This document shows positions 1 through 64,000 of a stretch of DNA of 64,000 nucleotides, piece after piece. How positions within the stretch are numbered: position 1 is the first letter of the stretch; the number at the start of each line of letters is the position of its first letter. Below the pieces are notes generated by a model, which saw only the letters and a list, made by a program, of their open reading frames with translations, was not told where the DNA came from and searched no databases. This DNA comes from an uncultured Chloroflexia bacterium (lineage in GTDB: Bacteria; Chloroflexota; Limnocylindria; Limnocylindrales; CSP1-4), in assembly GCA_963780425.1 (NCBI GenBank), contig CAWABZ010000012.1:6284-70283 (forward strand). Direction: 5' to 3'. Position numbers and translations under genes: made by a program.

Positions 1-966
1 CCCGGTCATCGGCACCTTGGCGTCCCACAGCGGCGCGCCGTCGGTGTCACGGATGACCAGGTGTGGCGCGGGCCCGAACCCGTTCTGATGGAATGTGTAT
101 CCGCCGATCGCGAGCGGATCGTTGACGCGGATCGTCTTGCGCGCGACCTCGGTCCCGTTCTGGAAGACCGCGAGGTCGGTCGTGAAGTCGGTCGGCATGC
201 CGGTCTCGAAGCCGGGCGCCTCGAAGTCGAGGTTCTTGACCAGCAACAGGTCGCGGGTGCCGATGCTCTGGACGGTCAGCGACTCGCCCTCGGGCACGAC
301 CAGACCTTGCTCGTCGCCGAAGCGCGACGTGACCGCCGCGGCGGCGAGGAAGAGGATCAGGCCGAGGTGGGTCAGGAGCGTGGCGAGCTTCGTGTACTGG
401 TGACGATCGCCGTAGACGTAGGTCGTGCCGTCGGCGGCGGTCTCCTCGCGGACATGGAAGCCCCGCCTCCGGACGAGCCGCAGCAGGTCGGTCCCGGCGA
501 TGCCGGTCATGGCCGCCCGGTCGGGCACCAGCGGATCGAAGAACGGCTCGGGTTGGGCGACCCGCACCGAGGACACGTCCCGCCACAGCCGCGGCGTGCG
601 ATCCAGCGTGCACACGACGATCGACACGACCAGGACGACAAGGCCGATCCCGAAGATCGCCGACTTGAAGATCGAGAACGCGCCGAGCCGCTCGAGGACG
701 TTGACCAGCCCGGGACCCAGCACCGGGTCGTAGCGGATGTGGATCGTCTCGATGGCGTTGGCGTAGTCACCCGGCGACCGAAATGCGAAGTCGGGCAGCT
801 GCTGGAGGGTCATGCCGATGACCGCGAGGATCGACAGGAAGATGATCTGGACGACCGCGAAGTCGACCGACGTCAGCAGGCGCCAGATGCCGCGGCCGAG
901 CTGCGCGAGCGGGTTGGTGGGGATGCCCGCGGCGCTCGTCGCCCGGACGGCGGCCGGTGTCGCCAC
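1..966 (-). CDS. resB: Cytochrome c biogenesis protein ResB/Ccs1 family (5' part; the ORF is still open at the window start, so the gene continues upstream)
   Basis: Reverse-strand frame is open to position 1. Translation shows the ResB-like N-terminus (WRLLTSVDFAVVQIIFLSILAVIGMTLQQLP) followed by TM segments. Candidate GTG start at 966-964; not in the ORF track because it runs off the edge. Confidence 0.65.
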   Translation of the reverse strand, partial: MATPAAVRATSAAGIPTNPLAQLGRGIWRLLTSVDFAVVQIIFLSILAVIGMTLQQLPDFAFRSPGDYANAIETIHIRYDPVLGPGLVNVLERLGAFSIFKSAIFGIGLVVLVVSIVVCTLDRTPRLWRDVSSVRVAQPEPFFDPLVPDRAAMTGIAGTDLLRLVRRRGFHVREETAADGTTYVYGDRHQYTKLATLLTHLGLILFLAAAAVTSRFGDEQGLVVPEGESLTVQSIGTRDLLLVKNLDFEAPGFETGMPTDFTTDLAVFQNGTEVARKTIRVNDPLAIGGYTFHQNGFGPAPHLVIRDTDGAPLWDAKVPMTG

Positions 967-976
967 GGGATCGAGG

Positions 977-2206
977 CTAGACGCCGACCGTGGCGCGGCG
1001 CGCCGCGCCGCGTGCGACCTCGAGCGCGGCGGCGAAGTCGGACTGCAGGTCCTCGAGATCTTCGAGCCCGACCGAGACCCGGAGCAGGCCCGGCACGATC
1101 CCCGCCTCGAGGAGCTCCGCCTCGGACAGCTGGCGCTGCGAGGTCGACGGCGGGTGGACGACCATCGTGTGGACGCTGCCGAGCGAGGCGGTCAATTCGG
1201 GGAGTGCCATCGAATCGATGATCGCCCGCCCCGCCTCGCGGCCACCCTCGACCTCGAACGAGAGCATGCCGCCGCCGACGCCCGGGCGGAACTGGCGGAG
1301 CACGACATCGTGCTGGGGATGGCTCGGGAGACCCGGATAGATGACGCGGCGCACACCCTCCTGACGTTCGAGCCAGGCCGCCAGTGCCGCGGCGGTCCGG
1401 GCGTGCCGCTCGACGCGGACGGCCAGGGTCAGGATGCCGCGCAGGACGAGGAACGCATCGAACGGACCGATCGTGGCACCCGTGTCGTTCTGGACCGCCT
1501 CGACGCGCCGGATCAGGTCGGTCGGACCGGCGACGACACCGGCGATGACGTCGCTGTGGCCGCCGAGGAACTTGGTGCCCGATTCGACGACCAGGTCGGC
1601 GCCCAGCTCGAGGGGACGGCAGACGTATGGCGACGCGAACGTGTTGTCGACGATGTACGTGGCACCGTGCTCGTGGGCGAGGCGGGCGACCGTTCCGTGG
1701 TCGGTCACGACGGTCGTGGGATTGGCGATGGTCTCCGCGTACACGACCTTCGTCGGCGCCGCCGCGATGGCCGCAGCGGCTGCGGCGTTGTCGGTCAGAT
1801 CGGCGAAATCGACCCGTACGCCGAACCGCGCGAACGTGCCGGCCAGCAGCGTTCGGGTCGAGCCGTACGCCGCCAACGGCGCGACCACACGGTCGCCTGC
1901 CTGAAGATGCGACGCGAGGGTCGCATGGATCGCGCCCATGCCGGACGCGAGCGCCGTCCCGGCTTCACCACCGGCCAGCTCGGCGTAGGCATCGCCGAGG
2001 GCGCGGCTGGTCGGATTGGAGAGGCGCGAATAGGAGTATCCCGCCCGCGCATCGGCCACGACGTCGCCGAGCTCCTCGGCATCGCCCGAGGTGAATGTCG
2101 CAGTCTGGTAGATCGGCACGCTCGACGGCCGCTGGTCGACGCGAGGCACGCGTGAGGCGGCGCGGATCGCGCGGGTGGAGAAGCCCTTCTCGCCGATGTC
2201 GGACAC
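977..2206 (-). CDS. Cys/Met metabolism PLP-dependent enzyme (cystathionine gamma-synthase / O-succinyl- or O-acetylhomoserine sulfhydrylase family)
   Basis: 409-aa ORF with hallmark motifs of this family (YSRLSNPT, TKFLGGHSDV, SLGSVHT). Start is GTG at 2206. Confidence 0.85.
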   Translation of the reverse strand: MSDIGEKGFSTRAIRAASRVPRVDQRPSSVPIYQTATFTSGDAEELGDVVADARAGYSYSRLSNPTSRALGDAYAELAGGEAGTALASGMGAIHATLASHLQAGDRVVAPLAAYGSTRTLLAGTFARFGVRVDFADLTDNAAAAAAIAAAPTKVVYAETIANPTTVVTDHGTVARLAHEHGATYIVDNTFASPYVCRPLELGADLVVESGTKFLGGHSDVIAGVVAGPTDLIRRVEAVQNDTGATIGPFDAFLVLRGILTLAVRVERHARTAAALAAWLERQEGVRRVIYPGLPSHPQHDVVLRQFRPGVGGGMLSFEVEGGREAGRAIIDSMALPELTASLGSVHTMVVHPPSTSQRQLSEAELLEAGIVPGLLRVSVGLEDLEDLQSDFAAALEVARGAARRATVGV

Positions 2207-2295
2207 GCCGCGATGCTACACCGCGCGCGGGGTCGGGCCCCGATTGACGTCGCGCGGCACCCGGCGCACAGTCGACGTGAACAGAGGTGCCACCA

Positions 2296-2657
2296 TGGAT
2301 ATCCCGGCCACCCTGGTCATGATCATCGTCGGTGCCGCCCTCGTGGCGTGGATGACCAACCCGCGCACGGGGCAGGCGCTCGATGCGTGGGCGTCCGGCT
2401 TCATCGGTTACCGCAGCGCGGGCTGGCCGCACGGCGTCCAGGAAGACGAGCCGGTCCATTTCACCTTCTCCGAGCCAAGGGACCCGGACGCACCTGACCC
2501 CGGCCGTCTCATGCAGAAGCCGAGATCGTCGAGCTCGACAACCCGGCCGATGACTCTCGACGAGAACGGAGCTGGTTCGGGCGGCTCTAGGCGGCGAGAT
2601 CGTCGAGATACACGACGGTCAGCCTTGGGATCGATCGGATCCTACGGTCATTGGTGA
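2296..2657 (+). CDS. Hypothetical small membrane protein (C-terminus uncertain)
   Basis: ATG at 2296 preceded by AGAGGTG RBS. One TM helix (ATLVMIIVGAALVAWM). The 3' end overlaps vapC and may be shorter. Confidence 0.3.
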
Positions 2658-3021
2658 CGAACGCCGTCGCTTCGGCGTTCCGAGCGGTTGCCAGATGAAC
2701 AGCATCCTCGATGCCGATGCCCAGTGACCCTCGGATCCAGGCCGCGTCCTCTGCGACGCCTCCATCGAGCGGCATCACGCGAAGGCGTGAGTCTCGGATG
2801 GTTTCAGCCGTGAGCTCGAAGACCTGGGCATCGCCCGATCTTGCCGGCCCGACGAGCACCTCGATCAGCCCGACGGCCGAGAGCACACCCTCACGCTCGC
2901 CGGACTCGATCGAATCAACGAGGATCGCGGCCGCCTCGGCGAGCGGCCCCGCGGCCTCGAGCAGGTAGATCAGCACGTTGCTGTCCAGCGCGATCCGCCG
3001 ATGGGGTGCTAGATCGAGCAT
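2587..3021 (-). CDS. vapC: PIN-domain ribonuclease toxin VapC
   Basis: 144 aa with PIN signature (IALDSNVLIYLLE ... VTNDRR). Confidence 0.85.
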   Translation of the reverse strand: MLDLAPHRRIALDSNVLIYLLEAAGPLAEAAAILVDSIESGEREGVLSAVGLIEVLVGPARSGDAQVFELTAETIRDSRLRVMPLDGGVAEDAAWIRGSLGIGIEDAVHLATARNAEATAFVTNDRRIRSIPRLTVVYLDDLAA

Positions 3022-3295
3022 GGGCGATCAACTCCTCTCGCTCGCGAGCCCGCGCTTCCGACTCATCCCGAAGCCTTCGAACGAAGGTCACGGGGTCGGG
3101 TCCGTACCAACCCCGGCCGGCGGCGAGGCCCCGCAATCGATCGGACGGCCGTCGCGGCCGTTTGCGGAGGACGAGGCTGTCCTCGGTGATCTCGACGTCG
3201 AGTCGGTCGCCGGCCTCGATGCCCAGGTCATGGCGTGCTGCACTCGGAACGACGATCTGATGCTTGGTACTTACCTTGACACTTAGCATATCCAT
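2915..3295 (-). CDS. vapB: AbrB/SpoVT-type antitoxin VapB (3' end probably earlier, near 3009)
   Basis: N-terminus (LSVKVSTKHQIVVPSAARHDLGIEAGDRLDV) is a SpoVT/AbrB swapped-hairpin domain. The ORF as written overlaps vapC by 106 nt. A TAG 10 nt into vapC is in a different reading frame; VapB would terminate there if it carries an upstream indel. Confidence 0.65.
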   Translation of the reverse strand: MDMLSVKVSTKHQIVVPSAARHDLGIEAGDRLDVEITEDSLVLRKRPRRPSDRLRGLAAGRGWYGPDPVTFVRRLRDESEARAREREELIAHARSSTPSADRAGQQRADLPARGRGAARRGGRDPR

Positions 3296-3340
3296 CGATG
3301 CTAAGCGATCTCGAAATCAGCGGTCAAGGGCGCGCGCCAA

Positions 3341-3366
3341 TGTTTGTGGTTCTCTCCTACAAATCC
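3341..3366. promoter_or_regulatory. Candidate ROK/XylR operator (imperfect palindrome TTTGTGG-N-CCTACAAA) in the vapB-xylA divergent region
   Basis: tgtttgtggttctctcctacaaatcc lies 52 nt upstream of the xylA GTG. A related 26-mer sits at 11059-11084, next to the ROK regulator start. Confidence 0.4.
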
Positions 3367-3417
3367 GAGTGCTAGGCTGCGAGGGCAGGGCGGCATGGTT
3401 CGCGAGGAGGGATCGGC

Positions 3418-4755
3418 GTGGGCGAGGCGTTCTTCACCGACGTGGCGGGGCCGATCCGGTACGAAGGCCTGGACTCCACGAACCCGCTGTCCTTCAAGGT
3501 CTACGACCCCGACCGGATGGTGCTGGGCAAGCGCATGGAGGACCACCTCCGGATCGCGGTCTGCCTGTGGCACTCGTTCGCGTGGCCGGGCTCTGACGTC
3601 TTTGGCACAGGCACGTTCGACCGGCCGTGGAACGCCATCGGGCGCGATCCGCTCGAAGCCGCGACCGAGAAACTCGACGCCGCCTTCGAACTACTCACAA
3701 AGCTCGGCGTCCCCTACTTCACGTTCCACGATCGCGACGTCGCCCCGGAAGGACGCACGTTCGCCGAGACCAGGTCGATCCTCGACGCCGTCGTGGACAC
3801 GATCGAGGGTCACATGCGGCGGACCGGACTCCGGCTGTTGTGGGGCACGGCCAACCTGTTCAGCCACCCGCGCTATGCCGCGGGAGCCGCGACCAACCCC
3901 GACCCGGAGGTGTTCGCCTACGCCGCCGCCCAGGTCAAGGACATGCTCGAGGCGACGCACCGGCTCGGTGGCGCGAACTACGTCCTGTGGGGCGGCCGCG
4001 AAGGCTACGAGACGCTTCTGAACACCGATCTCGCGCGCGAGGAGCGCCAGCTCGCACGGTTCCTCACGCTCGTCGCGGAGCACAAGGCGAAGATCGGGTT
4101 CGAGGGCACGCTGCTCCTGGAGCCCAAGCCGCAGGAGCCGACCAAGCACCAGTACGACTACGACTCCGCGACCGTCCACGGCTTCCTCCTCCGCCACGGG
4201 CTGGAGGGCGAGTACCGCGTCAACATCGAGGCCAACCACGCCACGCTGGCCGGCCACAGCTTCCATCACGAGATCGCCTACGCGACCGCGAACGGGATCT
4301 TCGGCAGCATCGACGCGAACCGCGGCGACTACCAGAATGGCTGGGACACCGACCAGTTCCCGAACTCGGTCGACGAGCTCGCGCTGGCGCTGTACGAGAT
4401 CCTCCGCTTCGGCGGATTCACGACCGGTGGCTTCAACTTCGATGCGAAGCTGAGACGCCAGAGCATGGACCGGACCGACCTGTTCCACGGTCACATCGGC
4501 GGGATCGACACGCTGGCACGGGCGCTCCTCGTGGCGGGTGACATGATCGAGGCGGGTGACCTGGAGCGGCGCCTGGATGCCCGATATGCGGGCTGGAACG
4601 AGGGCCTCGGAACCGAGATCCTTGAAGGGGAGGCATCGCTCGAGACACTCGAGGCTCGCGTGGCGGCGGGCGAGATCGATCCCCGGCCGACGTCGGGGCG
4701 ACAGGAAGCACTCGAGAACCTCGTCAACCAGCGGATCTGGGCCGCGGACCGCTAG
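3418..4755 (+). CDS. xylA: Xylose isomerase
   Basis: 445 aa, type II xylose isomerase with full-length match ([22 protein letters not shown]; [12 protein letters not shown]). GTG start, GGAGG RBS. Confidence 0.95.
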
Positions 4756-4791
4756 GTCCGAACGCCAGGTCACATCGGCTCGGATCGGCCA

Positions 4792-6316
4792 ATGCCGCAC
4801 GTCATCGGCATCGACGTCTCGACGACCGCGACCAAGGCTGTCGTCGTCGATAGCTCGGGCGCGGTCGTCGGCAGCGGCGCGTCCGCGTACGACTTCGAGG
4901 TACCGCGACCCGGCTGGACGGAACAGCACCCCGGCCTGTGGTGGGACGCCACGGTCGCCTCCCTCCGGCTCGGTCCTGGCGAGCACGGGCATCGCCGCCG
5001 ACGAGGTGGCGGCGATCGGACTGACCGGCCAGATGCACGGGGCGGTCCTGCTCGATGCCGCGGACACCGTCCTGCGACCGGCGATCCTGTGGAACGACCA
5101 GCGCACCGCCGAGGCGTGCGACGAGATCCGGGCCGCGCTCGGACGGGAGCGCTTGATCGCGATCACGGGGAACGACGCGCTGACCGGGTTCACGGCACCG
5201 AAGCTCGTCTGGGTGCGCGACCACGAACCGGAGATCTGGGCACGGGTCGCCCATGTGCTCCTCCCCAAGGACTACGTCCGGCTGCGGCTGACCGGGGAGC
5301 ACGCGCTGGACAAGGCCGATGGCGCGGGCACCCTGCTGTTCGACCTCGCGCGACGCGACTGGTCGCCGGAGGTGCTCGCCGCGCTCGGAATCGATCCGGC
5401 CTGGCTGCCGCCGACGTACGAGGGACCCGTGGTCACTGGGTCCGTGACGAACGAGGCGGCCGCAGCGACCGGGCTGCGGGCGGGCATACCGGTCGTCGCG
5501 GGTGGCGGCGACCAGGCGGCCAATGCGGTCGGTGTCGGCGCGGTCAGCGCCGGTGTCGTGGCCCTGTCGCTCGGGACGTCGGGGGTGGTCTTCGCCACGA
5601 CCGACGAGCCGCTTCGGGACCCGGCGGGACAGGTCCACGCGTTCTGCCATGCCGTTCCCGGCCGCTGGCACATGATGACCGTGATGCTGTCGGCGGCGGG
5701 CAGCCTGCGCTGGTTCCGCGACGCGCTCGCACCGGGCGAGGACTTCGGGTCGCTCGCAGCGGCCGCCGCCGAGGTCTCCCCCGGCAGCGACGGCCTGCTG
5801 TTCCTGCCGTACCTGACCGGGGAGCGGAGTCCGCACCCGGATCCGCTGGCGCGCGGTGCGTTCGTCGGCCTCACGATCGGTCACGATCGACGGCACATGA
5901 CGCGCGCCGTGCTCGAGGGTGTCGCGTTCGGACTACGCGACGGGCTCGACCAGATGATCGCGGCCGGCATGCCGGCCCCGTCCCAGGTCCGGGCTTCGGG
6001 CGGCGGCACGGCCAGCCCGCTGTGGCGCCAGATCCTGGCCGATGTGCTCGGCGCCGAGCTGGCGACGGTCAGCACCACCGAGGGCGCGGCCTATGGTGCC
6101 GCCATGCTTGCGGCGGTCGGGGCCGGCTGGTTCGAGTCCGTGGAGGCCGCCGCCCGAGAACTGGTCAGGGTCAGCCCGGCGGCATCACCGGGGCCGGATG
6201 TCAAGCGATATGCAGACGCGCACGAGGCGTACCGCGAGCTCTACCCGGCGCTCGCGCCGACCTTCCACCGGACCGCCGAGCGCACGGGCGCCAGCGCCCC
6301 AGAAGTCGACCGCTAG
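4792..6316 (+). CDS. xylB: Xylulokinase (FGGY kinase), apparent +1 frameshift near 4961-4975
   Basis: N-terminus MPHVIGIDVSTTATKAVVVD...WWDATVASL is in one frame. The rest (VLASTGIAADEVAAIGLTGQMHGAVLLD ... to stop at 6316) is in the +1 frame. Confidence 0.85.
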
Positions 6317-7107
6317 CCGCGCAGCTCGAGTTGCGCGAGCTCCGTCTGACTGGCCTCCTTGGGCCGCTTGCCGAGGATGATCATCCCGAGCACCTCATCC
6401 GGGGTCACGTCGGCCTTGTTCACGATGTCGACGATCCGGCCGTGGTACATGACCGCGATCCGCTCGGAGAGATCGAACACGTCGTGGATATCGTGGCTGA
6501 CCAGGAAGATCCCGATGCCCTCACCCTTGAGCTGGCGGATCAGGTCACGCACGCTCGCCGTCTCGGCCGGACCGAGCGCCGCCGTCGGCTCGTCCATGAT
6601 CAGGATCCGCGCATTGAAGTAGACCGCACGGGCGATGGCGACGGCCTGGCGCTGCCCGCCCGACAGCGACTTCACCGGCAGCGCGAAGCGGGTGAAATTC
6701 GGGTTGAGGCGGCCCATCACCTTGCGAGTCTCGGCCTCCATGCTCGAGTCATCCAGGCTACCGAGGCGCGTCGTCAACTCCCGCCCGAGGAACAGGTTGG
6801 CGGGGGCATCGATGTTGTCGGCGAGGGCCAGTGTCTGGTAGATCGTCTCGATGTTGTAGGCCTTGGCATCGCGCGGGTTGGTGATGACGACGGGCTTCCC
6901 GTCGATCCTGATCTCACCCGAGTCCGCCGGGTGGGCACCCGACAGGACACGCATCAACGTGGACTTGCCTGCCCCGTTCCCCCCGACCAGCCCGACGACT
7001 TCGCCGGCTTGCAGATCGATGGTGACATCCTCGACGGCGTGGACGCCGCCGAACGCGACGTTGACGTCGCGCATCTCGACGAGCGGCGGTGCCGCGACTG
7101 TCGTCAT
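6313..7107 (-). CDS. Sugar ABC transporter ATP-binding protein (single-ATPase CUT2-like)
   Basis: 264 aa with Walker A (GGNGAGKST), signature (LSGGQRQ) and Walker B ([11 protein letters not shown]). Confidence 0.9.
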
Positions 7108-7117
7108 CTGTCGCCTC

Positions 7118-8441
7118 TCATGAGCTGCTACGCCGGCGGTTGAAGGTGTCGAAGCCGACCGCGAGGATCAGCACGATCCCCGCCACGATGTTCTGGCCCG
7201 GGGAGTTGACGCCGATGAAACTCAGACCGTACGCGAGCGACGCCAGCACGAAGGCGCCCAGGACTGCGCCTGGGATGGTCCCGATGCCGCCGGCGAACGA
7301 GGTGCCGCCCACGACGGCCGCGGCGATCACATAGAGCTCGTAGCTCTGGCCGACATCGAGAGTGGCACCGTTGAGCCGCGCGGATGCGATGGCGGCAGCG
7401 AGGGCACACAGCACGCCCATCAAGACGTAGGTCTTCAGGATCGTCCAGCGGGTATTGATGCCGGCCAGCTCTGCGGCGTCTGGGTTGCCTCCGTAGGCGT
7501 AGACGTACCGCCCGAACCGTCGCCGGTTGGCGATGAATGTCATCACGAGGGTCACGCCGATCAGCAGCATGATCGGGTACGGGAAGCCGGTCGGGATCTT
7601 CCAGCCGCCTGCGGGCGCCGGCCCCCAGTTCTGCTCGATCGCGATCCGATTGGCGAGGCCCTGCGGCCAGAGGTTCGCATTGGCGAACGCGGCCACTCCG
7701 AGGACTGCGACGCAGCCGATCACCCCGAGCAGCACCTCCGCCCACATCGGCCGCAGCGGGAAGCCGAACCTTCGCCGCTGTCGTCGGCCGTTGATGAGCA
7801 ACCCGATGATCGCCACGCTTCCGATGATGCCGACGACCCAGGTCGCCGGGCCCCCGATGGAGCCGATCGCTCCGCCGCCGATCAGCTGGAAATCCCGGTC
7901 CAGCCCGGATACCGCGGCGCCGCTCGAGAGGTACCACACGAAACCGCGGATCGTGAGCAGACCGCCCAGCGTGACGATGAACGAGGGCACCCCGACGTAG
8001 GCGATGATGAAGCCCTGCAATCCACCGATGGCGGCGCCCATGAGCGATTCCCATGCCGAGGGCGATGACCCAGCGGAAGGGGAAGTCAGCGGGCAGGCCC
8101 AGCACGTCGGGCAGGATCTCGGTCATCAGGAGCGCATAGGTCATGGCGATGATGCCGACCAGCGATCCCACCGAAAGGTCGATGTTGCGCGAAACGATGA
8201 CCAGGACCATGCCGGTCGCGATGACGGCGATGCCCGACGCCTGGACGGCCAGGGTGACCATGTTGGTGGGCTGGAAGAACTTGCCCCCGCTCAGGATGTT
8301 GAACGTGAGGAGGATCGCCGCCAGCGCGACCAGCATCCCGAACAGGCGGAGATCGATCTCCGTCGCCGCGATGAGTCCGCGGATCGAGGTGCGAGGCGGC
8401 GCCTGCGCCTGACCCGGAGCCGCGTCGGCCACGTTCGTCAC
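7118..8441 (-). CDS. Sugar ABC transporter permease (XylH/branched-chain-type), frameshifted by a 13-nt insertion near 8035-8053
   Basis: N-terminal half (NIDLSVGSLVGIIAMTYALLM ... WVIALGMG) is in one frame. The C-terminal half (AAIGGLQGFIIAYVGVPSFIVTLGG...) is in another. The junction shows duplicated cccatg flanking agcgatt. GTG start at 8441 with GGGAGG RBS. Confidence 0.8.
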
Positions 8442-8526
8442 GGCGACCCTCCCGATGGGCGATGACAGAAACGGCCTGCGTGCTCGATGGCACGCAGGCC
8501 GTGACGATTTCAGCGCGAGGCGCTGA

Positions 8527-9714
8527 TCACTGGCAGGCCGCCGGCGGGTTCGCCGTGACCTTCTCGCAGAGCTTCTCCTTGGTGATCCAGCCACCGTCGA
8601 CCGCCAGGTTCAGGTTCTCGGCGGTGAGCGGAGTCGGCTGAAGGATGAACGAGCTGACGGTGTTGCCGTCAGGGGTGGTGAAAGGCTGAGCCGTCAAGCC
8701 GGCCGCCGGCGCGACGCTCGCTTCGACGAGGCCGTCTGGGAGCGACAGGCTGGCCATGGCCGTGCCCTTGCAGAGTTCGAGGGCAGCGGCGCCGGCAGCC
8801 TTGCCGAGCTCGTTGGCGTTCTTCCAGACGTCGACGTACTGGATCCCGGCGGCGACGTTCTGCAGGTTGGCCTCGTCGCCGTCCTGGCCACTCAGCGGTG
8901 GGTAGCCGTAGCTCTTGGCCGTGAGGGCAGCCGCGACGCCGAGTGCCGTGCTGTCGTTCTCCGCCAGGATGGCGTCGATCTTGGTGCCGTCGGCGACGGC
9001 CTTGTCGATGATGGCCTCCATGTTCTGCTGGGCCTTCTCGGTCTTCCAGGCGTCCGTGAACGTCCCGTCAGGGCCGTTGAGGATCGTGATCTTGCCAGCG
9101 TCGACCGCGGCCTTCAGTCCGGCGTCGTCCCAGCCCTGCGGCAGGAACGTGGAGGCGTTCGGGTCACCCGGGTCGCCCTTGATGAGGACGTAGTTGCCTT
9201 CCGGGACCTTGGCCAGGATCGCCTCGGCCTCGGCCTTGCCGACAGCGACGTTATCGAACGTGATGTAGAGGATGCTGGGGTCCTCGATCAGACGGTCATA
9301 GGCGATGACCGGGATCCCGGCGTCCTTGGCCTTCTGAAGGCCGGGCAGGACCGCCTTGGTGTCCTGCGCGAGCAGGATCAGGACGTTGGCGCCCTTCGAG
9401 ATCAGCGTGTCGATATCGGTCAGCTGCTGCTCGTTGCTGAGATTCGCGTCGGCGTCGATGTACGTGCCGTTGCCAGCCTCGACCGTCGCCTTGATGTTCG
9501 GCTGGTCGTTCTTGGCCCAGCGCGGCTGCTGGTAGTTGTTCCAGGACACGGCGACTGTGCACGCGGCTGCGCTCGCACTCGGTTCGGTCGACGCCGCGCT
9601 CGCGGGCGCGCTCGCGCCGGTGCTTGGTGCCGTGGTGGCGCCGCCGCCGCTCGAGCAGGCGGCAAGGACGAGGACTGCGCCCACCGTGAGCGCGGTCATC
9701 CGTCGAATGGACAT
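8527..9714 (-). CDS. Sugar (xylose-type) ABC transporter substrate-binding lipoprotein
   Basis: 395 aa with signal peptide and lipobox (LAACSS), periplasmic-binding-protein type I fold. GGAGGAG RBS. Confidence 0.9.
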   Translation of the reverse strand: MSIRRMTALTVGAVLVLAACSSGGGATTAPSTGASAPASAASTEPSASAAACTVAVSWNNYQQPRWAKNDQPNIKATVEAGNGTYIDADANLSNEQQLTDIDTLISKGANVLILLAQDTKAVLPGLQKAKDAGIPVIAYDRLIEDPSILYITFDNVAVGKAEAEAILAKVPEGNYVLIKGDPGDPNASTFLPQGWDDAGLKAAVDAGKITILNGPDGTFTDAWKTEKAQQNMEAIIDKAVADGTKIDAILAENDSTALGVAAALTAKSYGYPPLSGQDGDEANLQNVAAGIQYVDVWKNANELGKAAGAAALELCKGTAMASLSLPDGLVEASVAPAAGLTAQPFTTPDGNTVSSFILQPTPLTAENLNLAVDGGWITKEKLCEKVTANPPAACQ

Positions 9715-9820
9715 CGTTGACTCCTCCTATGCCGTAGCGCCTCGAGTGACTCGATGTCGAACCCAAAGGCTACCATCGGTTGTTCCCCGCGCCCCCTGTC
9801 GGCTCCTCCTTTCTACGATC

Positions 9821-11057
9821 TCAGGCGCTTGCCAACGCGGGCAGGGCGACGCGGGGTCGCAGCCAAGCCGCGGGATCGGCGAGCAACGGTTCGAATGCCA
9901 GCTCCGCGGCGCCGAGCAGTGGTGCGTCGGCCCCCAAGCTGGTCGTGACGACATGGACGATGCGGCGCGACGCGCGCAGGACACGCCGATCGAGCTCGGC
10001 CTCCAGCGTCGACCGGACGAACGGATAGCTCGCGGTCAACCGACCACCGAGCACCACGAGCTCCGGGTTGAGGATGTTGATGATGCCGGCGAGACCGATC
10101 CCGAGCCAGCGGCCGGTCTCGGCAAAAGCGGCGAGCGCGACCGGATCGCCGGCCTCCGCCGCGGCAAGGACCGCGTCGACGGCGTCGTTTCCACCCTCCG
10201 GCGGTCGACCGGCGCGGCGCAGCAGGGCGCTCGTCCCGACCTCGGTCTCCCAGCAGCCCAGGGACCCGCAGCGACACGGCCGCCCGTCGGGGTTGACCGG
10301 GATGTGCCCGACCTCGCCGCTGTAACCGGCGACGCCCGTCAGCGGCTCGCCGTCCACGACGAGGCCACCGCCCACGCCGACCGACCCCCAGACGAGCACG
10401 ATGTCGTCGATACCGCGGGCGACGCCACGTCGATGCTCCGCGAGGGCCGCCAGGTCGGCGTCGTTGGCGAACGTGATCGGCACGTCCCATCCGAGGGCCT
10501 CTGCGAGATGCACGCCGAGCGGCTCATCGCGCCAGCCCAGGTTGGGAGCCGTCGACACCATGCCATCCCTCCGGCGGACCACACCGACGACGGCGACGCC
10601 GACGCCGACGATCGCGTCCGGCGCGGGGAGACGATCTCGGACAGAGACCGCGAGAACCGCCAGCTCGGCGGCGATGTCGATCACGCTCGACCGCCCGCGC
10701 GGGAGATCGACCCGGATGAGGTCCACGACCTCGCCGCCCAGCCCGACCGTCGCCGCCGCAAGTGAGTCGACGGCGATCTCGAGAGCGAGTACCACCGCGC
10801 CGTTCGGATCCGGCCGGACGAGAGGCGACGGCCGCCCCGGGGTGCCGTCGAGGGTCGCAGGCCCTTCGGTCGCAAGGCGCCCAGCGACAAGCTCCCCGAT
10901 GAGTCCACGGATGGCACTCCGGGTCAGGCCGGTGCGGCCGACGAGCTCGGAGCGCGAGAGCGTGCCGCTGCCATGCAGTTCGCGCACGATCGTGCTCAGG
11001 TTCGCCCGCCGAACGGTCTCGCTCCGGTGTCCGAGCTCGTCCCGACCGATCAACACG
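9821..11057 (-). CDS. ROK-family transcriptional regulator (XylR-like)
   Basis: N-terminal HTH (LSTIVRELHGSGTLSRSELVGRTGLTRSAIRGL) plus a ROK sugar-kinase-like domain with Zn-binding GHIPVNPDGRPCRCGSLGCWE. Start most likely GTG at 11057 (AAGAGGA RBS). The track's TTG at 11080 is less likely. Confidence 0.85.
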
Positions 11058-11058
11058 A

Positions 11059-11084
11059 GGTTTGTGTTCCTCTTTCTCAAATGG
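11059..11084. promoter_or_regulatory. Candidate ROK/XylR operator, second copy of the 26-nt motif
   Basis: ggtttgtgttcctctttctcaaatgg matches 3341-3366 at about 17 of 26 positions (TTTGTG-N-TC-TCT-N-CAAAT). It lies in the divergent ROK/oxidoreductase region and overlaps the ROK RBS. Confidence 0.4.
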
Positions 11085-11143
11085 CTGTGCGAGACTCGTA
11101 CAACCGGGCGGCCATGTCAATACGGATTCGAGGGAGCCGGACC

Positions 11144-12154
11144 ATGACGCGCTCATTGCGCTGGGGGATCCTGTCCACCGCGAAGATCGCGACCGGGAAG
11201 GTGATCCCCGGGATGATGAAGGCCGACCGCTGCGAGATCGTCGCGATCTCCTCGCGGAACGCGGAGCTCGCCCTTAGTGCTGCGGCGAAGTTCGGGATCC
11301 CCAATGCCCACGGCTCCTACGAGGCGCTCCTCCTGGACCCGGACGTCGATGCGGTCTACATCCCGCTGCCGAACCACCTGCATGCCGAATGGACGATCGC
11401 CGCGGTCGGGGCAGGCAAGCATGTCCTTTGCGAGAAACCGCTCGCGATGACAGCGGCCGACGCGGAACGGATGATCGAGGCCGCCGACGCCGCCGGGGTG
11501 CGCCTGATGGAGGCGTTCATGTACCGCCACCATCCGTCGTGGGTCGCCGCGCGCGGGCTGGTCGAGGCGGGGCGGATCGGACGGCTGTCCGCGGTCCAGA
11601 CCTGGTTCTCCTACTTCAACGACGACGCGGCGGACATCCGCAACATCCGCGCCTTCGGCGGCGGTGCCCTGTTCGACATCGGGTGTTACGCGGTGAACCT
11701 GTCGCGGATGCTGTTCGACGGTGAACCGACGCGGATCGCCGCATCCATGCAGCGCGACCCGGACAGTGGCGTCGACGTGCTCACCAGCGCGATCCTCGAC
11801 TTCGACGCCGGCATCGCCAGCTTCACGTGTTCGACGCGGACCGAGACCGACCAACGGGTCGACATCTACGGGACCGACGGGCGGATCTCGATCGAGATCC
11901 CGTTCAACATCCCGCCGGACCGTCCGACGCGTATCTTCCTGACGGCCGGCGGCGACCCGCCGGTGGCGCCGGCCACCGAGGTGCTCGAGTTCCCGACCGC
12001 CGACCCGTACACGGTCGAGGCCGAGGTCTTCGCGACGGCGATCCTCGATGACCTGCCGACGCCCGTGCCTCCCGCGGATGCGGTGGCGAATCTGCGAGTG
12101 ATCGAGTCGATCTTCGCGGCCGCGGATCAGGGAGTCGCTGTCCCGTTGAAGTAG
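11144..12154 (+). CDS. Gfo/Idh/MocA family oxidoreductase
   Basis: N-terminal Rossmann fold (LRWGILSTAKIATGKVIPGM) and the C-terminal domain typical of the family. AGGGAG RBS 7 nt upstream of ATG 11144. Confidence 0.85.
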   Translation: MTRSLRWGILSTAKIATGKVIPGMMKADRCEIVAISSRNAELALSAAAKFGIPNAHGSYEALLLDPDVDAVYIPLPNHLHAEWTIAAVGAGKHVLCEKPLAMTAADAERMIEAADAAGVRLMEAFMYRHHPSWVAARGLVEAGRIGRLSAVQTWFSYFNDDAADIRNIRAFGGGALFDIGCYAVNLSRMLFDGEPTRIAASMQRDPDSGVDVLTSAILDFDAGIASFTCSTRTETDQRVDIYGTDGRISIEIPFNIPPDRPTRIFLTAGGDPPVAPATEVLEFPTADPYTVEAEVFATAILDDLPTPVPPADAVANLRVIESIFAAADQGVAVPLK

Positions 12155-13996
12155 CGCAGCGCGAGGGCGATCGCGTCCTTGCCGCAAGTGGACCCGATCT
12201 TGCGTCCTTCGACGTCGTCGCTGGGCACATGGATACCCATGAAGAGCCGGGAGATCCCGGCCTGGTCCGCCGCGTCGAAGTAGGTCGCCCACTGGATCGT
12301 CGTGTCCTGGGTCGGTCCTTCCTCGTGCAGCAGGTCGCCCTTCTTGACCGTAAAGCTGGTGATCCCGCCTGGGAAGTACGCGTCGCCGGTGAACGCCGTG
12401 AGGACCTCGGCCGCGGCCCTGCTGAACGTGCTGTGCCCCGACGGATAGCCTGCGAACGCGGGGGTCACGAACGTGCTGCGCTGGTAGGGGACCCAATCGA
12501 CCGCCCGGATCCAGCCGACTCCGCTCGTCTGCGTCTTCGGATCCTTCGGGAACCCGCGCCAGGCATTGATGGCGATCTCGCCGACATGACCGGACAGCCC
12601 GGCATGCCGCTGCCCGGCCGCGCTGGATTCCGGGGTGATGACCTCGATGAGGCCGGGCTCGAGCGGCAGTCCCTGCGTGTCGTACGACGGTCCGGCAGGG
12701 TCACTCGACTGCCCCTTCCCGCCCATGAAGCGGATCTGCGAGATCGGACGGGACGAGTCGTAGAAACCCTTCACGCCCCACGTCGCGATCGCCGCGTCGT
12801 GGACCGCGCCGTTCAGTGCCAGGTACAGCTTGACGTCCCATTCGAGCCGATCGACCGGCTCGCCCTGGCCACCGATGCGGAACGCGAAGCCCGGACTGTC
12901 CGAGACCTCGTTGGCGAGCACATTCCAGTGACCGGGCGGCGTCTCCGATTTCGGCCCGTCCGCCCAGTACTCGGCGAGGGCCCGGGCGAAATCGGCCTGC
13001 AGCACAGCGTGCGGCTCGTACGGCTGCCCGGTGGCCGGGTTGACATCGTGGCCGTTCCCGTCGTTGGCGCCAAGGGTGTTATCGCCGAAGGCACCCGGGC
13101 TGATGTCGATCGTCACGCCATTGGTGGCGTCCAGCAGATGGCTGCGTCGGATGATCTCGACCGCCTCGTCCTTGAATGCCTTATCCGTAGCGGCGTCTCC
13201 CAGCTGCGGCGGCGGCCCCGGGTCGATCGGGGTCCCGGCGTCGGAGGGCGGCAGCGCGAACGACGTCACGTGACCCCAGTACGGCCCGATGAACGTTTGG
13301 ACCTTGCCCGGGGATCGGCAGCCCGTTCTGGGAGATCTGCTTGTCGAGCGCCAATGGCTGCCAGTGGTTCGGGTCGGTCATGACCGTCCCGGGCTCGGTG
13401 ACGACCAGCGGCTCGTTCTTCGGCGCGTAGGTCGGGTCGGCGTACCGCTCCTCCTCGTGCGCGCCGTCCTTCCGACCGAACTCGATCACGGCCGCGCCGA
13501 TGCGATTCCCGAGCTGGGCCGGGTTGTCTCCGTCGATCGAGGTGTAGTCGGTCCGGTAACACAGGCTGTCCATCGTCGCGGTCAGCTGCTGGGTCGCGGC
13601 CGGCAGGTCGGACACCGTGCCGTAGCGCCAGAGCAGGATGCGGTAGGCCGCGTAGCTCATCGCGATCTCGCGGGCGGCGTCCGGCTGGTCGGCCCGCAGC
13701 TTCTCGGTCACGAACAGCCCGTCCGCGGTCTCGTCATAGGCGGCCCACGCATCCCACATCGCGGCCGAGACGTGGAAGAGATTGCGCGCATGCACGGTCG
13801 GCGCGGGGACCACCTGCCGGATGAGCTCGAGCGTCTGGTCATCCCAGACGCGAGCCACGGATCTGCCCCCGAGGTCGCCACGGGTGCATGCCTCGGCCAC
13901 GAACGGCGGCCTCGCGTCACCGCAGGCGCCCAGCAGGGCGGCCATCAACGCGAGCGCCGAGACTGCCGCGACAGTCCCCCCTCGCAATCGATTCAT
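12127..13996 (-). CDS. PAP2-superfamily / vanadium-haloperoxidase-like secreted protein, +1 frameshift in a G/C homopolymer near 13307-13313
   Basis: The two ORFs (13181-13996 and 12127-13269) form one protein. N-terminal signal/lipobox (LLGACGD). C-terminal PAP2 motifs PSGHS and SRLFMGIHVPSDD (SRx5Hx3D). Junction PIPGQ / KVQTFIGPYWGHV. Confidence 0.7.
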
Positions 13997-14123
13997 CGCG
14001 CGAACCCCTCCGCTCGGACTTCGACGGAGGCACGAGGATGGCGGGCCGCTAGGGTGCGGTCAAGGGGGTTTGTGATCCCTGTGCTCTAATACCGCGGTCA
14101 GTCGCCCAGGGAGCATCCGGGAG

Positions 14124-15827
14124 GTGCCACCGCCCGTGTCGACCACCACCCGCGCTCGAGGCGTTACCCGCGGTGCTCGGCTGGTCGTGATCGCGCTGGT
14201 GGTCGTCGCCCTCGTGGCCGGGGGTCTCCTCGTCGTCCGGGCCCTGTCACCGGCGGGATCCGTCGCATCGGGGCCGCCTGTCGCGCTTGATCCGCCGCAC
14301 CTCATCGAGGAGGCGGTGGAGGCCGGAATCGAGCACACGTATGCGGGGGATTACCCGTACGTCGTCGGTGGCGGCGTCGCGGCGTTCGACTGCGACGACG
14401 ACGGGCAGACGGATCTCTACCTGGCGGGCGGGGAGGGCAACGCGGGGCTGTACCGCAACCGGAGCGAGATCGGCGGCGCGCTCCGGTTCGAGCAGGCCGC
14501 GGATCCCTCGACGGACCTGCCATCGGTCACCGGGGCGTACCCCGTCGACATCGACGGGGACGGTCATATCGATCTGGCCGTGCTCCGACTCGGCGAGGAC
14601 GTGATCCTGCGCGGCCTCGGCGACTGCCGGTTCGAGCGGGCCAACGAGTCGCTCGCCTTCGATGGGGGAAGCGGCTGGACCGTCGGGTTCAGTGCGACAT
14701 GGGAGTCGCCGGGGGCGGCCCTGCCGACGCTCGCCTTCGGCGACTACCTGACGCTCGACGAGCAGGGCGAACCGGCGAGCGCATGCGCGGACGACCGGCT
14801 CGTGCGACCTGCGATGTCGGATATGACCTACGCCGAGCCCGTCGCGCTGACGCCGAGCTGGTGCACGCTCTCGATGCTCTTCAGCGACTGGGACCGGTCG
14901 GGCCGGCGCGATCTGCGGGTGTCCAACGACCGCCACTACTACCGGGACGGCGAGGAACAGCTGTGGCGGATCGAGGCCGGTCAGGCGCCGCGGCTCTATA
15001 CGCGCGCCGAGGGCTGGGCCCTGCTGCGGATCTGGGGCATGGGCATCGCCAGCCAGGACCTCACCGGCGACGCGTACCCGGAGGTCTACCTGACCAGCCA
15101 GGCCGACAACAAGCTGCAGACCCTGGCGGACGGCCCGACGCAGCCGCGATACGAGGACATCGCGCTGCGGCGCGGGGTGACCGCCCACAAACCCTTTGCC
15201 GGCGGTGACCCACAGGCGTCTACGGCCTGGCATCCGGCGTTCGAGGATGTCAACAACGATGGGTTCACGGACCTGTATGTCAGCAAGGGCAACGTCGAGA
15301 CCCAGACCGAGTACGCCGCGAAGGACCCCAGCAACCTGTTGATCGGCCAGGCTGACGGCAGCTTCGTCGAAGGCGCGCCGGCGGCGGGGATGGTCGGCTA
15401 TGACCGGGTCCGCGGGGCGGCACTCGTGGACCTGAACGGGGACGGGCTGCTGGACGTGGTCCAGGTCGCCCGGCGCGCGAACGTCAAGCTGTGGCGGAAC
15501 GCTGGGTCGGGCGACCGGCAAACGACACGACCGATGGGCCACTGGATCGCCGTGGACCTCCAGCAGGAGGGCTCGAATCGCGATGCCATCGGCTCGTGGA
15601 TCATGGTCCGCACCGGCGGGACGCAGGTCGAGCGCGAGGTCACGGTCGGTGGCGGGCACGCCAGCGGTCAGCTGGTCCCGATCCACTTCGGCCTCGGCGC
15701 CGCCGAGCGTGCGGACGTCCGCGTCACCTGGCCGGACGGCGAGGTCGGCCCGTGGATGCCGGTGGACGCGGACCGGGTCGTACGTATCGAGCGAGGCGCG
15801 ACGGCCGCTCAGCCGGTGAGCCCGTAG
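14124..15827 (+). CDS. FG-GAP repeat / ASPIC-UnbV domain protein (CRTAC1-like), N-terminal membrane anchor
   Basis: 567 aa with Ca-binding loops (DIDGDGHIDL, DVNNDGFTDL, DLNGDGLLDV) and a C-terminal ASPIC/UnbV segment (GGGHASGQLVPIHFGLG). Confidence 0.8.
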   Translation: MPPPVSTTTRARGVTRGARLVVIALVVVALVAGGLLVVRALSPAGSVASGPPVALDPPHLIEEAVEAGIEHTYAGDYPYVVGGGVAAFDCDDDGQTDLYLAGGEGNAGLYRNRSEIGGALRFEQAADPSTDLPSVTGAYPVDIDGDGHIDLAVLRLGEDVILRGLGDCRFERANESLAFDGGSGWTVGFSATWESPGAALPTLAFGDYLTLDEQGEPASACADDRLVRPAMSDMTYAEPVALTPSWCTLSMLFSDWDRSGRRDLRVSNDRHYYRDGEEQLWRIEAGQAPRLYTRAEGWALLRIWGMGIASQDLTGDAYPEVYLTSQADNKLQTLADGPTQPRYEDIALRRGVTAHKPFAGGDPQASTAWHPAFEDVNNDGFTDLYVSKGNVETQTEYAAKDPSNLLIGQADGSFVEGAPAAGMVGYDRVRGAALVDLNGDGLLDVVQVARRANVKLWRNAGSGDRQTTRPMGHWIAVDLQQEGSNRDAIGSWIMVRTGGTQVEREVTVGGGHASGQLVPIHFGLGAAERADVRVTWPDGEVGPWMPVDADRVVRIERGATAAQPVSP

Positions 15828-15841
15828 GCGATAGTGGCCCC

Positions 15842-17228
15842 ATGACGACGGCACCCCACGCCCGTCTCGCCGAGGTCGCGCTGCCGGACTTCGGCCGTTC
15901 GTCGACGACGCCCGAGCGTCCCGGCGTCCGTCTACGGCCAGCGCATGGAGCGGCTGCGCGAGCGGATGGAGCAGCGCGGCTACGACCGCATCGTCGTATA
16001 TGCGGACCGCGAGCACAGCGCGAACCTGGCATATCTGACCGGGTTCGATCCGCGGTTCGAGGAGGCGATCCTCGTGGTCGGCGACGCTACCGAGCCCGCG
16101 ATCCTCGTCGGCAACGAATGCTTCGGGATGGCCGGCGCGGCGCCGCTCCCGATGCGTCGCGAGCTGTACCAGGACCTGAGCCTGCCCGGTCAGCCGCGCG
16201 ACCGATCGCGGCCCCTGTCCGACATCCTCGCGGGCGAGGGCGTGAATGACGGTGCCCGTGTCGGCGTCGTCGGCTGGAAACCGTACGCGGACACGTCGAT
16301 GCTCGACGTGCCGTCCGTCTTCGCGGACGAGCTCCGGGCGCTGACGGGGTCTCGCGGCTCGGTCGAGAACGCAGTCGACCTCCTGATCGATCCGAGTGAC
16401 GGCCTGCGGGTCATCAACGAGGTGGAGCAGCTGGCGGCGATGGAGGCCGCCGCGTGCACGACATCGAGCGGGGTCCGTTCCGTGCTGACCGGTCTGCGGC
16501 CAGGCATGCGCGAGCGCGACGCGGTCGCGCTGCTCGGTTGGGACGGCTCCCCGTTGTCGTGCCACCTGATGCTCACCGCGGGACCGCGCGCCGCGTTCGG
16601 ACTGCTCAGCCCGGGCGACCGGCCGATCGAGCGCGGGGACCCGTTCACTGTCGCCTTCGGGATCTGGGGCGCGCTCACCTGCCGCGCGGGCTTCGTCGTC
16701 GAGGACGCGACCGACCTGCCCGCTGCGATCGGCGACTACGTCGAGCGGCTGGTCGGCCCGTACTTCACCGCGGTCGCCGAGTGGTATCGCGCGCTGCACA
16801 TCGGCCAGACCGGCGGGGCACTGCACGCGATCATCGACCGCCACCTCGGCGAACCGTTCTTCGGCATCTTCCTCAACCCGGGCCACCAGATCGGGCTCGA
16901 CGAATGGGTGAACTCGCCGATCCGCCCGGGCTCGTCGATCGAGCTCCGCTCGGGCATGGCGTTCCAGGTGGACATCATCCCGGCGACCGGGACGCCATAT
17001 TTCACATCGAACATCGAGGACGGTATCGCCCTCGCCGACCAGTCGCTCCGCGCCGCCTTCGCCAGCGGCTATCCGGAGGCGTGGGCCCGGATCCAGGCGC
17101 GACGGCGGTTCATGGCCGAGGCCCTGGGCATCGAGCTGCACCCGGACGTGCTGCCGTTCTCCAACATCCCGGCCTATCTCCCGCCGTTCCTGCTGCGGCC
17201 CGACCGGGTCATGACGCTGACCGCGTGA
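15842..17228 (+). CDS. M24 family metallopeptidase (creatinase/Xaa-Pro aminopeptidase-like), probable +1 frameshift near 15921-15930 in the N-terminal leader
   Basis: Creatinase-N-like and pita-bread domains from MERLRERMEQRGYDRIVVYA onward (ATG 15945). The preceding in-phase-shifted ORF (ATG 15842, MTTAPHARLAEVALPDFGRSSTTPERP) reads like the native N-terminus. Confidence 0.75.
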
Positions 17229-18061
17229 CGCCGCCGCCATCGGCCGGGGGCGGCGCCCCGCTGGTCCTGCGCACCGGCGCGGACACGCTGACGATCGACG
17301 CCGGCGTCGGAGCGCGGTTCGCCTCGTTGAAGGTGAGGGGCCACGAGATCCTCGTCACCGAGGGTGCCGGGCCGATCTGGTGGGGCTGCTACCCGATGGT
17401 CCCGTTCGCGGGCAGGATCCGCGATGGGAGCTTCACGTTCGCCGGCCGCGTCCACCAGCTGAAGCGCAACCTGCCGCCCCACGCCATCCACGGGACGGTA
17501 TTCGACCGCCCGTGGCGCGTCGTGTCGCACGGCCTGGACAGGGCGACGCTGGCGGTCGATCTCGGTCCCGGCTGGCCGTTCGCCGGCCGGGTCACCCATG
17601 AGATCTCGCTGCAGCCGGGTGGCCTCGACGCGACCCTGACCCTCGAGGCGGACGACGAGATGCCCGCCTGGCTCGGCTGGCATCCGTGGTTCCGGCGCCG
17701 GGTCGGCGACGCGGCCGTCGAGCTCGAGTTCGACGCGTCATCGATGTACGTCCGGGGTGTCGACGGGCTGCCGACAGGCGCGCGATCGCGCCCCGGCCCG
17801 CGCCCGTGGGACGACGCGTTCACCGGCGTGCGCGCGCCTCCGCGCCTGCGCTGGCCGGGCGTCCTCGAGCTCGAGATGACCTCGACCGCCGACGTCTGGG
17901 TCGTATTCGACGAGCGCGCCGAGGGCATCTGCCTCGAGCCTCAAACCGCGCCTCCCGATGCGATCAACCTCGCCGAGGCCGACGGAACCGAGCCGCCCAC
18001 CGCGGCGCCGGGGCGCGCACTCTCGGCGTCGATGGCGTTCCGGTGGTCGGTCAGCGCCTGA
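17225..18061 (+). CDS. Aldose 1-epimerase (galactose mutarotase-like) family protein
   Basis: GTG start overlapping the upstream stop (GTGA). Conserved mutarotase-fold residues (HGTVFDRPW). Confidence 0.7.
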   Translation: MTPPPSAGGGAPLVLRTGADTLTIDAGVGARFASLKVRGHEILVTEGAGPIWWGCYPMVPFAGRIRDGSFTFAGRVHQLKRNLPPHAIHGTVFDRPWRVVSHGLDRATLAVDLGPGWPFAGRVTHEISLQPGGLDATLTLEADDEMPAWLGWHPWFRRRVGDAAVELEFDASSMYVRGVDGLPTGARSRPGPRPWDDAFTGVRAPPRLRWPGVLELEMTSTADVWVVFDERAEGICLEPQTAPPDAINLAEADGTEPPTAAPGRALSASMAFRWSVSA

Positions 18062-18075
18062 GCCGGAGCGAGCCC

Positions 18076-19341
18076 CTAGGCCTTCGAGATCGCGCCCTTT
18101 CGCTTCTCGGCGGGTGCCGGGATGCTCACCCCCGTGACCCGGTTCTTGCCCGCGCGCTTGCTGGTGTACATGGCGCGGTCGGCGCTGATCATCAGCTCGT
18201 CCGCGGTCTGGCCGTCGTCCGGGAATGACACGACACCCACCGACAACGACGGCCGGACCGCGTCGTCGGGCAGCTCGAGAGCGAGCTCGTTGACGCCGAT
18301 CCGGATCTTCTCCGCGAGGACGAAGGCACCGGTCGGGTCCGTCTCCGGCAGGAGCACGACGAACTCATCGCCGCCATACCGGGCGGCGGTGTCGATCCGC
18401 CGGACGCCGTCGTTCACGACCTGGCCGACCGCGCTCAACACGCGATCACCGTGGAAGTGGCCGAGCCGGTCGTTGATCGCCTTGAGCTCGTCAAGGTCCA
18501 TCATCAGCAGGCAGAACCCGCGACCCGACCGGGCGCTGCGGGCGATCTCGCGCTCCAGGGCGGCGAAGAAGAAGCCGCGATTGAACAGCGATGTCAGCGG
18601 GTCGATCGTCGACAGGCGGATCGCCGCGTCACGCGAGCTGCGCTGCTCCCGCGCGATGACCATCGCGATGTAGGCCAGGAGGATCAGGGCGGTGAGGTTG
18701 ATCCCGACCGTCGCGGTCGTGACCGGTTCCGCGAGGACCGCGGCCGTCGAGCCCAGGATGACCGCGAGCACGTAGCCCAGGGCCGCGGTCAGCGCCAGCC
18801 CGAGGGTGATGCCGGGGCTGACGACCAGCGCGGCGCCGCCCACGATCAGCGGGTAGACGAAGAAGAACGGGCTCTCCGCGCCACCGGTCAGGGCCACGAG
18901 CATGGTCGCGACCGTGATCGCGACCGAGCCCTCGACGAGGAACTTGGCCGGACCGAGCGCCGTCGTCGGCAGCAGGTCGTGGATGACCAGCACGAATACG
19001 CCGGCGAGCGCGAGCAGGATGAAGATGGCGGTCTGGCTCTCCGGCCACAGGCCGGTGACACCGACGATGGTCGTCGCGGCGAGCAGGAAGACCCACGATG
19101 CGATGCGCACGACGCGGTCGTACGCCCGGGTCGGCACCCCGTCCTCGGTGCGCTCGTCGTCAGCGTGCCCAACGACCGCCGCGGCCGCCATCGTCCGCTC
19201 CGCCCGGACATCGAGCCGGTCGTCGACTACACCCCTGGACCGCACACGCCCGATCACCGGCGATGCGATGAGGGCAGCCATGACCACCAGGTTCGCGATC
19301 ACGGCAACGACGATCAGGGCAAGGATCGGCTCGAGCTCCAC
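18076..19341 (-). CDS. Membrane-anchored diguanylate cyclase (GGDEF domain)
   Basis: 6-7 TM helices, then a GGDEF domain with an intact active site (RYGGDEF). Confidence 0.85.
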   Translation of the reverse strand: MELEPILALIVVAVIANLVVMAALIASPVIGRVRSRGVVDDRLDVRAERTMAAAAVVGHADDERTEDGVPTRAYDRVVRIASWVFLLAATTIVGVTGLWPESQTAIFILLALAGVFVLVIHDLLPTTALGPAKFLVEGSVAITVATMLVALTGGAESPFFFVYPLIVGGAALVVSPGITLGLALTAALGYVLAVILGSTAAVLAEPVTTATVGINLTALILLAYIAMVIAREQRSSRDAAIRLSTIDPLTSLFNRGFFFAALEREIARSARSGRGFCLLMMDLDELKAINDRLGHFHGDRVLSAVGQVVNDGVRRIDTAARYGGDEFVVLLPETDPTGAFVLAEKIRIGVNELALELPDDAVRPSLSVGVVSFPDDGQTADELMISADRAMYTSKRAGKNRVTGVSIPAPAEKRKGAISKA

Positions 19342-19426
19342 ATGGTCATCTTAGCCGCGGGAATGGCCGAATCGGCCGGTGCGTGCGTGCGACGGGCAAC
19401 GGACGGTGCGCGGAGGCGCCAGCCTT

Positions 19427-19927
19427 CTAGCGGGTCCCCCACTGGTACGTTTGCTTGACCATGCGTAGGTACACGAACGTCTCGGTCTCGCGCACGCCGT
19501 CGATCGCTCGCAGCTTCTCGGTCAGGAAGCGCAGCAGGGCCTCGTTGTCCTCGCACACGGTCTCGATCAGCAGGTCGTACGTGCCGGCGGTGATCACGAC
19601 GTAGTCGACCTCGGGCATGTCGGCGACCTGCTCGGCCACGGACACGAGCCGGTCGCTCTCGCAGCGGATCCCGATCATCGCCATCTGGTGGAAGCCGAGC
19701 TTCAACGGATCGGTCACGCCGACGACCTGCAGGATGCCGCGCTCGATCAGTCGATTGGTGCGAGCACGCACGGCGGCCTCGCTCACGCCGAGGTCGGCGG
19801 CGATCTGCGTGAAGGGCCGACGCCCGTCGGCCTGCAGGTGCTCGATGATCCGCTTGTCGAGGTCCGAGACCTCCTCGCCGGAGCGATTCGACGCGCTACG
19901 GGCTCGCGGCCGGACGACGTCCGTCAT
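19427..19927 (-). CDS. Lrp/AsnC family transcriptional regulator
   Basis: HTH_AsnC (LDKRIIEHLQADGRRPFTQIAADLGVSEAAVRARTNRL) plus a RAM domain. Confidence 0.9.
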   Translation of the reverse strand: MTDVVRPRARSASNRSGEEVSDLDKRIIEHLQADGRRPFTQIAADLGVSEAAVRARTNRLIERGILQVVGVTDPLKLGFHQMAMIGIRCESDRLVSVAEQVADMPEVDYVVITAGTYDLLIETVCEDNEALLRFLTEKLRAIDGVRETETFVYLRMVKQTYQWGTR

Positions 19928-19982
19928 GCGGACAGGGTACGGCCTTCCGGCCTCGTCGTGACCCCGCGTTTCGGGGCGACGG

Positions 19983-20609
19983 TCAGGGCGTGGGCGCCGA
20001 TGGCGCCGTGCTGGGGGCCGTGGCGACCTGTCCGGAGTACGCGACCGGGACGTTCGTGCGTGCTCGGAGCGGCGAAAGCAGCAGGTCGAGGGCGGTCACG
20101 AGCTCGCGCAGCCCGTCCGACTGACGGCTGTCGGGCTTCTGGGGCACGGTGCCAGATGCGGTCGGCCCCCAGGTGATCAGGATGTTCATGCCCGCGAGCG
20201 CGATCGGCGGCTCACCGCTGCCGGGCGCCTCGCCGACCGGCCATTCGGTCAACCGGGTCAGGGCGGTCGACGACCGGTACTGCGTGACGTCGAGCGGCCA
20301 CCCGAGGTAAGTGGCGTAGATCTTGGTGACGACGTCACTCCCCTCGGCGCCCAGGGACGCCGTGTTCGCGGTGATGCGCAGGCCGGCCTTGCCCAGGCCG
20401 CTGAAGACCTGTTGAGCCGTGGCCGGGCTCGGGAGGTGCGGGTTCGGTGTCGCGAGCGGCGCCGGTACGGCGGTGGGCGCGGCGCTCGGTGGTGCGCCCC
20501 CGCACGCGGCCACAAGCACGGCCGCAGCGACGAGCGCAGCGGCCGATCGCGGTCCCCTCGTATGCGATCCGAGCCATAGCCCGGCGATTCTGGGCAGCGG
20601 GCGACCCAC
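19983..20609 (-). CDS. Hypothetical lipoprotein
   Basis: Signal peptide with lipobox (LVAACGG). No recognisable domain. Confidence 0.45.
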   Translation of the reverse strand: MGRPLPRIAGLWLGSHTRGPRSAAALVAAAVLVAACGGAPPSAAPTAVPAPLATPNPHLPSPATAQQVFSGLGKAGLRITANTASLGAEGSDVVTKIYATYLGWPLDVTQYRSSTALTRLTEWPVGEAPGSGEPPIALAGMNILITWGPTASGTVPQKPDSRQSDGLRELVTALDLLLSPLRARTNVPVAYSGQVATAPSTAPSAPTP

Positions 20610-20658
20610 ACGTCGACCCTAACGTTAGTACCGCCACACGGGACGCCGGAGGGCGGGT

Positions 20659-21578
20659 TCAGCGCTCCAGTTCGGCCAGGACCGGCGCGAACGCCTCGAT
20701 CGATCCCCGCGTGATCGGGTCGATCACGAGCTGGACGTGAGCGATGCCCGCTCGTGCGTAGGCACGGAGGACCTCGGCCATCGCCTCGGGCGAGCCCTCC
20801 AGCGGCACGGGCTGCGCCTCGGCGTAGGAACCCTGGACGCGGCCGGTGCCGCCAGGCAACTTGACCAGGACCGCGACCGTCCGCTCGATGTCAGCGGGGT
20901 CACGCCCCACGTCGCGGCACGCCGCGTCGACGACGTCACGCAGGCGCGGCCACGCCGTCGGGTGCGTTGCCGATGTCGGCGAACCAGCTGTTCCAGGCCT
21001 GGACATGCGGGGCGGCGATGCGCAGCATCCGCGGGCCGTTCGAGCCGATCATCAGCGGCGGCCCGGTCGGTCTCGGCCCGCGCGGCAGCAGCTCGGCGTC
21101 GCGCGCCTGGTAGAAGCGCCCGTCGAAGTCGATCGCGCCGTCCTGCAACAACGTCCGGATGATGGTGAACGCCTCCTCGAACCGGTCGACGCGATGGTCG
21201 AACGGGATGCCGAACGCGCGGAACTCGGTCTCGTTCCAGCCGGCGCCGAGGCCGAGGATCAGCCGGCCGCCGCTGATCTCGTCGATCGTCGAGGCCTGTT
21301 TGGCGAGGACGGCAGGGTTGTGGAACGCCGTGCAGGCGACCAGCGGCCCGAACTCGATGCGCTCGGTGACCGCGGCGATCGCCGGCGAGCATCGACCAGG
21401 CCTCCCACGGCCCACGCGAGGGTCGGTCGGGCCAGCGATAGAGGAGGTGCTCGCCGAGCCAGACGGAGTCGTACCCGAGATCCTCGATGGCCCGGGTCAT
21501 GTCGAGCAGCTCGGGCCAGCGGACCTCTCGTTCGACCTCGGGCAGCTGGACGCCGATCTTGAGCGGCCGCTCCCCCAT
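20659..21578 (-). CDS. LLM-class (luciferase-like) flavin/F420-dependent oxidoreductase, two apparent +1 frameshifts (~21386-21395 and ~20940-20950)
   Basis: Three consecutive frames carry the N-terminal (KIGVQLPEVE...WEAWSMLAG), middle (IAAVTERIEFGPLV...ISGGRLILGLGAGW) and C-terminal (ACRDVGRDPADIERTVAV) thirds of an LLM protein. Confidence 0.75.
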
Positions 21579-21584
21579 CCGGAG

Positions 21585-22505
21585 CTAGTGAGCCGCGGCC
21601 GGGATCAGCGCGTCGTGCATCGCGCGCAGGTGATCTGGGGTGCTCCCGCAGCACGCACCGACGATCCGGGCGCCAGCTTCGTGCATCTGGACGCCGAATG
21701 CGGCCATCGTCGGCGGGTCGGCGCGGTAGACGGCGCGCATGTCGACGAGCTCGGGCATCCCGGCGTTCGACTTCGCGACGAGGACGGCGTCCGGGTTCGC
21801 GGCGTGCATGCGCTCGATCACCGGCAGCAGCTCGTCCGGTCCGTTGCCGCAGTTCCCACCGACAGCGTCGGCGCCCCACGCCACGAGCGCCTCCACGGCC
21901 TGCTCGGGAGAGACGCCCATCATCGTGTAGCCGCGCGTGTCGAAGGTCATCGTCGTGACCAGGGCGATGCCCGGCGCGGCGCGGCGAACACCCTCGATCG
22001 CGGCCTTGATCTCGTTGAGGTCGGACATCGTCTCGATCCAGATGAGATCGACGCCACCGGCGACGAGCGACGCGGCCTGCTCGCGGAACACGTCGACTGC
22101 GATGTCGTAGTCGAGCGTGCCGAGCGGGGCGACGATCTCGCCACTCGGACCGATGTCACCGGCGACGAGGGCTGTCCCGCCTGCGGCGTTGACCTCGGCC
22201 CGTGCGAGGATCGCGGCAGTGCGGTTGAGCTCATCGACACGCTCGCTCAGGCCGTGCAGACCGAGCCGGAGGCGATTGCCGCCGAACGTGTTGGTCATGA
22301 TGATCCGCGACCCGGCGTCGAGGTAGCCGCGCTGGATGCGCCGGATGACCTCGGGCTGGGTCAGGTTCCAGACCTCGGGCGGATCGCCGAACTGGAGCCC
22401 GTTGGCGAAGAGCATCGTGCCCATGGCCCCGTCCGCCAGGACCGGTCCTCCCTCGGCGAGGAGATCGCGGAAACGCTGGCTGGCCTTGCCGCCGTCGATG
22501 GCGCG
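21585..22505 (-). CDS. Homocysteine S-methyltransferase family protein (N-terminus/start disrupted)
   Basis: ATG ORF 21585-22424 (MGTMLFANG...GNCG...CCGSTPDHLRAM). Family homology continues upstream in frame (FRDLLAEGGPVLADGA) with no in-frame start codon. The nearest ATG is in another frame. Confidence 0.7.
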   Translation of the reverse strand, partial: RAIDGGKASQRFRDLLAEGGPVLADGAMGTMLFANGLQFGDPPEVWNLTQPEVIRRIQRGYLDAGSRIIMTNTFGGNRLRLGLHGLSERVDELNRTAAILARAEVNAAGGTALVAGDIGPSGEIVAPLGTLDYDIAVDVFREQAASLVAGGVDLIWIETMSDLNEIKAAIEGVRRAAPGIALVTTMTFDTRGYTMMGVSPEQAVEALVAWGADAVGGNCGNGPDELLPVIERMHAANPDAVLVAKSNAGMPELVDMRAVYRADPPTMAAFGVQMHEAGARIVGACCGSTPDHLRAMHDALIPAAAH

Positions 22506-23048
22506 GCGCGTGGCGACGTCGGGGAACCGGTCGTGGTCGACAGGCTCGATCGTGCTGGTCCCCGCGTCGGCGGTGTCGGTCGTCGCGCCGGAGCGGTGTC
22601 CGCGCGCCCGAAGACCGCGGCGAGGGCTGGGCTGTCCATGTGGCGATGATAGCGGTGGCGCGAAGCGGACCTTCTGAGCGCTTGGAACATCCCGAGGTTA
22701 CGAACTCAGCGTGAGCACATGACCGGGACCCCGATCCGCGAGTCCCGCGCGATCTGGAACATCTCGACGTTCCGAACGGCACGGGAGATGGCCTGGGACC
22801 AGTGCTCCGGTGCGCGACGGAACATGTCATGTTCCAGGGTAGAGATCATTGACACGCCCCCGCGTCATGCCGCACCCTGCGCGCGATGCATCACCCCATC
22901 GACGTCACCGCCGCCCTGTCGCAGCAGCGGCCCGCGAGGGCCCGCTCGAGCTGATGGCTGCGCCCCACGCGGGCGCCGACAACTGATCTGAGAGGAACAC
23001 CCTCGGCACGAACGCCGAGGGTTTTTCATGTTCACGGGAGCCCACACC

Positions 23049-23666
23049 ATGGATCCGACGCTCTTCCTCCGAGGCCTCGTCCTTGGGTTCACGATCGCCG
23101 CCGCGGTCGGCCCGATCAGCTTGCTGTGCATCCGGCGCACCCTCGCGCAGGGCCGGTTGGTCGGGCTGGTATCCGGGATGGGCGTCGCGACCGCCGACGC
23201 GACGTACGGGGCGATCGCCGCGTTCGGCCTGACGGCCGTCACCGACCTCCTCGTCGACTGGCGACGCGTGCTCGGGATCGTGGGCGGCGCCTTCCTGCTG
23301 TGGCTCGCCTGGCGCACGTTCCGCTCGGTGCCGGGCGAGGCGGCCACGACCGGCACGAATGGCCGCCGCGGGCTGCCGGGCGCGTACCTGAGCACGCTCG
23401 GCCTGACCCTGACCAATCCGATGACGATCCTGTCGTTCGCCGCGCTGTTCGTGGGCCTCGGCGCGACGGGCGGCGACGCGGCCGGCGCCACCTCGCTGAC
23501 CCTCGGCGTGTTCGCGGGGTCGGCGGCGTGGTGGGTCGTGCTCGTCATCGCGGTCGGCGCCTTCCGGTCGCGGCTGACGCCCGCTGGGCTGCGACGGGTC
23601 AACGTCGCGTCCGGGCTGATCATCGGCGCTTTTGCCGTCGTGGCCGTGGCGACGGCCATGGCCTGA
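23049..23666 (+). CDS. LysE/RhtB family amino-acid exporter
   Basis: ~205 aa with 6 TM helices and the LysE-type N-terminus (MDPTLFLRGLVLGFTIAAAVGPI). Confidence 0.85.
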   Translation: MDPTLFLRGLVLGFTIAAAVGPISLLCIRRTLAQGRLVGLVSGMGVATADATYGAIAAFGLTAVTDLLVDWRRVLGIVGGAFLLWLAWRTFRSVPGEAATTGTNGRRGLPGAYLSTLGLTLTNPMTILSFAALFVGLGATGGDAAGATSLTLGVFAGSAAWWVVLVIAVGAFRSRLTPAGLRRVNVASGLIIGAFAVVAVATAMA

Positions 23667-23769
23667 ATTCGACGAACCCGCCGGCTCCGGCGGGCTCGTC
23701 CTCAGGTGCTGTGCGATCCCGGTCTGGTCCTGCGCAGGTCGACCGGAGCCAGAGGCAAGGCCGGGCGGG

Positions 23770-24201
23770 TCAGGCCGTCGCCTTCTGGGCGACCTTTCCC
23801 TGCTGCAGGATCCGGATGGGGTTGCCGAAAGGATCGCGCAGGCCCATGTCGGTGCCATAGAAGTGGTCGGTGGGCTCCTGGGTGAAGTCGGTGACGCCGC
23901 GTGCCTGGAGGGTCTCGTACAGGCCCCGGGCGTCGTCCGTGATGAAGACGAGCCCGCCCAGGGCGCCCTTGGTGATCAGCTCGCGGAGCTGCGCAGCGGT
24001 CGATTCGTCGTGCAGCGGCGGGCCGGGCTGCTCCAGGGAGACCTCGGTCTCCGCGTTGCCGGGAACGCGCACCGTCAGCCAGCGGTAGTCACCCTGCCGG
24101 ACATCGTTGCCGACTTCGAGTCCGAGCTTGTTGACGTAGAAGTCCAGCGCCTCCTCCTTGTCGAGGACATAGATGGAGGCGACGTTCAGCCTGTTGATCA
24201 T
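23770..24201 (-). CDS. VOC (glyoxalase/bleomycin-resistance) family protein
   Basis: VOC fold (IYVLDKEEALDFYVNKLG ... HFYGTDMGLRDPFGNPIRI). Start taken at the internal ATG 24201. Confidence 0.75.
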   Translation of the reverse strand: MINRLNVASIYVLDKEEALDFYVNKLGLEVGNDVRQGDYRWLTVRVPGNAETEVSLEQPGPPLHDESTAAQLRELITKGALGGLVFITDDARGLYETLQARGVTDFTQEPTDHFYGTDMGLRDPFGNPIRILQQGKVAQKATA

Positions 24202-24244
24202 GGCGATCCTCACTTGTGCGTGTTCATCGGGGTTGGTCCCGATC

Positions 24245-24697
24245 CTAGGGCGCTGCCGCACCGGCGGCTTCTCCAAAACTGCTCGATCTCATTGCCTCGC
24301 CGTACCCCACCCGCGGACGCATGGCGGCCAGCTGGACGCAGTTGGGAGCCACCACCGGCCCGTGGCCAGCGCGATAGTGCGACGGCGTCTCGCCGACGAT
24401 CTCCCGGAACATGCGGCTGAAGGTCCCCAGGCTGGTGAAGCCGACGTCGAGGCAGATGTCGGTGACACTGCGGTCGGTCTCGCGCAGCAGGAACATCGAA
24501 CGCTCCACTCGCCGCCGCTGCAGGTATCGATGCGGTGTCTCCCCGAAGACGGCGCGGAAGCTGCGGCTGAAGTGCGCCTCGGAGATATGGGCCACCGCGG
24601 CCACCGCGCGGACATCGAGCGGCTCGGCGTAGGCGCGGTCCATGGCGTCGCGAGCGCGCAGCAGACGCCGGTTCAGATCCTCGACTTCCAGGCTCAC
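24245..24697 (-). CDS. AraC-family transcriptional regulator (HTH_18 domain only)
   Basis: 150 aa with two AraC HTH repeats (SRSFRAVFGETPHRYLQRRRVERSMFLL ... VGFTSLGTFSRMFREIVGETP). Confidence 0.85.
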   Translation of the reverse strand: MSLEVEDLNRRLLRARDAMDRAYAEPLDVRAVAAVAHISEAHFSRSFRAVFGETPHRYLQRRRVERSMFLLRETDRSVTDICLDVGFTSLGTFSRMFREIVGETPSHYRAGHGPVVAPNCVQLAAMRPRVGYGEAMRSSSFGEAAGAAAP

Positions 24698-24795
24698 GTT
24701 GGCACGCTACGCCATCCGCGGGGCGTGTGCTCAGCCCGCCTCCGTCGACAACTCCGGATCGCGCGGAACATACTCGCGCCATCGACGGATGTGGA

Positions 24796-24871
24796 TGGTC
24801 GGGGAGGTGGGACTCGAACCCACGATCTCGTGCTCCCAAAGCACGTGCGTTGCCGACTACGCCACTCCCCG
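24796..24871 (-). tRNA. tRNA-Pro (anticodon TGG)
   Basis: The reverse complement folds as a cloverleaf: acceptor CGGGGAG, anticodon stem cgtgc/gcacg with loop tttggga (UGG), T-arm GGTTCGAGTCC, encoded CCA. Confidence 0.9.
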
Positions 24872-24872
24872 G
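24832..24872. repeat. Left copy of the 41-nt direct repeat (5' half of tRNA-Pro, anticodon loop to 5' end), attL-like
   Basis: gctcccaaagcacgtgcgttgccgactacgccactccccgg. Identical except for one mismatch to 28557-28597. Confidence 0.85.
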
Positions 24873-25009
24873 CGGTTTCGTGCTCCGGGACCGCATGTGC
24901 TCCGGTTCACGGCCGGTGGCGGCTGGCCTACAGCGTTCTAATCGCAATGCTGAACGGTGCTTAGAATCACTCGGCAGCGAGGGAACGCGCTGATCACCAC
25001 CACAGACGT

Positions 25010-25029
25010 GGCTCATCATACGGCCACGT
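25010..25029. repeat. 20-nt repeat ggctcatcatacggccacgt (copy 1), contains minus-strand TATGAT
   Basis: Exact copy at 28609-28628. It lies 138 nt from the tRNA 5' end here versus 12 nt in the right copy. Confidence 0.8.
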
Positions 25030-25155
25030 CGGAGCTTGCGGCGCCCAGCGCGTCCTGGCGCCGCCACCTGACCGTTCAGCGGATGAGCCCGGCGACGCTG
25101 TCGACGTACGGCCCCTCCCGCTCGGCAGCTCGCGCGTTTTCTGGCTGAGCGGTGC

Positions 25156-25720
25156 ATGCCGACATCGCCAGCCGCGATCACCAGAGAGCACGTCGAGGCG
25201 TTCATCACCGATCTACTCGATCGCTGGAAGCCGACGACCGCCCACAACCGCTATCGGGCGGTCGGCTCGTTCTTCCGTTGGCTCGTCGACGAAGGCGAAA
25301 TCAAGAGAAGCCCGATGGATCGAATGAAACCCCCCGCGGCTCTCCGAGACGCCACCGCCGGTCCTGCGCGAGGGCGAGCTGAAACGCCTGTTCGCCGTCT
25401 GCGCGGACCGACAAGACATTCGCCGGCCGTCGAGACGAGGCGATCCTCGCTGCGTTCATCGACACCGGTTGCCGGCGCAGCGAGGTGTTAGGTCTAACGC
25501 TCGACGATGTCGACCTAGACGCTGGAACTCTGCGTGAGGTCGGCGAGAAGCCGTGGGGCGAGAACCCGCCTTTTCGATGCCGGCGTTCGTCCTCACATAC
25601 GAGACCCGCGAGCCCGTTACCAAGGAGGGCGGGACGAGTTACACGGAAGCGACGTCGATGATCGAAGGCTTGAATGTGACGCACCTGTCGTACCTAGCCC
25701 CGAAGCGTCAGGCCCGATCA
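25156..25720 (+). pseudogene. Tyrosine recombinase/integrase remnant (frameshifts and internal deletion)
   Basis: Intact N-terminal SAM-like core-binding domain (ITREHVEAFITDLLDRWKPTTAHNRYRAVGSFFRWLVDEG). Out-of-frame catalytic-domain fragments follow (ILAAFIDTGCRRSEVLGLTLDDVDLDAGTLRVRGEK; C-terminal GGTSYTEATSMIEG resembling the GHSxxxTTxxY region). No continuous ORF. Confidence 0.75.
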
Positions 25721-25840
25721 CCAGGACTGGAATCGCCGCAAACCCGTGACCCTTCGCGCCCGTGTAGCCGGCAATGGACACTGGAACGGGCGCCCATCGG
25801 AACGCTAGTGCCGCCGGGCGCCCTATCCTTGCTGCCGTAC

Positions 25841-27217
25841 TCAGCGAGGCGTCAGTGTGACTTCGCCGCCGGTGTCGCCGGTCCCTTCCTGCTCGCGCTC
25901 CTTGGCCGCGCTCTCCCGCTCACGCCCTCGTTTGGCGCGCTCCGCCTCGCGCGCCTCACGGTCCTGTTCCGCCTGCGCCTTCTTGGCCTCCGCTTCCTCG
26001 TCGCGTTGGCGTTCGGTCTCATCGACCTTGGAGCGGAGATCCTCGACGGCCGGTGCGCTGATGCCCGGCCCCGACGCGACCTCGAGTGTGGCCTCGCCTG
26101 GCCTCTCGGCTCGCATCTCGTCCCGTTGGAAGGCGACCTCCCCCTTGTAGACCGACCCGAGCAGGCTATCGAGCGCGCCCGCGTCGTGGGCGCGCTGGAC
26201 CGCGGCGTGGGTGATCAGATCGCCCAGGTCGAGGATGACGCGATCCTCGAGGTCCAGGAACACCTTCGTGACCGGGCGGCCGACTGCGTCCTCGATCTGG
26301 TCCAGACGGCGCTTGATCTGCTCGTGGTCGACTCTCTTGCCGGCCGCGTCGGTCATCTCGCCGACCTTGCGCGTGAACTTGTCCCACATGCCCGCCGCGC
26401 TGTCGCCGGCCGCGCCCAGCGCATCCTTCGCACTGGCCGCGGCCAAGCCCGCCTCGCCCAGGCCGACGGCGGCGGTCAGATCCGCCAATTTATCGGCCGC
26501 GCGAGCACGTTCGATGTCGTCGCTCGTGACGCGGCGGCCAGCCGGGACCACGACCGCGCCGTTGTCGTCCTCGACGTCCCGCCCGGTGCGCTTCCCGATG
26601 AGGGCGTCCTCTGGCTTGGCCTCCGCGGTGGCGGCCTTGGCGCCGTCGGTGGCTTCGCCCACCGCGCTCTTGGCCTTGTCGCCGACACCGGCGAGCGCAC
26701 CGCTGATACCACCCCGCTGCTGCTCGAGCAGGTCCGCCGTCTCGGGATGGACGTAGGCGACATCGGGACCGACTCGCACGAGCTCCTCGACGGGAACGTA
26801 GCGCGTCCCCTGGGCCGCATCCGTGAAGACGCCGCCGGACAGCTCGAAGCCGAGGATCCGCCCGGTCGGCTCGTCGAAGTAGACGTCGTTGATCTTGCCC
26901 TGGTCGTCGCCTGTCTCGGTGAACACGCGTGTCCCGAGCAGCGACTGGTCGCGCGCGACAATGGACCCGATCTCGGGCACCTCGTTCGCCGCGATCACAC
27001 TCTCGCGTCGGGCGACGACCACCGCGTCGCGACCGAAGCTGACGACTTCCTCGATGGGGACGACGTGGGAGCTCGCAAGGAACCCGCCTTCATCGGCAAG
27101 CAGTCCGACGACGTTGTCGTTGCCGGCGCCGAGGATGACGTCCTTGACCTCGTGCAGACGTGTCCCGTCCGCCAAGCTCAGGATCGGCTTGCCGATCACG
27201 CTCTTGCCCTTGCGCAT
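25841..27217 (-). CDS. Multi-PRC-barrel domain protein with charged C-terminal tail (stress-protein-like)
   Basis: 458 aa with repeated PRC-barrel signatures (VIGKPILSLADGTRLHEVKDVIL; GTRVFTETGDDQGKINDVYFD; RYVPVEELV) and an E/R/K/A-rich C-terminus. Confidence 0.7.
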   Translation of the reverse strand: MRKGKSVIGKPILSLADGTRLHEVKDVILGAGNDNVVGLLADEGGFLASSHVVPIEEVVSFGRDAVVVARRESVIAANEVPEIGSIVARDQSLLGTRVFTETGDDQGKINDVYFDEPTGRILGFELSGGVFTDAAQGTRYVPVEELVRVGPDVAYVHPETADLLEQQRGGISGALAGVGDKAKSAVGEATDGAKAATAEAKPEDALIGKRTGRDVEDDNGAVVVPAGRRVTSDDIERARAADKLADLTAAVGLGEAGLAAASAKDALGAAGDSAAGMWDKFTRKVGEMTDAAGKRVDHEQIKRRLDQIEDAVGRPVTKVFLDLEDRVILDLGDLITHAAVQRAHDAGALDSLLGSVYKGEVAFQRDEMRAERPGEATLEVASGPGISAPAVEDLRSKVDETERQRDEEAEAKKAQAEQDREAREAERAKRGRERESAAKEREQEGTGDTGGEVTLTPR

Positions 27218-27226
27218 GACGGCCTC

Positions 27227-27334
27227 CTACAGGATCGGGGTGAAGAAGTAGAGGAAGGCCGCCACCGCGACGATGGCCAGCACCACCAGGACGACGGCGG
27301 TCAGGCGTCCACGGTTCGACGTCCCTTGAAGCCT
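27227..27334 (-). CDS. Small hydrophobic membrane peptide (35 aa), cotranscribed upstream of the PRC-barrel gene
   Basis: MRLQGTSNRGRLTAVVLVVLAIVAVAAFLYFFTPIL. GAAAGGA RBS. Codon third-position GC rises sharply over the hydrophobic part. Confidence 0.4.
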   Translation of the reverse strand, partial: RLQGTSNRGRLTAVVLVVLAIVAVAAFLYFFTPIL

Positions 27335-27402
27335 CATGCCGACGAGTCCTTTCTCTATGCGCGATCTGAGCATCCGGGCCGACCCGCTCGCGAGGCAAGA
27401 GG

Positions 27403-27429
27403 ATTGTAGCCCCCTCCACGTGCCACCAA
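27403..27429 (-). promoter_or_regulatory. Candidate sigma70-type promoter for the small-peptide/PRC-barrel operon
   Basis: On the minus strand: TTGGTG, 15-nt spacer, TACAAT, ~60 nt upstream of the peptide start. Confidence 0.3.
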
Positions 27430-27860
27430 TTGGTCCGGGATAGCCCGGAGCGTTGCAGGGCTGTTGCGCCCATCGAGCCAAGCCAGACAGGGTGAGTGCC
27501 TTGGGAACCGAGCCGGCCGTCAGGGTCGAGGGTCAGCTGGTGCGCCTCGGTGATCGAGGATGCCGTGAGCAGGAGGTCGAGGTCGGCCCAGACGCGCATC
27601 GAGCGCACGATGCCCTTCCCGGTCGGCATGATGTGCGGTGGACGCATCGCCCGGAAGGCCTGCGCGGAAGGCGGCCGCCGAATAGCGCATCGGCCGGTCG
27701 CAATGGGCTACGTGGCATGGACCACCGCAATGCGGTCGAGCCCTCTCCGTGGATCACCCGCACCGTTCGGCGACCCACGATGTGGTCATCGTGTGGGTCT
27801 TACGGCAGGGATCCCGCCCGTCGATCGACGTGGTCGGCCCGCCGCCCCACGAACACCGGC

Positions 27861-27890
27861 CCGGGCCAGCGTTATGTTAGGTGAACGCTG
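27861..27890. promoter_or_regulatory. Perfect 10-bp inverted repeat GGCCAGCGTT-N10-AACGCTGGCC upstream of the DUF2171 gene
   Basis: ggccagcgtt atgttaggtg aacgctggcc ends ~30 nt before ATG 27920, just upstream of the GAGGAG RBS. It could be a dimeric-regulator operator or an RNA hairpin. Confidence 0.4.
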
Positions 27891-27919
27891 GCCGAGGAGA
27901 CTCAAGGACCGAAGTGCGA

Positions 27920-28189
27920 ATGGCAGACCTCAAGCCTGGCTGGACGGTGGTCGGGAACGACGGACGTCGCGTGGGCGCGGTTCGGGAAGTTGGTCAAAAC
28001 TACGTCCTCACCTCCACCGGGCTGGCGAGCGACATCTACGTTCCCGCATCGGCCATCGCCAATGTCGAGCACGAAGTCGTCCACCTTTCGGTCCCGCAGC
28101 GCGATGTGTCGGAGATGGGCTGGCAACAGCCGCCGCGCGGCGACGATGCCCCAGCGACACCTGAAGCGGACCTACACCGGCACGTCTGA
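27920..28189 (+). CDS. DUF2171 / PRC-barrel-like small protein
   Basis: MADLKPGWTVVGNDGRRVGAVREVGQNYVL...YVPASAIANVEHEVVHLSV is the typical DUF2171 pattern. GAGGAG RBS. Confidence 0.6.
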   Translation: MADLKPGWTVVGNDGRRVGAVREVGQNYVLTSTGLASDIYVPASAIANVEHEVVHLSVPQRDVSEMGWQQPPRGDDAPATPEADLHRHV

Positions 28190-28556
28190 CTGGGCGACGT
28201 CGGCGCCATCGCTAGGGGTCTACAGGCAATCGAAGGACCTTCCGCGGCGAACCCCTCGGTCTATAGACATCGCTACGCTCCCGGACTAACCACTTCGCGG
28301 CCGCCACCGGTCACGGACCCTCGATCCCGACTGTCAAGGTCGCAGCCGGCCAGTCGGTCCGGCCGACCGGGGGTTAGACAACGCGGCGATCTGCCGGCGA
28401 CAGAGTCGCCGCCGTTCGTGTGCGGCATCAATCGGAAAGGCCGCGTTCGCCGCCGCTACTCCACGTGGTCCTCGCGAACCGCAGGATAATCGAGGTTCGT
28501 TCGCTCCCGGAGTCCACGCTCAGGAGCACCCCAGCTACAGCGCTAACGGCCTCAGG

Positions 28557-28597
28557 GCTCCCAAAGCACGTGCGTTGCCAACTACGCCACTCCCCGG
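28557..28597. repeat. Right copy of the 41-nt direct repeat (residual chromosomal tRNA-Pro 5' half), attR-like
   Basis: gctcccaaagcacgtgcgttgccaactacgccactccccgg. Followed 12 nt later by the 20-nt TATGAT-containing repeat (28609-28628), i.e. a promoter-like -10 at correct distance for the ancestral tRNA. Confidence 0.85.
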
Positions 28598-28608
28598 AGT
28601 CCCGACGC

Positions 28609-28628
28609 GGCTCATCATACGGCCACGT
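28609..28628. repeat. 20-nt repeat ggctcatcatacggccacgt (copy 2)
   Basis: Exact match to 25010-25029. Confidence 0.8.
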
Positions 28629-28730
28629 GACGCACTTCCCTCGACGGAGGTCAACGAGGAATTCCCCCACCGGTCTCGACGTCGCAACCGCCGACCAGTA
28701 TGTGAGGATGGCCGGTTGTCCAGCCGGGAT

Positions 28731-29187
28731 CTATGTGCCTGCCAGTATCGGACAGAGCGGCTCCAGGTGGCCACGAAGCTCGCCGGTGACCAGATTCACA
28801 CGCCCGGAGAAGTCATTCAGGCCAGGTTCGAACCCGACCGGTCCTCCGACGCGACCCGAGGCGTATGACTCACCGGTCGCGAGGAACGCGTGGGACGGCC
28901 CGGAGATCTTGATCGTGACCGTCACGCCATTCGCGGGATTCCTCAGCGTGGCGACGAGTCTGCCCGTGATGATCTGCTTGACCGGCTCCCCAGCACTGTC
29001 GAAGTAGGTCGTGATGAACTCTTGGTTCACCGGGAAGGTCGCGACGACGAGGAAGCCGCAGCTCGTGTCCTCGATGACATCGGGTAATACGAACGGCTCG
29101 CGCACCGGCTCCTTCGCCAGGGCGGGGGTCACGAGTGCCAGAGCCGTCACGAGGCACAACGTCGCAGAGATCCAGAGGCGTCGCATC
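28731..29187 (-). CDS. Hypothetical secreted protein
   Basis: ATG 29187 with AGGAGGA RBS. Signal peptide MRRLWISATLCLVTALALVTPALA. Confidence 0.5.
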
Positions 29188-29381
29188 GCCAGTCCTCCTA
29201 GGTCGGGTCGACCTGTGCGTCCCACGACGGCCGAAGCAACCCGGACATCGACCGCGTGCAGCGAGTCCCCCGATCCGATGCCAGCATATGCCGCGCTCAT
29301 CGCAGGGCAAGCCCTCCGGTGCCGATCGGCACCACTAGGCGCGGTGCCGGGTGCGCGTCAAGACGATCACATCGCACGGGT

Positions 29382-29681
29382 TCAAGCCTCGACGTTTCGA
29401 ACTCCGAGGACGCGCGAGCCCTTGCGGTAGGGGTCGAGCGCGACGCGCAGACGATCGACGTCGGCGCTCGTCGCGGCATGGTGACGGTGGAGGTAGTCTT
29501 GGACCTCGACCTCGCGGTAGCGCCTAGTATCTCGCCGGCCGACGGCGATGAACGGCACCTCTTGGGCGGGGATCCGGCGCACCGAACTGGGAGCAAGCCC
29601 GACCCGCTGGGCGACTCCCTCGGTCCGAAGCCTGGTGATGCCGTCTGTCCAGCGTGCGACTGTGCAACCAACCGGAGCCAC
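29382..29681 (-). CDS. Helix-turn-helix DNA-binding protein, excisionase/AlpA (HTH_17)-like
   Basis: GVAQRVGLAPSSVRRIPAQEVPFIAVGRRDTRRYREVEVQDYL matches the Xis/MerR-type HTH_17 pattern. Start uncertain. Confidence 0.5.
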   Translation of the reverse strand: MAPVGCTVARWTDGITRLRTEGVAQRVGLAPSSVRRIPAQEVPFIAVGRRDTRRYREVEVQDYLHRHHAATSADVDRLRVALDPYRKGSRVLGVRNVEA

Positions 29682-29745
29682 TCCCTCCGAGGTTGGGCCC
29701 CTAACGTCAGCCGATCAACCTGGGTCGGGATGGGGTCGCATCCGA

Positions 29746-30806
29746 CTACGGCTTCGGATGCGCCAGCAGGAAGCCCACGACCGAGTCCGCGAAAGCAGCG
29801 GACAGCTCCGGAAAGTGACCGGCGCCGGGGATCGTCCAGAGTTCGACGTGCCCCCCTGGATCGCAGCCGGACGCGACCGCCACCGTCGACTCGGCCGGTC
29901 CGGCGGGTCCATCAGCGACAACGGCCACGTCGACCCGCTGATCCGTTTCGATGAGCTTGGGTTCGCTGCCATCGTAGGCCGCCCACCTCTCCGTCGACTC
30001 CACAGCGCCGGGGATATGGATGGTCGGGGTTGACGTAGCCAGCGCGTGAGGCTCCGGCGACGACGGCAACGGGCCACGGTCTATGTCCATGCCCTGTAGA
30101 GAATCGTCCCATCGGCCGCACCGTGGATGTGCAGCACGCCGACCGGTTCGGACGGCCGGCAGTCGGTCGGGCTCGCGAACGTGGCCGCGCCGAAGGTCGC
30201 GATGGCGGCGACCTCGTCGGCGTGTTCGCATGCCATCCGATAGCTCATGAACCCCCCGTTCGAGTGCCCGACGACGTAGACCCGGCGCGGGTCGATGGCA
30301 GCCACGGATCTCGCCTCCGCGATGAGGCCGTCGAGGTACGCGGAGTCGTCGACCGCCGTGAGATCGATGTCGCAACACGCTTCCGTCGCGTTCCAGAACC
30401 GGGCCCCATGGCTGTCCACGGTGCCGTCCGGGTGGAGGAACGCCATCCCATGGGACGCCGCGACGCGGCCGAGCCGCCAGTAGTCCTCCTGCCACTGGCC
30501 GCTGCCACCGAAGACGTGCAAGAGCATCAGCAATGGCACCGGACCGTCGGCCTCGGGGACGTATAGGGTCGTCGGACGGTCCCCGCCGATCGTTTCTCGC
30601 CGCCCGCCGACGATCGGCGGCGCGGTGGCGGAAAAACTCGGCATGCGTTGTCCGTCCGCAGGTGGAGCAGTCACGAACGTCGGCGGGGTGGTATCGCCTG
30701 GGACGTTCGGGGAGGTCGCGGGGGCCGAGGCGCTTGGCACGGGCTGGCCACAGGCCGCCACCAGGATGCATGCAGCGATCAATGCGAGGGCGCCTGTCCG
30801 CCGCAT
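29746..30806 (-). CDS. Esterase / PHB-depolymerase-like alpha/beta hydrolase lipoprotein, +1 frameshift near 30085-30100
   Basis: Lipobox (LVAACGQ) and nucleophile elbow GHSNGG in ORF 30081-30851. The C-terminus (WTIPGAGHFPELSAAFADSVVGFLLAHPKP) continues in another frame to 29746. Confidence 0.7.
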
Positions 30807-31232
30807 GCCGCAGACGTACTGCACGTCCGTCATGATCCTCTCTGAACACACACAGGGGCCGGGGACGGCAGCGAGCGCAACCGTCCCCGGCCACTACAAG
30901 GCACGGCCCTCGAGTTCGATCCGCTTCGCCACGAGCGATCGTCTCGTCATTTGATGTGGATAACGAACGCTGGCAGGCGTCCCTCAACTCTGAGAGCAGC
31001 TCAGGCACCGATGCTCCTTCCGATTGGCGTGTTTCGGCGCGCCATGAGTATGGGTCTGCCCGTTTGCTAGGGCCGCACTCGATGCTCCCGTTGTTTGGCG
31101 ATCCAGTCCCAGCCGGCTTGCCGATACGCCTGCCGGCCCTAGAGGCCATCCTGCCCCGCACGAGGGCTCGAGGTACGTCAACGCATGCGCTCATTTCGGA
31201 CTTCAGGCGGATGCGGCGGGAAGCGGGTCGTG

Positions 31233-32048
31233 TCAGGGCTCTATCGCGACCGAGTCCACGATCGATTGGAGTTCGGCTCGGTCTTGCGCCGACGTCCCGG
31301 CGAAGTCGGTGGCCTCGACCACGACGCGTTGGCCATCGACATCGAGGATCCAGAGGTGCCATCGGTGGCCTGATCCCTGGGCGTAGATGTTGCCGTCCCA
31401 AGGCTCGTACCTCGAGGTGCACCGTGAGATGTCCGGCACCTGGAGGTCCATGTACTTTCCGGAGTAGCCAGCAAGCGTGACGTCGATCGGCGTCGTCGTG
31501 TCGAGGAGCGGATGATCGGCCAGGGCGGTCGCAAAGTCATCGGCGGTCGGCCCGACCGGGATGTCGACTGGTGTCTCACCACTGGCGTCTTGGGCCGGAG
31601 TACAGGGATCGCTGCGCAACCAGCCGCCGCGTGTGAAGATCATGCCCGCTCCAGCCGGCGGGCGATTTTGCTCCGGGTAGAGCCAGATCGACCCGGCTAC
31701 CCCGGCCCAGCCGTCCTGCGGATCGACGACCGTGGCCGAGGCGTATGGCGGGATTGTGAACGTCAGCAGCATCGTGTTGCTGCACCCGGGCGTGGGCGGT
31801 TCAGGGCACGCCATCCAGTGGTCTTTGAGGTCCGGACCGATGAAGTAGGTGCCTGGCCGCAAGGGGCCGCCCTGGAGCGGTATCGGAGACGAGGCCGGGC
31901 TCGGAATTGCGGTCGGGCTGGGACCGCCTACGCTCTGACTCGGTTGCTCGCCCGCGTCATCACCGGCTGGCAGGAACCGCAATCCCACGAGCACGAGAGC
32001 TACCACGGCGGCGGCCGCGATGCCCATCCGAACGAAGGCGTTCTTCAT
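31233..32048 (-). CDS. Hypothetical secreted protein
   Basis: MKNAFVRMGIAAAAVVALVLVGLRFLPA signal/TM. No known domain. The in-frame upstream extension to 32303 is less likely. Confidence 0.45.
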   Translation of the reverse strand: MKNAFVRMGIAAAAVVALVLVGLRFLPAGDDAGEQPSQSVGGPSPTAIPSPASSPIPLQGGPLRPGTYFIGPDLKDHWMACPEPPTPGCSNTMLLTFTIPPYASATVVDPQDGWAGVAGSIWLYPEQNRPPAGAGMIFTRGGWLRSDPCTPAQDASGETPVDIPVGPTADDFATALADHPLLDTTTPIDVTLAGYSGKYMDLQVPDISRCTSRYEPWDGNIYAQGSGHRWHLWILDVDGQRVVVEATDFAGTSAQDRAELQSIVDSVAIEP

Positions 32049-32376
32049 CACCGTGAACCTCCGCACCGGCCACCTGGCACGGCGCCATGAGGTCGCGGGG
32101 AGCTGCTCGAGCACGCTGTCCCGCAGCGCGGTCGCGCCGTACTCCAACCACGACCGAACGATTTCGGGCGACGTCGCGATCCGGAGCTCATCGGGCAACC
32201 TCCCGCGTGCCTGGTCTGGCGTCCGCCTCGAGGGTCGCGCGCTGGCCGCGCATCGCGCGATGCAATCGGGATCGGACCGTGCCGGCGGGGACGCAGAGCC
32301 CATAGGCGACGTTCGTCGAGCGGAAGGTCGGGGTAGTCGTTCAGCTCGTCACCCGAGGCACCCGCGGCTTCATTTC

Positions 32377-34446
32377 TCACGGATACACCGGCTGCCACGA
32401 GAGGTCGCCCGACTGTGCGGCGTACAGGTCCATCGATGGTGCCGTGAGCACGACCGGGGCGGAGTCGCCCGACACGGCTATGGAGGTCACAGAGAACTCT
32501 CCGTCTCCATCGGTACCGAGGTAGAGGAGCCGACGGCCATCCGGTGACCAGATGACGGGCGGGTACGACACAGGGATGGTGCGCGCCCCGGAGCCGTCCG
32601 GGCGGACGAGGACCAAGCGCTCGTCTGGGGCGCCCTTGTTCCCGGTGTAGGCGATGAGGTCGCCGCGGGGCGACCACGATGGACTGCTGCCTGCCCCCAG
32701 ATCGATGTCCGAAGCCGTTCCGTCGATGCGCACGATGCGTAAGGACTGAAGCGTTGAAACGATGAGTCGCGAGCCATCGGGCGACCAGGCCAGGGGCCCG
32801 AAGTAGTCGCCTTTGCGAAGGATTCGCGACTCCAGGCTGTGGGTATCGATGAGCGCGACTCCCGACGGGGGGCTGACGGCGATGACGGACCCATCGGGCG
32901 ACCATTTGAAGGCGAAGTAACCACCCGGAACTACCACCGTGTCGATCGACGGAGGAGAGACGCCCAATGTCGCGATCGACAGAGCCCCCTCGTCGAAGGG
33001 CGCCAATGACTGGAACGCGATCCGCCGACCATCTGGGGACCATTCCGGACACGGCACGGTTCCCCTTCCAACGACCGGAATCCGTGTCTCGGACCCGATG
33101 CGCGACCCATCGCGATCCAGGTTGATGATGACCACGGCTCGCTGGGGCCGCTCAAGCCGTTCGGGGCCCGATGGGCCTGTGCCCTCCCCGTACGCAAGCC
33201 TGGTCCCGTCAGGTGAGAATCTCGGACAGAGCATCCGCCCGTTGTCGGCGCTGGACGCGACGAGCCGGCGCGGCTCGACGCCTTCGCGAACCAGGTAGAT
33301 CTCGCCCGGGCTGCCGCTATCGATCCCCGAGTACCTCATGAACGCCACCCAGCCGTTGGACGCGCGCTGAGCCGGCGGAGGGGGTATGGCGCCTGGCGTC
33401 GCCCCAGGAGGCGCCGTCAGGAGCGGCGCAGGCGTCGCGGAACAGTAGGGATCGAGCGCACATTCCTGCTCGGGCGTGATGCGGGCGACGCCCTCTGGCT
33501 GGACGATGTCGAACAGAGTTGCGGGCTGCTCGCCGAATTCGACATTGGTCACCTCGAAGGTGTTGAACCTGCCGGGAATGGTCTGGTTCGCTTCGTTCTG
33601 CGCAGGGGCGCGGCTGCGCAGCACAAGGGCGGTCTCCGCGTCGATCCAGAGGTCGCCCGCGATGCACGCGACATGGTGCGCGGGTCGTCCTGCGACGTAT
33701 TCCAAGCCGACGTACGTCCAGCCTGCCGCGGGGTTTCCGCCCTCGCCCGCGCGGGTCATCGCGCACCCCTCGCCCGAGTTCAGGACCGGTGCGACGGTTT
33801 CCGCGAGGAGGAACACCCGCGGATCCTCGGAGATGGCGTCCTCCTGCTCGGTCCAGACCCTCTCCGACCCGACCATCTTTACCTCACCGAGCCCAGATCC
33901 GCTCAGGATCCTGTACGTATCGGGCTCGAGCGCATCGAGCGTGGCGTAGCGCTCGAAGCGCACCGCGCCAGATCGATGGATGTAGATCCGACCCTTGATC
34001 GAGCCATCCTCGAGCGTCGTGATGGCTACGGGCGGCAGCGCCGGGAGCCGGTCGTAGACCGACAGGACGAAGGCCGGGATATCCTCCGGCCGCTGTAGCG
34101 TCAGCTCCGGCGTACGGTCGGGCTGGACGACCGCAGGGACGTCGTTCGGCCGCTGTTGGGTCAGCTCCGGCGCAGGGTCGGCCAGGAGGAGGCGTAGCGC
34201 ACCAGTGCCCGCGATGCTGGCGACGGCCAGCGCGATCAACAGGGCGGCGGCGACCAGCAGACTCCGTCGGCGCGCGATGGGGTCGGCGTCCGACAAGGCC
34301 CCGAGGAACGACGGCAATGGACGCTGCTGCGACGTGGTCTCGACCGCCTCGATGATCCGTTCGCGCAGGCCGGGCTGGGCCCGCGCCGGGAGGTGGGCGC
34401 GGAGAGCGGCTGCGAGCTGGGCGTCGGTCACGCGTCGCTCGTTCAT
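32377..34446 (-). CDS. Anti-sigma factor with single TM helix and extracytoplasmic TolB-like beta-propeller domain
   Basis: Start overlaps the ECF sigma stop. Cytoplasmic N-domain, TM (LLVAAALLIALAVASIAG), then repeated WSPDG / FSPDG propeller blades. Confidence 0.7.
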   Translation of the reverse strand: MNERRVTDAQLAAALRAHLPARAQPGLRERIIEAVETTSQQRPLPSFLGALSDADPIARRRSLLVAAALLIALAVASIAGTGALRLLLADPAPELTQQRPNDVPAVVQPDRTPELTLQRPEDIPAFVLSVYDRLPALPPVAITTLEDGSIKGRIYIHRSGAVRFERYATLDALEPDTYRILSGSGLGEVKMVGSERVWTEQEDAISEDPRVFLLAETVAPVLNSGEGCAMTRAGEGGNPAAGWTYVGLEYVAGRPAHHVACIAGDLWIDAETALVLRSRAPAQNEANQTIPGRFNTFEVTNVEFGEQPATLFDIVQPEGVARITPEQECALDPYCSATPAPLLTAPPGATPGAIPPPPAQRASNGWVAFMRYSGIDSGSPGEIYLVREGVEPRRLVASSADNGRMLCPRFSPDGTRLAYGEGTGPSGPERLERPQRAVVIINLDRDGSRIGSETRIPVVGRGTVPCPEWSPDGRRIAFQSLAPFDEGALSIATLGVSPPSIDTVVVPGGYFAFKWSPDGSVIAVSPPSGVALIDTHSLESRILRKGDYFGPLAWSPDGSRLIVSTLQSLRIVRIDGTASDIDLGAGSSPSWSPRGDLIAYTGNKGAPDERLVLVRPDGSGARTIPVSYPPVIWSPDGRRLLYLGTDGDGEFSVTSIAVSGDSAPVVLTAPSMDLYAAQSGDLSWQPVYP

Positions 34447-35042
34447 GACTCGGCCTCCATCGCCCGCTCGAGCGCCCGGCGGGCCGCGTGGAGCCGCCAC
34501 TTCGCAGTTCCGACCGGGATCCCGAACGAGCGCGCGATCTCGGCGACGGGCCGTCCGTCGACGTGGTGAAGCGCAAGGATCGATCTGTCCTCAGGTCGTA
34601 ACCGGTCGAACGCCCGGCTGATCGCGTCCGCGTCAGACACGTCGTCGATCTCCGTTCGCGCGTTCGGGTCGAACGGTGTTTCGAGCGCCGACGGTCCCGG
34701 ATCTGCTGATGATGGCGCGACGCGGACCTCCCGCAGCCGGACACGATGCCGGCGTGCCATCCGTGAGGCATTGGCGACGATCCGATTGAGCCACCCGTCG
34801 AAGGCCGCCGATTCCCGAAGCCTCGGGAGCTGCCGCCACACGGCCACGAATGCGTCCTGGGTCGCATCGGCGGCGTCGGCGTCATTGAGAAGGATCGACC
34901 AGGCCAAGCGATAGCAGCGGTCGATGCGGGTCGCGATCAGGGCATCGAAGGCTGCGGCATCGCCTAGGCGCGCACGACGGACGAGTGCGTCATCCGGCGA
35001 CGTCGCCAAGCTCTCGGCCGCTGCGAACGTGTCCATGGTCAT
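34443..35042 (-). CDS. ECF (sigma-70 family) RNA polymerase sigma factor
   Basis: Region 2 (DAADATQDAFVAVWRQL) and region 4 (DRSILALHHVDGRPVAEIARSFGIPVGTAKWRLHAAR). Start at ATG 35042. Confidence 0.85.
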   Translation of the reverse strand: MTMDTFAAAESLATSPDDALVRRARLGDAAAFDALIATRIDRCYRLAWSILLNDADAADATQDAFVAVWRQLPRLRESAAFDGWLNRIVANASRMARRHRVRLREVRVAPSSADPGPSALETPFDPNARTEIDDVSDADAISRAFDRLRPEDRSILALHHVDGRPVAEIARSFGIPVGTAKWRLHAARRALERAMEAES

Positions 35043-35209
35043 CCCTGTCGGGCGCCCTTCTAGTGTGTTGTCGCCTGTCCAGATGCCGCGAACCTGTCGG
35101 TGGTTGGCTTTGGCGATCCACCGCGAAAGCGATCGACGACGAACCCAAACGCGGCGAAGGCTTGTCAAGGGTGTTAGGCGGCAAGGTCTTGTAGACATCT
35201 CCTACCCAC

Positions 35210-35240
35210 TTGACAGGAAACCAGTTGGTTTCCTATTCTC
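35210..35240 (+). promoter_or_regulatory. Promoter with embedded perfect palindrome (ArsR-type operator): TTGACA - AGGAAACCAgtTGGTTTCCT - TATTCT
   Basis: -35 TTGACA at 35210-35215, 9-bp-arm inverted repeat at 35215-35234, -10 TATTCT at 35235-35240. ATG of the ArsR gene at 35246, implying a leaderless or near-leaderless transcript. Confidence 0.55.
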
Positions 35241-35245
35241 TCGGT

Positions 35246-36004
35246 ATGGAGACGGTCTTCCGGGCCCTCGCAGATCCGACCCGTCGAGCCCTGCTCGACG
35301 CGCTGTTCGAGCGGGACGGCCAGACCCTTGCGGCGCTGACCGCGCGACACGATATGACCAGGGTCGCGGTGGCGAAGCACCTGGGACTGCTCGAGGACGC
35401 CGGTCTCGTGGTGAGCAAGCGCCGCGGACGGGAGAAGTTGCACTACCTCAACCCGGTGCCGATCCGCCTCCTCCACGACCGCTGGGTGAGCAAGTACACG
35501 GAGCCGTGGGCGGCCGGCCTGACCGGCCTCAGGACAGAGCTGGAGATGAATATGGAGAAGGTCTTCGAGATCTACATCAGCACGACCCCCGAGCGCCTGT
35601 GGCAAGCGATCACCGATCCGATGATCCGATCCAAGTACCACTTCGGCGCGAGGATCGAGTCCGACTGGGCACCGGGCTCGCCCTACGCCCTCAACCATCC
35701 GGGCGCCGACGGGCCGCTCGTCGAGGGAGAGAACCTCGTTGTCGATCCGCCGCGCCGACTGGTGCAGACGATGAACGCGAAGTGGGGCGAGGACGCCGAG
35801 CGTGAAGCCACGTCGCGTGTGACCTGGGAGATCGAGCCCGTCGGCGACTCGTGCCGGCTGATCGTGACCCACGACCAGCTCAGCGAGGGCGCCCCGGAGG
35901 AGCTCTACGGCGGCTGGCCGATGATCCTGTCCGGGCTGAAGACCTGGCTCGAGACCGGCGAGACCCTCACCACGCCGGGTTCGCTCATGTACGGCGAGCG
36001 CTGA
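35246..36004 (+). CDS. ArsR-family HTH regulator fused to SRPBCC/AHSA1 (activator of Hsp90 ATPase-like) domain
   Basis: HTH_5 (FRALADPTRRALLDALFERDGQTLAALTARHDMTRVAVAKHLGLLEDAGLV) followed by an AHSA1-like domain. Confidence 0.85.
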   Translation: METVFRALADPTRRALLDALFERDGQTLAALTARHDMTRVAVAKHLGLLEDAGLVVSKRRGREKLHYLNPVPIRLLHDRWVSKYTEPWAAGLTGLRTELEMNMEKVFEIYISTTPERLWQAITDPMIRSKYHFGARIESDWAPGSPYALNHPGADGPLVEGENLVVDPPRRLVQTMNAKWGEDAEREATSRVTWEIEPVGDSCRLIVTHDQLSEGAPEELYGGWPMILSGLKTWLETGETLTTPGSLMYGER

Positions 36005-36022
36005 CCGCGAAGGAGGCAGACG

Positions 36023-36403
36023 ATGCCATCGACCACCATCGAGGACGTCCGCACGATCGGCGTCAACGTCGCCGACCAGGACGCCGCCATCGAGTTCTAC
36101 GTCACGAACCTCGGCTTCGAGAAGCGGCTCGATGCCCCGATCAGCCCCACGATGCGCTGGATCGAGGTCGCCCCGCGAGGTGCCTCGACGTCGATCGCGC
36201 TCCAGGCCACCGAGGCCGCGGCGGATGTCGGCGGCGATACCGGGATCCGGTTCACGGTGCCAGACGCGGAAGCGGAGCACGCCGCGATGCTGGAGCGCGG
36301 GGTGAACGTCGGCGAGATGCTGCGCTTTGACGACGTGCCACCGATGTACACGTTCGACGACCCCGACGGGAACCGCTTCTACGTCGTGGAGGAGATGTCA
36401 TGA
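36023..36403 (+). CDS. VOC/glyoxalase family protein
   Basis: 126 aa with VOC fold ([21 protein letters not shown] ... [13 protein letters not shown]). Confidence 0.85.
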
Positions 36404-36675
36404 CCTCGCTCGACAGGACGTTCACCGCGCCTTTGGAGAAGAGTCCCGCGGCGGGCGGCTGGACCTACGTCGTGACCGACTGGACCGCCGCATTCTTCGG
36501 GACCCGCGGGCTCGTCAAGGTGGCCGGGACCGTCGACGGGCATCCCTTCCGCAGTTCCTTCATGGCGCTCGGCGACGGCAGCCACAAGCTGCCGATCAAG
36601 GCGGACCTGCGCCGGCTGATCGACAAGCGTGAAGGCGACATCGTCGCCATCCACCTCACCGAACGAGTCGGCTGA
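36400..36675 (+). CDS. DUF1905 domain protein
   Basis: 91 aa with typical DUF1905 pattern (GWTYV ... [36 protein letters not shown]). Overlaps the upstream stop (ATGA). Confidence 0.75.
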
Positions 36676-36684
36676 GCCGGCCGG

Positions 36685-37089
36685 CTAGCCCGCCAGCGCA
36701 ACCTTCGATGTGTGGAGCAGCGGCGATGCAAGGAACAGGTCCGCGCCAGTGACGTTGGTCGCGATCGGCACGGAGTGGACGTTGCACACTCGCATGACCG
36801 TCTGGATGTCGGGGTCGTGCGGATGCGCGCTGAGCGGATCGACGAAGAAGAAGACCGCCCGGATCCGGCCTTCCGCGACCATCGCCGCGATCTGGGCATC
36901 GCCGCCCATCGGTCCCGACAGGACCGATTCGACCTTCAGTCCGACCTTGTCGCGGAGAAGCGTTCCGGTGGTGGCCGTGGCGACGAGGTCGAAACCGGAG
37001 AGCCGCTCGCGGTTGTAGGTCGCCCACGCGATCAGATCGGCCTTGCGGCCGTCATGCGCGATGAGGGCTAGGGTGTCTCGCTGTTTCAT
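36685..37089 (-). CDS. mgsA: Methylglyoxal synthase
   Basis: 134 aa with MGS-like domain (LALIAHDGRKADLIAW ... ATTGTLL ... SGPMGGDAQI ... IRAVFFFVDPLSAHPHDPD). Overlaps the TetR stop. Confidence 0.9.
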   Translation of the reverse strand: MKQRDTLALIAHDGRKADLIAWATYNRERLSGFDLVATATTGTLLRDKVGLKVESVLSGPMGGDAQIAAMVAEGRIRAVFFFVDPLSAHPHDPDIQTVMRVCNVHSVPIATNVTGADLFLASPLLHTSKVALAG

Positions 37090-37733
37090 GCTGGTGAAGT
37101 CTCCTTGTGCGCAGCGCGAGTGCTGGCACCGCGTGGTGTCTGAGATGTGTCGCCGTACCCGCGGAGCACGGCATCGACGATGCGCTCCGCGAACGCATCG
37201 TCAAGGTCGCCGCCGAACATCAACCGGAAGTAAACCGGGCCGACCAATAGCTCGGTGGCGACGTCCACGTTCGCGTCCTGACGAAGGTCGCCGCGGGCGA
37301 TCCCGCGTGCGATCACGCGCGCGATCTCGTCGCGGCGTGCCTGCACGACCGTCGCCCGGAACGGGTCGCCGAGCGTCGGGTTGACGGCGATCTGCGAAAG
37401 CAATGCCCGAATCACCGGGCCGAACGACGTCTCGGTGACGGCGCGCATCGGGTTGACGACCGCCGCGAGGAGCTCCTCGCGCGTGTCGCCCGTCACCGCC
37501 ACCGCGATGTGGGGACCCGCGAGCTCGGCGAGCAGTTCCTGCGCCAGGGCCTCCTTGGAGCCCCAACGACGGTAGATGGTCGCCTTGCCCACGCCCGCAC
37601 GCGCCGCGACATGCTCGAGTCGGAGGTCGGAGAACCCGTCCTCGCTCAGGAGCTCGCGGGTGGCGTCGAGGATCTTGCGGTGGACCTCGTCGCTACGCGG
37701 TCGGCCCTTTCGGGCCACGGTCGTGAGTGCCAT
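37086..37733 (-). CDS. TetR/AcrR family transcriptional regulator
   Basis: TetR_N HTH (ILDATRELLSEDGFSDLRLEHVAARAGVGKATIYRRWGSKEAL). Start at ATG 37733. Confidence 0.9.
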   Translation of the reverse strand: MALTTVARKGRPRSDEVHRKILDATRELLSEDGFSDLRLEHVAARAGVGKATIYRRWGSKEALAQELLAELAGPHIAVAVTGDTREELLAAVVNPMRAVTETSFGPVIRALLSQIAVNPTLGDPFRATVVQARRDEIARVIARGIARGDLRQDANVDVATELLVGPVYFRLMFGGDLDDAFAERIVDAVLRGYGDTSQTPRGASTRAAHKETSPA

Positions 37734-37741
37734 GTCGTAAT

Positions 37742-37800
37742 GATACGGAACGGACCGTATCAAGGCAAGGTATGGTAGGATACGGAAAACGTACCGTATC
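37742..37800. promoter_or_regulatory. Tandem palindromic TetR-type operators (half-site GATACGG / CCGTATC)
   Basis: GATACGG-aacgga-CCGTATC (37742-37761) and GATACGG-aaaacgta-CCGTATC (37779-37800), immediately upstream of the TetR ATG and of the divergent small ORF at 37825. Confidence 0.6.
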
Positions 37801-37824
37801 CATACTTACCGGAGCACTTATCCC

Positions 37825-38055
37825 ATGAACGATGACCGAATGATCGTCGACCTGATCGAACGAGCCAGTGACGCACAGCCGATGTGCGCCTGTGGCAACC
37901 ACACGACCGCCGTCTGGCGCGACGGGATCGTCTGGCTCGACTGCGCGACCCTGACCGAACCACGCGACAGTCGCGTTGGACGGCTGCTCGCCGCCGTGAC
38001 GGCGCCCGTCCACACCCATACGCCGATCGTCGAGGTCCCGGCAGTCGCCGCTTAG
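37825..38055 (+). CDS. Hypothetical small Cys-containing protein (76 aa), divergent from the TetR-mgsA operon
   Basis: ATG ORF directly downstream of the TetR operator cluster, with CACGNH...C residues. No homology recognised. Confidence 0.3.
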   Translation: MNDDRMIVDLIERASDAQPMCACGNHTTAVWRDGIVWLDCATLTEPRDSRVGRLLAAVTAPVHTHTPIVEVPAVAA

Positions 38056-38067
38056 CGGCACGCGGGC

Positions 38068-38940
38068 TCAGGCCCCGTCCGCGACCCGCCAGCTGAAGCG
38101 CGGCGCGTAGCCCAGGACACGCCGCGCCTTGTCGATCGAGAGCAACGTCTCGGTCGGCTCGATCGGGCGCTTCTGCGGAACGTCCGGGAAGACCTCCGCA
38201 AGCAGCTCGGCGTTGGGCCGCCGCATGACGGTGTCCGGGCTCGCGATGATGAAGACGTCGAAGCCGGTCGCGTCGTGCTCGACGGCACGTCGGACGGCCT
38301 GGGCGCCGTCCCGCGCGTCGACGTACGACCACAGGTTCCACTTGCGCACGGTGGCGTCGGCCTGGAAGTCCTCGAACCCTGCGTAGTCGGTCGGCTCCAT
38401 CACGTTCGAGAACCGCAGCGCGATCATCTTCGTGTCGGGATCCCAGCGGCAGAACTGGCGCGCCATCTCCTCGTCGAGCGTCTTGCCGAGGGAGTAGGCC
38501 GTCGCCGGCCGCAACGGGACCTCCTCGTCGACCGGGACGTACGGTGGCGGGACGTCGAACGGCAGGCCGAGCACGGTCTCGCTCGAGGCCCACACGACGT
38601 TTCGGATCCCGGCCATCCGCGCGGCCTGGAAGACGTTGTAGGTCGAGATCACGTTGTTCGCGAGGATCGTCGCGTTCGGGACCATGCCCGGACCCGGGAT
38701 CGCCGCCAGATGGACGACCGCGTCGAGGCCGTCATGGCGATCATCGACCGCAGTCAACGCGCCGGCCGTCTGCCCGAAATCGGTGAAGTCGACGCGCGTG
38801 AACGCGGCTCGACCATCCGAAGACGGGACGCGATCCAGGTTGATCACCTGGTAGTCATGCGCCAGCAGCTCATCGACCACCGCTCGGCCGAGCTTGCCGC
38901 TACCACCGGTCACTGCGATCCGCATACGCCGGGTCATCAT
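38068..38940 (-). CDS. NAD-dependent epimerase/dehydratase family protein
   Basis: GxxGxxG motif (IAVTGGSGKLG) and SDR-extended catalytic region (YSLGKTLDE). Confidence 0.85.
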   Translation of the reverse strand: MMTRRMRIAVTGGSGKLGRAVVDELLAHDYQVINLDRVPSSDGRAAFTRVDFTDFGQTAGALTAVDDRHDGLDAVVHLAAIPGPGMVPNATILANNVISTYNVFQAARMAGIRNVVWASSETVLGLPFDVPPPYVPVDEEVPLRPATAYSLGKTLDEEMARQFCRWDPDTKMIALRFSNVMEPTDYAGFEDFQADATVRKWNLWSYVDARDGAQAVRRAVEHDATGFDVFIIASPDTVMRRPNAELLAEVFPDVPQKRPIEPTETLLSIDKARRVLGYAPRFSWRVADGA

Positions 38941-39116
38941 ACGGGCGCGAACCGAGCGCCCCGGCGTAACGCCCGGACGTCCCGGCTCGTCGTAGACCCA
39001 GACGCCGGGTGGTCACTGGCAGGCTGATCGACCGCCCGGCGTCTCCATGTCGCGTCCGAGACGGCCTCAGGTAGACTCGGGCGGACCTCGGCCGTCACAG
39101 GGGGACTTCGCCCGTC

Positions 39117-40462
39117 GTGCACGCTCGTCGGATCCGGACCGCACCGGCGTCCGGACCCATCGACCGCCGCCGGCTCTTCGCCGCCGGTCTGTCCGCCATC
39201 GTTCCCGGTCTCGGTCAGTCGTTCAATCGACGGCGCAGGCTCACCGCCCTCTTCCTGATCCCATCGCTCCTGGTCGCGATCGTGGTCGGGCTGGTCTGGG
39301 CGACCCAGACGCCGACCCGGATCGCGGCGCTGGGCCGTCGCACCGACGGTGCTCGGCGCGTTGCTGACACTCAACCTCCTGATCCTGCTGTGGCGGCTGC
39401 TCGCGGTCGGGCAGGCCTTCCTCGACACGCGTCGCCACGGGCCCACGGGCCGGCTCGGGATCGTCGGCGGCCTGGTGATCGCACTGCTCGTCGTGCTGCC
39501 GCACCTCGCCGTGTACCGCTACGGGACGGCGTTCGGTGACGCATTCGCGCGGATCTTCCAGGCCCCGACCCCGGCGGCCGACGGTGGGCCCACCCTTCCC
39601 GGGCCTGGCTCGAACGAGCGCCTCAATGTCCTGGTCCTCGGCGTCGACGCCGCACCGGGTCGGACGACGGTCCTGACCGACACGATGATGGTCGTGTCGT
39701 TCGATCCGGTCGGCAAGACCGCCTCGATGGTGTCGCTGCCGCGCGACCTCGTGAACGTGCCACTCGGTGGCGGCGACGACTTCGGGCCGAAGCTCAACTC
39801 GCTGATGTCGTACGCCGACCGTCACCCGGCGGACTTCCCGAAGGGCGGCCTCGCGGACGCTCCAGGACGCGCTCGGCGAACTGCTCGGGATCCCGATCCA
39901 CTACCACGCGACGATGGAGTTCGAGGGCTTCATCCACATGGTCGATGCGGTCGGCGGCGTCGACATCACGGTCGCGAAGGCGATCGACGACCCGGGCTAC
40001 GACGGCTTCGGCGCCGACGGACGCGGCTGGTCGATCACGGCGGGCAAGCACCACCTCGACGGCGTCGATGCCCTCGCCTATGCGCGCAGCCGAAAATCCG
40101 CCGGTGAGAGCGACTTCACCCGGGCCGGCCGCCAGCAGCAGATCATCCTGGCGTTGAAGAACGCCGCCACCGATGGCGGCAGCGTGTTCTGGGAGCTCCC
40201 GGGGTTGCTCGGCGCGGTCGGCGACTCGATCCGGACCGACCTGCCGATCGAACGGCTGCCCCAGCTCGCCGCCGCGATCGACGAGATGGGATCGGCGGGA
40301 TCACCCGGGCCGTGATCAGGCATCCGCTCGTGCGCTCGGTCGACACCCGCTACGGCTCGTCGCTGATGCCGGACCTGCCGGCCATCCGCGAGGTCGCTGC
40401 CAGGCTGTTCCCGCAGCCGGGTGGCACGCCGGAGCCGTGGCCGACGCCGAAACCCTCGCCCT
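39117..40462 (+). CDS. LytR-CpsA-Psr (LCP) family cell-wall glycopolymer transferase, three apparent +1 frameshifts (~39345, ~39850, ~40305)
   Basis: N-terminal TM (39117 frame), LCP core (LNVLVLGVDAAPGRTTVLTDTMMVVSFDP ... MVSLPRDL) in the 39349 frame, then HYHATMEFEGFIHMVDAVGGVDITV...DFTRAGRQQQII in the 39914 frame, then the C-terminal tail IRHPLVRSVDTRYGSSLMPD in a fourth frame ending 40462. Confidence 0.8.
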
Positions 40463-41030
40463 AGGGGCCCGCCTCCCAGCGACCCGGCGGTGGCTGCCAC
40501 GCGGCGAAGGCCGCCAGGAGCGCCTCGAGTGAGTCGCCGCGGGTCACGAGCCGCCGATGGGCGGGCGCCACGAAGCCCTCGGCGACCGCCATGTCGAGCC
40601 ACGCCAGCAGCAGCGTCCAGTAGTCGCCGACCTCGAGCAGCCCGATCGGCTTGGCGTGCAGCTCGAGCTGCGCCCACGACACGACCTCAGCCAGCTCCTC
40701 GAGCGTGCCCAGGCCGCCGGGCAGCGCGATGAACGCGTCGGCCAGGTCGGCCATGATCGCCTTGCGCTCGTGCAGCGTGTCCACGATATGCAGCTCGGTG
40801 AGCCCCGGGTGCGCCAGCTCGCGATCGACGAGGCCCTGCGGGATCACGCCGATCACCTCGCCGCCGGCCGCCAGCGCGGCCTCGGCGACGGCACCCATCA
40901 GCCCGACCCGACCGCCGCCGTAGACCAGGCCGATGCCACGCCGCGCGAGGCCCTCCCCGACCTCGTGGGCCGCGGCACGGTAGCGCGGCTCCTTGCCGGG
41001 ACTCGCCCCACAGAAGACGCAGATGCGCAT
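40461..41030 (-). CDS. LOG family protein (cytokinin riboside 5'-monophosphate phosphoribohydrolase-like, TIGR00730)
   Basis: [46 protein letters not shown] ... [10 protein letters not shown] are typical LOG motifs. ATG overlaps the rdgB stop (ATGA). Confidence 0.85.
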
Positions 41031-41636
41031 CAGAACCCGAGCGCCGTCAGGCGCGGCGCCATCTGGCGAGCGGCACGCGCACGGTGTGAGATGCGGTTCT
41101 TCTCCGCCGGTGTCCACAGGCCGAACGTGCGACCACCGGGCGGCTCGCCCTCCGGTTCGAAGATCGGGTCGTAGCCGAAACCGGCGGTCCCCCGCGGCTC
41201 GGTCGCGATCCGACCGCGGCAGGTCCCCACGGGCGAAGTCCAGCGGCTCGCCGGGCATGGCCAGGGCGAGCACGCACACATAGCCAGCCCCGCGGCGATC
41301 CGGCGGCAGGCCATGGAGGGAGGCGAGCAGCTTGGCGTTGTTCTGCGCGTCGGTCGCTTCCTCGCCGGCGTAGCGACGCGTCCGCACGCCCGGCCCGCCG
41401 TCGAGCGCGTCGACCTCGAGCCCCGAGTCGTCGGCGAGCGTCGGCAGCCCGGTCGCGTCCAGCCCGAACCGTGCCTTGATGGCGGCATTCGCCTCGAACG
41501 TCTCGCCGTCCTCGACCGGGTCGCCGGCCACGCCCAGCTCGTCGAGGGACACGAGCTCCGCCCGCGGAAGGTCGAGCAACTCGCGCAGCTCGCGCAGCTT
41601 GTGCTCGCTCCGCGTCGCGATGAGCAGGCGGCCCAT
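41030..41636 (-). CDS. rdgB: Non-canonical purine NTP pyrophosphatase RdgB/HAM1, +1 frameshift in a GGGG run near 41215-41225
   Basis: N-terminal part [21 protein letters not shown]...[18 protein letters not shown] in one frame. C-terminal [21 protein letters not shown]...[11 protein letters not shown] in the +1 frame. Confidence 0.85.
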
Positions 41637-41638
41637 CG

Positions 41639-42372
41639 TCACCGTTTGACCGTGGCGAGCACCTCGGTCTGGGCGGCGAACAGCCGGGCCAGTCCCTCGT
41701 CGGCGAGATCGAGCATCGACGTCATCGCCGACCTGTCGAACGGCTGGCCCTCGGCCGTGCCTTGCAGCTCGACGTACGTCCCCGCGTCCGTGCCGACGAC
41801 GTTCATGTCGACCTCGGCACGCGAATCCTCGCTGTAGTCGAGGTCGAGGTACGTGGCGCCCTCGACGATCCCGACCGACACCGCCGCGACCTTGGAGGTC
41901 AGCAGCCGCTCCATGCCGTAGGTGATGAGCGCCGCCCCGAGCGCGACGTATCCGCCGGTGATCGACGCCGTGCGCGTCCCTCCGTCGGCCTGGAGCACGT
42001 CGCAGTCGACGGTCACGGTGCGCTCGCCGAGCCGCGACAGGTCGACGACGCCGCGCAGCGACCGGCCGATGAGCCGCTGGATCTCGTGCGTCCGCCCGCC
42101 GATCCGCCCCTGGCCGATTCGCGGTCGGTCCGCTCGGCGGTAGCGCGCGGCAGCATCGAGTATTCGGCGGTCACCCAGCCGGTGCCCTTGCCGCGGAGGT
42201 GCGGCGGGACGCGATCGGCGATCGTGGCCGCGCACAGGACCTGCGTGTCGCCGAACCGCACGAGGCACGACCCCTCGGCCCATTTCTGGACGCCGAGCTG
42301 GAAGCTGATCGGGCGCAGGTCGCGCAGGGCGCGGCCGTCGGCACGGGTCGTGGGTGGATTGCCGATCGTCAT
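41639..42372 (-). CDS. rph: Ribonuclease PH, +1 frameshift near 42105-42125
   Basis: N-terminus [49 protein letters not shown]...[21 protein letters not shown] (frame of 42013-43107). C-terminus [21 protein letters not shown]...[17 protein letters not shown] in the 41639 frame. Confidence 0.9.
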
Positions 42373-43538
42373 GTCGTCGTCCTCTCCTCCGCCTTGGCTG
42401 CATCCCATAGGTCGTCGAGTGCCGCGAAATCCAGGTCGCGCAGGGCGACCCCGCGGGCTGCCGCCATCGATTCCACCCGGCCGAACCTGCGGCCGAACTT
42501 GGCATTCGCGGCACGGACGGCGGCTTCGGCCTCGATCCCGCGCTTGCGCGCCACGTTGACGAGCACGAACAGAAGGTCGCCGAACTCCTCCGCCCAGGCT
42601 GCCGGGTCGGCGCCGTCGTCGGCTGCTTCGCGCAACTCGTTGGTCTCCTCGACGACCTTGTCGAGCACGCCCTCGATCGATGGCCAGTCGTAGCCGATGT
42701 TGGCCGCCCGCTCCTGCATCTCCTGGCTTGCCGCAAGCGCCGGCAGCGACGCCGAGATCCCGTCGAGCGCGCCCTTCGCGGTCGAGCCGTCGGCCTCGTC
42801 CTCGCGCTCCGCGGCCTTGATCCGCTCCCATTGCCGGTTGACGTCCGTGGCGGTGCGGGCCTCGGCATCTCCGAACACGTGCGGATGGCGCCGGACGATC
42901 TTGGTGGCGATGGCCGCCTGGACGTCGGCCAGGTCGAACACGCCGGCCTCCGCGGCGAGCTGGGCGTGGAGCACGATCTGGAGCCACAGGTCGCCGAGCT
43001 CGCCCGCGAGCTCGGGCGTGGCACCCGCCTCGAGCGCGTCGTACACCTCGTACGCCTCCTCGAGGAGGTGGCTGCGCAGGGTCTGATGGGTCTGCTCCCG
43101 ATCCCACGGGCAGCCGTCGGGCGCCCGGAGGCGGTCGCTGATGGCAGGCATCGCCCAGGGTCCGAAGACCGCCGCCTCGGCGGCGAGGGGCGCCAGGTAG
43201 AGGGGCGCCGCCAGGTCCGTCTCCGAGAGGTCACCGATCGTCGTCGCGTCGGCTGTCCCGAACCGCCCGACGGGGTGATCGAGCGGATAGGCGCGCATCA
43301 GCACGTCACGTGCCTGGCGGCCGCGCGGGCCGTGCCGGCCGGGCAGCGGCGTCGGGGTGGCCGCATCGCTCGCGGCCGCAGGGCTGGCGGGTCGGAGCAT
43401 GGCGAGCGGCACCACGAGAGCAGGTCGCGACGCCTCCAGCGGCGTGGCGATGAGGCGCTCGGCCGCGACGATCTGCAGGCCGGCGGCCGGATCGAGGCCG
43501 AACCGGAGTCGCGCCTCGGTGACGAGGGCGTCCAGCAC
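42369..43538 (-). CDS. mazG: MazG-family nucleoside triphosphate pyrophosphohydrolase with N-terminal extension
   Basis: Two MazG EEXXE repeats ([23 protein letters not shown] ... [14 protein letters not shown]). GTG start. Confidence 0.85.
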
Positions 43539-43548
43539 GTCCGGGCCG

Positions 43549-45286
43549 CTAGCCCGCGCCCCCGGTGATCGCCTCGTCGCGCACGATGGTCACGGCGTCC
43601 TTCTTGGGCTGGTACCAGTCGCCGAACACCCGCGACCGGATCTCCTCGAGCTGCCGCCCCTCCGGCGTGCGCACCTCTTCGGCCACGACCCTGTACAGGT
43701 ACTGGCCGTCTTCCTCGACCGTGACGATGTCCGAGGTCTTGCCGATCGACGCCGCGAAGATCGCGGTCGTGAGCCGCTCGTCGAGCTGGTGCTTGGCGAC
43801 CCAGCCGAGCTCCCCGCCGCGGTCCGCCTCGGCGCCTTCCGAGACCTCGCGGGCGATCGCCGCGAAATCTGCGCCACCGATCGATCCGCTGCTTGATCTC
43901 GGCCAGGTCCGGAGCGTGGCTGATCACCTGCACGATGTGGTACCCGAATTCGGTCTTGATCGGCGGCAGGAGCTGGCCGTCGGTGGGCTTGGCGTCGAGG
44001 ATGGGCTTCGTGAACGACTCGACGAAGCCGCTGTCGGCGCTGATGTAGGCATCGAGGACACCGCCGGTGCCATCGGGCCCGAGGGCGCTCTCCTCGTCGC
44101 TCACCGAGCGGGCCAGCGCGTCGAACCCGTCGACGTCGGCCTTGAGCCGGGCATAGGCCGCATCGGCGTCGAGCTTGGCCTGGCCCCACGACGGGTCGTC
44201 CGCGGGGATCTCGCCGGCCTGCGCCGCGCTCGGATCGTCCTTCGGCGAGAACAGGATGTGGCGGACCTTGACCGCGTCGGCCGGCAGGTTGGCCGTCTCC
44301 TGGCTCAGGTAGATCTCGGCGGTCTCGCGCTGTGGGGCAGGCTTCGAGGCATCGGCAACGAGCTTGTCCTCGAGCTTCGTCCGGATGACGTCGCCATGCA
44401 CGACCTCGCGGTACTTCGCGAGGTCGACGCCGTCGTTGACGAGTGTTTCGGTATACGCGGCATCGACTGCCTCCGCCTCGATCTCGGTCACCCGGCCGAT
44501 GCGGAAGATCCCGTCCTCGCCCTCGATGACGTCGGTCGGCGTGTTCACGGCCGCACCGAACAGGGCTGTCAGGAAGGCCTCGTCGGTCTGCTGGTCGTCC
44601 TTGGTCAGCCAGCCGAGATCGCCCGCCTGCGGGGCGGTCGCGGAATCGGTCGAGACGACCTTGGCGATGTCGTCCCAGCTCTTGCCGCCCTTGATGTCGG
44701 CGAGAGCCTTCTCGATCGTCGTTCGGGCTGCCGCGACCTGTTCGGCGGTCGGCGCGCTGGCGCCGCTGTCGGTGACGGGCTTGACCTCGATCTGCCAGGA
44801 GTGGCGCGCCTCGGGGGTCGTGGCCTCCTCGATGAGCCGTGCGTCGACGTCGGTGTCGGCGACAGTGACGCCCTCCTCGGTCGCGAGCGTCGCCTGGATC
44901 CGGTTGTCGATGATGCGCTCGAGCGAGAACGGCAGGAGCTGCTGGCGCTGCTGCTGGACGAGCTGCGACTGGGCCTCGGCCTGCGCCTGGGTCAGACGGC
45001 CCGCAGCGGCCTGGGTATTGATGCGCCGCTGCGCGATCTCGAGCCGCCAGGACTCGATGTCGGCGCGGTCCCGCAGGTCGTCCCTCGTGATCGCCTGACC
45101 GTCGACGCTGCCGACCGGGGCCAGGTGTTCGTTGTAGTAGCTCAGCACGACGGCTGCGCCGAGGATGACGAGCGCGGCGACGACCGCGAGGCCGAAGCCC
45201 AGGTTGAGGTAGAAGTTACGGCGGTCGCGGCTGTCCCACGATGGTCGCTGGAAACGCTTCACGACCGGCCTGGCACGGAACGTCAT
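43549..45286 (-). CDS. Membrane-anchored peptidyl-prolyl cis-trans isomerase (SurA/PpiC parvulin family), +1 frameshift near 43875-43882
   Basis: TM anchor, SurA-like chaperone region, then parvulin domain. The frame breaks at IKQRID | GGADFAAIAREVSEGAEADRGGELGWV...TGGAG*. Confidence 0.8.
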
Positions 45287-45383
45287 TCGGGTGTGGATCC
45301 TGATGGCAGGGATGGCACGGCCGATAACGGCCGGGAATGTCATGGGCGGCCGGTATCGTACCGTACTGTCCGCTCCGGCTAGG

Positions 45384-46643
45384 TCAACCGCGGCCGGCCC
45401 GGCGCTGGCCGGCGTCCGGAGCGGGGTCGCGAGCGGCCGTCAGCCGGTCAACGAGCGCCAGGTAGCGCGCGCCCTCGACCTCCCACGATCGGTCCCGGAC
45501 GCGTCCCAGCGCGCGAGCGACTCGCGCGTCCCGGTCCGCCGCGACGTCCACGACCCGACGGATCGCCGTGGCGAGATCGTCCGCGTCACCGGGCTCGTAC
45601 GTCACGACGTCGTCGCCGAACGATCGCTCCACCATCGGCAGGCGCGAGGCGATCACCGGCCGGGCCATCGCGGCATACTCGAACGCCTTGGTCGACAGGG
45701 AGTAGTCCGTGAAGGCCGAGCGCCGCGTCGGCGCCAGGCCGATGTCGGCCGCGGCGATCGCGGCCGGCACCTCGTCGACCGGGATCCGGCCGTGGAAGAC
45801 GACGCGGTCCGCGATGCCCAGCCGGGCGGCCTGGTCGCGCAGCGGCACCTCCTCGAAGTCGCGGCCGTAGAGGTCGAGACGGACGTCGAGGGCGGGGTCG
45901 CGCTGGCGAAGCCTGCTCACGGCGTCGAGGACGACATCGAGCTCGTAGATCGGGCTGAGCGCTCCGGCGTAGACGAGCCGGAGCGACCCGTCGGCCATGA
46001 ACGGGCGGGGTGGGTACGCGTCCGCCGAGAACCGCGCGAGGGATGGCGCGTTCGGGACGATCGAGAGCTTGGCAGGCGGCACGCCCAGGTCGAGCAACCG
46101 ATCGGCGAGGGCGTCGTTCACGGTCACCACGGCGCTGGCGTAGCGGCATGCGAGCCGCTCCTGCACCCCGAGCAGCCAGCGCCCGATCCGGCGGCTTCGG
46201 CCGCGAAAGCGGCTCCCGAAGAACTCCGGCATCGCCTCGTGCAGGTCGAGGATGACGGGGACGCCGGTCAGTCTGAGCGGCACGGTCGCGAAGACGAGGA
46301 AGTCCGGCAGCGTATGGACCTGGACGAGCGCGAAGCGCCGCCGGACGTGGGCGCGCGTCAGCGCGACGCCGGATCGGACGAAGAACGACAGGTACTCGCG
46401 CAGGTAGACCGGGAGCGATGCGCCCTGGTGGCGCTGGACGCCGAGCCGGCGGACGTCGACGCCGGCGATGGTCTCGCGCTCGGGATCTGTCGGACGGCGG
46501 AGGGCGAAGACCTCGACGCGGTGACCGGATGCGGCGAGCGTCTCGGCCTCGCGCCGGACCCGCGGATCCTCCTCGTAGTAGGAATGGGTGAGCATCGCGA
46601 TGCGCCGCGGCGCGGCGGTCGGCACGGTCGGTGGGCGCTCCAT
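45384..46643 (-). CDS. Glycosyltransferase family 4
   Basis: 419 aa, GT-B fold with an EX7E-like C-terminal domain (STKAFEYAAMARPVIAS). Confidence 0.9.
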   Translation of the reverse strand: MERPPTVPTAAPRRIAMLTHSYYEEDPRVRREAETLAASGHRVEVFALRRPTDPERETIAGVDVRRLGVQRHQGASLPVYLREYLSFFVRSGVALTRAHVRRRFALVQVHTLPDFLVFATVPLRLTGVPVILDLHEAMPEFFGSRFRGRSRRIGRWLLGVQERLACRYASAVVTVNDALADRLLDLGVPPAKLSIVPNAPSLARFSADAYPPRPFMADGSLRLVYAGALSPIYELDVVLDAVSRLRQRDPALDVRLDLYGRDFEEVPLRDQAARLGIADRVVFHGRIPVDEVPAAIAAADIGLAPTRRSAFTDYSLSTKAFEYAAMARPVIASRLPMVERSFGDDVVTYEPGDADDLATAIRRVVDVAADRDARVARALGRVRDRSWEVEGARYLALVDRLTAARDPAPDAGQRRAGRG

Positions 46644-46701
46644 GGGCGCGCGGAGCGTACCGCACGGGCCAGTGCGGAACCCGTGTTACCCTCCGCTGCC
46701 G

Positions 46702-47569
46702 ATGGATCTGAGCGCGGAAGTCCCCACCCATTTTCGCAGCAGTGCCGCCCGTCCCGGCCCGCTCGGGTCGCTGCGTGAAGCGGTCGTCGAGGTCCTCGGG
46801 CGACGGCGGCTGATCGGCTACCTGGTCCAGGCGGACCTGCACAAGAAGGGCGCCGACACGCTCCTCGGCAACCTGTGGTGGGTGCTCGACCCGCTCCTGC
46901 AGATGGCCGTCTACGTCGTCCTCGTGTCGGTCATCTTCCAGCGCGGCGGACCGGACTATCCGCTCTTCCTCTTCGCGGCGATCCTGCCGTGGAAGTGGTT
47001 CCAGACCTCGATCCAGGACGGCATCACGTCGGTCTCGGGCGCGGAACGGCTCGTCCGCCAGATCCAGTTCCCCAAGCTCGTCCTGCCGGTCGCGGCGGTC
47101 ATGGCCGGCATCGTCAACTTCGCCTTCGGGCTCATCCCGCTGTTCGCGCTGATGCTGCTGTTCTTCCGCGACCGGCATCGAGCTGACCCTGCTCCTCATC
47201 CCGGCGATGGCGGCCGTCCAGCTCGTGTTCAACCTCGCGCTGACGATCCTCCTCGCGGCCGTCAACGTGTTCTACCGCGACGTGGGCAACCTGGCCCGCC
47301 ACGTGCTGCGCCTGTGGTTCTACCTCTCACCGGCGCTGTTCTCGCTCGATCAGCTGATCGCCGCCACCGACTCCTACCCGGTCATCCAGCGGCTCCTCAC
47401 GCTGAACCCGTGGGCGACGATGTTCACGGCGTACCGGGCCGTGATCTACGACGGACAGCTCCCCGACTGGACGGCGCTCGGATCCGTCCTGCTCGGGTCA
47501 CTCGTCCTCCTCGGCCTGACGACGCTCTTCTTCAAGCGCGTCGAGCCGGCATTCGCCAAGGTGCTGTGA
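46702..47569 (+). CDS. ABC-2 type polysaccharide/O-antigen export permease (Wzm-like), +1 frameshift near 47170-47178
   Basis: ATG 46702 (MDLSAEV...LIGYLVQADLHKKGADTLLGNLWWVLDPLLQMAVY) is typical ABC-2. The C-terminal half (IELTLLLIPAMAAVQLVFNLALT...FYRDV) is in the 47207 frame. Confidence 0.8.
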
Positions 47570-48459
47570 TGGTCGATGTCGACGAGCGCCTCAGCGCGGC
47601 GGTGCCGGCACCGATGCCGACCGATGCGCCGGTGGCCATCGAGGTCGCACGGCCTGGGCGTCCAGTACAGCCTCCGGTTCACCCGCAAGACGACGCTCCA
47701 CCGCTCGTTCGTGAACCTGTTCCGGCGCCAGCCGGCCGATCGAGTTCTGGGCTCTCCGGGACGTCGATTTCCGGCTGGTCCACGGGGAGTCGCTGGCGGT
47801 CATCGGCCCGAACGGGGCGGGCAAGAGCACGCTCCTCCAGGTGCTCGCCGGGATCATCACGCCATCGGAGGGCGTGGTGGAGGTCGATGGCCGGATCTCG
47901 AGCCTGCTGACGCTCGGTGCCGGCTTCGACCAGGAGCTGTCCGGTCTCGACAACATCCGCCTGGCCGGTGCGTTCCTCGGCCTCGACCCGGCGCTCATGC
48001 GCCAGATCACCCCGGGCATCATCGAGTTCGCCGACATCGGCCCGTTCATCGACGCGCCGATCAAGACCTACTCGTCCGGCATGCGTGCCCGCCTGGGCTT
48101 CGCGATCGCCACCTCGGTCGACCCGGACATCCTGCTGCTCGACGAGGTGCTCGCCACCGGCGACCAGGTCGTTCCGCACGAAGTCGAAGCAGCGCGTGCT
48201 CGACCTGGTCAAGGGCGCCAAGGGCGTCGTGCTCGTGACCCACGACATGAACTGGGTCATGGAGTTCTGCAACCGGGCGATCCTCCTCGAGGGGGGCCGG
48301 ATCGTGGCCGAGGGCGACCCCGCCGAGGTCGTCGCGATCCACCGCGAGCATTCCGAGCGGACCAAGGCCGAGCGCGAGGCCGCGCTGGCCCGCGCCATCG
48401 CCGACGCCGGGCAGGGATCGCTGCCACCGGATGCAGCCCGGAGCCGCCTGCCGGGCTAG
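47569..48459 (+). CDS. Polysaccharide export ABC transporter ATP-binding protein (Wzt-like), three apparent +1 frameshifts (~47647, ~47743, ~48172)
   Basis: Consecutive frames carry MVDVDERL..PVAIEV / RGLGVQYSLRFTRKTTLHRSFVNLFRRQPADR / [32 protein letters not shown]...LLLDEVLATGDQ / SFRTKSKQRVLDLVKGAKGVVLVTHDMNWV. Confidence 0.8.
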
Positions 48460-49346
48460 GCCGCGGTCCAGCCCATCTCGCGGGCGTAGGTGCGCACGCC
48501 GGTCTCGAACGGCCTCGGGACCTGGGTCCCGAGTGCGTCGGCGAGCGGGCGCGGGTCGCTGTGGAAATGGATCGGTGTCTGGGTCGGATCCGGCACCTGC
48601 TCGATGTCGGGCGGCTCGCTGTCGATCGAGCGAGCGATGCGTCCGACCTGCTCTGGGAGCGGCCGCGGGTCTCCGCCACACAGGTCCCATGTGCCACCGG
48701 CGCCTCCGGTCGCGGCGGCGACGAGCGCCGACACGACGTCGTCGATAAACACGGGGTCCGAGAGCGAATCGGGGGCACCGCTCAGCCGGAACGGCGACCC
48801 GCTCCTGATGGCGTCGACGACGCGCGGCACCAGGCGGGTCGGCCGCTCGCCCGGGCCGAACGCGTTGTACAGGCGGATGATCGCGGCGCTTCCAGTGTGC
48901 CCGGCGGCGACCCGCGAGCGGACGAAACCTTCCACGTACAGCTTGGACAGGGCATAGGGCATCGGCGGGTCGACTCGGACCGCCGGGTCCACGAGGCCAT
49001 CCAGCCCGGCGTACACGGCCGCGGACGACAGCAGGACGATGCGTGCCGCATCGACCTGGCCGAGGATCGACGCGCCGAGCACGCCGGTCGCCTCGAGGTC
49101 CCGCCACGGTTCGCGCACGGCCAGGCCGTGATCGGCGTTCCCGGCGAGGTGGATCACGGCGTCGTAGCGCGTGCCGGTCACCTCGGACGGCAACGCGTCC
49201 GTCGCAGCCCACCGGACCCACCGTCCGTGTGCATCCGCCGGTGCGGGGCTGCGTGACAGCGCGACGACATCCCACCCGGACGGCGCCCCGCGCACGACGT
49301 GACGCCCGATGAACCCGCCGGCCCCGGTGACGAGGACGCGCGTCAC
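48456..49346 (-). CDS. NAD-dependent epimerase/dehydratase family protein
   Basis: VLVTGAGGFIGRHVV Rossmann motif. 296 aa, intact. Confidence 0.85.
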   Translation of the reverse strand: MTRVLVTGAGGFIGRHVVRGAPSGWDVVALSRSPAPADAHGRWVRWAATDALPSEVTGTRYDAVIHLAGNADHGLAVREPWRDLEATGVLGASILGQVDAARIVLLSSAAVYAGLDGLVDPAVRVDPPMPYALSKLYVEGFVRSRVAAGHTGSAAIIRLYNAFGPGERPTRLVPRVVDAIRSGSPFRLSGAPDSLSDPVFIDDVVSALVAAATGGAGGTWDLCGGDPRPLPEQVGRIARSIDSEPPDIEQVPDPTQTPIHFHSDPRPLADALGTQVPRPFETGVRTYAREMGWTAA

Positions 49347-49356
49347 GGCGATCGGG

Positions 49357-50274
49357 TCAGGGCTGGGTCGCCTCGTGCCAGGCGATCGTCCGCTCGATGC
49401 CCTCGCGCAGCCCGACCTGCGCCTCGTACCCGAGCAGGCGCTGTGCCTTGTCGAATGACGCGTTCTTGACGGGGGTCACGAGGGGGCCCGGGTCGGCGAG
49501 CTCGATCAGGCTGGTGGGCTTGTCGAGCATCTCGCAGATGAGCGCGGCGACGTCGGTCGTCGGTTGCGGGTCGGCGCGCCCGATGTTGAACCCCTCGTAG
49601 CGCTCGCCGTCCCAGTTCTCCATGAGGAGCCGGCAGCCGGCCACGATGTCGTCGATATAGCACCAGCTGCGCGACGTGCCGCGATGCACGGTGATCGGGC
49701 GGTCGTGGCGGACCCTGTCGATGAAGTTGGTCATCGCGCTCCGGAACGGGTCCGGCCGCTCCCCCGGCCCGTAGCACATGAAGAAGCGCATCGCGGCCGC
49801 CTTCAGCCCCTGGCTCTCGCTGAAATGCCGGAGGTAGTGCTCCGCGTGGAGCTTCGACCAGCCGTAGCAGTTGGTCGGCGCGAGGACCGTGTCGGTCTCC
49901 AGCTCCTCCGTGACCAGGTCGGACCCGTGATCGCCGTAGATCTCGCTGGTGCTGGCGAAATACAGCCGCGCGCCGTACTCCTGGCAGAGCTGGACGAGGT
50001 TGAGGGTGCCGCTGACGTTGATGTCGACGCAGCGCCGCGGGAACTGCTCGCCGTTCTCTCGCCCCACCTCGCCGGCCAGATGGAACACGTGCTCGATCGG
50101 CCAGGTCCGGAAGACCTCGGTGAGCTCCTCGTAGCGGGTCACGTCGGCGCGCCGATAGTCGGGCTCGCTGCGGATCGCCACGTCGGTGACCTTCACATCG
50201 TATCCGTGCTCGCGCAGGTGCTCCGCCAGGCGGCGCCCGATGACGCCGAGGCCACCGGTGATAAGAACGGCCAT
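49357..50274 (-). CDS. NAD-dependent epimerase/dehydratase (UDP-glucuronate decarboxylase / dTDP-glucose 4,6-dehydratase-like)
   Basis: MAVLITGGLGVIG with GGAGGA RBS, YGWSK catalytic motif (YxxxK). 305 aa. Confidence 0.9.
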   Translation of the reverse strand: MAVLITGGLGVIGRRLAEHLREHGYDVKVTDVAIRSEPDYRRADVTRYEELTEVFRTWPIEHVFHLAGEVGRENGEQFPRRCVDINVSGTLNLVQLCQEYGARLYFASTSEIYGDHGSDLVTEELETDTVLAPTNCYGWSKLHAEHYLRHFSESQGLKAAAMRFFMCYGPGERPDPFRSAMTNFIDRVRHDRPITVHRGTSRSWCYIDDIVAGCRLLMENWDGERYEGFNIGRADPQPTTDVAALICEMLDKPTSLIELADPGPLVTPVKNASFDKAQRLLGYEAQVGLREGIERTIAWHEATQP

Positions 50275-50300
50275 GGACTCCTCCGGAGTGATTCGATCGG

Positions 50301-51155
50301 TTATGGCGTGTCGGCGGGCGATGCAGGTCGCTCGAAGAGGATGAGCTTGCCCGACGGGGCGGCCCCGGTCGCCATGAGCACGCGATCGACGACCGCGAGC
50401 CCGAGACCGATGATGCCTGCGAGGCGCGGCCAGCGTCGTGCCCAGCGGCCGATGCGCTTCCATGCACCCGCATACCAACGGTAGCGCGGATCCCCGGTCT
50501 CGATGGGGTTGGCACCGACCACCGTGCTCGGGCCGACAGCGACCAGACGCAGGCCGCCCGCCTCGAACGCGGCGCGGTACGTCCCGATCGAACGGGCCTT
50601 GGAGCTGGCCCCGGGCTTCGCCGGACGGACCGAGCCGGCACGAACCAGCGCGGGCTCCGCAAGCAGAAGGCGACCGCCCGGCCGGACTGTGGCAGCGACG
50701 TTGGCCGCGGCTGCCGCGAACCGGTCGTCGTCGACGACATGGAGCAGGACATTCATGACGGCCACGACGTCGAAACGCTGGTCGTCCGGCAGGACCCCGT
50801 GGTCGGCGATGTCGCCGACTGTGAAGGTCGATTCCGGAAAGCTCTCCCGAAGGCGCTCGACCGCTGCCGGCACTAGCTCGACGCCGTCGATCGTGGAGGC
50901 GCCCATCGACCGCCACACGTCGATCCAGAAACCGGTGCCGGACCCGATGTCCAGCACACTCAGGCCGGTCAGGTCAGCGAGGCCGTGGCGCCGCATGAAC
51001 GCCCGGACATTGCGACGACCGATGCGATACAGCCACACGTTGAGATCGGCCGGCAGGCCGGACTGGCCGACCGCCCGCAGGCTCGCGTCCCGATGGAGCG
51101 TCGTCCAATACTCCTGCGGGTCGTACGCAGGCGGGGAGGGCGGGAGGGTCGACAC
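50301..51155 (-). CDS. Class I SAM-dependent methyltransferase
   Basis: Motif I LDIGSGTGFW, motif post-I VDGVE, FDVVAVMNVLLHV. GTG start near 51155. The upstream part of the 514-aa ORF is antisense to the GT2 gene. Confidence 0.7.
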   Translation of the reverse strand: MSTLPPSPPAYDPQEYWTTLHRDASLRAVGQSGLPADLNVWLYRIGRRNVRAFMRRHGLADLTGLSVLDIGSGTGFWIDVWRSMGASTIDGVELVPAAVERLRESFPESTFTVGDIADHGVLPDDQRFDVVAVMNVLLHVVDDDRFAAAAANVAATVRPGGRLLLAEPALVRAGSVRPAKPGASSKARSIGTYRAAFEAGGLRLVAVGPSTVVGANPIETGDPRYRWYAGAWKRIGRWARRWPRLAGIIGLGLAVVDRVLMATGAAPSGKLILFERPASPADTP

Positions 51156-51224
51156 GGCGCGCCCGATCGTACCCGACGATAGCCATCGACAGGGGATCCG
51201 GACCCGACTGCCTATCATGCGCGG

Positions 51225-52217
51225 GTGCAGCCCGACCAGTCGCCGCTCGTGTCGGTCGTCATCCCCACCTACAACCAGGCCTCGTACCTGCGCGACTCCA
51301 TCGACAGCGTCCTGGCGCAGACATACCCGGCGATCGAAGTCGTCGTCGTCGACGACGGGTCGACCGATGAGACGCCGGACATCCTCGCGTCGTACGGCGA
51401 TCGGGTCCGCGCCATCCGCCAGACCAACCACGGGGCGGCGAACGCCCTCAACCACGGCATCCGCGAGAGCACGGGCCAGTACGTCTGCTGGCTGAGCTCG
51501 GACGACGCATTCGTGCCCGACAAGATCGCGCGCCAGGTCGCCGCCTTCACGGCGAATCCCGAGCTCGGACTGTCGTTCATGGGCTTCGACCAGATCGACG
51601 CGCAGGGCGCGTTCGTCGCCGATCGGAGCGACATCCCATGGCGTCACCCGGACCTCTTCGTGACCGTGTTCTGGGCGAACCCGATCAACGGCTCGACCGT
51701 GATGATGCCGCGGAGCGTGCTCGATGAGGTCGGGCCGTTCGACGAGGCCCTTCGGGCCGACGTCGACGCGGAGATGTGGTTCCGCGTGCTCGCTCGTCAT
51801 CCGGCCGCCCATATCCCGGGCGTCCATCTCCACTACCGGGTCCACGACAAAGCCCTATCTGCCGACCGCGGCCTGATGCACCAGTCCAAGACGACGGTCC
51901 GCCAGCGAATCCTGCGTGACGGGATCCTTATTCGCCGATTGCAGGCGCACGACCGTGGCGCTACGCCGCGGATCCTGGCCGAGATGAGCGCGATGTTCGC
52001 GCGGCAGGGCCTGCACGACCTCGGACGGGCGCTGCTGGTCAGGTCGGTTCGGACGGGTCGCGCTTGGGGGGCACAGCGACACGCGGCGGCGAAGCTCGTC
52101 GAGGCCAGGCTCCCGAAGCGGCTGCGCCGGCTCCAGCTGCCCTCAGCGCGACGATCTCTGGGTCGCGCTCGACGGCTCGCCGCGGCGGCCGTCCGGAGAT
52201 TGCCCGGCGCGCGCTAG
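51225..52217 (+). CDS. Glycosyltransferase family 2
   Basis: VSVVIPTYNQASYL...VVVDDGSTD...DDAF are GT-A / DXD motifs. Confidence 0.9.
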   Translation: MQPDQSPLVSVVIPTYNQASYLRDSIDSVLAQTYPAIEVVVVDDGSTDETPDILASYGDRVRAIRQTNHGAANALNHGIRESTGQYVCWLSSDDAFVPDKIARQVAAFTANPELGLSFMGFDQIDAQGAFVADRSDIPWRHPDLFVTVFWANPINGSTVMMPRSVLDEVGPFDEALRADVDAEMWFRVLARHPAAHIPGVHLHYRVHDKALSADRGLMHQSKTTVRQRILRDGILIRRLQAHDRGATPRILAEMSAMFARQGLHDLGRALLVRSVRTGRAWGAQRHAAAKLVEARLPKRLRRLQLPSARRSLGRARRLAAAAVRRLPGAR

Positions 52218-52235
52218 GTCGAGGATCTCCGGCTT

Positions 52236-53729
52236 GTGACTCGGGATGTCCGGACGGTGGTCGCAACCATGGCGTCAGGCGACGCGACGCCGCCTGGAGC
52301 GCTCGGCGTTGCAGCGTCGAATACACTCGCGGCCGTGCCAGACGGGATCGTGCCCCAACGTTGTGTGGTCGTCCTGCCGTCGACCGGGGAGTTCGATTCG
52401 AGGACGTATCGGATCGCCCGAACGCTGCACGAGCGGGGGCACGAGGTGACCGTCCTCGCGCGCTGGAAACCGGGGCTGGCGCGTCACGAGCTTCACGAGG
52501 AGGGCTACCCGATCGTCCGCGTGGAGGCCACCGCCCTCGACGGCATGCCGTTGCCACGTGTGACGCTGCCCATCATCGCAGCTCTGGGTCTAAGCTCCGG
52601 CCCGAGCCGCCCAGGCACCGGGACGACGGCGGCATCGAGCGCCGGGCCGACCGCAGGGTCGGCATCGACGACGAACGACGACGAGTATGCGCCCGGCTGG
52701 GCCCATCCCGCCCAAGGGAAGCCGGGCACGGGTCTGACCGGTCCCCTTCGGGGCTATGTCCGCCGGGCACGGATCTTCCTCATGATCCGCAGCCATCGCC
52801 ACCAGGCACTCGCGGCTGCGCCGGCCGCCGACATCTACCACGGCATGGCGTATATGGGGATCCCTGTTGCGCTGGCGCTGGGCAAGCGCCACCGGGCACG
52901 GGTCGTCTATGACTCGCGGGACATCTACATGGTCGCCGCGAACCTCGCTCGACTTCGTGGGCCGATCAAGGCCATCCTGGCGCGTGTGGAGCGCGGCTGG
53001 GCGCATGCCGCGGATCGAGTATTCACCGTCAACCAGCCGTACGCGACCGAGCTCGCGCGTCGGTTAGGGGTGGAGATGCCGGTCGTCGTCATGAACTGCT
53101 CGTACCGGTTCGCGCCACCCGAGCCAGATCCGCGGCTGTTCCACGAGCGGCTCGGCCTCGACCCGGCGACCCGCGTCGTGCTCTACCAGGGCGGCTTGTC
53201 GGTCGGGCGGGGCGTGGAGCAGCTCATGGAGGCGGTCAGGCTTGTTCCCGGTTGCGTTCTGGTCGTCATGGGCTACGGCGCCCTCGAGGCCAAGTTCCGC
53301 GCCATGGCCCAGCTCCCCGAAAACCGGGACAAGGTCTTCATCCTCCCGGCGGTCCCGCCGACCGAGCTGCTCGGCTGGGTGACGTCGGCAGACGTGGTCG
53401 GCGTGCTGTTCCAGCACGACACGCTCAACAACTACCTGTCGACGCCTAACAAGTTCCTGGAGGCGATAGCGGCCGGGGTGCCGACGGTCTGTTCTGACCA
53501 CCCCGGGATGGGCCCGATCGCCGGTGAGACCGGCTGCGGGATCGCGGTACGCCCGGACGATATCGAGGGGATCGCGGCGGCGATCCGCACGATCGTGGAG
53601 GCGTCACCTGACGAGCGAGCGGCGATGCGCGCCCGAGCTCTGGCTGCGGCACACGAGACGTACAACTGGGAGTCGCAGGCCGAGATTCTCCTCGACGAGT
53701 ACACCCGGCTGACCGGTCGTCGTTGGTGA
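52236..53729 (+). CDS. Glycosyltransferase family 4
   Basis: 497 aa. Clear paralogue of 59576-60949 (shared LPSTxEFDSRTYRIA...VTVLARWKPGL...AAAHETYNWExQA...LTGRRW). Confidence 0.9.
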   Translation: MTRDVRTVVATMASGDATPPGALGVAASNTLAAVPDGIVPQRCVVVLPSTGEFDSRTYRIARTLHERGHEVTVLARWKPGLARHELHEEGYPIVRVEATALDGMPLPRVTLPIIAALGLSSGPSRPGTGTTAASSAGPTAGSASTTNDDEYAPGWAHPAQGKPGTGLTGPLRGYVRRARIFLMIRSHRHQALAAAPAADIYHGMAYMGIPVALALGKRHRARVVYDSRDIYMVAANLARLRGPIKAILARVERGWAHAADRVFTVNQPYATELARRLGVEMPVVVMNCSYRFAPPEPDPRLFHERLGLDPATRVVLYQGGLSVGRGVEQLMEAVRLVPGCVLVVMGYGALEAKFRAMAQLPENRDKVFILPAVPPTELLGWVTSADVVGVLFQHDTLNNYLSTPNKFLEAIAAGVPTVCSDHPGMGPIAGETGCGIAVRPDDIEGIAAAIRTIVEASPDERAAMRARALAAAHETYNWESQAEILLDEYTRLTGRRW

Positions 53730-53787
53730 CCGGCCAGGTTGACGAGACGGTCCAGCCTCGCGCGCGTCGTCCCGGACGCGGCCTCGG

Positions 53788-55080
53788 CTAGACGTCAGCA
53801 CGTCTCGGGGCCGCGCTGGTGGCGAGCCGCTCGACGAGCTCCAGGTACGGGACCACGACCGCCTCCCAGGCGTACGTGTCGCGGGATACGGCGAGGCAAC
53901 GAGCCCGCATGGCCTGCAACTCCTCGCGCGGCTGTTCGAGGACCTCGCGCAGGGCTCTCGCCAGGTCGTCCGGATCGCTCGGATCGGCGACTGCGCCGAG
54001 GTCGTCGGCCTCCACGATCGCCCGCATGACCTCGAGGTCTCGACCGACGACGACCGGTGTGCCCGCCGTCAAGCTCTCCCAGAACTTGTTCGGCATCGAT
54101 AGCCGCTGATTGAGCGAGTTCGCTGGGACGGCGACGATCGACACGTCCGCAGACGCGGCCCACAGTCGAACCTCGTCGGGGTGGACGGGCGGTAGGACGA
54201 CGTGCCGACCCTTGTACCGAGGGTCTGCCGAACGCGCGGCCAGCTCCGCCGCCCAATCCTTCGACACCGGAAAACCGAGCATCACGAATGCCGCATCGTC
54301 GAGCTTCAGGACGGCTTCGGACGCCTCCTCGAGCCCCCGCTCGCGACCGAGGCGCCCGACGAACAGGACGATGGACCGGTCGGCGGGCAGGTCGGCTGCC
54401 TGCCGGATCAGATCGGGTCGCGTCGCCGGCGGATCCCAGCGCTCCTGCGCGTTGAACAGCACGGTGGGGCGCTCGCGGAACGGCCAGATCGTCGCGCAGT
54501 GCTCGGCGAGGGCCTCGTTCACGGTCACGACCGCGTCGACGCGCCTGACCCAGCCCGCCTCCTTGGCCCGGTACCGATCGAGGAGCGGACCCGGAACATG
54601 CTGGTAGTTGTTCGAATCGAGGATCGCGTCGATCACGTCGTAGATGACGATGCCCAGTCGCCCTTGGCGACGGGCCTCCGCGGCCAGGTCCAGCGCGACA
54701 GGCACGGTGAGGATGCCGAAGGCGTGATAGAGGTCTGCGGGCGGGAGGTCGCGGCGGAGGGTCCGCCACCACGCGCGAACGTGGATCGGCCACAGCCATG
54801 CCTTGAGCCCTTTGTCCACGTATCGAGCGAGCCTGCGCAGGACCTGGGTCGGCGGCTTGGGGGTCGGTGGCTGCGTGGACCACCGACGGAGGGGTCCCGA
54901 CGGTCTGTAGCGGCGGGTCAGGACGTCGCCGTCGCGCTCCAGGTCGGGCACGTCCGGACCGGCGACAGCGGCGATCTCCACCTCCCAGCCCGCCGCAGCG
55001 AGGCTGCGGGCGACACGCAGCCCCCGCGAATAGGGAGCGGCGGTATTCGCGATGAGGAGGACCGCCCGCCCGCGAGCCAC
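53788..55080 (-). CDS. Glycosyltransferase family 4 (same subfamily as 52236/59576)
   Basis: C-terminal half of the 884-aa track ORF. GTG start near 55080 just after the dehydrogenase stop. AAPYSRGLRVARSLAAAGWEVEI...MPNKFWESLTAGTPVV. Confidence 0.8.
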   Translation of the reverse strand: MARGRAVLLIANTAAPYSRGLRVARSLAAAGWEVEIAAVAGPDVPDLERDGDVLTRRYRPSGPLRRWSTQPPTPKPPTQVLRRLARYVDKGLKAWLWPIHVRAWWRTLRRDLPPADLYHAFGILTVPVALDLAAEARRQGRLGIVIYDVIDAILDSNNYQHVPGPLLDRYRAKEAGWVRRVDAVVTVNEALAEHCATIWPFRERPTVLFNAQERWDPPATRPDLIRQAADLPADRSIVLFVGRLGRERGLEEASEAVLKLDDAAFVMLGFPVSKDWAAELAARSADPRYKGRHVVLPPVHPDEVRLWAASADVSIVAVPANSLNQRLSMPNKFWESLTAGTPVVVGRDLEVMRAIVEADDLGAVADPSDPDDLARALREVLEQPREELQAMRARCLAVSRDTYAWEAVVVPYLELVERLATSAAPRRADV

Positions 55081-55082
55081 CG

Positions 55083-56442
55083 TCAGGCGCGAGCCGACCA
55101 GCCGGCCCCGAGCCGAAGGACCTGGCGCGACCGAAGTGACCGGCCGTGGGAGCTGTCGACGGTATCGACGACGAGCTCGGCTCTGTCGAAGAGGCGCGCC
55201 CAGTCGACCGACCGATGCGCCGTGACGACGACAACCACGTCCGAGCCGTCGACCAACTCGTCGAGTGACACTCCCCGATACTCGCTGCCGTCGGCGGCCC
55301 GGAAGGTGTCGACGTGCGGGTCGTGGAACGTGACACTCGCGCCACGTGCGAGAAGCCCCGCGATGACCCCCGCCGCCGGGGAGTTCCGGGCGTCGCGGAC
55401 GTTCGGCTTGAAGGCGACGCCGACGACGCCCACCCGCGCGCCCTTGAGCGCCTTGCCACGGTCGTTCAGCGCCTCGGCCACGAGGTCGACGACGTGACGC
55501 GGCATCGCAAAATTGATGTCTCCCGCGAGCTCGACGAATCGATCGATGAAGTCGAACTCCCGTGCCCGCCACGCCAGGTAGTACGGATCGACCGGGATGC
55601 AGTGACCGCCGACGCCGGGTCCCGGCGTGAACCGCATGAACCCGAATGGCTTCGTGGCGGCCGCGTCGATGACCTCCCACACGTCCAGGCCCATCCGCTC
55701 GCACAGCAGGGCAAGCTGGTTCACGAATGCGATGTTCACGTTGCGGAACACGTTCTCGAGCAGCTTGGCCAGCTCCGCGGCGTCGGGCGACGAGAGCTCG
55801 ACGACCCGCGTGTTGATCCGGCCCGAGGAGCGCGGCGGCTCGCCGTGTCGCGTCGGGGGTCGTCGCACCGACGAGCCGCGGGATGTCCTTTGATGCGCTG
55901 GCCGGGTCACCGGGACTGACGCGCTCCGGCGCGAACGCGAGATCGAAATCGACGCCGGCGCGGAGACCGCTGCGCTCGAGGGCCTCGCGGAACGGGCCGG
56001 TCGTCGTCCCGGGAAACGTCGTCGACTGGAGGACGATGAGCTGGCCCGGACGCAGCCGGCTGCACAGGTAGTCGGCGGCGCCGAGGACCGGGCCGAGGTC
56101 CGGATCCTTGGTCGTCGTGATCGGGGTGGGGACGCACACGAACACCGCGTCGACCGCCGCGACATCGGCGTCCTCCGTGGCCATGATCCGGAGCCCGCGC
56201 TCCAGGCCGCGCCCGAGTCGCTCGTCGTCGATGTCGTCGATCGGTGACCGACCGGCCCTGAGCTCCTCGACCCGCGCCGGGCTTGCATCGAGCCCGACGA
56301 CGTCGAGGCCCGCTTCGCTGAACGCGAGGGCCAGTGGGATCCCGACGTAACCGAGGCCGACGATCGCGATCCGCGTGTCAGTCGCTGCCGTTGCGTCAGC
56401 GACTGCCGCTGCCTCGGTCGATGTGGGGGGCATGTTTGTCAT
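55083..56442 (-). CDS. UDP-sugar (UDP-GlcNAc/ManNAc-type) 6-dehydrogenase family protein, +1 frameshift near 55790-55830
   Basis: N-terminal Rossmann fold IAIVGLGYVGIPLALAFSEAGLDVVGLD...VFVCVPTP (56442 frame). Central and C-terminal domains KLLENVFRNVNIAFVNQLA...GPGVGGHCIPVDPYYL... in the 55083-56288 frame. Confidence 0.85.
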
Positions 56443-58151
56443 CGTCGCACAGGCTCCGTGGACGCGTCCTGACGGTCGGCCAGCCAGCGCCGCGACCCGG
56501 GTGCCAGGTTGGTCCGACCCGTCTCGCCGAGCGCCTCGAGCGCGGCCTCGAGGTCGCCGACGTCGGCCGGGACGATCACGACCCGCCCGTCCGGGTGTCC
56601 CGCGGCGAGCTCGTCCCAGTGTGTCGTGATCGCATCTCGGAACGCGCTACGGGCATCCGGTGACCGTGTCCCGGTCAGCCGGCGGACCCAGCGCTCGCTG
56701 CGGGTCGTCCGGGGAGTGGCATCGGGCGCGACGACCGCCACCGGCAGTCGCCCGCTGGTGAGATGGCTCGCCGACAGGCGGTCGGCGCCGTGGGCGGCAA
56801 CGAACAGCGCGGCCACGATCGGCTTCGAGGATGGGGCGGCTTGACCCGGCGGCGGTCCGGCTCGCGGCGTGGCCGGCGACCGACCCGCGGCACGGCGCAC
56901 CTCGTCGTAGAGCTCCAGCGTCCGCGTCGCGACTGCCGCGGGCGAGAAGCGGTCCTCGATGCTGGCACGCATCGCATCCCGATCGATCTCCGCGAGCCGA
57001 TCGCGGAGTCGCAGGATCGCATCGGCCAGGGCGTCCGGCGTCGCGTCGGTGGCGATCTCCCCGAAGCGTCCGTCCTCTCCCACGATGTCCTCGACCCCAC
57101 CCGACGGCGTAGCCGCGACCGGAAGGCCGGACGCGAGCGCCTCGGCCGCGACCATGCCGAACGTCTCGAACGGGCTCGGGTGGACGAAGATGCCGGCCTG
57201 CTGCATCTCCGCGCCGACGACGTTCCGCGCGGCGACCGGCTCGAAGGTGACTGCGTCGCGAATCCCGAGCTCGTCGGCCAGGGCCTGCCATCGGGCGTCC
57301 TCGGCGTTGGTGGCGCTGCCGATCATCCGCAGGCGCAGGGACGGCCGCCGACCATGGGCGACGGCCATCGCCCGCAGGAGCGTGTCGATCCCCTTGTGCT
57401 CGGAGCGGGCGCCGACCCACAGGAGCTGGTCGGCGTCGCGACGCGGTTGTCGCGCAGGCGGGAAGTGGTCCAAGGGCACGGCGTTCGGGACGATGGCGAA
57501 CGGAACCGGCACGGGCTCGCCGTGGTCCGAGAGCGCCGCGGTGACCCGATCCGCCTGGGCCTGGCTGACGGCCACGACCCGTGCAAGGCGCAGGAGGTCG
57601 CGGTAGGCGGCAGCCGCCTCCGGCCGGCGAAGGCGATCGCGAAGGGTCGAGTCGTGCTCGGTGACGACGAGCGGGACGCCCAGCTCGGCCGCCAGCGACA
57701 GCGCCGCGACGCCGTCCGGCAGCCCGTTGTGGGCGTGGATCACATCGATCGGGCGGCCGGACGCGGCACTCCGCGTGGCGAGCGCTCGACCGAACGCCAG
57801 CAGCGGGACGGCGTGGCGGGCCGCCATCTCGGGAACTTCGGATCCGTCGAGGGCTCCCCACGTCCGGATCACCGGTAGTCGCGCGACCGGTGCCCGCGGC
57901 GCCCCGAGCCGCGGCCCGCCATTGCAAGCCGCGGGATCCGCGAGCGCCACCGACCAGGCAACTTCGGCGCGGGCGGCTCGCGCCTTCCGGCGGTCGTCGT
58001 CACCTCGCACCTGGATCGTTTCGAACGAGGCGACGATCGGATCGGCGCCCGCCGCCTGGAGCGCGGCCACGTGGTCGTGGACGAAGCTGCCGCGACCGGG
58101 TGCGTCGAACGACGGGTATGCCCGCGCCACGACGAGCACGCGCAGGCTCAC
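56439..58151 (-). CDS. Glycosyltransferase family 4 with ~170-aa C-terminal extension of unknown function
   Basis: 570 aa, GT4 core (EHDSTLRD ... FETFGMVAAEALASGLPVAAT). Overlaps the dehydrogenase start (ATGA). Confidence 0.85.
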   Translation of the reverse strand: MSLRVLVVARAYPSFDAPGRGSFVHDHVAALQAAGADPIVASFETIQVRGDDDRRKARAARAEVAWSVALADPAACNGGPRLGAPRAPVARLPVIRTWGALDGSEVPEMAARHAVPLLAFGRALATRSAASGRPIDVIHAHNGLPDGVAALSLAAELGVPLVVTEHDSTLRDRLRRPEAAAAYRDLLRLARVVAVSQAQADRVTAALSDHGEPVPVPFAIVPNAVPLDHFPPARQPRRDADQLLWVGARSEHKGIDTLLRAMAVAHGRRPSLRLRMIGSATNAEDARWQALADELGIRDAVTFEPVAARNVVGAEMQQAGIFVHPSPFETFGMVAAEALASGLPVAATPSGGVEDIVGEDGRFGEIATDATPDALADAILRLRDRLAEIDRDAMRASIEDRFSPAAVATRTLELYDEVRRAAGRSPATPRAGPPPGQAAPSSKPIVAALFVAAHGADRLSASHLTSGRLPVAVVAPDATPRTTRSERWVRRLTGTRSPDARSAFRDAITTHWDELAAGHPDGRVVIVPADVGDLEAALEALGETGRTNLAPGSRRWLADRQDASTEPVRR

Positions 58152-59537
58152 TGCGTCGCCAACCGGGCATAGAGCGCGATGAGCTCCGCGCTTTCTCGCT
58201 CCCAGCAGTACCGCTCATGGGCGGCGTGCTGGCAGCGCCGCCGCAGGTCGGCCATCGCCGCATCGTCGAGCGACAGGATCTCGCCGATGGCGCCTGCGAC
58301 CGCTGCCGGACGCGTCGGGTCGCATACCGCGCCGAGCGGACCGTCCGGGTCGTCGATCACGATCCGGCGGCGCTCTGAGAAATCGCTGCTCACGACCGGC
58401 GTTCCGACAGCGAGGCTCTCGAAGAGCTTGTTTGGCGTCGAGTAGCGCTCGTTGAGCGTCCGTGGCTGGTTCGGCATCGCCGACACGTCGGCCGACGCGA
58501 CCCACGCGAGGAGCTCATCCGAGGGCACGGCAGGCAGGACGTGCAGCCGGCCACCGAAGCGCGGCTCCGCAGCGAGCGCATGAAGCGACTCCGTCAGCGG
58601 CCCGAACCCCAGGAAGACGAGGTGCGCGCGCGCGACCCGCTGGTCCGCCATCGCCTCGGCCAGGACGTCGAGGCCGCGATCGCGCTGGAACCCGCCGTGG
58701 TAGAGCACCACCGGGGCATCCGCCGGGATCCCTGCAGCGGACCGCAGGTGGTCGGGCCGGGTCGCGGCGATGGGCTGGCGCGGTGGGGCATTCCGCACGA
58801 CGACCGCCGGTGGTCCGCCGTACCGCCGCCGCAGCTCAGCGGCGATCGAGGCATTGACGGTGACGATGCCGTCGACGCCGGCGATCCAGCGGCGTTCGAG
58901 CCGGCCGAGGATGCGGCGCACCCACCACGGCTGGCGCGCCTCGACGCCGGCCTCGAGGAACAGCTCGTGGCTGTCGTAGATCACCGTCACGGAGCGATCG
59001 TCTCGGCGCGCTGCGCGGACGGCGGCCGGCAGGCCCGTCAGGTCGTGGCCGTGGTAGACGTCGGCGGGCGGGGCTTGCGGCTGCGGCCGCCGTCGCCCAG
59101 CCCAGAGCCGACAGGCGCCACCACGCCAGGTGATCGAGACCGTCTTCGACGTCATGCGGACGGGGCCGTGCCCGTCGGCTGGCGACGTATCGAGCCGCCT
59201 GGATCAGCGTGTACGGCAGAGTGACAAGCGAGACGGCCACCACGCCGAGCGCATCGCCGATGCCCGAGGGGCCAGAGCGGAGTGCCCGAGCGAAGGCGCG
59301 AGGCACGCCCCGGAGCGCGCGCCACGGGTAGTAGCGCATGTCCCGCCAGCGCACCCGCCAATCCGCCGGAGCCGGCACGCGGATGATCTGCACGCCGTCA
59401 CGGTCCTCGTGATCCGGCGGCGCGTCCGATCCGCCCGGTTGGAGGGCCACGATGGTCGTCGGCCAGCCGGCCGCGTGAAGCGTCGCCGCCTCGCGCAGGA
59501 CCCGGACGTCATTGGTACACGGGTTGCGGACGAACAT
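58148..59537 (-). CDS. Glycosyltransferase family 4, +1 frameshift near 59135-59160
   Basis: N-terminal domain MFVRNPCTNDVRVLREAATLHAAGWPTTIVAL (frame of 58836-60137). C-terminal ADVYHGHDLTGL...STPNKLFESLAVGTPVV in the 58148 frame. Confidence 0.75.
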
Positions 59538-59575
59538 GACCACGGCCTGGCGATCCACGGTGCCGGCCGCGGGAC

Positions 59576-60949
59576 TCACCAGCGACGGCCGGTCAACCGG
59601 CTGTATTCGGCGAAGAGTCGGTCCGCCTGGTTCTCCCAGTTGTACGTCTCGTGGGCCGCGGCCAGCGCGCGCCGCCGCCACGCTGCGGCTTCGTCTGGCG
59701 GGGCGTCGAGGATCTCCCGGCAGGCCGCGGCGATCGCGGCCGCATCGGTAGGATCCACCACCAGCCCGCAGCGGGTCTCGCGGACGATCGGCGCCATACC
59801 GGGGAGGTCGCTCGCGACGACCGGCACACCGGCGGCCATCGCCTCGAACAGCTTGTTCGGCGTCGTGAGCCGGTGGTTGAGCGTCGTCGGCTGGATCGGC
59901 ATCGCCACCACATCGGCCCCGGCGACCCAGTCGAGCAGCTCGATCGGGCGGACCGCGGCAAGCAGATGGACGCGCCCGCGCAGCTCCGGAGACGCGGCGC
60001 GCTCGCGGTAGGCTGCCTCCTCGTAGCCGTAGCCCATGAGCACGAGCACCGCGTCGTCGATCAAGGTGATCGCGTCGAACAGCTCCTCGATGCCGCGCCC
60101 CGGCGAGAAGCCGCCCTGGTAGAGGACGACGCGGCATGATGGCGCGAGCCCGAGCCGGTCGTGGAACCTACGCTCGCGCGGGTCCGCCGGTTCGTATCGG
60201 TACGAGCAGTTCATCACGACCAGCGGCGTCGGCACCCTGAAGCGCTTGGCCATCACATCGGCGTAGGGCTGGTTGACGGTGATCACACGATCGGCGCGTC
60301 GGGCCCATCGGCGCTCGGCCCGGGCGATGGTCGCGCGCGCCAGTCCGCGCGTGGCGGCGAGGTTTCCCGCGTCCATGTAGATGTCGCGCGCGTCGTACAC
60401 GACCTTCGGCCGCGGCGATTCGCCGTCGGCGATCGCGTGCCCGACCGGGATGCCCATGTAGGCCATCGCGTGGATGAGGTCGGCCGGGGGTGCCGCCTCG
60501 CGCGCATGGCGCGCGTGCGAGCGCACGGTCAGCAGGATCGACCAGCGCCGCACGACGCGGCTCGCGAGACGGCGAGACAGGGAGCGCGAGGCGACGCCGC
60601 GCGGGCGCGTCGAGTCGCACCGGCTGGCCGGCGTCGCCGGCGTCGCCCTGCCGCGCCGGACCGGGGCAGACGGGGGCGCCGAAGCGCCCGCCGGGCTTCG
60701 TTGCGGCCGGATGCGGCGGAAGATGCGGCGCACGAACGCTCGGCCAGGGAGCGCCTCCCCGGGGTCCGCCCGGACCCGGATGATCTCGTAGCCCCCTGGG
60801 TCGACCTCGCGCTCGGGGAGGCCGGGCTTCCAGCGGGCGAGGACCGTCACGTGGTGGCCTCGAGCTCGCGCGGCGCTGGCGATGCGGTACGTCCGCGAAT
60901 CGAATTCAGCGGTCGAGGGGAGAACGAGGAGCAGGCGCTGCGGCTCCAC
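59576..60949 (-). CDS. Glycosyltransferase family 4 (inverted paralogue of 52236-53729)
   Basis: 457 aa, intact. Confidence 0.9.
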   Translation of the reverse strand: MEPQRLLLVLPSTAEFDSRTYRIASAARARGHHVTVLARWKPGLPEREVDPGGYEIIRVRADPGEALPGRAFVRRIFRRIRPQRSPAGASAPPSAPVRRGRATPATPASRCDSTRPRGVASRSLSRRLASRVVRRWSILLTVRSHARHAREAAPPADLIHAMAYMGIPVGHAIADGESPRPKVVYDARDIYMDAGNLAATRGLARATIARAERRWARRADRVITVNQPYADVMAKRFRVPTPLVVMNCSYRYEPADPRERRFHDRLGLAPSCRVVLYQGGFSPGRGIEELFDAITLIDDAVLVLMGYGYEEAAYRERAASPELRGRVHLLAAVRPIELLDWVAGADVVAMPIQPTTLNHRLTTPNKLFEAMAAGVPVVASDLPGMAPIVRETRCGLVVDPTDAAAIAAACREILDAPPDEAAAWRRRALAAAHETYNWENQADRLFAEYSRLTGRRW

Positions 60950-60988
60950 CGGGCCAGGTGCCGCCGGTGGCGCGCCTCGTCGCGTTCG

Positions 60989-62080
60989 TCATCCGAGCGC
61001 CGCCACGATCGCGTCGACGGCGCCGGCGGGTTCCAGCCGGAGGTCGGCGGCCCTGGCCCGGGCGTCGGCCTCTGCCGTCGAGATCGGTGCGAGCCGCTCG
61101 AGCTCCGCTGTCGCGCGCGACGCATCGAGCCCGACCATGACCATCGTGCCGCCCGAGTCCGCCAGGGCCTCCACCCATTCGGTCGTCCCGCGCAGGATCA
61201 GGCACGGGACGTGGAGCCACGCGGCCTCGCGCTGGACGCCGCCCGAATCGGTCAGGACGGCTGCGGCGTGGAGCTGCAGCCCGAGGGTCGTGCGGTACCC
61301 CTGCGGCTCGATGACGCGGACGTCCGGCGACAGCTCGATCGCGGCCGCCTCGAGGGCCGCGCGCGTGCCCGGGTGCAGCGCCAGGATGACCGGGCGCTCC
61401 GGGCGCGCGACCCGGTTCAACAGGGCGGCCCAAGCCGTCATCGCATCGGGCTCCCGGTTCTCGGCCCGATGGATCGTGGCGAAGAGGTACCCGCCCGGGA
61501 TCAGGGCCAGGTCGACCGAGCCGAGGACGGCCGGATCCCTAACCTCGCGGGCGGTCCGCGCGGCGAGGTCCTGGAGCACGTCCCCGACCTCGACGACGCC
61601 ATCGACGATCCCCTCGGCACGGAGATTGGCGACGGCCGCGGGTGTGGGCGCGAACAGCCATCGCGACAGGTGATCCGTCACCAGCCGATTGATCTCCTCG
61701 GGCATCCGCCGATCGAACGAGCGCAGGCCGGCCTCCACGTGGGCGATCGGGATGCCTTGCTTGGCCGCCACGAGTGCCGCGGCGATCGTCGTGTTCGTGT
61801 CGCCGCAGACGACCACCACGTCCGGGACAGGTCCTCGAGTATCGGGTCGAGCGCGATCAGCATCCGGCCCGTCTGGGCCGAACCCGAACCACCACCGATC
61901 CCGAGGTCGTAGCTCGGGCCGCCGCAGGCCGAGCTCGCGGAAGAACGACCCGGCCATCGCGTCGTCGTAGTGTTGACCGGTGTCGATGAGGTCGTGTCGA
62001 ACCGCGCCCGAAGGGCCGGCTCGAGCGCGGCGGCCTTGATCAGCTGGGGACGCGTCCCGACGACGTTGGCGATCCGCACG
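60989..62080 (-). CDS. wecB: UDP-N-acetylglucosamine 2-epimerase (non-hydrolysing), three apparent +1 frameshifts (~61985, ~61895, ~61815)
   Basis: Segments alternate between two frames: VRIANVVGTRPQLIKAAAL...FDTT / LIDTGQHYDDAMAGSFFRELGL / YDLGIGGGSGSAQTGRMLIALDPILEDL / PDVVVVCGDTNTTIAAALVAAKQGIPIAHVEAGLRSFDRRMPEEINRLVTDHLS... GTG start 62080. Confidence 0.85.
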   Translation of the reverse strand, partial: RADRQRRRDASPADQGRRARAGPSGAVRHDLIDTGQHYDDAMAGSFFRELGLRRPELRPRDRWWFGFGPDGPDADRARPDTRGPVPDVVVVCGDTNTTIAAALVAAKQGIPIAHVEAGLRSFDRRMPEEINRLVTDHLSRWLFAPTPAAVANLRAEGIVDGVVEVGDVLQDLAARTAREVRDPAVLGSVDLALIPGGYLFATIHRAENREPDAMTAWAALLNRVARPERPVILALHPGTRAALEAAAIELSPDVRVIEPQGYRTTLGLQLHAAAVLTDSGGVQREAAWLHVPCLILRGTTEWVEALADSGGTMVMVGLDASRATAELERLAPISTAEADARARAADLRLEPAGAVDAIVAALG

Positions 62081-63542
62081 TCGGCCTCGTCAGTCGACGG
62101 CGTCGCGCGCGGGCCGCTGGTCGTCGGCACCCCCACGCCGCGATAGGCGACGCCGGGGCCGAGCCGCTCGACGAGCGGCGACAGGCTGTTCCGGCCGTCG
62201 TAGACGACCCGCAGTCCGGGGAACCAGGCCGGGTCCAGGTCCAGCCACGCAGGATCGCCCGTCTGGGTGACGATCGCGCGGACATCGGGCGAAGGGGAAC
62301 CCCACGGCCACGGCTCGGCGCCGGCTCGCGTCGATCTCGTCGACACTCAGCAGCGGGTCGTACGCGAGCACCCGCGCGCCGCGTGCGCGGAGCCCGTCGA
62401 TGAGCGGCGTCGCCCGCGAGTACGCCAGCTCCTTGACCCCGTGGCGATAGGTCAGGCCGAGCACGAGGACCGCCGCCCCGGTGAGGTCGCCCGCAGCGTC
62501 TTCGACAGCCGCGACAGCGAGGTCGACCTGGCCGTCGTTCACTTCACGCGCACGCGCGACGAGCGACAGCTCCGGCGCGCGATCGAGCAGGAAATGCGGA
62601 TACACCGGGATGCAATGCCCGCCGACCCCGATCCCGGGCTGGTGGATGTGGCTGTACGGCTGGCTGTTGGCCGCCGCGATCACCTCGGTGATGTCGACGC
62701 CGATGCGATCGGCGTACCGGGCGAACTCGTTCGCGAGCGCGATGTTCACGTCGCGGTAGGTGGTGTCGGCGAGCTTCGAGAACTCGGCAGCTTCCGCCGA
62801 CGACATGGCGACGACCTCCGCGTCGAGCACGCTCTCGTAGAACGCGGCGGCGAGAGCCGTCGACGGACGCGTCGAGGCCACCGACGAGCTTGGGGTACGT
62901 CGCCAGGTTGGCGAGCGCGGCGCCGCTGTACAGCCTCTCGGGCGAGAAGGCGACGTGGATCCGGTCCGTGCCCGACCCGCTGGCCGGCAGACCGCTGGCG
63001 GCCTCCAGTCGAGGTGCGTACCGGTCGCGCGTATCGCCGACGGGCAGGGTCGTCTCGAAGATCACGAGGGAGCCGGCGTGGACGCCGGGCGCGATCGAGT
63101 CGACCGCGGAGTCCATCCAGCGGTGATCGGGATGCTGGCTCGCATCGAGCATGACAGGGACGATCAGGACCACCACGTCTGCCGCGCGCGCCGCCTCGGC
63201 GCCGTCGGCGGTCGCCCGGAGCCGGCCGGTGGCGTGGGCACGCGCCACGAGCTCAGCGAGACCCGGTTCCTCCCCGACATGGGAGCGACCCTCGTTGATC
63301 GAGTCGACGACACGCGGGTCGATGTCCACGGCGACGACGTTCCAGCCGTGCCCGGCGAACTGCGCGGCGAGCGGCAGGCCCATCTTGCCGGCACCCACGA
63401 CGGCCACCGTCCCGGCCGTGCCGGGCTCTCCGGTCCATGGCGAGACGGACCGTGCCTCGCTGTGACGACACGGCCGCGGCGGCAACTGGATCGAGCCGCC
63501 GGACAGATCTCCCGTGGAGCTGGGTCGGGTCGATGGGCTCAC
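62081..63542 (-). CDS. UDP-sugar dehydrogenase family protein (WecC/UDP-ManNAc dehydrogenase-like), two apparent frameshifts; reads through into wecB without an in-frame stop
   Basis: N-terminus VAVVGAGKMGLPLAAQF (frame 62544-63542). Middle GIGVGGHCIPVYPHFLL (frame 62090-62881). C-terminus RAIVTQTGDPAWLDLDPAWFPGLRVVYDGRNSL (frame 61678-62346). GTG start overlaps the upstream stop (GTGA). Confidence 0.8.
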
Positions 63543-64000
63543 GCCGACACCAACTCGACCGACCGCTGCTCCCGCGCCGCGGTCAGCAGGGCGTGGGCCA
63601 GCACGACCGCCCAGCGGCCGTCCTCGCCATCGACGATCGGGCGGCCGCCGCGGCGGACCACGCTCAGGAAGGCCTCCAGCTCGACCGCCAGCGGCTCCTC
63701 GTTCGAGACCGGCAGCTCGACCTCGTCGCCAGCGAACGTCGGGGCGTACCCACCGATGAGCCGCGGGTTGGTCATGTCCGAGGCGCGCGTGAACGTCAGG
63801 CGCTGGGTCAGGTAGTCGAGCTCGAACATGCCCTCCTCGCCGACCACCGCCAGCTGGCGTCGCTTCGCCGGCGTAAGCCAGTCGACGTCGAGCATCGCGA
63901 CGGTCCCCGACGGGAACGACATCAGCCCGAACAGCAGGTCCTCGTGGTCGGCGTGGATGCGCTGTGCGGTCTCGGCGACGACCCGGACGGGACGCTCGCC
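63539..64000 (-). CDS. Gfo/Idh/MocA family oxidoreductase, C-terminal part (gene continues beyond window end)
   Basis: C-terminal dimerisation domain typical of WbpB/UDP-GlcNAc(A) 3-dehydrogenase-type Gfo/Idh/MocA proteins. ORF is open at 64000. Confidence 0.65.
   Translation of the reverse strand, partial: GERPVRVVAETAQRIHADHEDLLFGLMSFPSGTVAMLDVDWLTPAKRRQLAVVGEEGMFELDYLTQRLTFTRASDMTNPRLIGGYAPTFAGDEVELPVSNEEPLAVELEAFLSVVRRGGRPIVDGEDGRWAVVLAHALLTAAREQRSVELVSA

Follow-up and report, generated by a model that had tools for sequence, protein, structure and literature searches.

The frame breaks running through this region are very probably indel errors of consensus calling or polishing in a long-read-only MAG, and not pseudogenes. 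Throughout the window, by which we mean the whole 64-kb stretch of DNA analysed, we located 22 sites at which a one-base change breaks the reading frame, spread over 16 genes and amounting to about one per 2.9 kb overall. Eighteen of them carried an extra base (binomial p = 0.004 for the insertion excess) and four lacked one, in the esterase, LCP, rph and wecB genes. The broken genes were otherwise well conserved across relatives. We favour an artefact because the lesions are single-base, absent from orthologues, undone by one-base edits and not linked to homopolymers, and because they match Nanopore-only sister contigs, and not short-read assemblies, in their range of rates, their context spectrum and their 4:1 excess of insertions. 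An earlier note on this DNA had proposed that many conserved genes could be read only by frame hopping, which Pfam continuity and collinear tblastn HSPs bore out, and all 21 coordinates that it gave held a real site within 0-85 nt (the largest offsets being 59135-59160 for a site found at 59075/76 and 62290 for one at 62325). Its estimate of 25-30 affected genes was too high, and the four missing bases contradict its view that only insertions occurred. Neither was the suspected vapB frameshift upheld, the long C-terminal tail being common to homologues, nor the break at the N-terminus of the homocysteine methyltransferase, where no junction was found and S-methyl_trans matched over 2-283 of 283 positions.

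Same-strand frame changes without a stop were flagged by GC3 hidden-Markov segmentation together with stop-to-stop ORF extents, and Pfam was used to check for successive parts of one domain model in neighbouring frames. ORFs of 84 related loci and database homologues served as tblastn queries, and for each site we sought collinear HSPs in differing frames; the frame jumps were backed by up to 62 independent loci per site. DNA alignments and a repair scan then located each change within 1-8 nt. In the motifs below, brackets enclose the inserted base or the short interval that contains it.

The xylB-like FGGY sugar kinase (plus strand) carried an insertion of one base in cc[GGC]tc at 4967-4969. 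Pfam FGGY_N matched at 2-56 in one frame and 59-245 in another, and the three-frame translation passed from WWDATVASLR to VLASTGIAADEVAAIGLTGQMHG. A site absent from the earlier list lay in a sugar ABC permease (BPD_transp_2, XylH-like; minus strand), where the repair scan placed an extra base in gaatc[GC]tcatg at 8044-8045 and loci L081 and L083 gave a junction at 8038-8040. Before repair, the 84% identical homologue P0068 (417 aa) aligned as two HSPs in frames -3 and -1; afterwards it aligned in one stretch, and the permease gave one HSP (q1-463). The PAP2/vanadium-haloperoxidase-like protein (DUF6851, VCPO_2nd and PAP2; minus strand) had an extra base somewhere in CCCCGGGC at 13306-13313, which spread its domains over two ORFs and over tblastn frames -1 and -2. 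In relatives it is a single gene of 622-625 aa, about 150 representatives crossed the junction in one stretch, and repair gave one HSP (q10-643, 96%). Near the N-terminus of the M24 Xaa-Pro aminopeptidase (plus strand), the repair scan identified an extra G in gagc[G]tccc at 15918; residues 1-27 of the 95% identical homologues P0216 and P0217 (461 aa) matched in frame 2 and residues 24-461 in frame 3, and the mended gene aligned as one HSP over 1-461. The luciferase-like monooxygenase (minus strand) was broken twice by an extra base. At its first site, in cg[CCGG]cg at 21382-21385, Bac_luciferase was split into 16-59 and 60-194, and relatives read CTCGCC-GCGATC where the window reads CTCGCCGGCGATC. 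The second, in [GCC] at 20943-20945, was supported by the junction in six loci and in L081-L083 and by a repair scan with 91% identical relatives; mending both produced one HSP (q1-307, 93%). A base was missing from the PHB-depolymerase-like esterase (minus strand) at 30093-30095 according to the repair scan. Its ORF at 30081-30851 held only the N-half of Abhydrolase, homologues P0001-P0062 passed from frame -3 to frame -2 (net -1), and repair left one HSP.

Three sites fell in the LCP gene (LytR_cpsA_psr; plus strand). The first was an insertion in GCG[C]TGG at 39329-39330, seen by DNA alignment and repair scan, with a net +1 in all 23 loci. The second was an insertion in ct[CG]cgg at 39852-39853, supported by 27 loci and DNA alignment, with LytR_cpsA_psr divided into 2-47 and 50-147. 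At the third, position 40294, DNA alignment and repair scan showed a missing base (GGATC-GGCGGG against GGATCGGGCGGG in relatives), with a net -1 in all 26 loci. With the three repairs the gene gave one HSP (q31-488, 96%). In rdgB (Ham1 family NTP pyrophosphatase; minus strand), 47 loci and an alignment to L001 supported an extra base in cg[TGGGG]ac at 41225-41229; Ham1p_like matched only 1-132 of 186 in this frame, and repair yielded one HSP (q8-241). The rph gene (RNase PH; minus strand) lacked a base at 42106 by DNA alignment, with a net -1 in all 49 loci and RNase_PH matching at 2-68 and 60-127 in the two frames; once repaired, it gave one HSP over 1-277 at 97%. A PpiC-type peptidyl-prolyl isomerase (SurA-like; minus strand) carried an extra base at 43879-43880 (42 loci, DNA alignment) that split the Rotamase domain, and repair restored one HSP (q28-656) at 94%.

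Wzm (ABC-2 permease; plus strand) contained CGG[C]ATC at 47174-47176, an insertion supported by 62 loci and DNA alignment that left the C-terminal part of ABC2_membrane in the second frame only. The ABC ATPase Wzt (plus strand) had three insertions: an extra C in ggt[C]gca at 47646, one base in cg[AG]tt at 47743-47744 with flanks 98% identical to L004, and an extra G in ca[GG]tc at 48167-48168. The first two were found by tblastn, DNA alignment and repair scan and the third from 59 loci, DNA alignment and repair scan, and the three repairs together gave one HSP over 1-329 at 95%. In a UDP-glucose/GDP-mannose dehydrogenase (UDPG_MGDP_dh; minus strand), GG had become GGG at 55822-55824 (34 loci, DNA alignment), which placed the N domain in one frame and the central and C domains in another. 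The GT4 glycosyltransferase at 58151-59593 (minus strand) had an extra base in gc[AA]gc at 59075-59076 (7 loci, DNA alignment). This placement is less certain, as the region is poorly conserved; a wide repair scan gave the same optimum, and the repaired gene one HSP (q12-494). For wecB (UDP-GlcNAc 2-epimerase; minus strand), the Epimerase_2 match began at model position 68 and the N-terminus lay in frame -2. A DNA alignment with L004 showed a missing base at 61824-61825 (CTGTC-CCGGAC against CTGTCGCCGGAC), and repair raised identity from 88% to 97%. The neighbouring wecC-like UDP-sugar dehydrogenase (minus strand) had an extra base in [CCG] at 62864-62866 (site 1; 9 loci), which set its N and central domains in different frames, and an extra G at 62325 (site 2; 11 loci, repair scan), which cut UDPG_MGDP_dh_C at 47 of 103; both repairs together gave one HSP (q12-472). 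Repaired wecC reads stop-free into wecB; the TGA at which the gene terminates in relatives occurs here as well, but in another frame. A 23rd change, of the -1 type and with no exact position, is therefore suspected in the unconserved wecC tail (62100-62160, minus strand). Of three sites earlier attributed to wecB, one was found, in addition to this suspected one.

Fourteen genes had a full-length relative, and after the 22 one-base edits every one of them aligned to it as a single near-full-length HSP with 67-97% identity. The esterase was joined across its junction at 43% identity, while the xylB repair rests on Pfam, its only relative covering the C-terminal 150 aa and stopping short of the edit. 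After repair every reading frame was open over its full length. These results bear on genuine pseudogenisation, in which genome decay would have truly frameshifted about a quarter of the region's genes. The lesions are truly present in the sequence and their density is above the average of comparable public contigs, but we consider decay very unlikely. The single-base indel was the only lesion type, and no substitution-type damage or stop codons were seen in the coding frames of the window. The part downstream of each lesion was open and 64-100% identical to relatives (80-99% at most sites; 50-53% in the esterase), and the GC3 codon signal was undiminished in the shifted frame. Even LCP and Wzt, with three lesions each, showed no other damage, and the housekeeping genes rph, rdgB and PpiC were among those hit. 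In the reductive evolution of Mycobacterium leprae and of recent host-restricted bacteria, many genes across a region are likewise interrupted by frameshifts. In contrast to such decay, the window has no nonsense mutations, large deletions or IS insertions, keeps its codon bias and protein similarity past the lesions, and has lesions that are private, affect housekeeping genes and are not shared with the closest relatives.

Across up to 62 related loci, orthologues were free of frame changes at all of these positions. This also argues against biological recoding, in which programmed ribosomal frameshifting or transcriptional slippage would restore the frame in vivo. Nothing speaks for it except that the frame does shift, by +1 and by -1; the sites share no slippery motif and up to three of them, of both signs, occur in one gene, leaving recoding a negligible probability.

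The insertions were placed essentially at random in sequence context. Runs of 1, 2, 3 and 4 nt held 8, 7, 1 and 2 of the extra bases, so that 15 of 18 lay in runs of no more than 2 nt even with the candidate base chosen so as to favour homopolymers most, and this distribution did not differ from random insertion into the window sequence (chi-square p = 0.46). The inserted base was often unlike both neighbours, as at 39330, 15918 and 47646. Platforms such as 454, Ion Torrent and Nanopore R9 over- and under-call homopolymers, and the resulting one-base length errors cause frameshifts (see also PMC9262707). Such classical miscalling (454, Ion Torrent, Nanopore R9-type or unpolished PacBio CLR), with runs over-called by one, could account for a few sites in short runs (CCCC/GGG at 13306-13, GGGG at 41225-29, GGG at 55822-24), but it is highly improbable for the window, where the sites were not concentrated in runs and all 65 homopolymers of at least 5 nt were free of frame-breaking sites. 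The emphasis that the earlier note had placed on short G/C runs finds no support. Of the explanations that it offered in preference to random error, the direction towards an artefact held, while homopolymer over-calling and pseudogenisation did not and deliberate alteration is unneeded.

The window derives from a Limnocylindria-type Chloroflexota, with best matches to 'uncultured Chloroflexia' MFD bins and Ca. Limnocylindrales. Its closest relative, contig_4562 of MFD06742.bin.1.113 (93% and 89% nucleotide identity, gene order conserved), has broken genes of its own, LysE (162 vs 205 aa) and a luciferase-like gene (243 vs 305 aa). MFD (Microflora Danica) bins are Nanopore-only, with Flye assembly and one Medaka round (PMC12313526). 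As a control, the identical pipeline was run on all 80 related loci, comprising 28 from MFD bins and 52 from elsewhere, most of the latter assembled with MEGAHIT or SPAdes. The MFD loci contained 44 frameshift sites in 364 kb, at non-orthologous positions, and the non-MFD loci 17 in 559 kb, several of which fall repeatedly on a small set of orthologous positions, as would be expected of gene-structure differences. The MFD sites comprised 35 insertions and 9 deletions, a departure from 1:1 (p = 1e-4) indistinguishable from the 18:4 of the window (Fisher p = 1.0), and their run-length spectrum equalled the random-insertion expectation (p = 0.74). Under this pipeline the window had 12 sites in 21.4 kb (about 1 per 1.8 kb), 4-5 times the MFD average but exceeding the worst MFD locus (L009, 1 per 2.6 kb) only by a little. 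That the 4:1 bias and context-free placement recur at unrelated positions in Nanopore-only sister contigs, and not in short-read ones, is a further point against decay. The control also makes it unlikely that random single-base insertions and deletions were deliberately introduced, perhaps by way of a test, into a sequence that was otherwise correct. Positions and inserted bases that look random in context and a density exceeding the MFD average would fit such corruption, but it is unnecessary, given that the signature, including the 80% insertion share, is also found in unaltered public contigs from the nearest relatives, and a naive version would more likely have given equal insertions and deletions and also substitutions or stop codons, of which the coding frames showed neither.

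The preferred explanation, consensus error, has precedents. According to the literature, indels in Nanopore consensus sequences lead to frameshifted gene calls, near-finished genomes need about 40x coverage, soil ONT assemblies have more frameshift errors than HiFi, and residual Nanopore errors are ascribed mainly to homopolymers (PMC9262707; PMC13087279). As in Nanopore-only genome and MAG assemblies, where the IDEEL test measures the problem (Sereika et al. 2022, PMC9262707; nanoMDBG, PMC13087279), one-base consensus indels break up conserved full-length ORFs on long soil-metagenome contigs; sister Nanopore MAGs are hit at other positions and short-read MAGs of the clade essentially are not. 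Unlike the published errors, those in the window, whose platform we infer to be Nanopore-type long reads, and in the 28 MFD loci are not homopolymer-linked and 80% are insertions. We found no published statement of insertion-biased, context-free Flye/Medaka R10.4.1 consensus errors, a property measured here on the 28 loci. Most likely, the source is a MAG of a Limnocylindria-type Chloroflexota assembled from long noisy reads alone, and the recipe was likely that published for the closest relatives (Nanopore R10.4.1, metaFlye, one Medaka round, no short-read polishing). With reads of modest depth, consensus calling would sometimes retain a spurious base and less often lose a true one, at positions essentially random in sequence context; low coverage, strain mixture or both were probably the cause. 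Each error inside a gene would shift the frame and lead the gene caller to output two to four fragments, while the underlying genes would be intact and presumably functional.

The biological interest of these sites is low and their consequence for annotation is real: since the frame breaks look like assembly errors, annotation should regard these genes as unbroken. The warning in the earlier note about xylose catabolism and the glycan cluster was well placed, and functional calls must not rest on the apparent frameshifts. Possible further 1-nt indels were noticed in non-coding DNA at 39080, 14110, 20573 and 60990, and these candidates are compatible with consensus error and deliberate corruption alike.

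Frame changes in the window were checked along four independent lines, namely composition, Pfam domains, related genomes and localisation of the altered base. The window has 69-73% G+C throughout, and a seven-state hidden-Markov segmentation on codon-position G+C (GC3 HMM), in which in-frame stops were penalised, tracked the coding frame and revealed many same-strand frame changes. Each segment was compared with its stop-to-stop ORF: a stop at the junction was read as an ordinary gene end, and a junction devoid of stops as a candidate frameshift. By this rule, the changes at 977, 7122, 8528, 17219, 19984, 36000-36400, 37148, 41033, 41645, 42383, 43549, 45434, 49358, 50329, 55102, 56446, 58150, 59593, 60993 and 63547 were ordinary gene boundaries, each with a stop codon at the junction. 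The change at 9555 was noise; the relatives showed no junction there. An AraC-type gene (24248-24706) and a glyoxalase gene (23773-24288), considered as one frameshifted gene, were distinct genes in all three relatives (150 and 143 aa) and are ordinary overlapping ORFs. Elsewhere, adjacent ORF fragments in different frames matched consecutive stretches of a single Pfam model. FGGY_N was matched at model positions 2-56 in one frame and 59-245 in the next, Bac_luciferase at 16-59 and then 60-194, LytR_cpsA_psr at 2-47 and then 50-147, and RNase_PH at 2-68 and then 60-127. The N domain of UDPG_MGDP_dh lay in one frame and the central and C domains in another, a pattern seen twice, while Ham1p_like was matched only over 1-132 of 186 positions and Epimerase_2 only from position 68.

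To obtain relatives, one genome for each species was scanned with the intact GT4 glycosyltransferase (45384-46643, minus strand), which gave 80 loci with a top protein identity of 87%. The best of them were all labelled 'uncultured Chloroflexia' (Microflora Danica bins, MFDxxxxx.bin.x.y, with contigs named contig_N), Candidatus Limnocylindrales/Limnocylindria or Chloroflexota. When the repaired M24 peptidase served as query, hits of 95% and 87% identity were obtained, the former from the 1.79 Mb contig_4562 of MFD06742.bin.1.113 and the latter from contig_3226 of MFD09206.bin.1.191, and gene order was kept between these M24-bearing loci and 5.8-24.7 kb of the window. Nucleotide identity to the closest relative was 93% over 35.5-58.2 kb and 89% over 5.8-24.8 kb. 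The stretches at 1-5.8 kb and 24.9-35.4 kb were without relatives, and in the latter the esterase lesion is the one known site. When all ORFs of the related loci were compared with the window by tblastn, collinear alignment segments (HSPs) fell into different frames. At any one site the pairs agreed on the net length change, with backing from up to 62 loci, and every supporting pair at the 22 sites netted +1 or -1. Database homologues likewise changed frame at the esterase, PAP2-like, permease and M24 junctions. MAFFT DNA alignments and a repair scan, in which one base was deleted or inserted at each position within ±24-90 nt of the junction and the translation scored against up to eight relatives, placed each change to within 1-8 nt.

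This procedure verified 22 sites in 16 genes, 18 with an extra base and four with a missing one. Extra bases were located in xylB (4967-69), a sugar ABC permease (8044/45), a PAP2/VCPO-like protein (13306-13), the M24 peptidase (15918), a luciferase-like monooxygenase (two sites, 20943-45 and 21382-85), LCP (two sites, 39329/30 and 39852/53), rdgB (41225-29), a PpiC-type isomerase (43879/80), Wzm (47174-76), Wzt (three sites, 47646, 47743/44 and 48167/68), a UDP-sugar dehydrogenase (55822-24), a GT4 glycosyltransferase (59075/76) and a wecC-like dehydrogenase (two sites, 62325 and 62864-66). Bases were missing from the esterase (30093-95), LCP (40294), rph (42106) and wecB (61824/25). The earlier note had located these lesions well, since all 21 of its coordinate entries mark real sites, with small offsets except at 59.1 kb (about 60-85 nt) and 62.3 kb (35 nt); its list is accurate but missed the sugar permease. 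The long genes that it called intact are intact. Its count of 25-30 affected genes was too high, and its statement that every reconstructable junction carries one extra base does not hold for the four junctions that are one base short. A frameshift that it placed at the N-terminus of a homocysteine methyltransferase was not supported, as the model was matched over 2-283 of 283 positions and no junction was found.

When the 22 edits were introduced and tblastn was repeated, each of the 14 genes with a full-length relative gave a single one-frame HSP, with identities of 67-97%. Examples are the M24 peptidase (1-461, 95%), the luciferase-like protein (1-307, 93%), LCP (31-488, 96%), rph (1-277, 97%), Wzt (1-329, 95%) and the PAP2-like protein (10-643, 96%); in the esterase, the repaired alignment bridged the junction at 43% identity. 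The xylB site rests on Pfam because its sole relative covers just the C-terminal 150 aa. This repaired-sequence test replaced counts of in-frame stops from the tblastn output, which were dropped as too noisy because non-coding frames of the relatives also match in GC-rich DNA. Repaired wecC had no in-frame stop and read through into wecB (62100-62160, minus strand). Relatives end wecC at a TGA that the window also contains, though out of frame, and we therefore suspect a 23rd change, a one-base deletion, in the unconserved wecC tail.

The same comparisons contradict real pseudogenisation, in which these genes would be decaying. Genome decay should leave nonsense mutations, deletions and IS elements, whereas the spectrum in the window genes comprised a single type of lesion, 1-nt indels. 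The sequence after each lesion was intact and highly conserved: downstream HSPs were still 64-100% identical to relatives (53% in the esterase), and open frame and codon bias persisted, with the GC3 HMM following the shifted frames. Moreover, housekeeping genes were affected, otherwise perfect genes had taken three independent hits, and none of the 22 lesions was present in the two closely related loci L064 and L081 (contig_4562), at 89-93% nucleotide identity, or in the other relatives. Programmed ribosomal frameshifting, by which the ribosome would change frame at these sites, is excluded, since orthologues were one-frame at every site, neither a conserved frameshift position nor a slippery motif was found, and sequence contexts were heterogeneous. 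At individual sites, some of the 22 lesions may nevertheless be real strain-level variants.

The excess of insertions was significant (18/22, p = 0.004). The earlier note offered over-calling of homopolymers as one of its explanations, a reading that we rejected on the run lengths. With each insertion credited to the longest run that any of its equally good candidate bases allowed, there were 8, 7, 1 and 2 insertions in runs of 1, 2, 3 and 4 nt, compared with 8.9, 5.7, 2.5 and 0.9 expected at random (p = 0.46); a random base at a random window position falls in runs of 1, 2, 3, 4 and at least 5 nt in 50%, 31%, 14%, 4% and 1% of cases. None of the 65 runs of at least 5 nt in the window carried a lesion, and several extra bases matched neither of their neighbours (GCG[C]TGG, gagc[G]tccc, ggt[C]gca, cg[AG]tt). 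Two further ideas were rejected. Many extra bases lay at a codon boundary beside a different base, which prompted the idea that both alleles of a synonymous SNP had been written side by side. Codon positions were as expected by chance: third-position-compatible and first/second-position sites stood at 12:5 among 17 unambiguous sites in the Microflora Danica (MFD) bins, matching the 2:1 chance expectation, and at 8:1 in the window, which was not significant. Errors at GATC methylation motifs gave a weak post hoc signal in the window (8/22 sites at most 6 nt from GATC against a 17% background, p = 0.025) that was not replicated among MFD sites (4/43). GATC itself is in modest excess in the window, with 685 copies (1 per 93 nt) compared with 536 ± 18 in dinucleotide-preserving shuffles.

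As a control, every one of the 80 related loci was put through an identical junction pipeline, in which it was compared with ORFs from the remaining loci, using a reduced set of queries. The MFD bins are Nanopore-only assemblies (PMC12313526), and their 28 loci contained 44 sites in 364 kb of well-covered sequence, at positions that were non-orthologous between genomes; density ranged from none (L001, L002, L003 and L005) to 1 per 2.6 kb (L009). Insertions made up 80% of these sites (35, with 9 deletions) and showed no link to homopolymers, their distribution over runs of 1-4 nt (20, 8, 5 and 2) being that of random insertion (p = 0.74). In the remaining 52 loci, which are mainly MEGAHIT or SPAdes assemblies, there were 17 sites in 559 kb. 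Several of these recurred at a few shared orthologous places, such as 'cgcc[GG]cg' in L013, L019 and L020 and a site at about 9.9 kb in L015 and L020, and because of this placement they fit gene-structure differences rather than errors. The window gave 12 sites in 21.4 kb by the same pipeline, and its ratio of insertions to deletions over the 22 sites (18:4) was like that of the MFD loci (Fisher p = 1.0). The closest relative has broken genes of its own on contig_4562, a luciferase-like gene (14815-15546; 243 vs 304-305 aa) and LysE (17164-17652; 162 vs 204-205 aa). Frameshifted genes of their own were also seen in L009, L012, L042, L054 and L064. Deliberate corruption of the sequence, which the earlier note had raised, is an unlikely and unnecessary explanation, since the 80% insertion share of unmodified public contigs is not what such tampering would be expected to yield.

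The frame disruptions are real as an observation but very probably not a biological feature; we read them as an assembly artefact of a general type that is already known. The lesions are single-base, absent from orthologues, reversible, free of sequence context and insertion-biased, and public Nanopore-only contigs of sister genomes carry lesions of this kind too. Nanopore consensus indels are known to cause frameshifted gene calls, and about 40-fold coverage is required for near-finished genomes (PMC9262707). Judging from taxonomy, nearest relatives and error signature, the window probably derives from a long-read-only assembly, in which the consensus or polishing step would have kept false bases more often than it dropped real ones, plausibly where depth was limited and strains were perhaps mixed. 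In the textbook picture Nanopore indel artefacts are linked to homopolymers, and the context spectrum of the window lesions differs from it. We found no published account of the insertion bias, which is a measurement of this analysis. Our data suggest that the same problem, with its insertion bias and its independence of homopolymers, is present in public Nanopore-only MAGs of this clade. The chances seem to us evenly balanced that public soil MAGs produced with Nanopore R10.4.1, Flye and Medaka carry a systematic, context-independent single-base error with an insertion bias of about 4:1, unlike the homopolymer errors stressed in the literature. Error density in the 28 MFD loci averaged about 1 per 8 kb and reached 1 per 2-3 kb in some bins; if the proposal is true, a sizeable share of predicted proteins in public MAG catalogues is fragmented.

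The relevance is to annotation, not biology. Taken at face value, the window implies loss of xylose utilisation (xylB and the sugar permease), RNase PH, RdgB, the cell-wall LCP ligase, the Wzm/Wzt exporter and several sugar-nucleotide enzymes of the glycan cluster. Gene callers would split the 16 genes into about 38 fragments, which skews protein catalogues, completeness estimates, pseudogene counts and pathway calls. The evidence says that all 16 genes are in all likelihood intact; they should be taken as such, and interpretation of the window needs either frameshift-aware translation or the 22 corrections.

Other features of the window were recorded along the way. A tRNA-Pro(TGG) gene (24796-24871, minus strand) lies exactly at the end of the gene order shared with the three closest relatives. 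The roughly 10.5 kb beyond it (24.9-35.4 kb) has a lower G+C (0.667-0.676) and encodes a PRC-barrel protein, a PHB-depolymerase-like esterase, a PD40 beta-propeller protein, an ECF sigma factor and a 371-aa protein with no Pfam match; two proteins of this region had no relatives in a JGI metagenome scan. The region has the look of a genomic island that inserted at tRNA-Pro, and no integrase was found for it. About 2.5 kb within it (27227-29700) gave no convincing GC3 coding signal, and the ORFs of about 100 aa or longer on both strands had no Pfam match. One-base length differences from the nearest relatives (one or two relatives each) were also seen in non-coding DNA, at about 39080 (upstream of LCP), 14110 (between the PAP2-like and FG-GAP genes), 20573 (upstream of the luciferase-like gene) and 60990 (between wecB and the next GT4); these may be errors of the window, errors of the relative or natural differences. 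Finally, a vapBC pair (2587-3295, minus strand) encodes an AbrB/MazE-type antitoxin and a PIN toxin. The vapB ORF (124-126 aa), listed in the earlier note as probably frameshifted, overlaps the start of vapC by 107 nt. Homologues of 101-124 aa from several sources, Limnocylindrales and metagenomes among them, share its long, variable tail, and because of this tail the overlap appears to be a trait of the family.

Follow-up and report, generated by a model that had tools for sequence, protein, structure and literature searches.

A probable relic of a small integrative element upstream of a tRNA-Pro(TGG) gene in an uncultured member of the Chloroflexota

Elements integrated in tRNA genes

The element pSAM2 of Streptomyces reportedly integrates into a tRNA-Pro gene with the usual polarity, and an element in the reversed orientation is said to have been described by Zhao & Williams in 2002 (J Bacteriol 184:859). 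Among the islands mapped by Islander, a 5' tDNA fragment was found in 159 of 3919 and a 3' fragment in 3760 (PMC4383910), in agreement with the sequence-only reading from which this study started, where duplication of the 5' half was called the rarer polarity. As far as the Williams 2002 classification is set out in that source, an identity block that begins at the anticodon stem-loop defines the anticodon-loop sublocation (PMC4383910). The islet described here has such a block. The archaeal CalSub-E1 recombines with the 5'-distal part of a tRNA-Ser gene (PMC6563490).

The window, a stretch of 64,000 nucleotides from an uncultured bacterium of the Chloroflexota, was analysed at its full length. 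Its positions 24873-28556 are very probably what is left, after decay, of a small integrative element that was inserted at tRNA-Pro(TGG) and formed the inner unit of a tandem array. As in the 5'-fragment islands of Islander and the Zhao & Williams element, the islet is located upstream of the tRNA gene, whose 5' portion it replaces, the displaced 5' fragment is found at the far end, a tyrosine integrase lies beside the regenerated tRNA and the site is centred on the anticodon loop. The islet differs from them in its host (Chloroflexota, Ca. Limnocylindria), in its target, tRNA-Pro(TGG), and in its integrase, which is short, Xer-like and dead. With usual-polarity elements such as pSAM2 it shares integration by a tyrosine recombinase, an identity block starting from the tRNA anticodon loop and a small, plasmid-like character: among the related elements, that in L001 encodes a rolling-circle Rep and that in L003 an AAA_25 helicase. 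Blocks of the usual polarity extend to the tRNA 3' end and leave the host promoter in place, whereas here the block runs to the 5' end and the element must therefore bring the upstream region. CalSub-E1 also shows the rare 5'-distal recombination, in another domain of life, and is likened to the islet by the tRNA site alone. Islands with 5' fragments are thus already known, and the islet is a further, dead example. It shows the rare polarity, which ~4% of mapped tRNA islands have, in a clean form, and its attP architecture is well defined.

The tRNA-Pro(TGG) gene, its displaced 5' half and the integrase pseudogene

With ARAGORN a single tRNA gene was found in the window, an intact chimeric tRNA-Pro(TGG) on the minus strand at 24796-24871 (Rfam RF00005, 69.1 bits), and in the sequence 7 of 7 acceptor-stem pairs are intact. 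Rfam showed no other tRNA in 24600-28900. Position mapping placed the anticodon at 24836-24838, the anticodon loop at 24834-24840 and the native 3' part at 24796-24831, which is joined to an element-supplied 5' part. A 41-nt direct repeat connects the gene with the far end of the islet. Copy 1, the attL core, lies at 24832-24872 (tRNA positions 40 to -1), and copy 2, the attR core, at 28557-28597 is the displaced tRNA 5' half and not a gene. The copies have the same orientation and are identical at 40 of 41 positions, exactly as reported earlier from the sequence; the tRNA, the repeat, an integrase remnant and a TATGAT box named in that report were all four recovered where it had placed them. 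The repeat spans the tRNA 5' end, the D arm, the 5' anticodon stem, the whole anticodon loop and 2 nt of the 3' stem strand, and no further copies were found at up to 3 mismatches (0 expected from shuffles).

Copy 2 was recognised as a tRNA neither by ARAGORN nor by Rfam. The 3' half of tRNA-Pro is present only once, so the right-hand copy does not belong to a second tRNA, and the search with ARAGORN on both copies that had been suggested earlier placed the sole tRNA at the left copy and no second complete tRNA at the right. The islet is located on the 5' side of tRNA-Pro and abuts the tRNA 5' end, with the 5' fragment displaced upstream. Three features of an Islander-type island are found: an intact tRNA bounds one end, the opposite end has a cognate fragment of matching orientation, and an integrase, here as a pseudogene only, lies inside.

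The tyrosine-integrase pseudogene on the plus strand at 24993-25547 was delimited by profile matches and by comparison with homologues. Of the roughly 311 residues it retains 3-186, and its first position is 121 nt away from the tRNA-Pro 5' end. The reading frame is split into the four segments 24993-25118, 25123-25335, 25334-25405 and 25410-25547, and the last one breaks off where the GKG lysine would be, just past the Arg-I box (TGCRRSEV). The repaired translation matched Phage_int_SAM_4 (PF13495) with 43.2 bits and Phage_int_SAM_1 (PF02899) with 34 bits, both above the cut-offs, and PF00589 with 25.7 bits in only the first third (profile positions 2-56 of 172). The intact homologues have the invariant residues R162, K186, H254, R257, W280 and Y289. 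From the catalytic set R, K, H-x-x-R, H/W, Y the window integrase retains only the Arg-I box and residues 187-311 have no match anywhere in the window, so that it represents a dead member of the family. With the start codon lost, three frame changes and the loss of the C-terminal 125 residues (K, H-x-x-R, W, Y), the element is immobile on its own; both arms and three cargo genes are preserved.

The sequence-only reading had described an integrase remnant near the tRNA with an intact N-domain and a shredded catalytic domain. The remnant does adjoin the tRNA, but its N-domain is frame-split and has lost its start, and the catalytic domain lacks residues 187-311 rather than being shredded. The profile searches it had proposed for 25156-25720 gave the SAM-like and the partial PF00589 matches but nothing integrase-like in 25548-25720. 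A deletion scar at 25548-25809 was recognised by comparison with locus L169, where the equivalent position has 2.26 kb in which the integrase pseudogene continues up to residue 296 and a Transgly_assoc gene is found.

The integrase family and the att arms in related loci

Intact homologues of the integrase have 311 aa, are Xer-like and 60-80% identical, and occur in other Chloroflexota (Ca. Limnocylindria) contigs. Every intact homologue examined adjoins a divergent tRNA-Pro(TGG). The proteins P0003, P0011, P0036 and P0103 are each encoded 118-121 nt from an opposite-strand tRNA-Pro(TGG) (L001-L006, L088), and copies of the tRNA 5' half (gene positions 37-76, plus strand) lie about 3.4-10.8 kb downstream in L001, L002, L003 and L088; 5'-half fragments were present downstream of the homologues in all loci having enough sequence to judge. 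The same tRNA-Pro arrangement was seen in seven more metagenome loci at 69-79% identity (L089-L094, L101). In the wider family, 42 of 56 tRNA-adjacent loci have the reversed polarity, with Pro, Val, Ala, Arg, Thr, Met, Ile, Lys and Phe tRNAs as targets, and 14 have the usual one. In L168, the mirror case, the identity block runs to the tRNA 3' end. With both polarities occurring at the anticodon loop, the family is well suited to studies of how the target tRNA stays expressed after insertion of a reversed-polarity element.

Like XerC and XerD, these proteins of about 300 aa consist of a SAM-like core-binding and a PF00589 catalytic domain without a separate arm-binding domain. Unlike them, they are far below the equivalog cut-offs (P0003 against the NCBIfam XerC and XerD models, 150.9 vs 335 and 129.8 vs 330 bits), and the genes are found at the ends of mobile elements by tRNAs, not at dif-related loci.

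The P' arm at 24873-24992 contains the motifs TTTCGTGCTC (24876-24885), ACCGCATGTG and CCTACAGCGTT-N-AATCGCAATGCTG, which were defined by an alignment of 11 P' arms and a comparison with L087 and L088. In the P arm at 28473-28556, the motifs GAACCGCAGGATAA, TTCGCTC, CCACGCTC and CTACAGCGCT have fixed distances from the core, based on 13 P arms from 8 loci, and a motif of the CCTGCACCGCT type is located 13 nt from every half-tRNA. At all loci, the window included, the motifs of both arms keep their distances from the core.

These data bear on the alternative that the repeat arose by a local segmental or partial duplication of the tRNA gene without site-specific recombination, the integrase remnant being there by coincidence. 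Such an event would fit two copies that point the same way at a distance of just 3.7 kb, and no excision product was seen. We regard it as scarcely credible, because the window and independent elements of at least seven other loci (L001, L002, L003, L007, L034, L088, L153) share the boundary of the identity block at tRNA position 39/40, the distance between integrase and tRNA is fixed at 116-121 nt in 18 loci, and both copies are flanked by the conserved arm motifs.

Reversed polarity requires that the promoter for the tRNA comes from the element. A scan for consensus promoters in 24700-25200 found no site on the tRNA strand, the P' arm included. In the relatives, the last motif of the P' arm (CCTACAGCGTT-N-AATCGCAATGCTG) appears to overlap a sigma-70-like promoter of the integrase (TTGCCT, 17 nt, TATGCT). 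It is a rather speculative idea that this integrase clade is specialised for reversed-polarity integration and that its P'-arm motifs (TTTCRYGCTC, ACCGCACATAA) are recombination sites and at the same time a promoter that travels with the element. If true, each insertion would hand the transcription of a probably single-copy tRNA gene to a mobile element, and the host could depend on the element or the element could tune the tRNA supply.

By analogy with other tyrosine recombinases, the Xer-like integrase of about 311 aa would recombine attP with the tRNA-Pro(TGG) gene. The attP core would mimic positions -1 to 40 of tRNA-Pro, the crossover may occur within the 7-nt anticodon loop, and the inverted repeat of the anticodon stem is the likely core binding site. 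The element went in at the 5' side of the gene and displaced the native 5' half by 3.7 kb. The working tRNA is therefore a chimera of the native 3' part and an element-borne 5' part, and all DNA upstream of it is derived from the element, probably including its present promoter. The earlier proposal of an integration at the anticodon loop with an element-borne 5' half is strongly supported by the family placement, the shared arm motifs and the element-free loci L008 and L084.

The far junction, neighbouring DNA and cargo genes

Six nt past the displaced half-tRNA, at 28604-28628 on the plus strand, a fragment from the 5' end of a second integrase gene was found that encodes codons 7-14 (DAAHHTAT, then a stop). 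It forms a second direct repeat with 25005-25029, with 24 of 25 positions identical and 0 matches in shuffles. Codons 7-14 of the islet's own integrase (DVAHHTAT) correspond to residues 7-14 of P0001 and P0103, and the sequence is kept in the integrase genes of L087 and L088. In L169 (96% nt identity) the junction reads GACGCGGCCCATCATACGGCCACCTCCGAGCTCGA; the match to the integrase extends to about codon 19 and is followed by 2.1 kb that are absent from the window, where the deletion lies between CCACC microhomologies. Because 28604-28628 is integrase coding sequence that is longer in L169, it represents a remnant of a second integrase gene, and the islet is thus not one clean insertion beside native DNA. 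The sequence of the junction block, AGTCCCGACGCGGCTCATCATACGG, is read as integrase-derived rather than host DNA. The second repeat had been overlooked in the sequence-only reading.

The block includes the TATGAT box (28614-28619, minus strand), which had been taken for an ancestral tRNA promoter kept by the right copy. After a single insertion with native chromosome from 28598 onward, this box would be the former promoter of tRNA-Pro. Its distance of 17 nt from the 5' end of the tRNA fragment is in line with this, since native upstream regions of relatives have TAnnnT boxes at 9-27 nt (TACCAT in L008, TACTCT in L084) and TAGAAT occurs at the outermost fragments of L034 and L001. However, the box is part of a block that repeats codons 7-14 of the islet's own integrase and matches integrase genes in other genomes, the match continues further in L169, the scan shows no -35 partner for TATGAT, and the shuffles exclude a chance identity. 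A native right end is therefore highly improbable, and the assignment of the box as a tRNA promoter was abandoned. For annotation this means that the 41-nt tRNA fragment is not a gene and the 25-nt integrase fragment is not a promoter.

The comparison with L169 and with intact arrays elsewhere suggests that the islet formed the inner unit of a tandem array and that deletion has removed nearly all of the older unit. Tandem fragments at the tRNA-Pro site were found in L001 (four), L034 (two) and L088 (two), and in L087 the half-tRNA is followed by the P' arm and then by the integrase gene. The tandem arrangement requires that the older P' arm of about 126 nt was deleted and 25-38 nt of the integrase were kept, which is plausible. 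No third tRNA fragment that would mark the outer boundary of the older unit was found within the 64 kb. In this lineage, the uncultured soil Ca. Limnocylindria, the tRNA-Pro site is a hot spot of repeated insertion, and elements pile up in tandem at one tRNA.

The loci L008 and L084 share the AraC/tRNA-Pro neighbourhood of the window, with AraC/glyoxalase genes beside tRNA-Pro, and have neither a half-tRNA nor an integrase, so the element is probably not ancestral at the tRNA-Pro locus. Their DNA upstream of the tRNA differs from the right flank in the window. Different elements occupy the same site in L007 and L034, and L169, the only close relative, carries the same islet. The sequence-only reading had proposed to look for an empty site in which 28598 onward directly adjoins the tRNA; none was found in the relatives, and none is to be expected given the tandem scar.

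To the right of 28629 the DNA is syntenic in no relative except L169. The genes found there encode a secreted protein, a weakly HTH_17-like ORF, an esterase and an ECF sigma/anti-sigma pair. They could be leftovers of older elements in a composite island that extends from 24873 to ~38983 with the islet innermost, a possibility that we consider unlikely but worth retaining. Synteny with L007 and L084 returns only at 38983-38988, the GC3 in 27.2-35.2 kb is lower than in the flanks, the integrase fragment at 28604-28628 implies that at least one more unit existed, and the excisionase-type domain HTH_17 is weakly matched by the ORF at 29382-29681 (E = 0.0087, below the Pfam cut-off). Against this, no tRNA fragment, arm motif or integrase similarity was detected right of 28628, and the protein encoded at 28731-29300 has homologues in ordinary chromosomal contexts (L175, L177). 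Also, the DNA upstream of tRNA-Pro varies even between element-free relatives, so that variability alone is no proof of an element origin.

For this genome the consequences of the insertion are ordinary, with a dead islet, three remaining cargo genes and a tRNA-Pro that is chimeric but intact. An intact gene on the minus strand at 25841-27217 encodes a PRC-barrel protein of 458 aa (Pfam PF05239, E = 3.9e-20); it has a host-like codon usage (GC3 0.87) and is 96% identical at the nucleotide level in L169. Just upstream of it, a small ORF at 27227-27340 (minus strand) encodes 37 aa with one hydrophobic segment, and a counterpart gene of 36 aa is called in L169. The third gene, on the plus strand at 27920-28189, encodes a DUF2171 (PRC-like) protein of 89 aa (Pfam PF09939, E = 2.5e-7) and is also present in L169. 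The three surviving cargo genes are of a stress type.

Islet anatomy and the site of insertion

The tRNA-Pro(TGG) gene at 24796-24871 on the minus strand was detected by ARAGORN as the single tRNA in the whole window, which is high-GC DNA (65-73%). It scored 69.1 bits with Rfam, which found no second tRNA-like match in 24600-28900. The direct repeat 24832-24872/28557-28597 is 41 nt long with 40/41 identical positions. In tRNA coordinates the repeat runs from position -1 to 40 and comprises the acceptor 5' strand, the D arm, the 5' side of the anticodon stem, all of the anticodon loop (24834-24840) and two bases on the 3' side of that stem. No further copies with up to 3 mismatches were found in the window, nor in shuffled sequences. 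The tRNA 3' half occurs once, and therefore the right copy does not belong to a second complete tRNA; a third tRNA fragment or an extra 3' half was not found elsewhere in the window. ARAGORN, Rfam and the repeat identity confirm what the sequence-only reading had observed about the repeat and the tRNA.

The surroundings were compared by a scan with the adjacent AraC-type regulator, using one genome per species. This gave 80 loci with a best AraC identity of 91%, and tRNA-Pro was a neighbour in 4 of them. In the relatives L008 and L084, tRNA-Pro lies beside the AraC/glyoxalase genes with no half-tRNA, integrase or arm motifs. The locus L007 carries a different remnant, 2.6 kb long and with a separate half-tRNA, and L034 holds two tandem remnants. 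The element-free and differently occupied loci argue that the islet segment is not ancestral and that insertion has occurred at this site more than once. Every relative had different DNA upstream of the tRNA, and synteny with the window (L007, L084) returned only at 38983-38988. The empty site that had been proposed, with the tRNA directly flanked by 28598 onward, was not found among the relatives. Homologues of the first right-flank protein occurred in L169, a close relative that shares the islet, or else in unrelated surroundings. The integration reading itself is supported by the site and orientation specificity of the integrase family, the conserved arms and the element-free loci L008 and L084.

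The AraC-type regulator and glyoxalase pair (23770-24697 in the window) was also seen at 75-95% amino acid identity in the loci L007-L086, which come from MAGs assigned to several phyla and from the actinomycete isolates Nostocoides japonicum, Catellatospora paridis and Actinoplanes sp. Because its contexts are mostly unrelated among L007-L086, the pair seems to be a cassette that is easily passed on by horizontal transfer.

Site and orientation specificity of the integrase family

The repaired integrase had 291 homologues at E <= 1e-10, mostly of 309-312 amino acids, the nearest being 60-80% identical. In the intact homologues R162, K186, H254, R257, W280 and Y289 are invariant. The architecture is Xer-like, yet the scores are far below the XerC/XerD equivalog cut-offs. 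The contigs of five of these homologues were examined for their tRNA context. As in the window, the integrase gene of L001-L006 and L088 begins 118-121 nt away from a tRNA-Pro(TGG) that lies on the opposite strand. Wherever the downstream DNA sufficed, copies of the tRNA 5' half followed 3.4-10.8 kb further downstream (one each in L003 and L002, two in L088 and four in L001), and the identity block started at (G)CTCCCAAAGCA in all cases.

Another 80 loci (L089-L168) came from metagenomes, which were scanned with an alignment of 23 integrase sequences. The polarity was counted in the 65 loci that had at least 200 nt upstream of the integrase gene, and a tRNA gene was sought within 400 nt upstream. 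The tRNA was on the opposite strand in 42 loci, corresponding to the reversed polarity in which the element brings the 5' half, and on the same strand in 14; the other 9 had no tRNA within this distance. The opposite-strand targets include Pro(TGG), Val(GAC), Ala, Arg, Thr, Met, Ile, Lys and Phe, the same-strand targets are chiefly Gly and Val(TAC). The distance between integrase and tRNA varied little: it was 116-121 nt in those tRNA-Pro loci whose integrase is at least 65% identical, and 53-144 nt over all loci. Repeat checks showed that L153 (Val-CAC, opposite strand) has a second copy of the 5' half, and that in L168 (Val-GAC, same strand) the duplication extends from the anticodon loop to the 3' end. 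Since both modes were confirmed by these checks, the family appears to recombine at the anticodon loop in either polarity, with the reversed one dominant. A Val(GAC) in the reversed arrangement was also seen in the IMG/VR contig L178. Distant relatives (<50% identity) were found in viral contigs of 30-55 kb, mostly without an adjacent tRNA, and say little about the integrase clade of the islet.

That the reversed polarity is the less common one, as had been stated, agrees with the counts of the Islander database (PMC4383910), in which 3760 islands have a 3' tDNA fragment and 159 have one from the 5' end. Because of these counts, the reversed polarity is regarded as rare but established, and the islet is a further, dead case of the known reversed-polarity tRNA islands. 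A search for publications on Limnocylindria integrases or 5' tDNA fragments found none. With partial literature coverage, no publication was found on an Xer-like clade that is abundant in soil Chloroflexota and has reversed polarity as its rule, nor on the att architecture of this clade, so that novelty is not proven.

Integrase decay and a probable tandem scar

Similarity to the integrase extends over 24993-25547 in four frame segments (24993-25118, 25123-25335, 25334-25405 and 25410-25547) that cover residues 3-186 of the protein of about 311 amino acids. The start codon is missing, with GCGCTGATCACCACCACA in the window at the position of GCGATGGCACCGATCACCACC in L087 and L088. The match ends at the conserved GKG lysine, and residues 187-311 had no match anywhere in the window. 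The repaired translation was above the Pfam cut-offs for both SAM-like N-domains, and its catalytic-domain match was limited to profile positions 2-56 of 172. An integrase remnant within 300 bp of the tRNA had been noted; the remnant is real and lies even closer, at 121 nt. Its description as an intact N-domain with a shredded catalytic domain was not borne out, as the N-domain, too, is damaged and the catalytic domain has been lost by deletion.

In L169 the first integrase pseudogene is kept to residue 296 and is accompanied by a Transgly_assoc gene, where the window has 262 bp (25548-25809). The flanks and cargo of the window and L169 are about 96% identical in nucleotides, whereas the distal P' arm (the element DNA beside the tRNA 5' end) and the integrase remnant are 72-79% identical. 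The segment of lower identity is 24896-25547 in the window and about 2030-2688 in the reverse complement of L169. In one of the two lineages, the segment next to the integrase was apparently replaced, perhaps by a further integration and then recombination between tandem units.

The repeat finder detected a second direct repeat, missed by the sequence-only reading, at 25005-25029 and 28604-28628 (24/25 identical). The left copy falls within the integrase coding sequence and spans codons 7-14 (DVAHHTAT). Its residues open the homologous proteins P0001 (TTDVAHHTAT) and P0103 (TTDAAHHTAT), and the integrase genes of L087 and L088 contain its DNA sequence. The right copy, 6 nt beyond the displaced half-tRNA, codes for DAAHHTAT and then a stop. 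As the left copy consists of conserved integrase codons, the right copy reads as a piece of another integrase gene. L169 settles this identity by sequence comparison. It has the same junction, its integrase match runs to about codon 19 (…ACGGCCACCTCCGAGCTCGA…), and 2.1 kb follow that are absent from the window, where the deletion is flanked by two CCACC microhomologies at 28626/28629. The deleted 2.1 kb (7772-9898 in the L169 reverse complement) contain two genes of 223 and 328 amino acids with no assigned function.

A half-tRNA followed by P' arm and integrase gene is what the junction of two tandem elements looks like, and L087 as well as the arrays of L001, L003 and L034 show it intact. We therefore infer that the right junction of the window is the scar of an older tandem unit, whose P' arm and almost all else would have been deleted; its outer boundary is lost. 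The minus-strand TATGAT (28614-28619) had been taken for the ancestral tRNA promoter. This is refuted, since the block consists of integrase codons and a consensus scan found no promoter on the tRNA strand in the regions of attL (the intact-tRNA junction) or attR (the half-tRNA junction).

Elements and remnants pile up in tandem at tRNA-Pro(TGG) in other loci, with four 5'-half fragments within 11 kb in L001 (9808-20700), two each in L034 and L088, and a half-tRNA followed by P' arm and integrase gene in L087. Just right of the islet, the 99-residue ORF 29382-29681 (minus strand) gave a weak match to the excisionase-type HTH_17 (E = 0.0087, below the Pfam cut-off) and no PHROGs match; it may be a relic of the older tandem unit.

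Conserved arms and islet cargo

Both flanks of the core are conserved across the loci. The P arm, left of each displaced half-tRNA, has GAAYMGCASRATAA, TTCRCGCT, CACGCTC and CCTRCASCGCT at fixed distances, and all four are present in the window at 28473-28556. The P' arm, right of the tRNA 5' end, has TTTCRYGCTC, ACCGCACATAA and CCTGCACCGCT-N-AATCGCATATGCTG, which are present in slightly degraded form at 24873-24992. In the relatives, the last P'-arm motif reads TTGCCT, 17 nt, TATGCT in the integrase direction and is probably the integrase promoter. The conserved P'-arm motifs were also considered as -35/-10 boxes and rejected, as the spacing and key bases misfit. Their recurrence in the P arm fits binding sites better than promoter boxes, and the arm motifs are presumably bound by protein. 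To judge from tyrosine recombinases and from the anticodon-centred class (PMC4383910), the crossover would occur inside the anticodon loop, which is 7 nt long, and the anticodon stem would probably serve as core binding site. A putative tRNA promoter would be supplied by the element, because the reversed geometry requires it.

The islet carries three cargo genes, all intact and with host-like codon usage: one for a PRC-barrel protein (25841-27217), a small membrane ORF (27227-27340) and one for a DUF2171 protein (27920-28189). The cargo genes had no PHROGs or NCBIfam match, and no exact-sequence record was found for three window proteins. Since both arms survive, a cognate integrase might conceivably mobilise the islet in trans. 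Related intact elements are 3-10 kb long and plasmid- or satellite-like, with a rolling-circle Rep in L001 and an AAA_25 helicase with HNH in L003; virion genes were not recognised in them. PRC-barrel or DUF2171 cargo was seen in three loci, the window, L169 and L002, the last having another PRC-barrel gene with a ferritin-like gene (14138-15328). Other cargo included an AbiEi/AbiEii toxin-antitoxin pair (L087, 284-1728) and the Transgly_assoc stress membrane protein of L169 (7495-7776). The third-position GC is lower in 27200-35200 than in the surroundings. Right of the islet are an alpha/beta hydrolase (30081-30851), an ECF sigma factor (34443-35090) and a PD40 beta-propeller protein (32377-34500) that may act as an anti-sigma factor.
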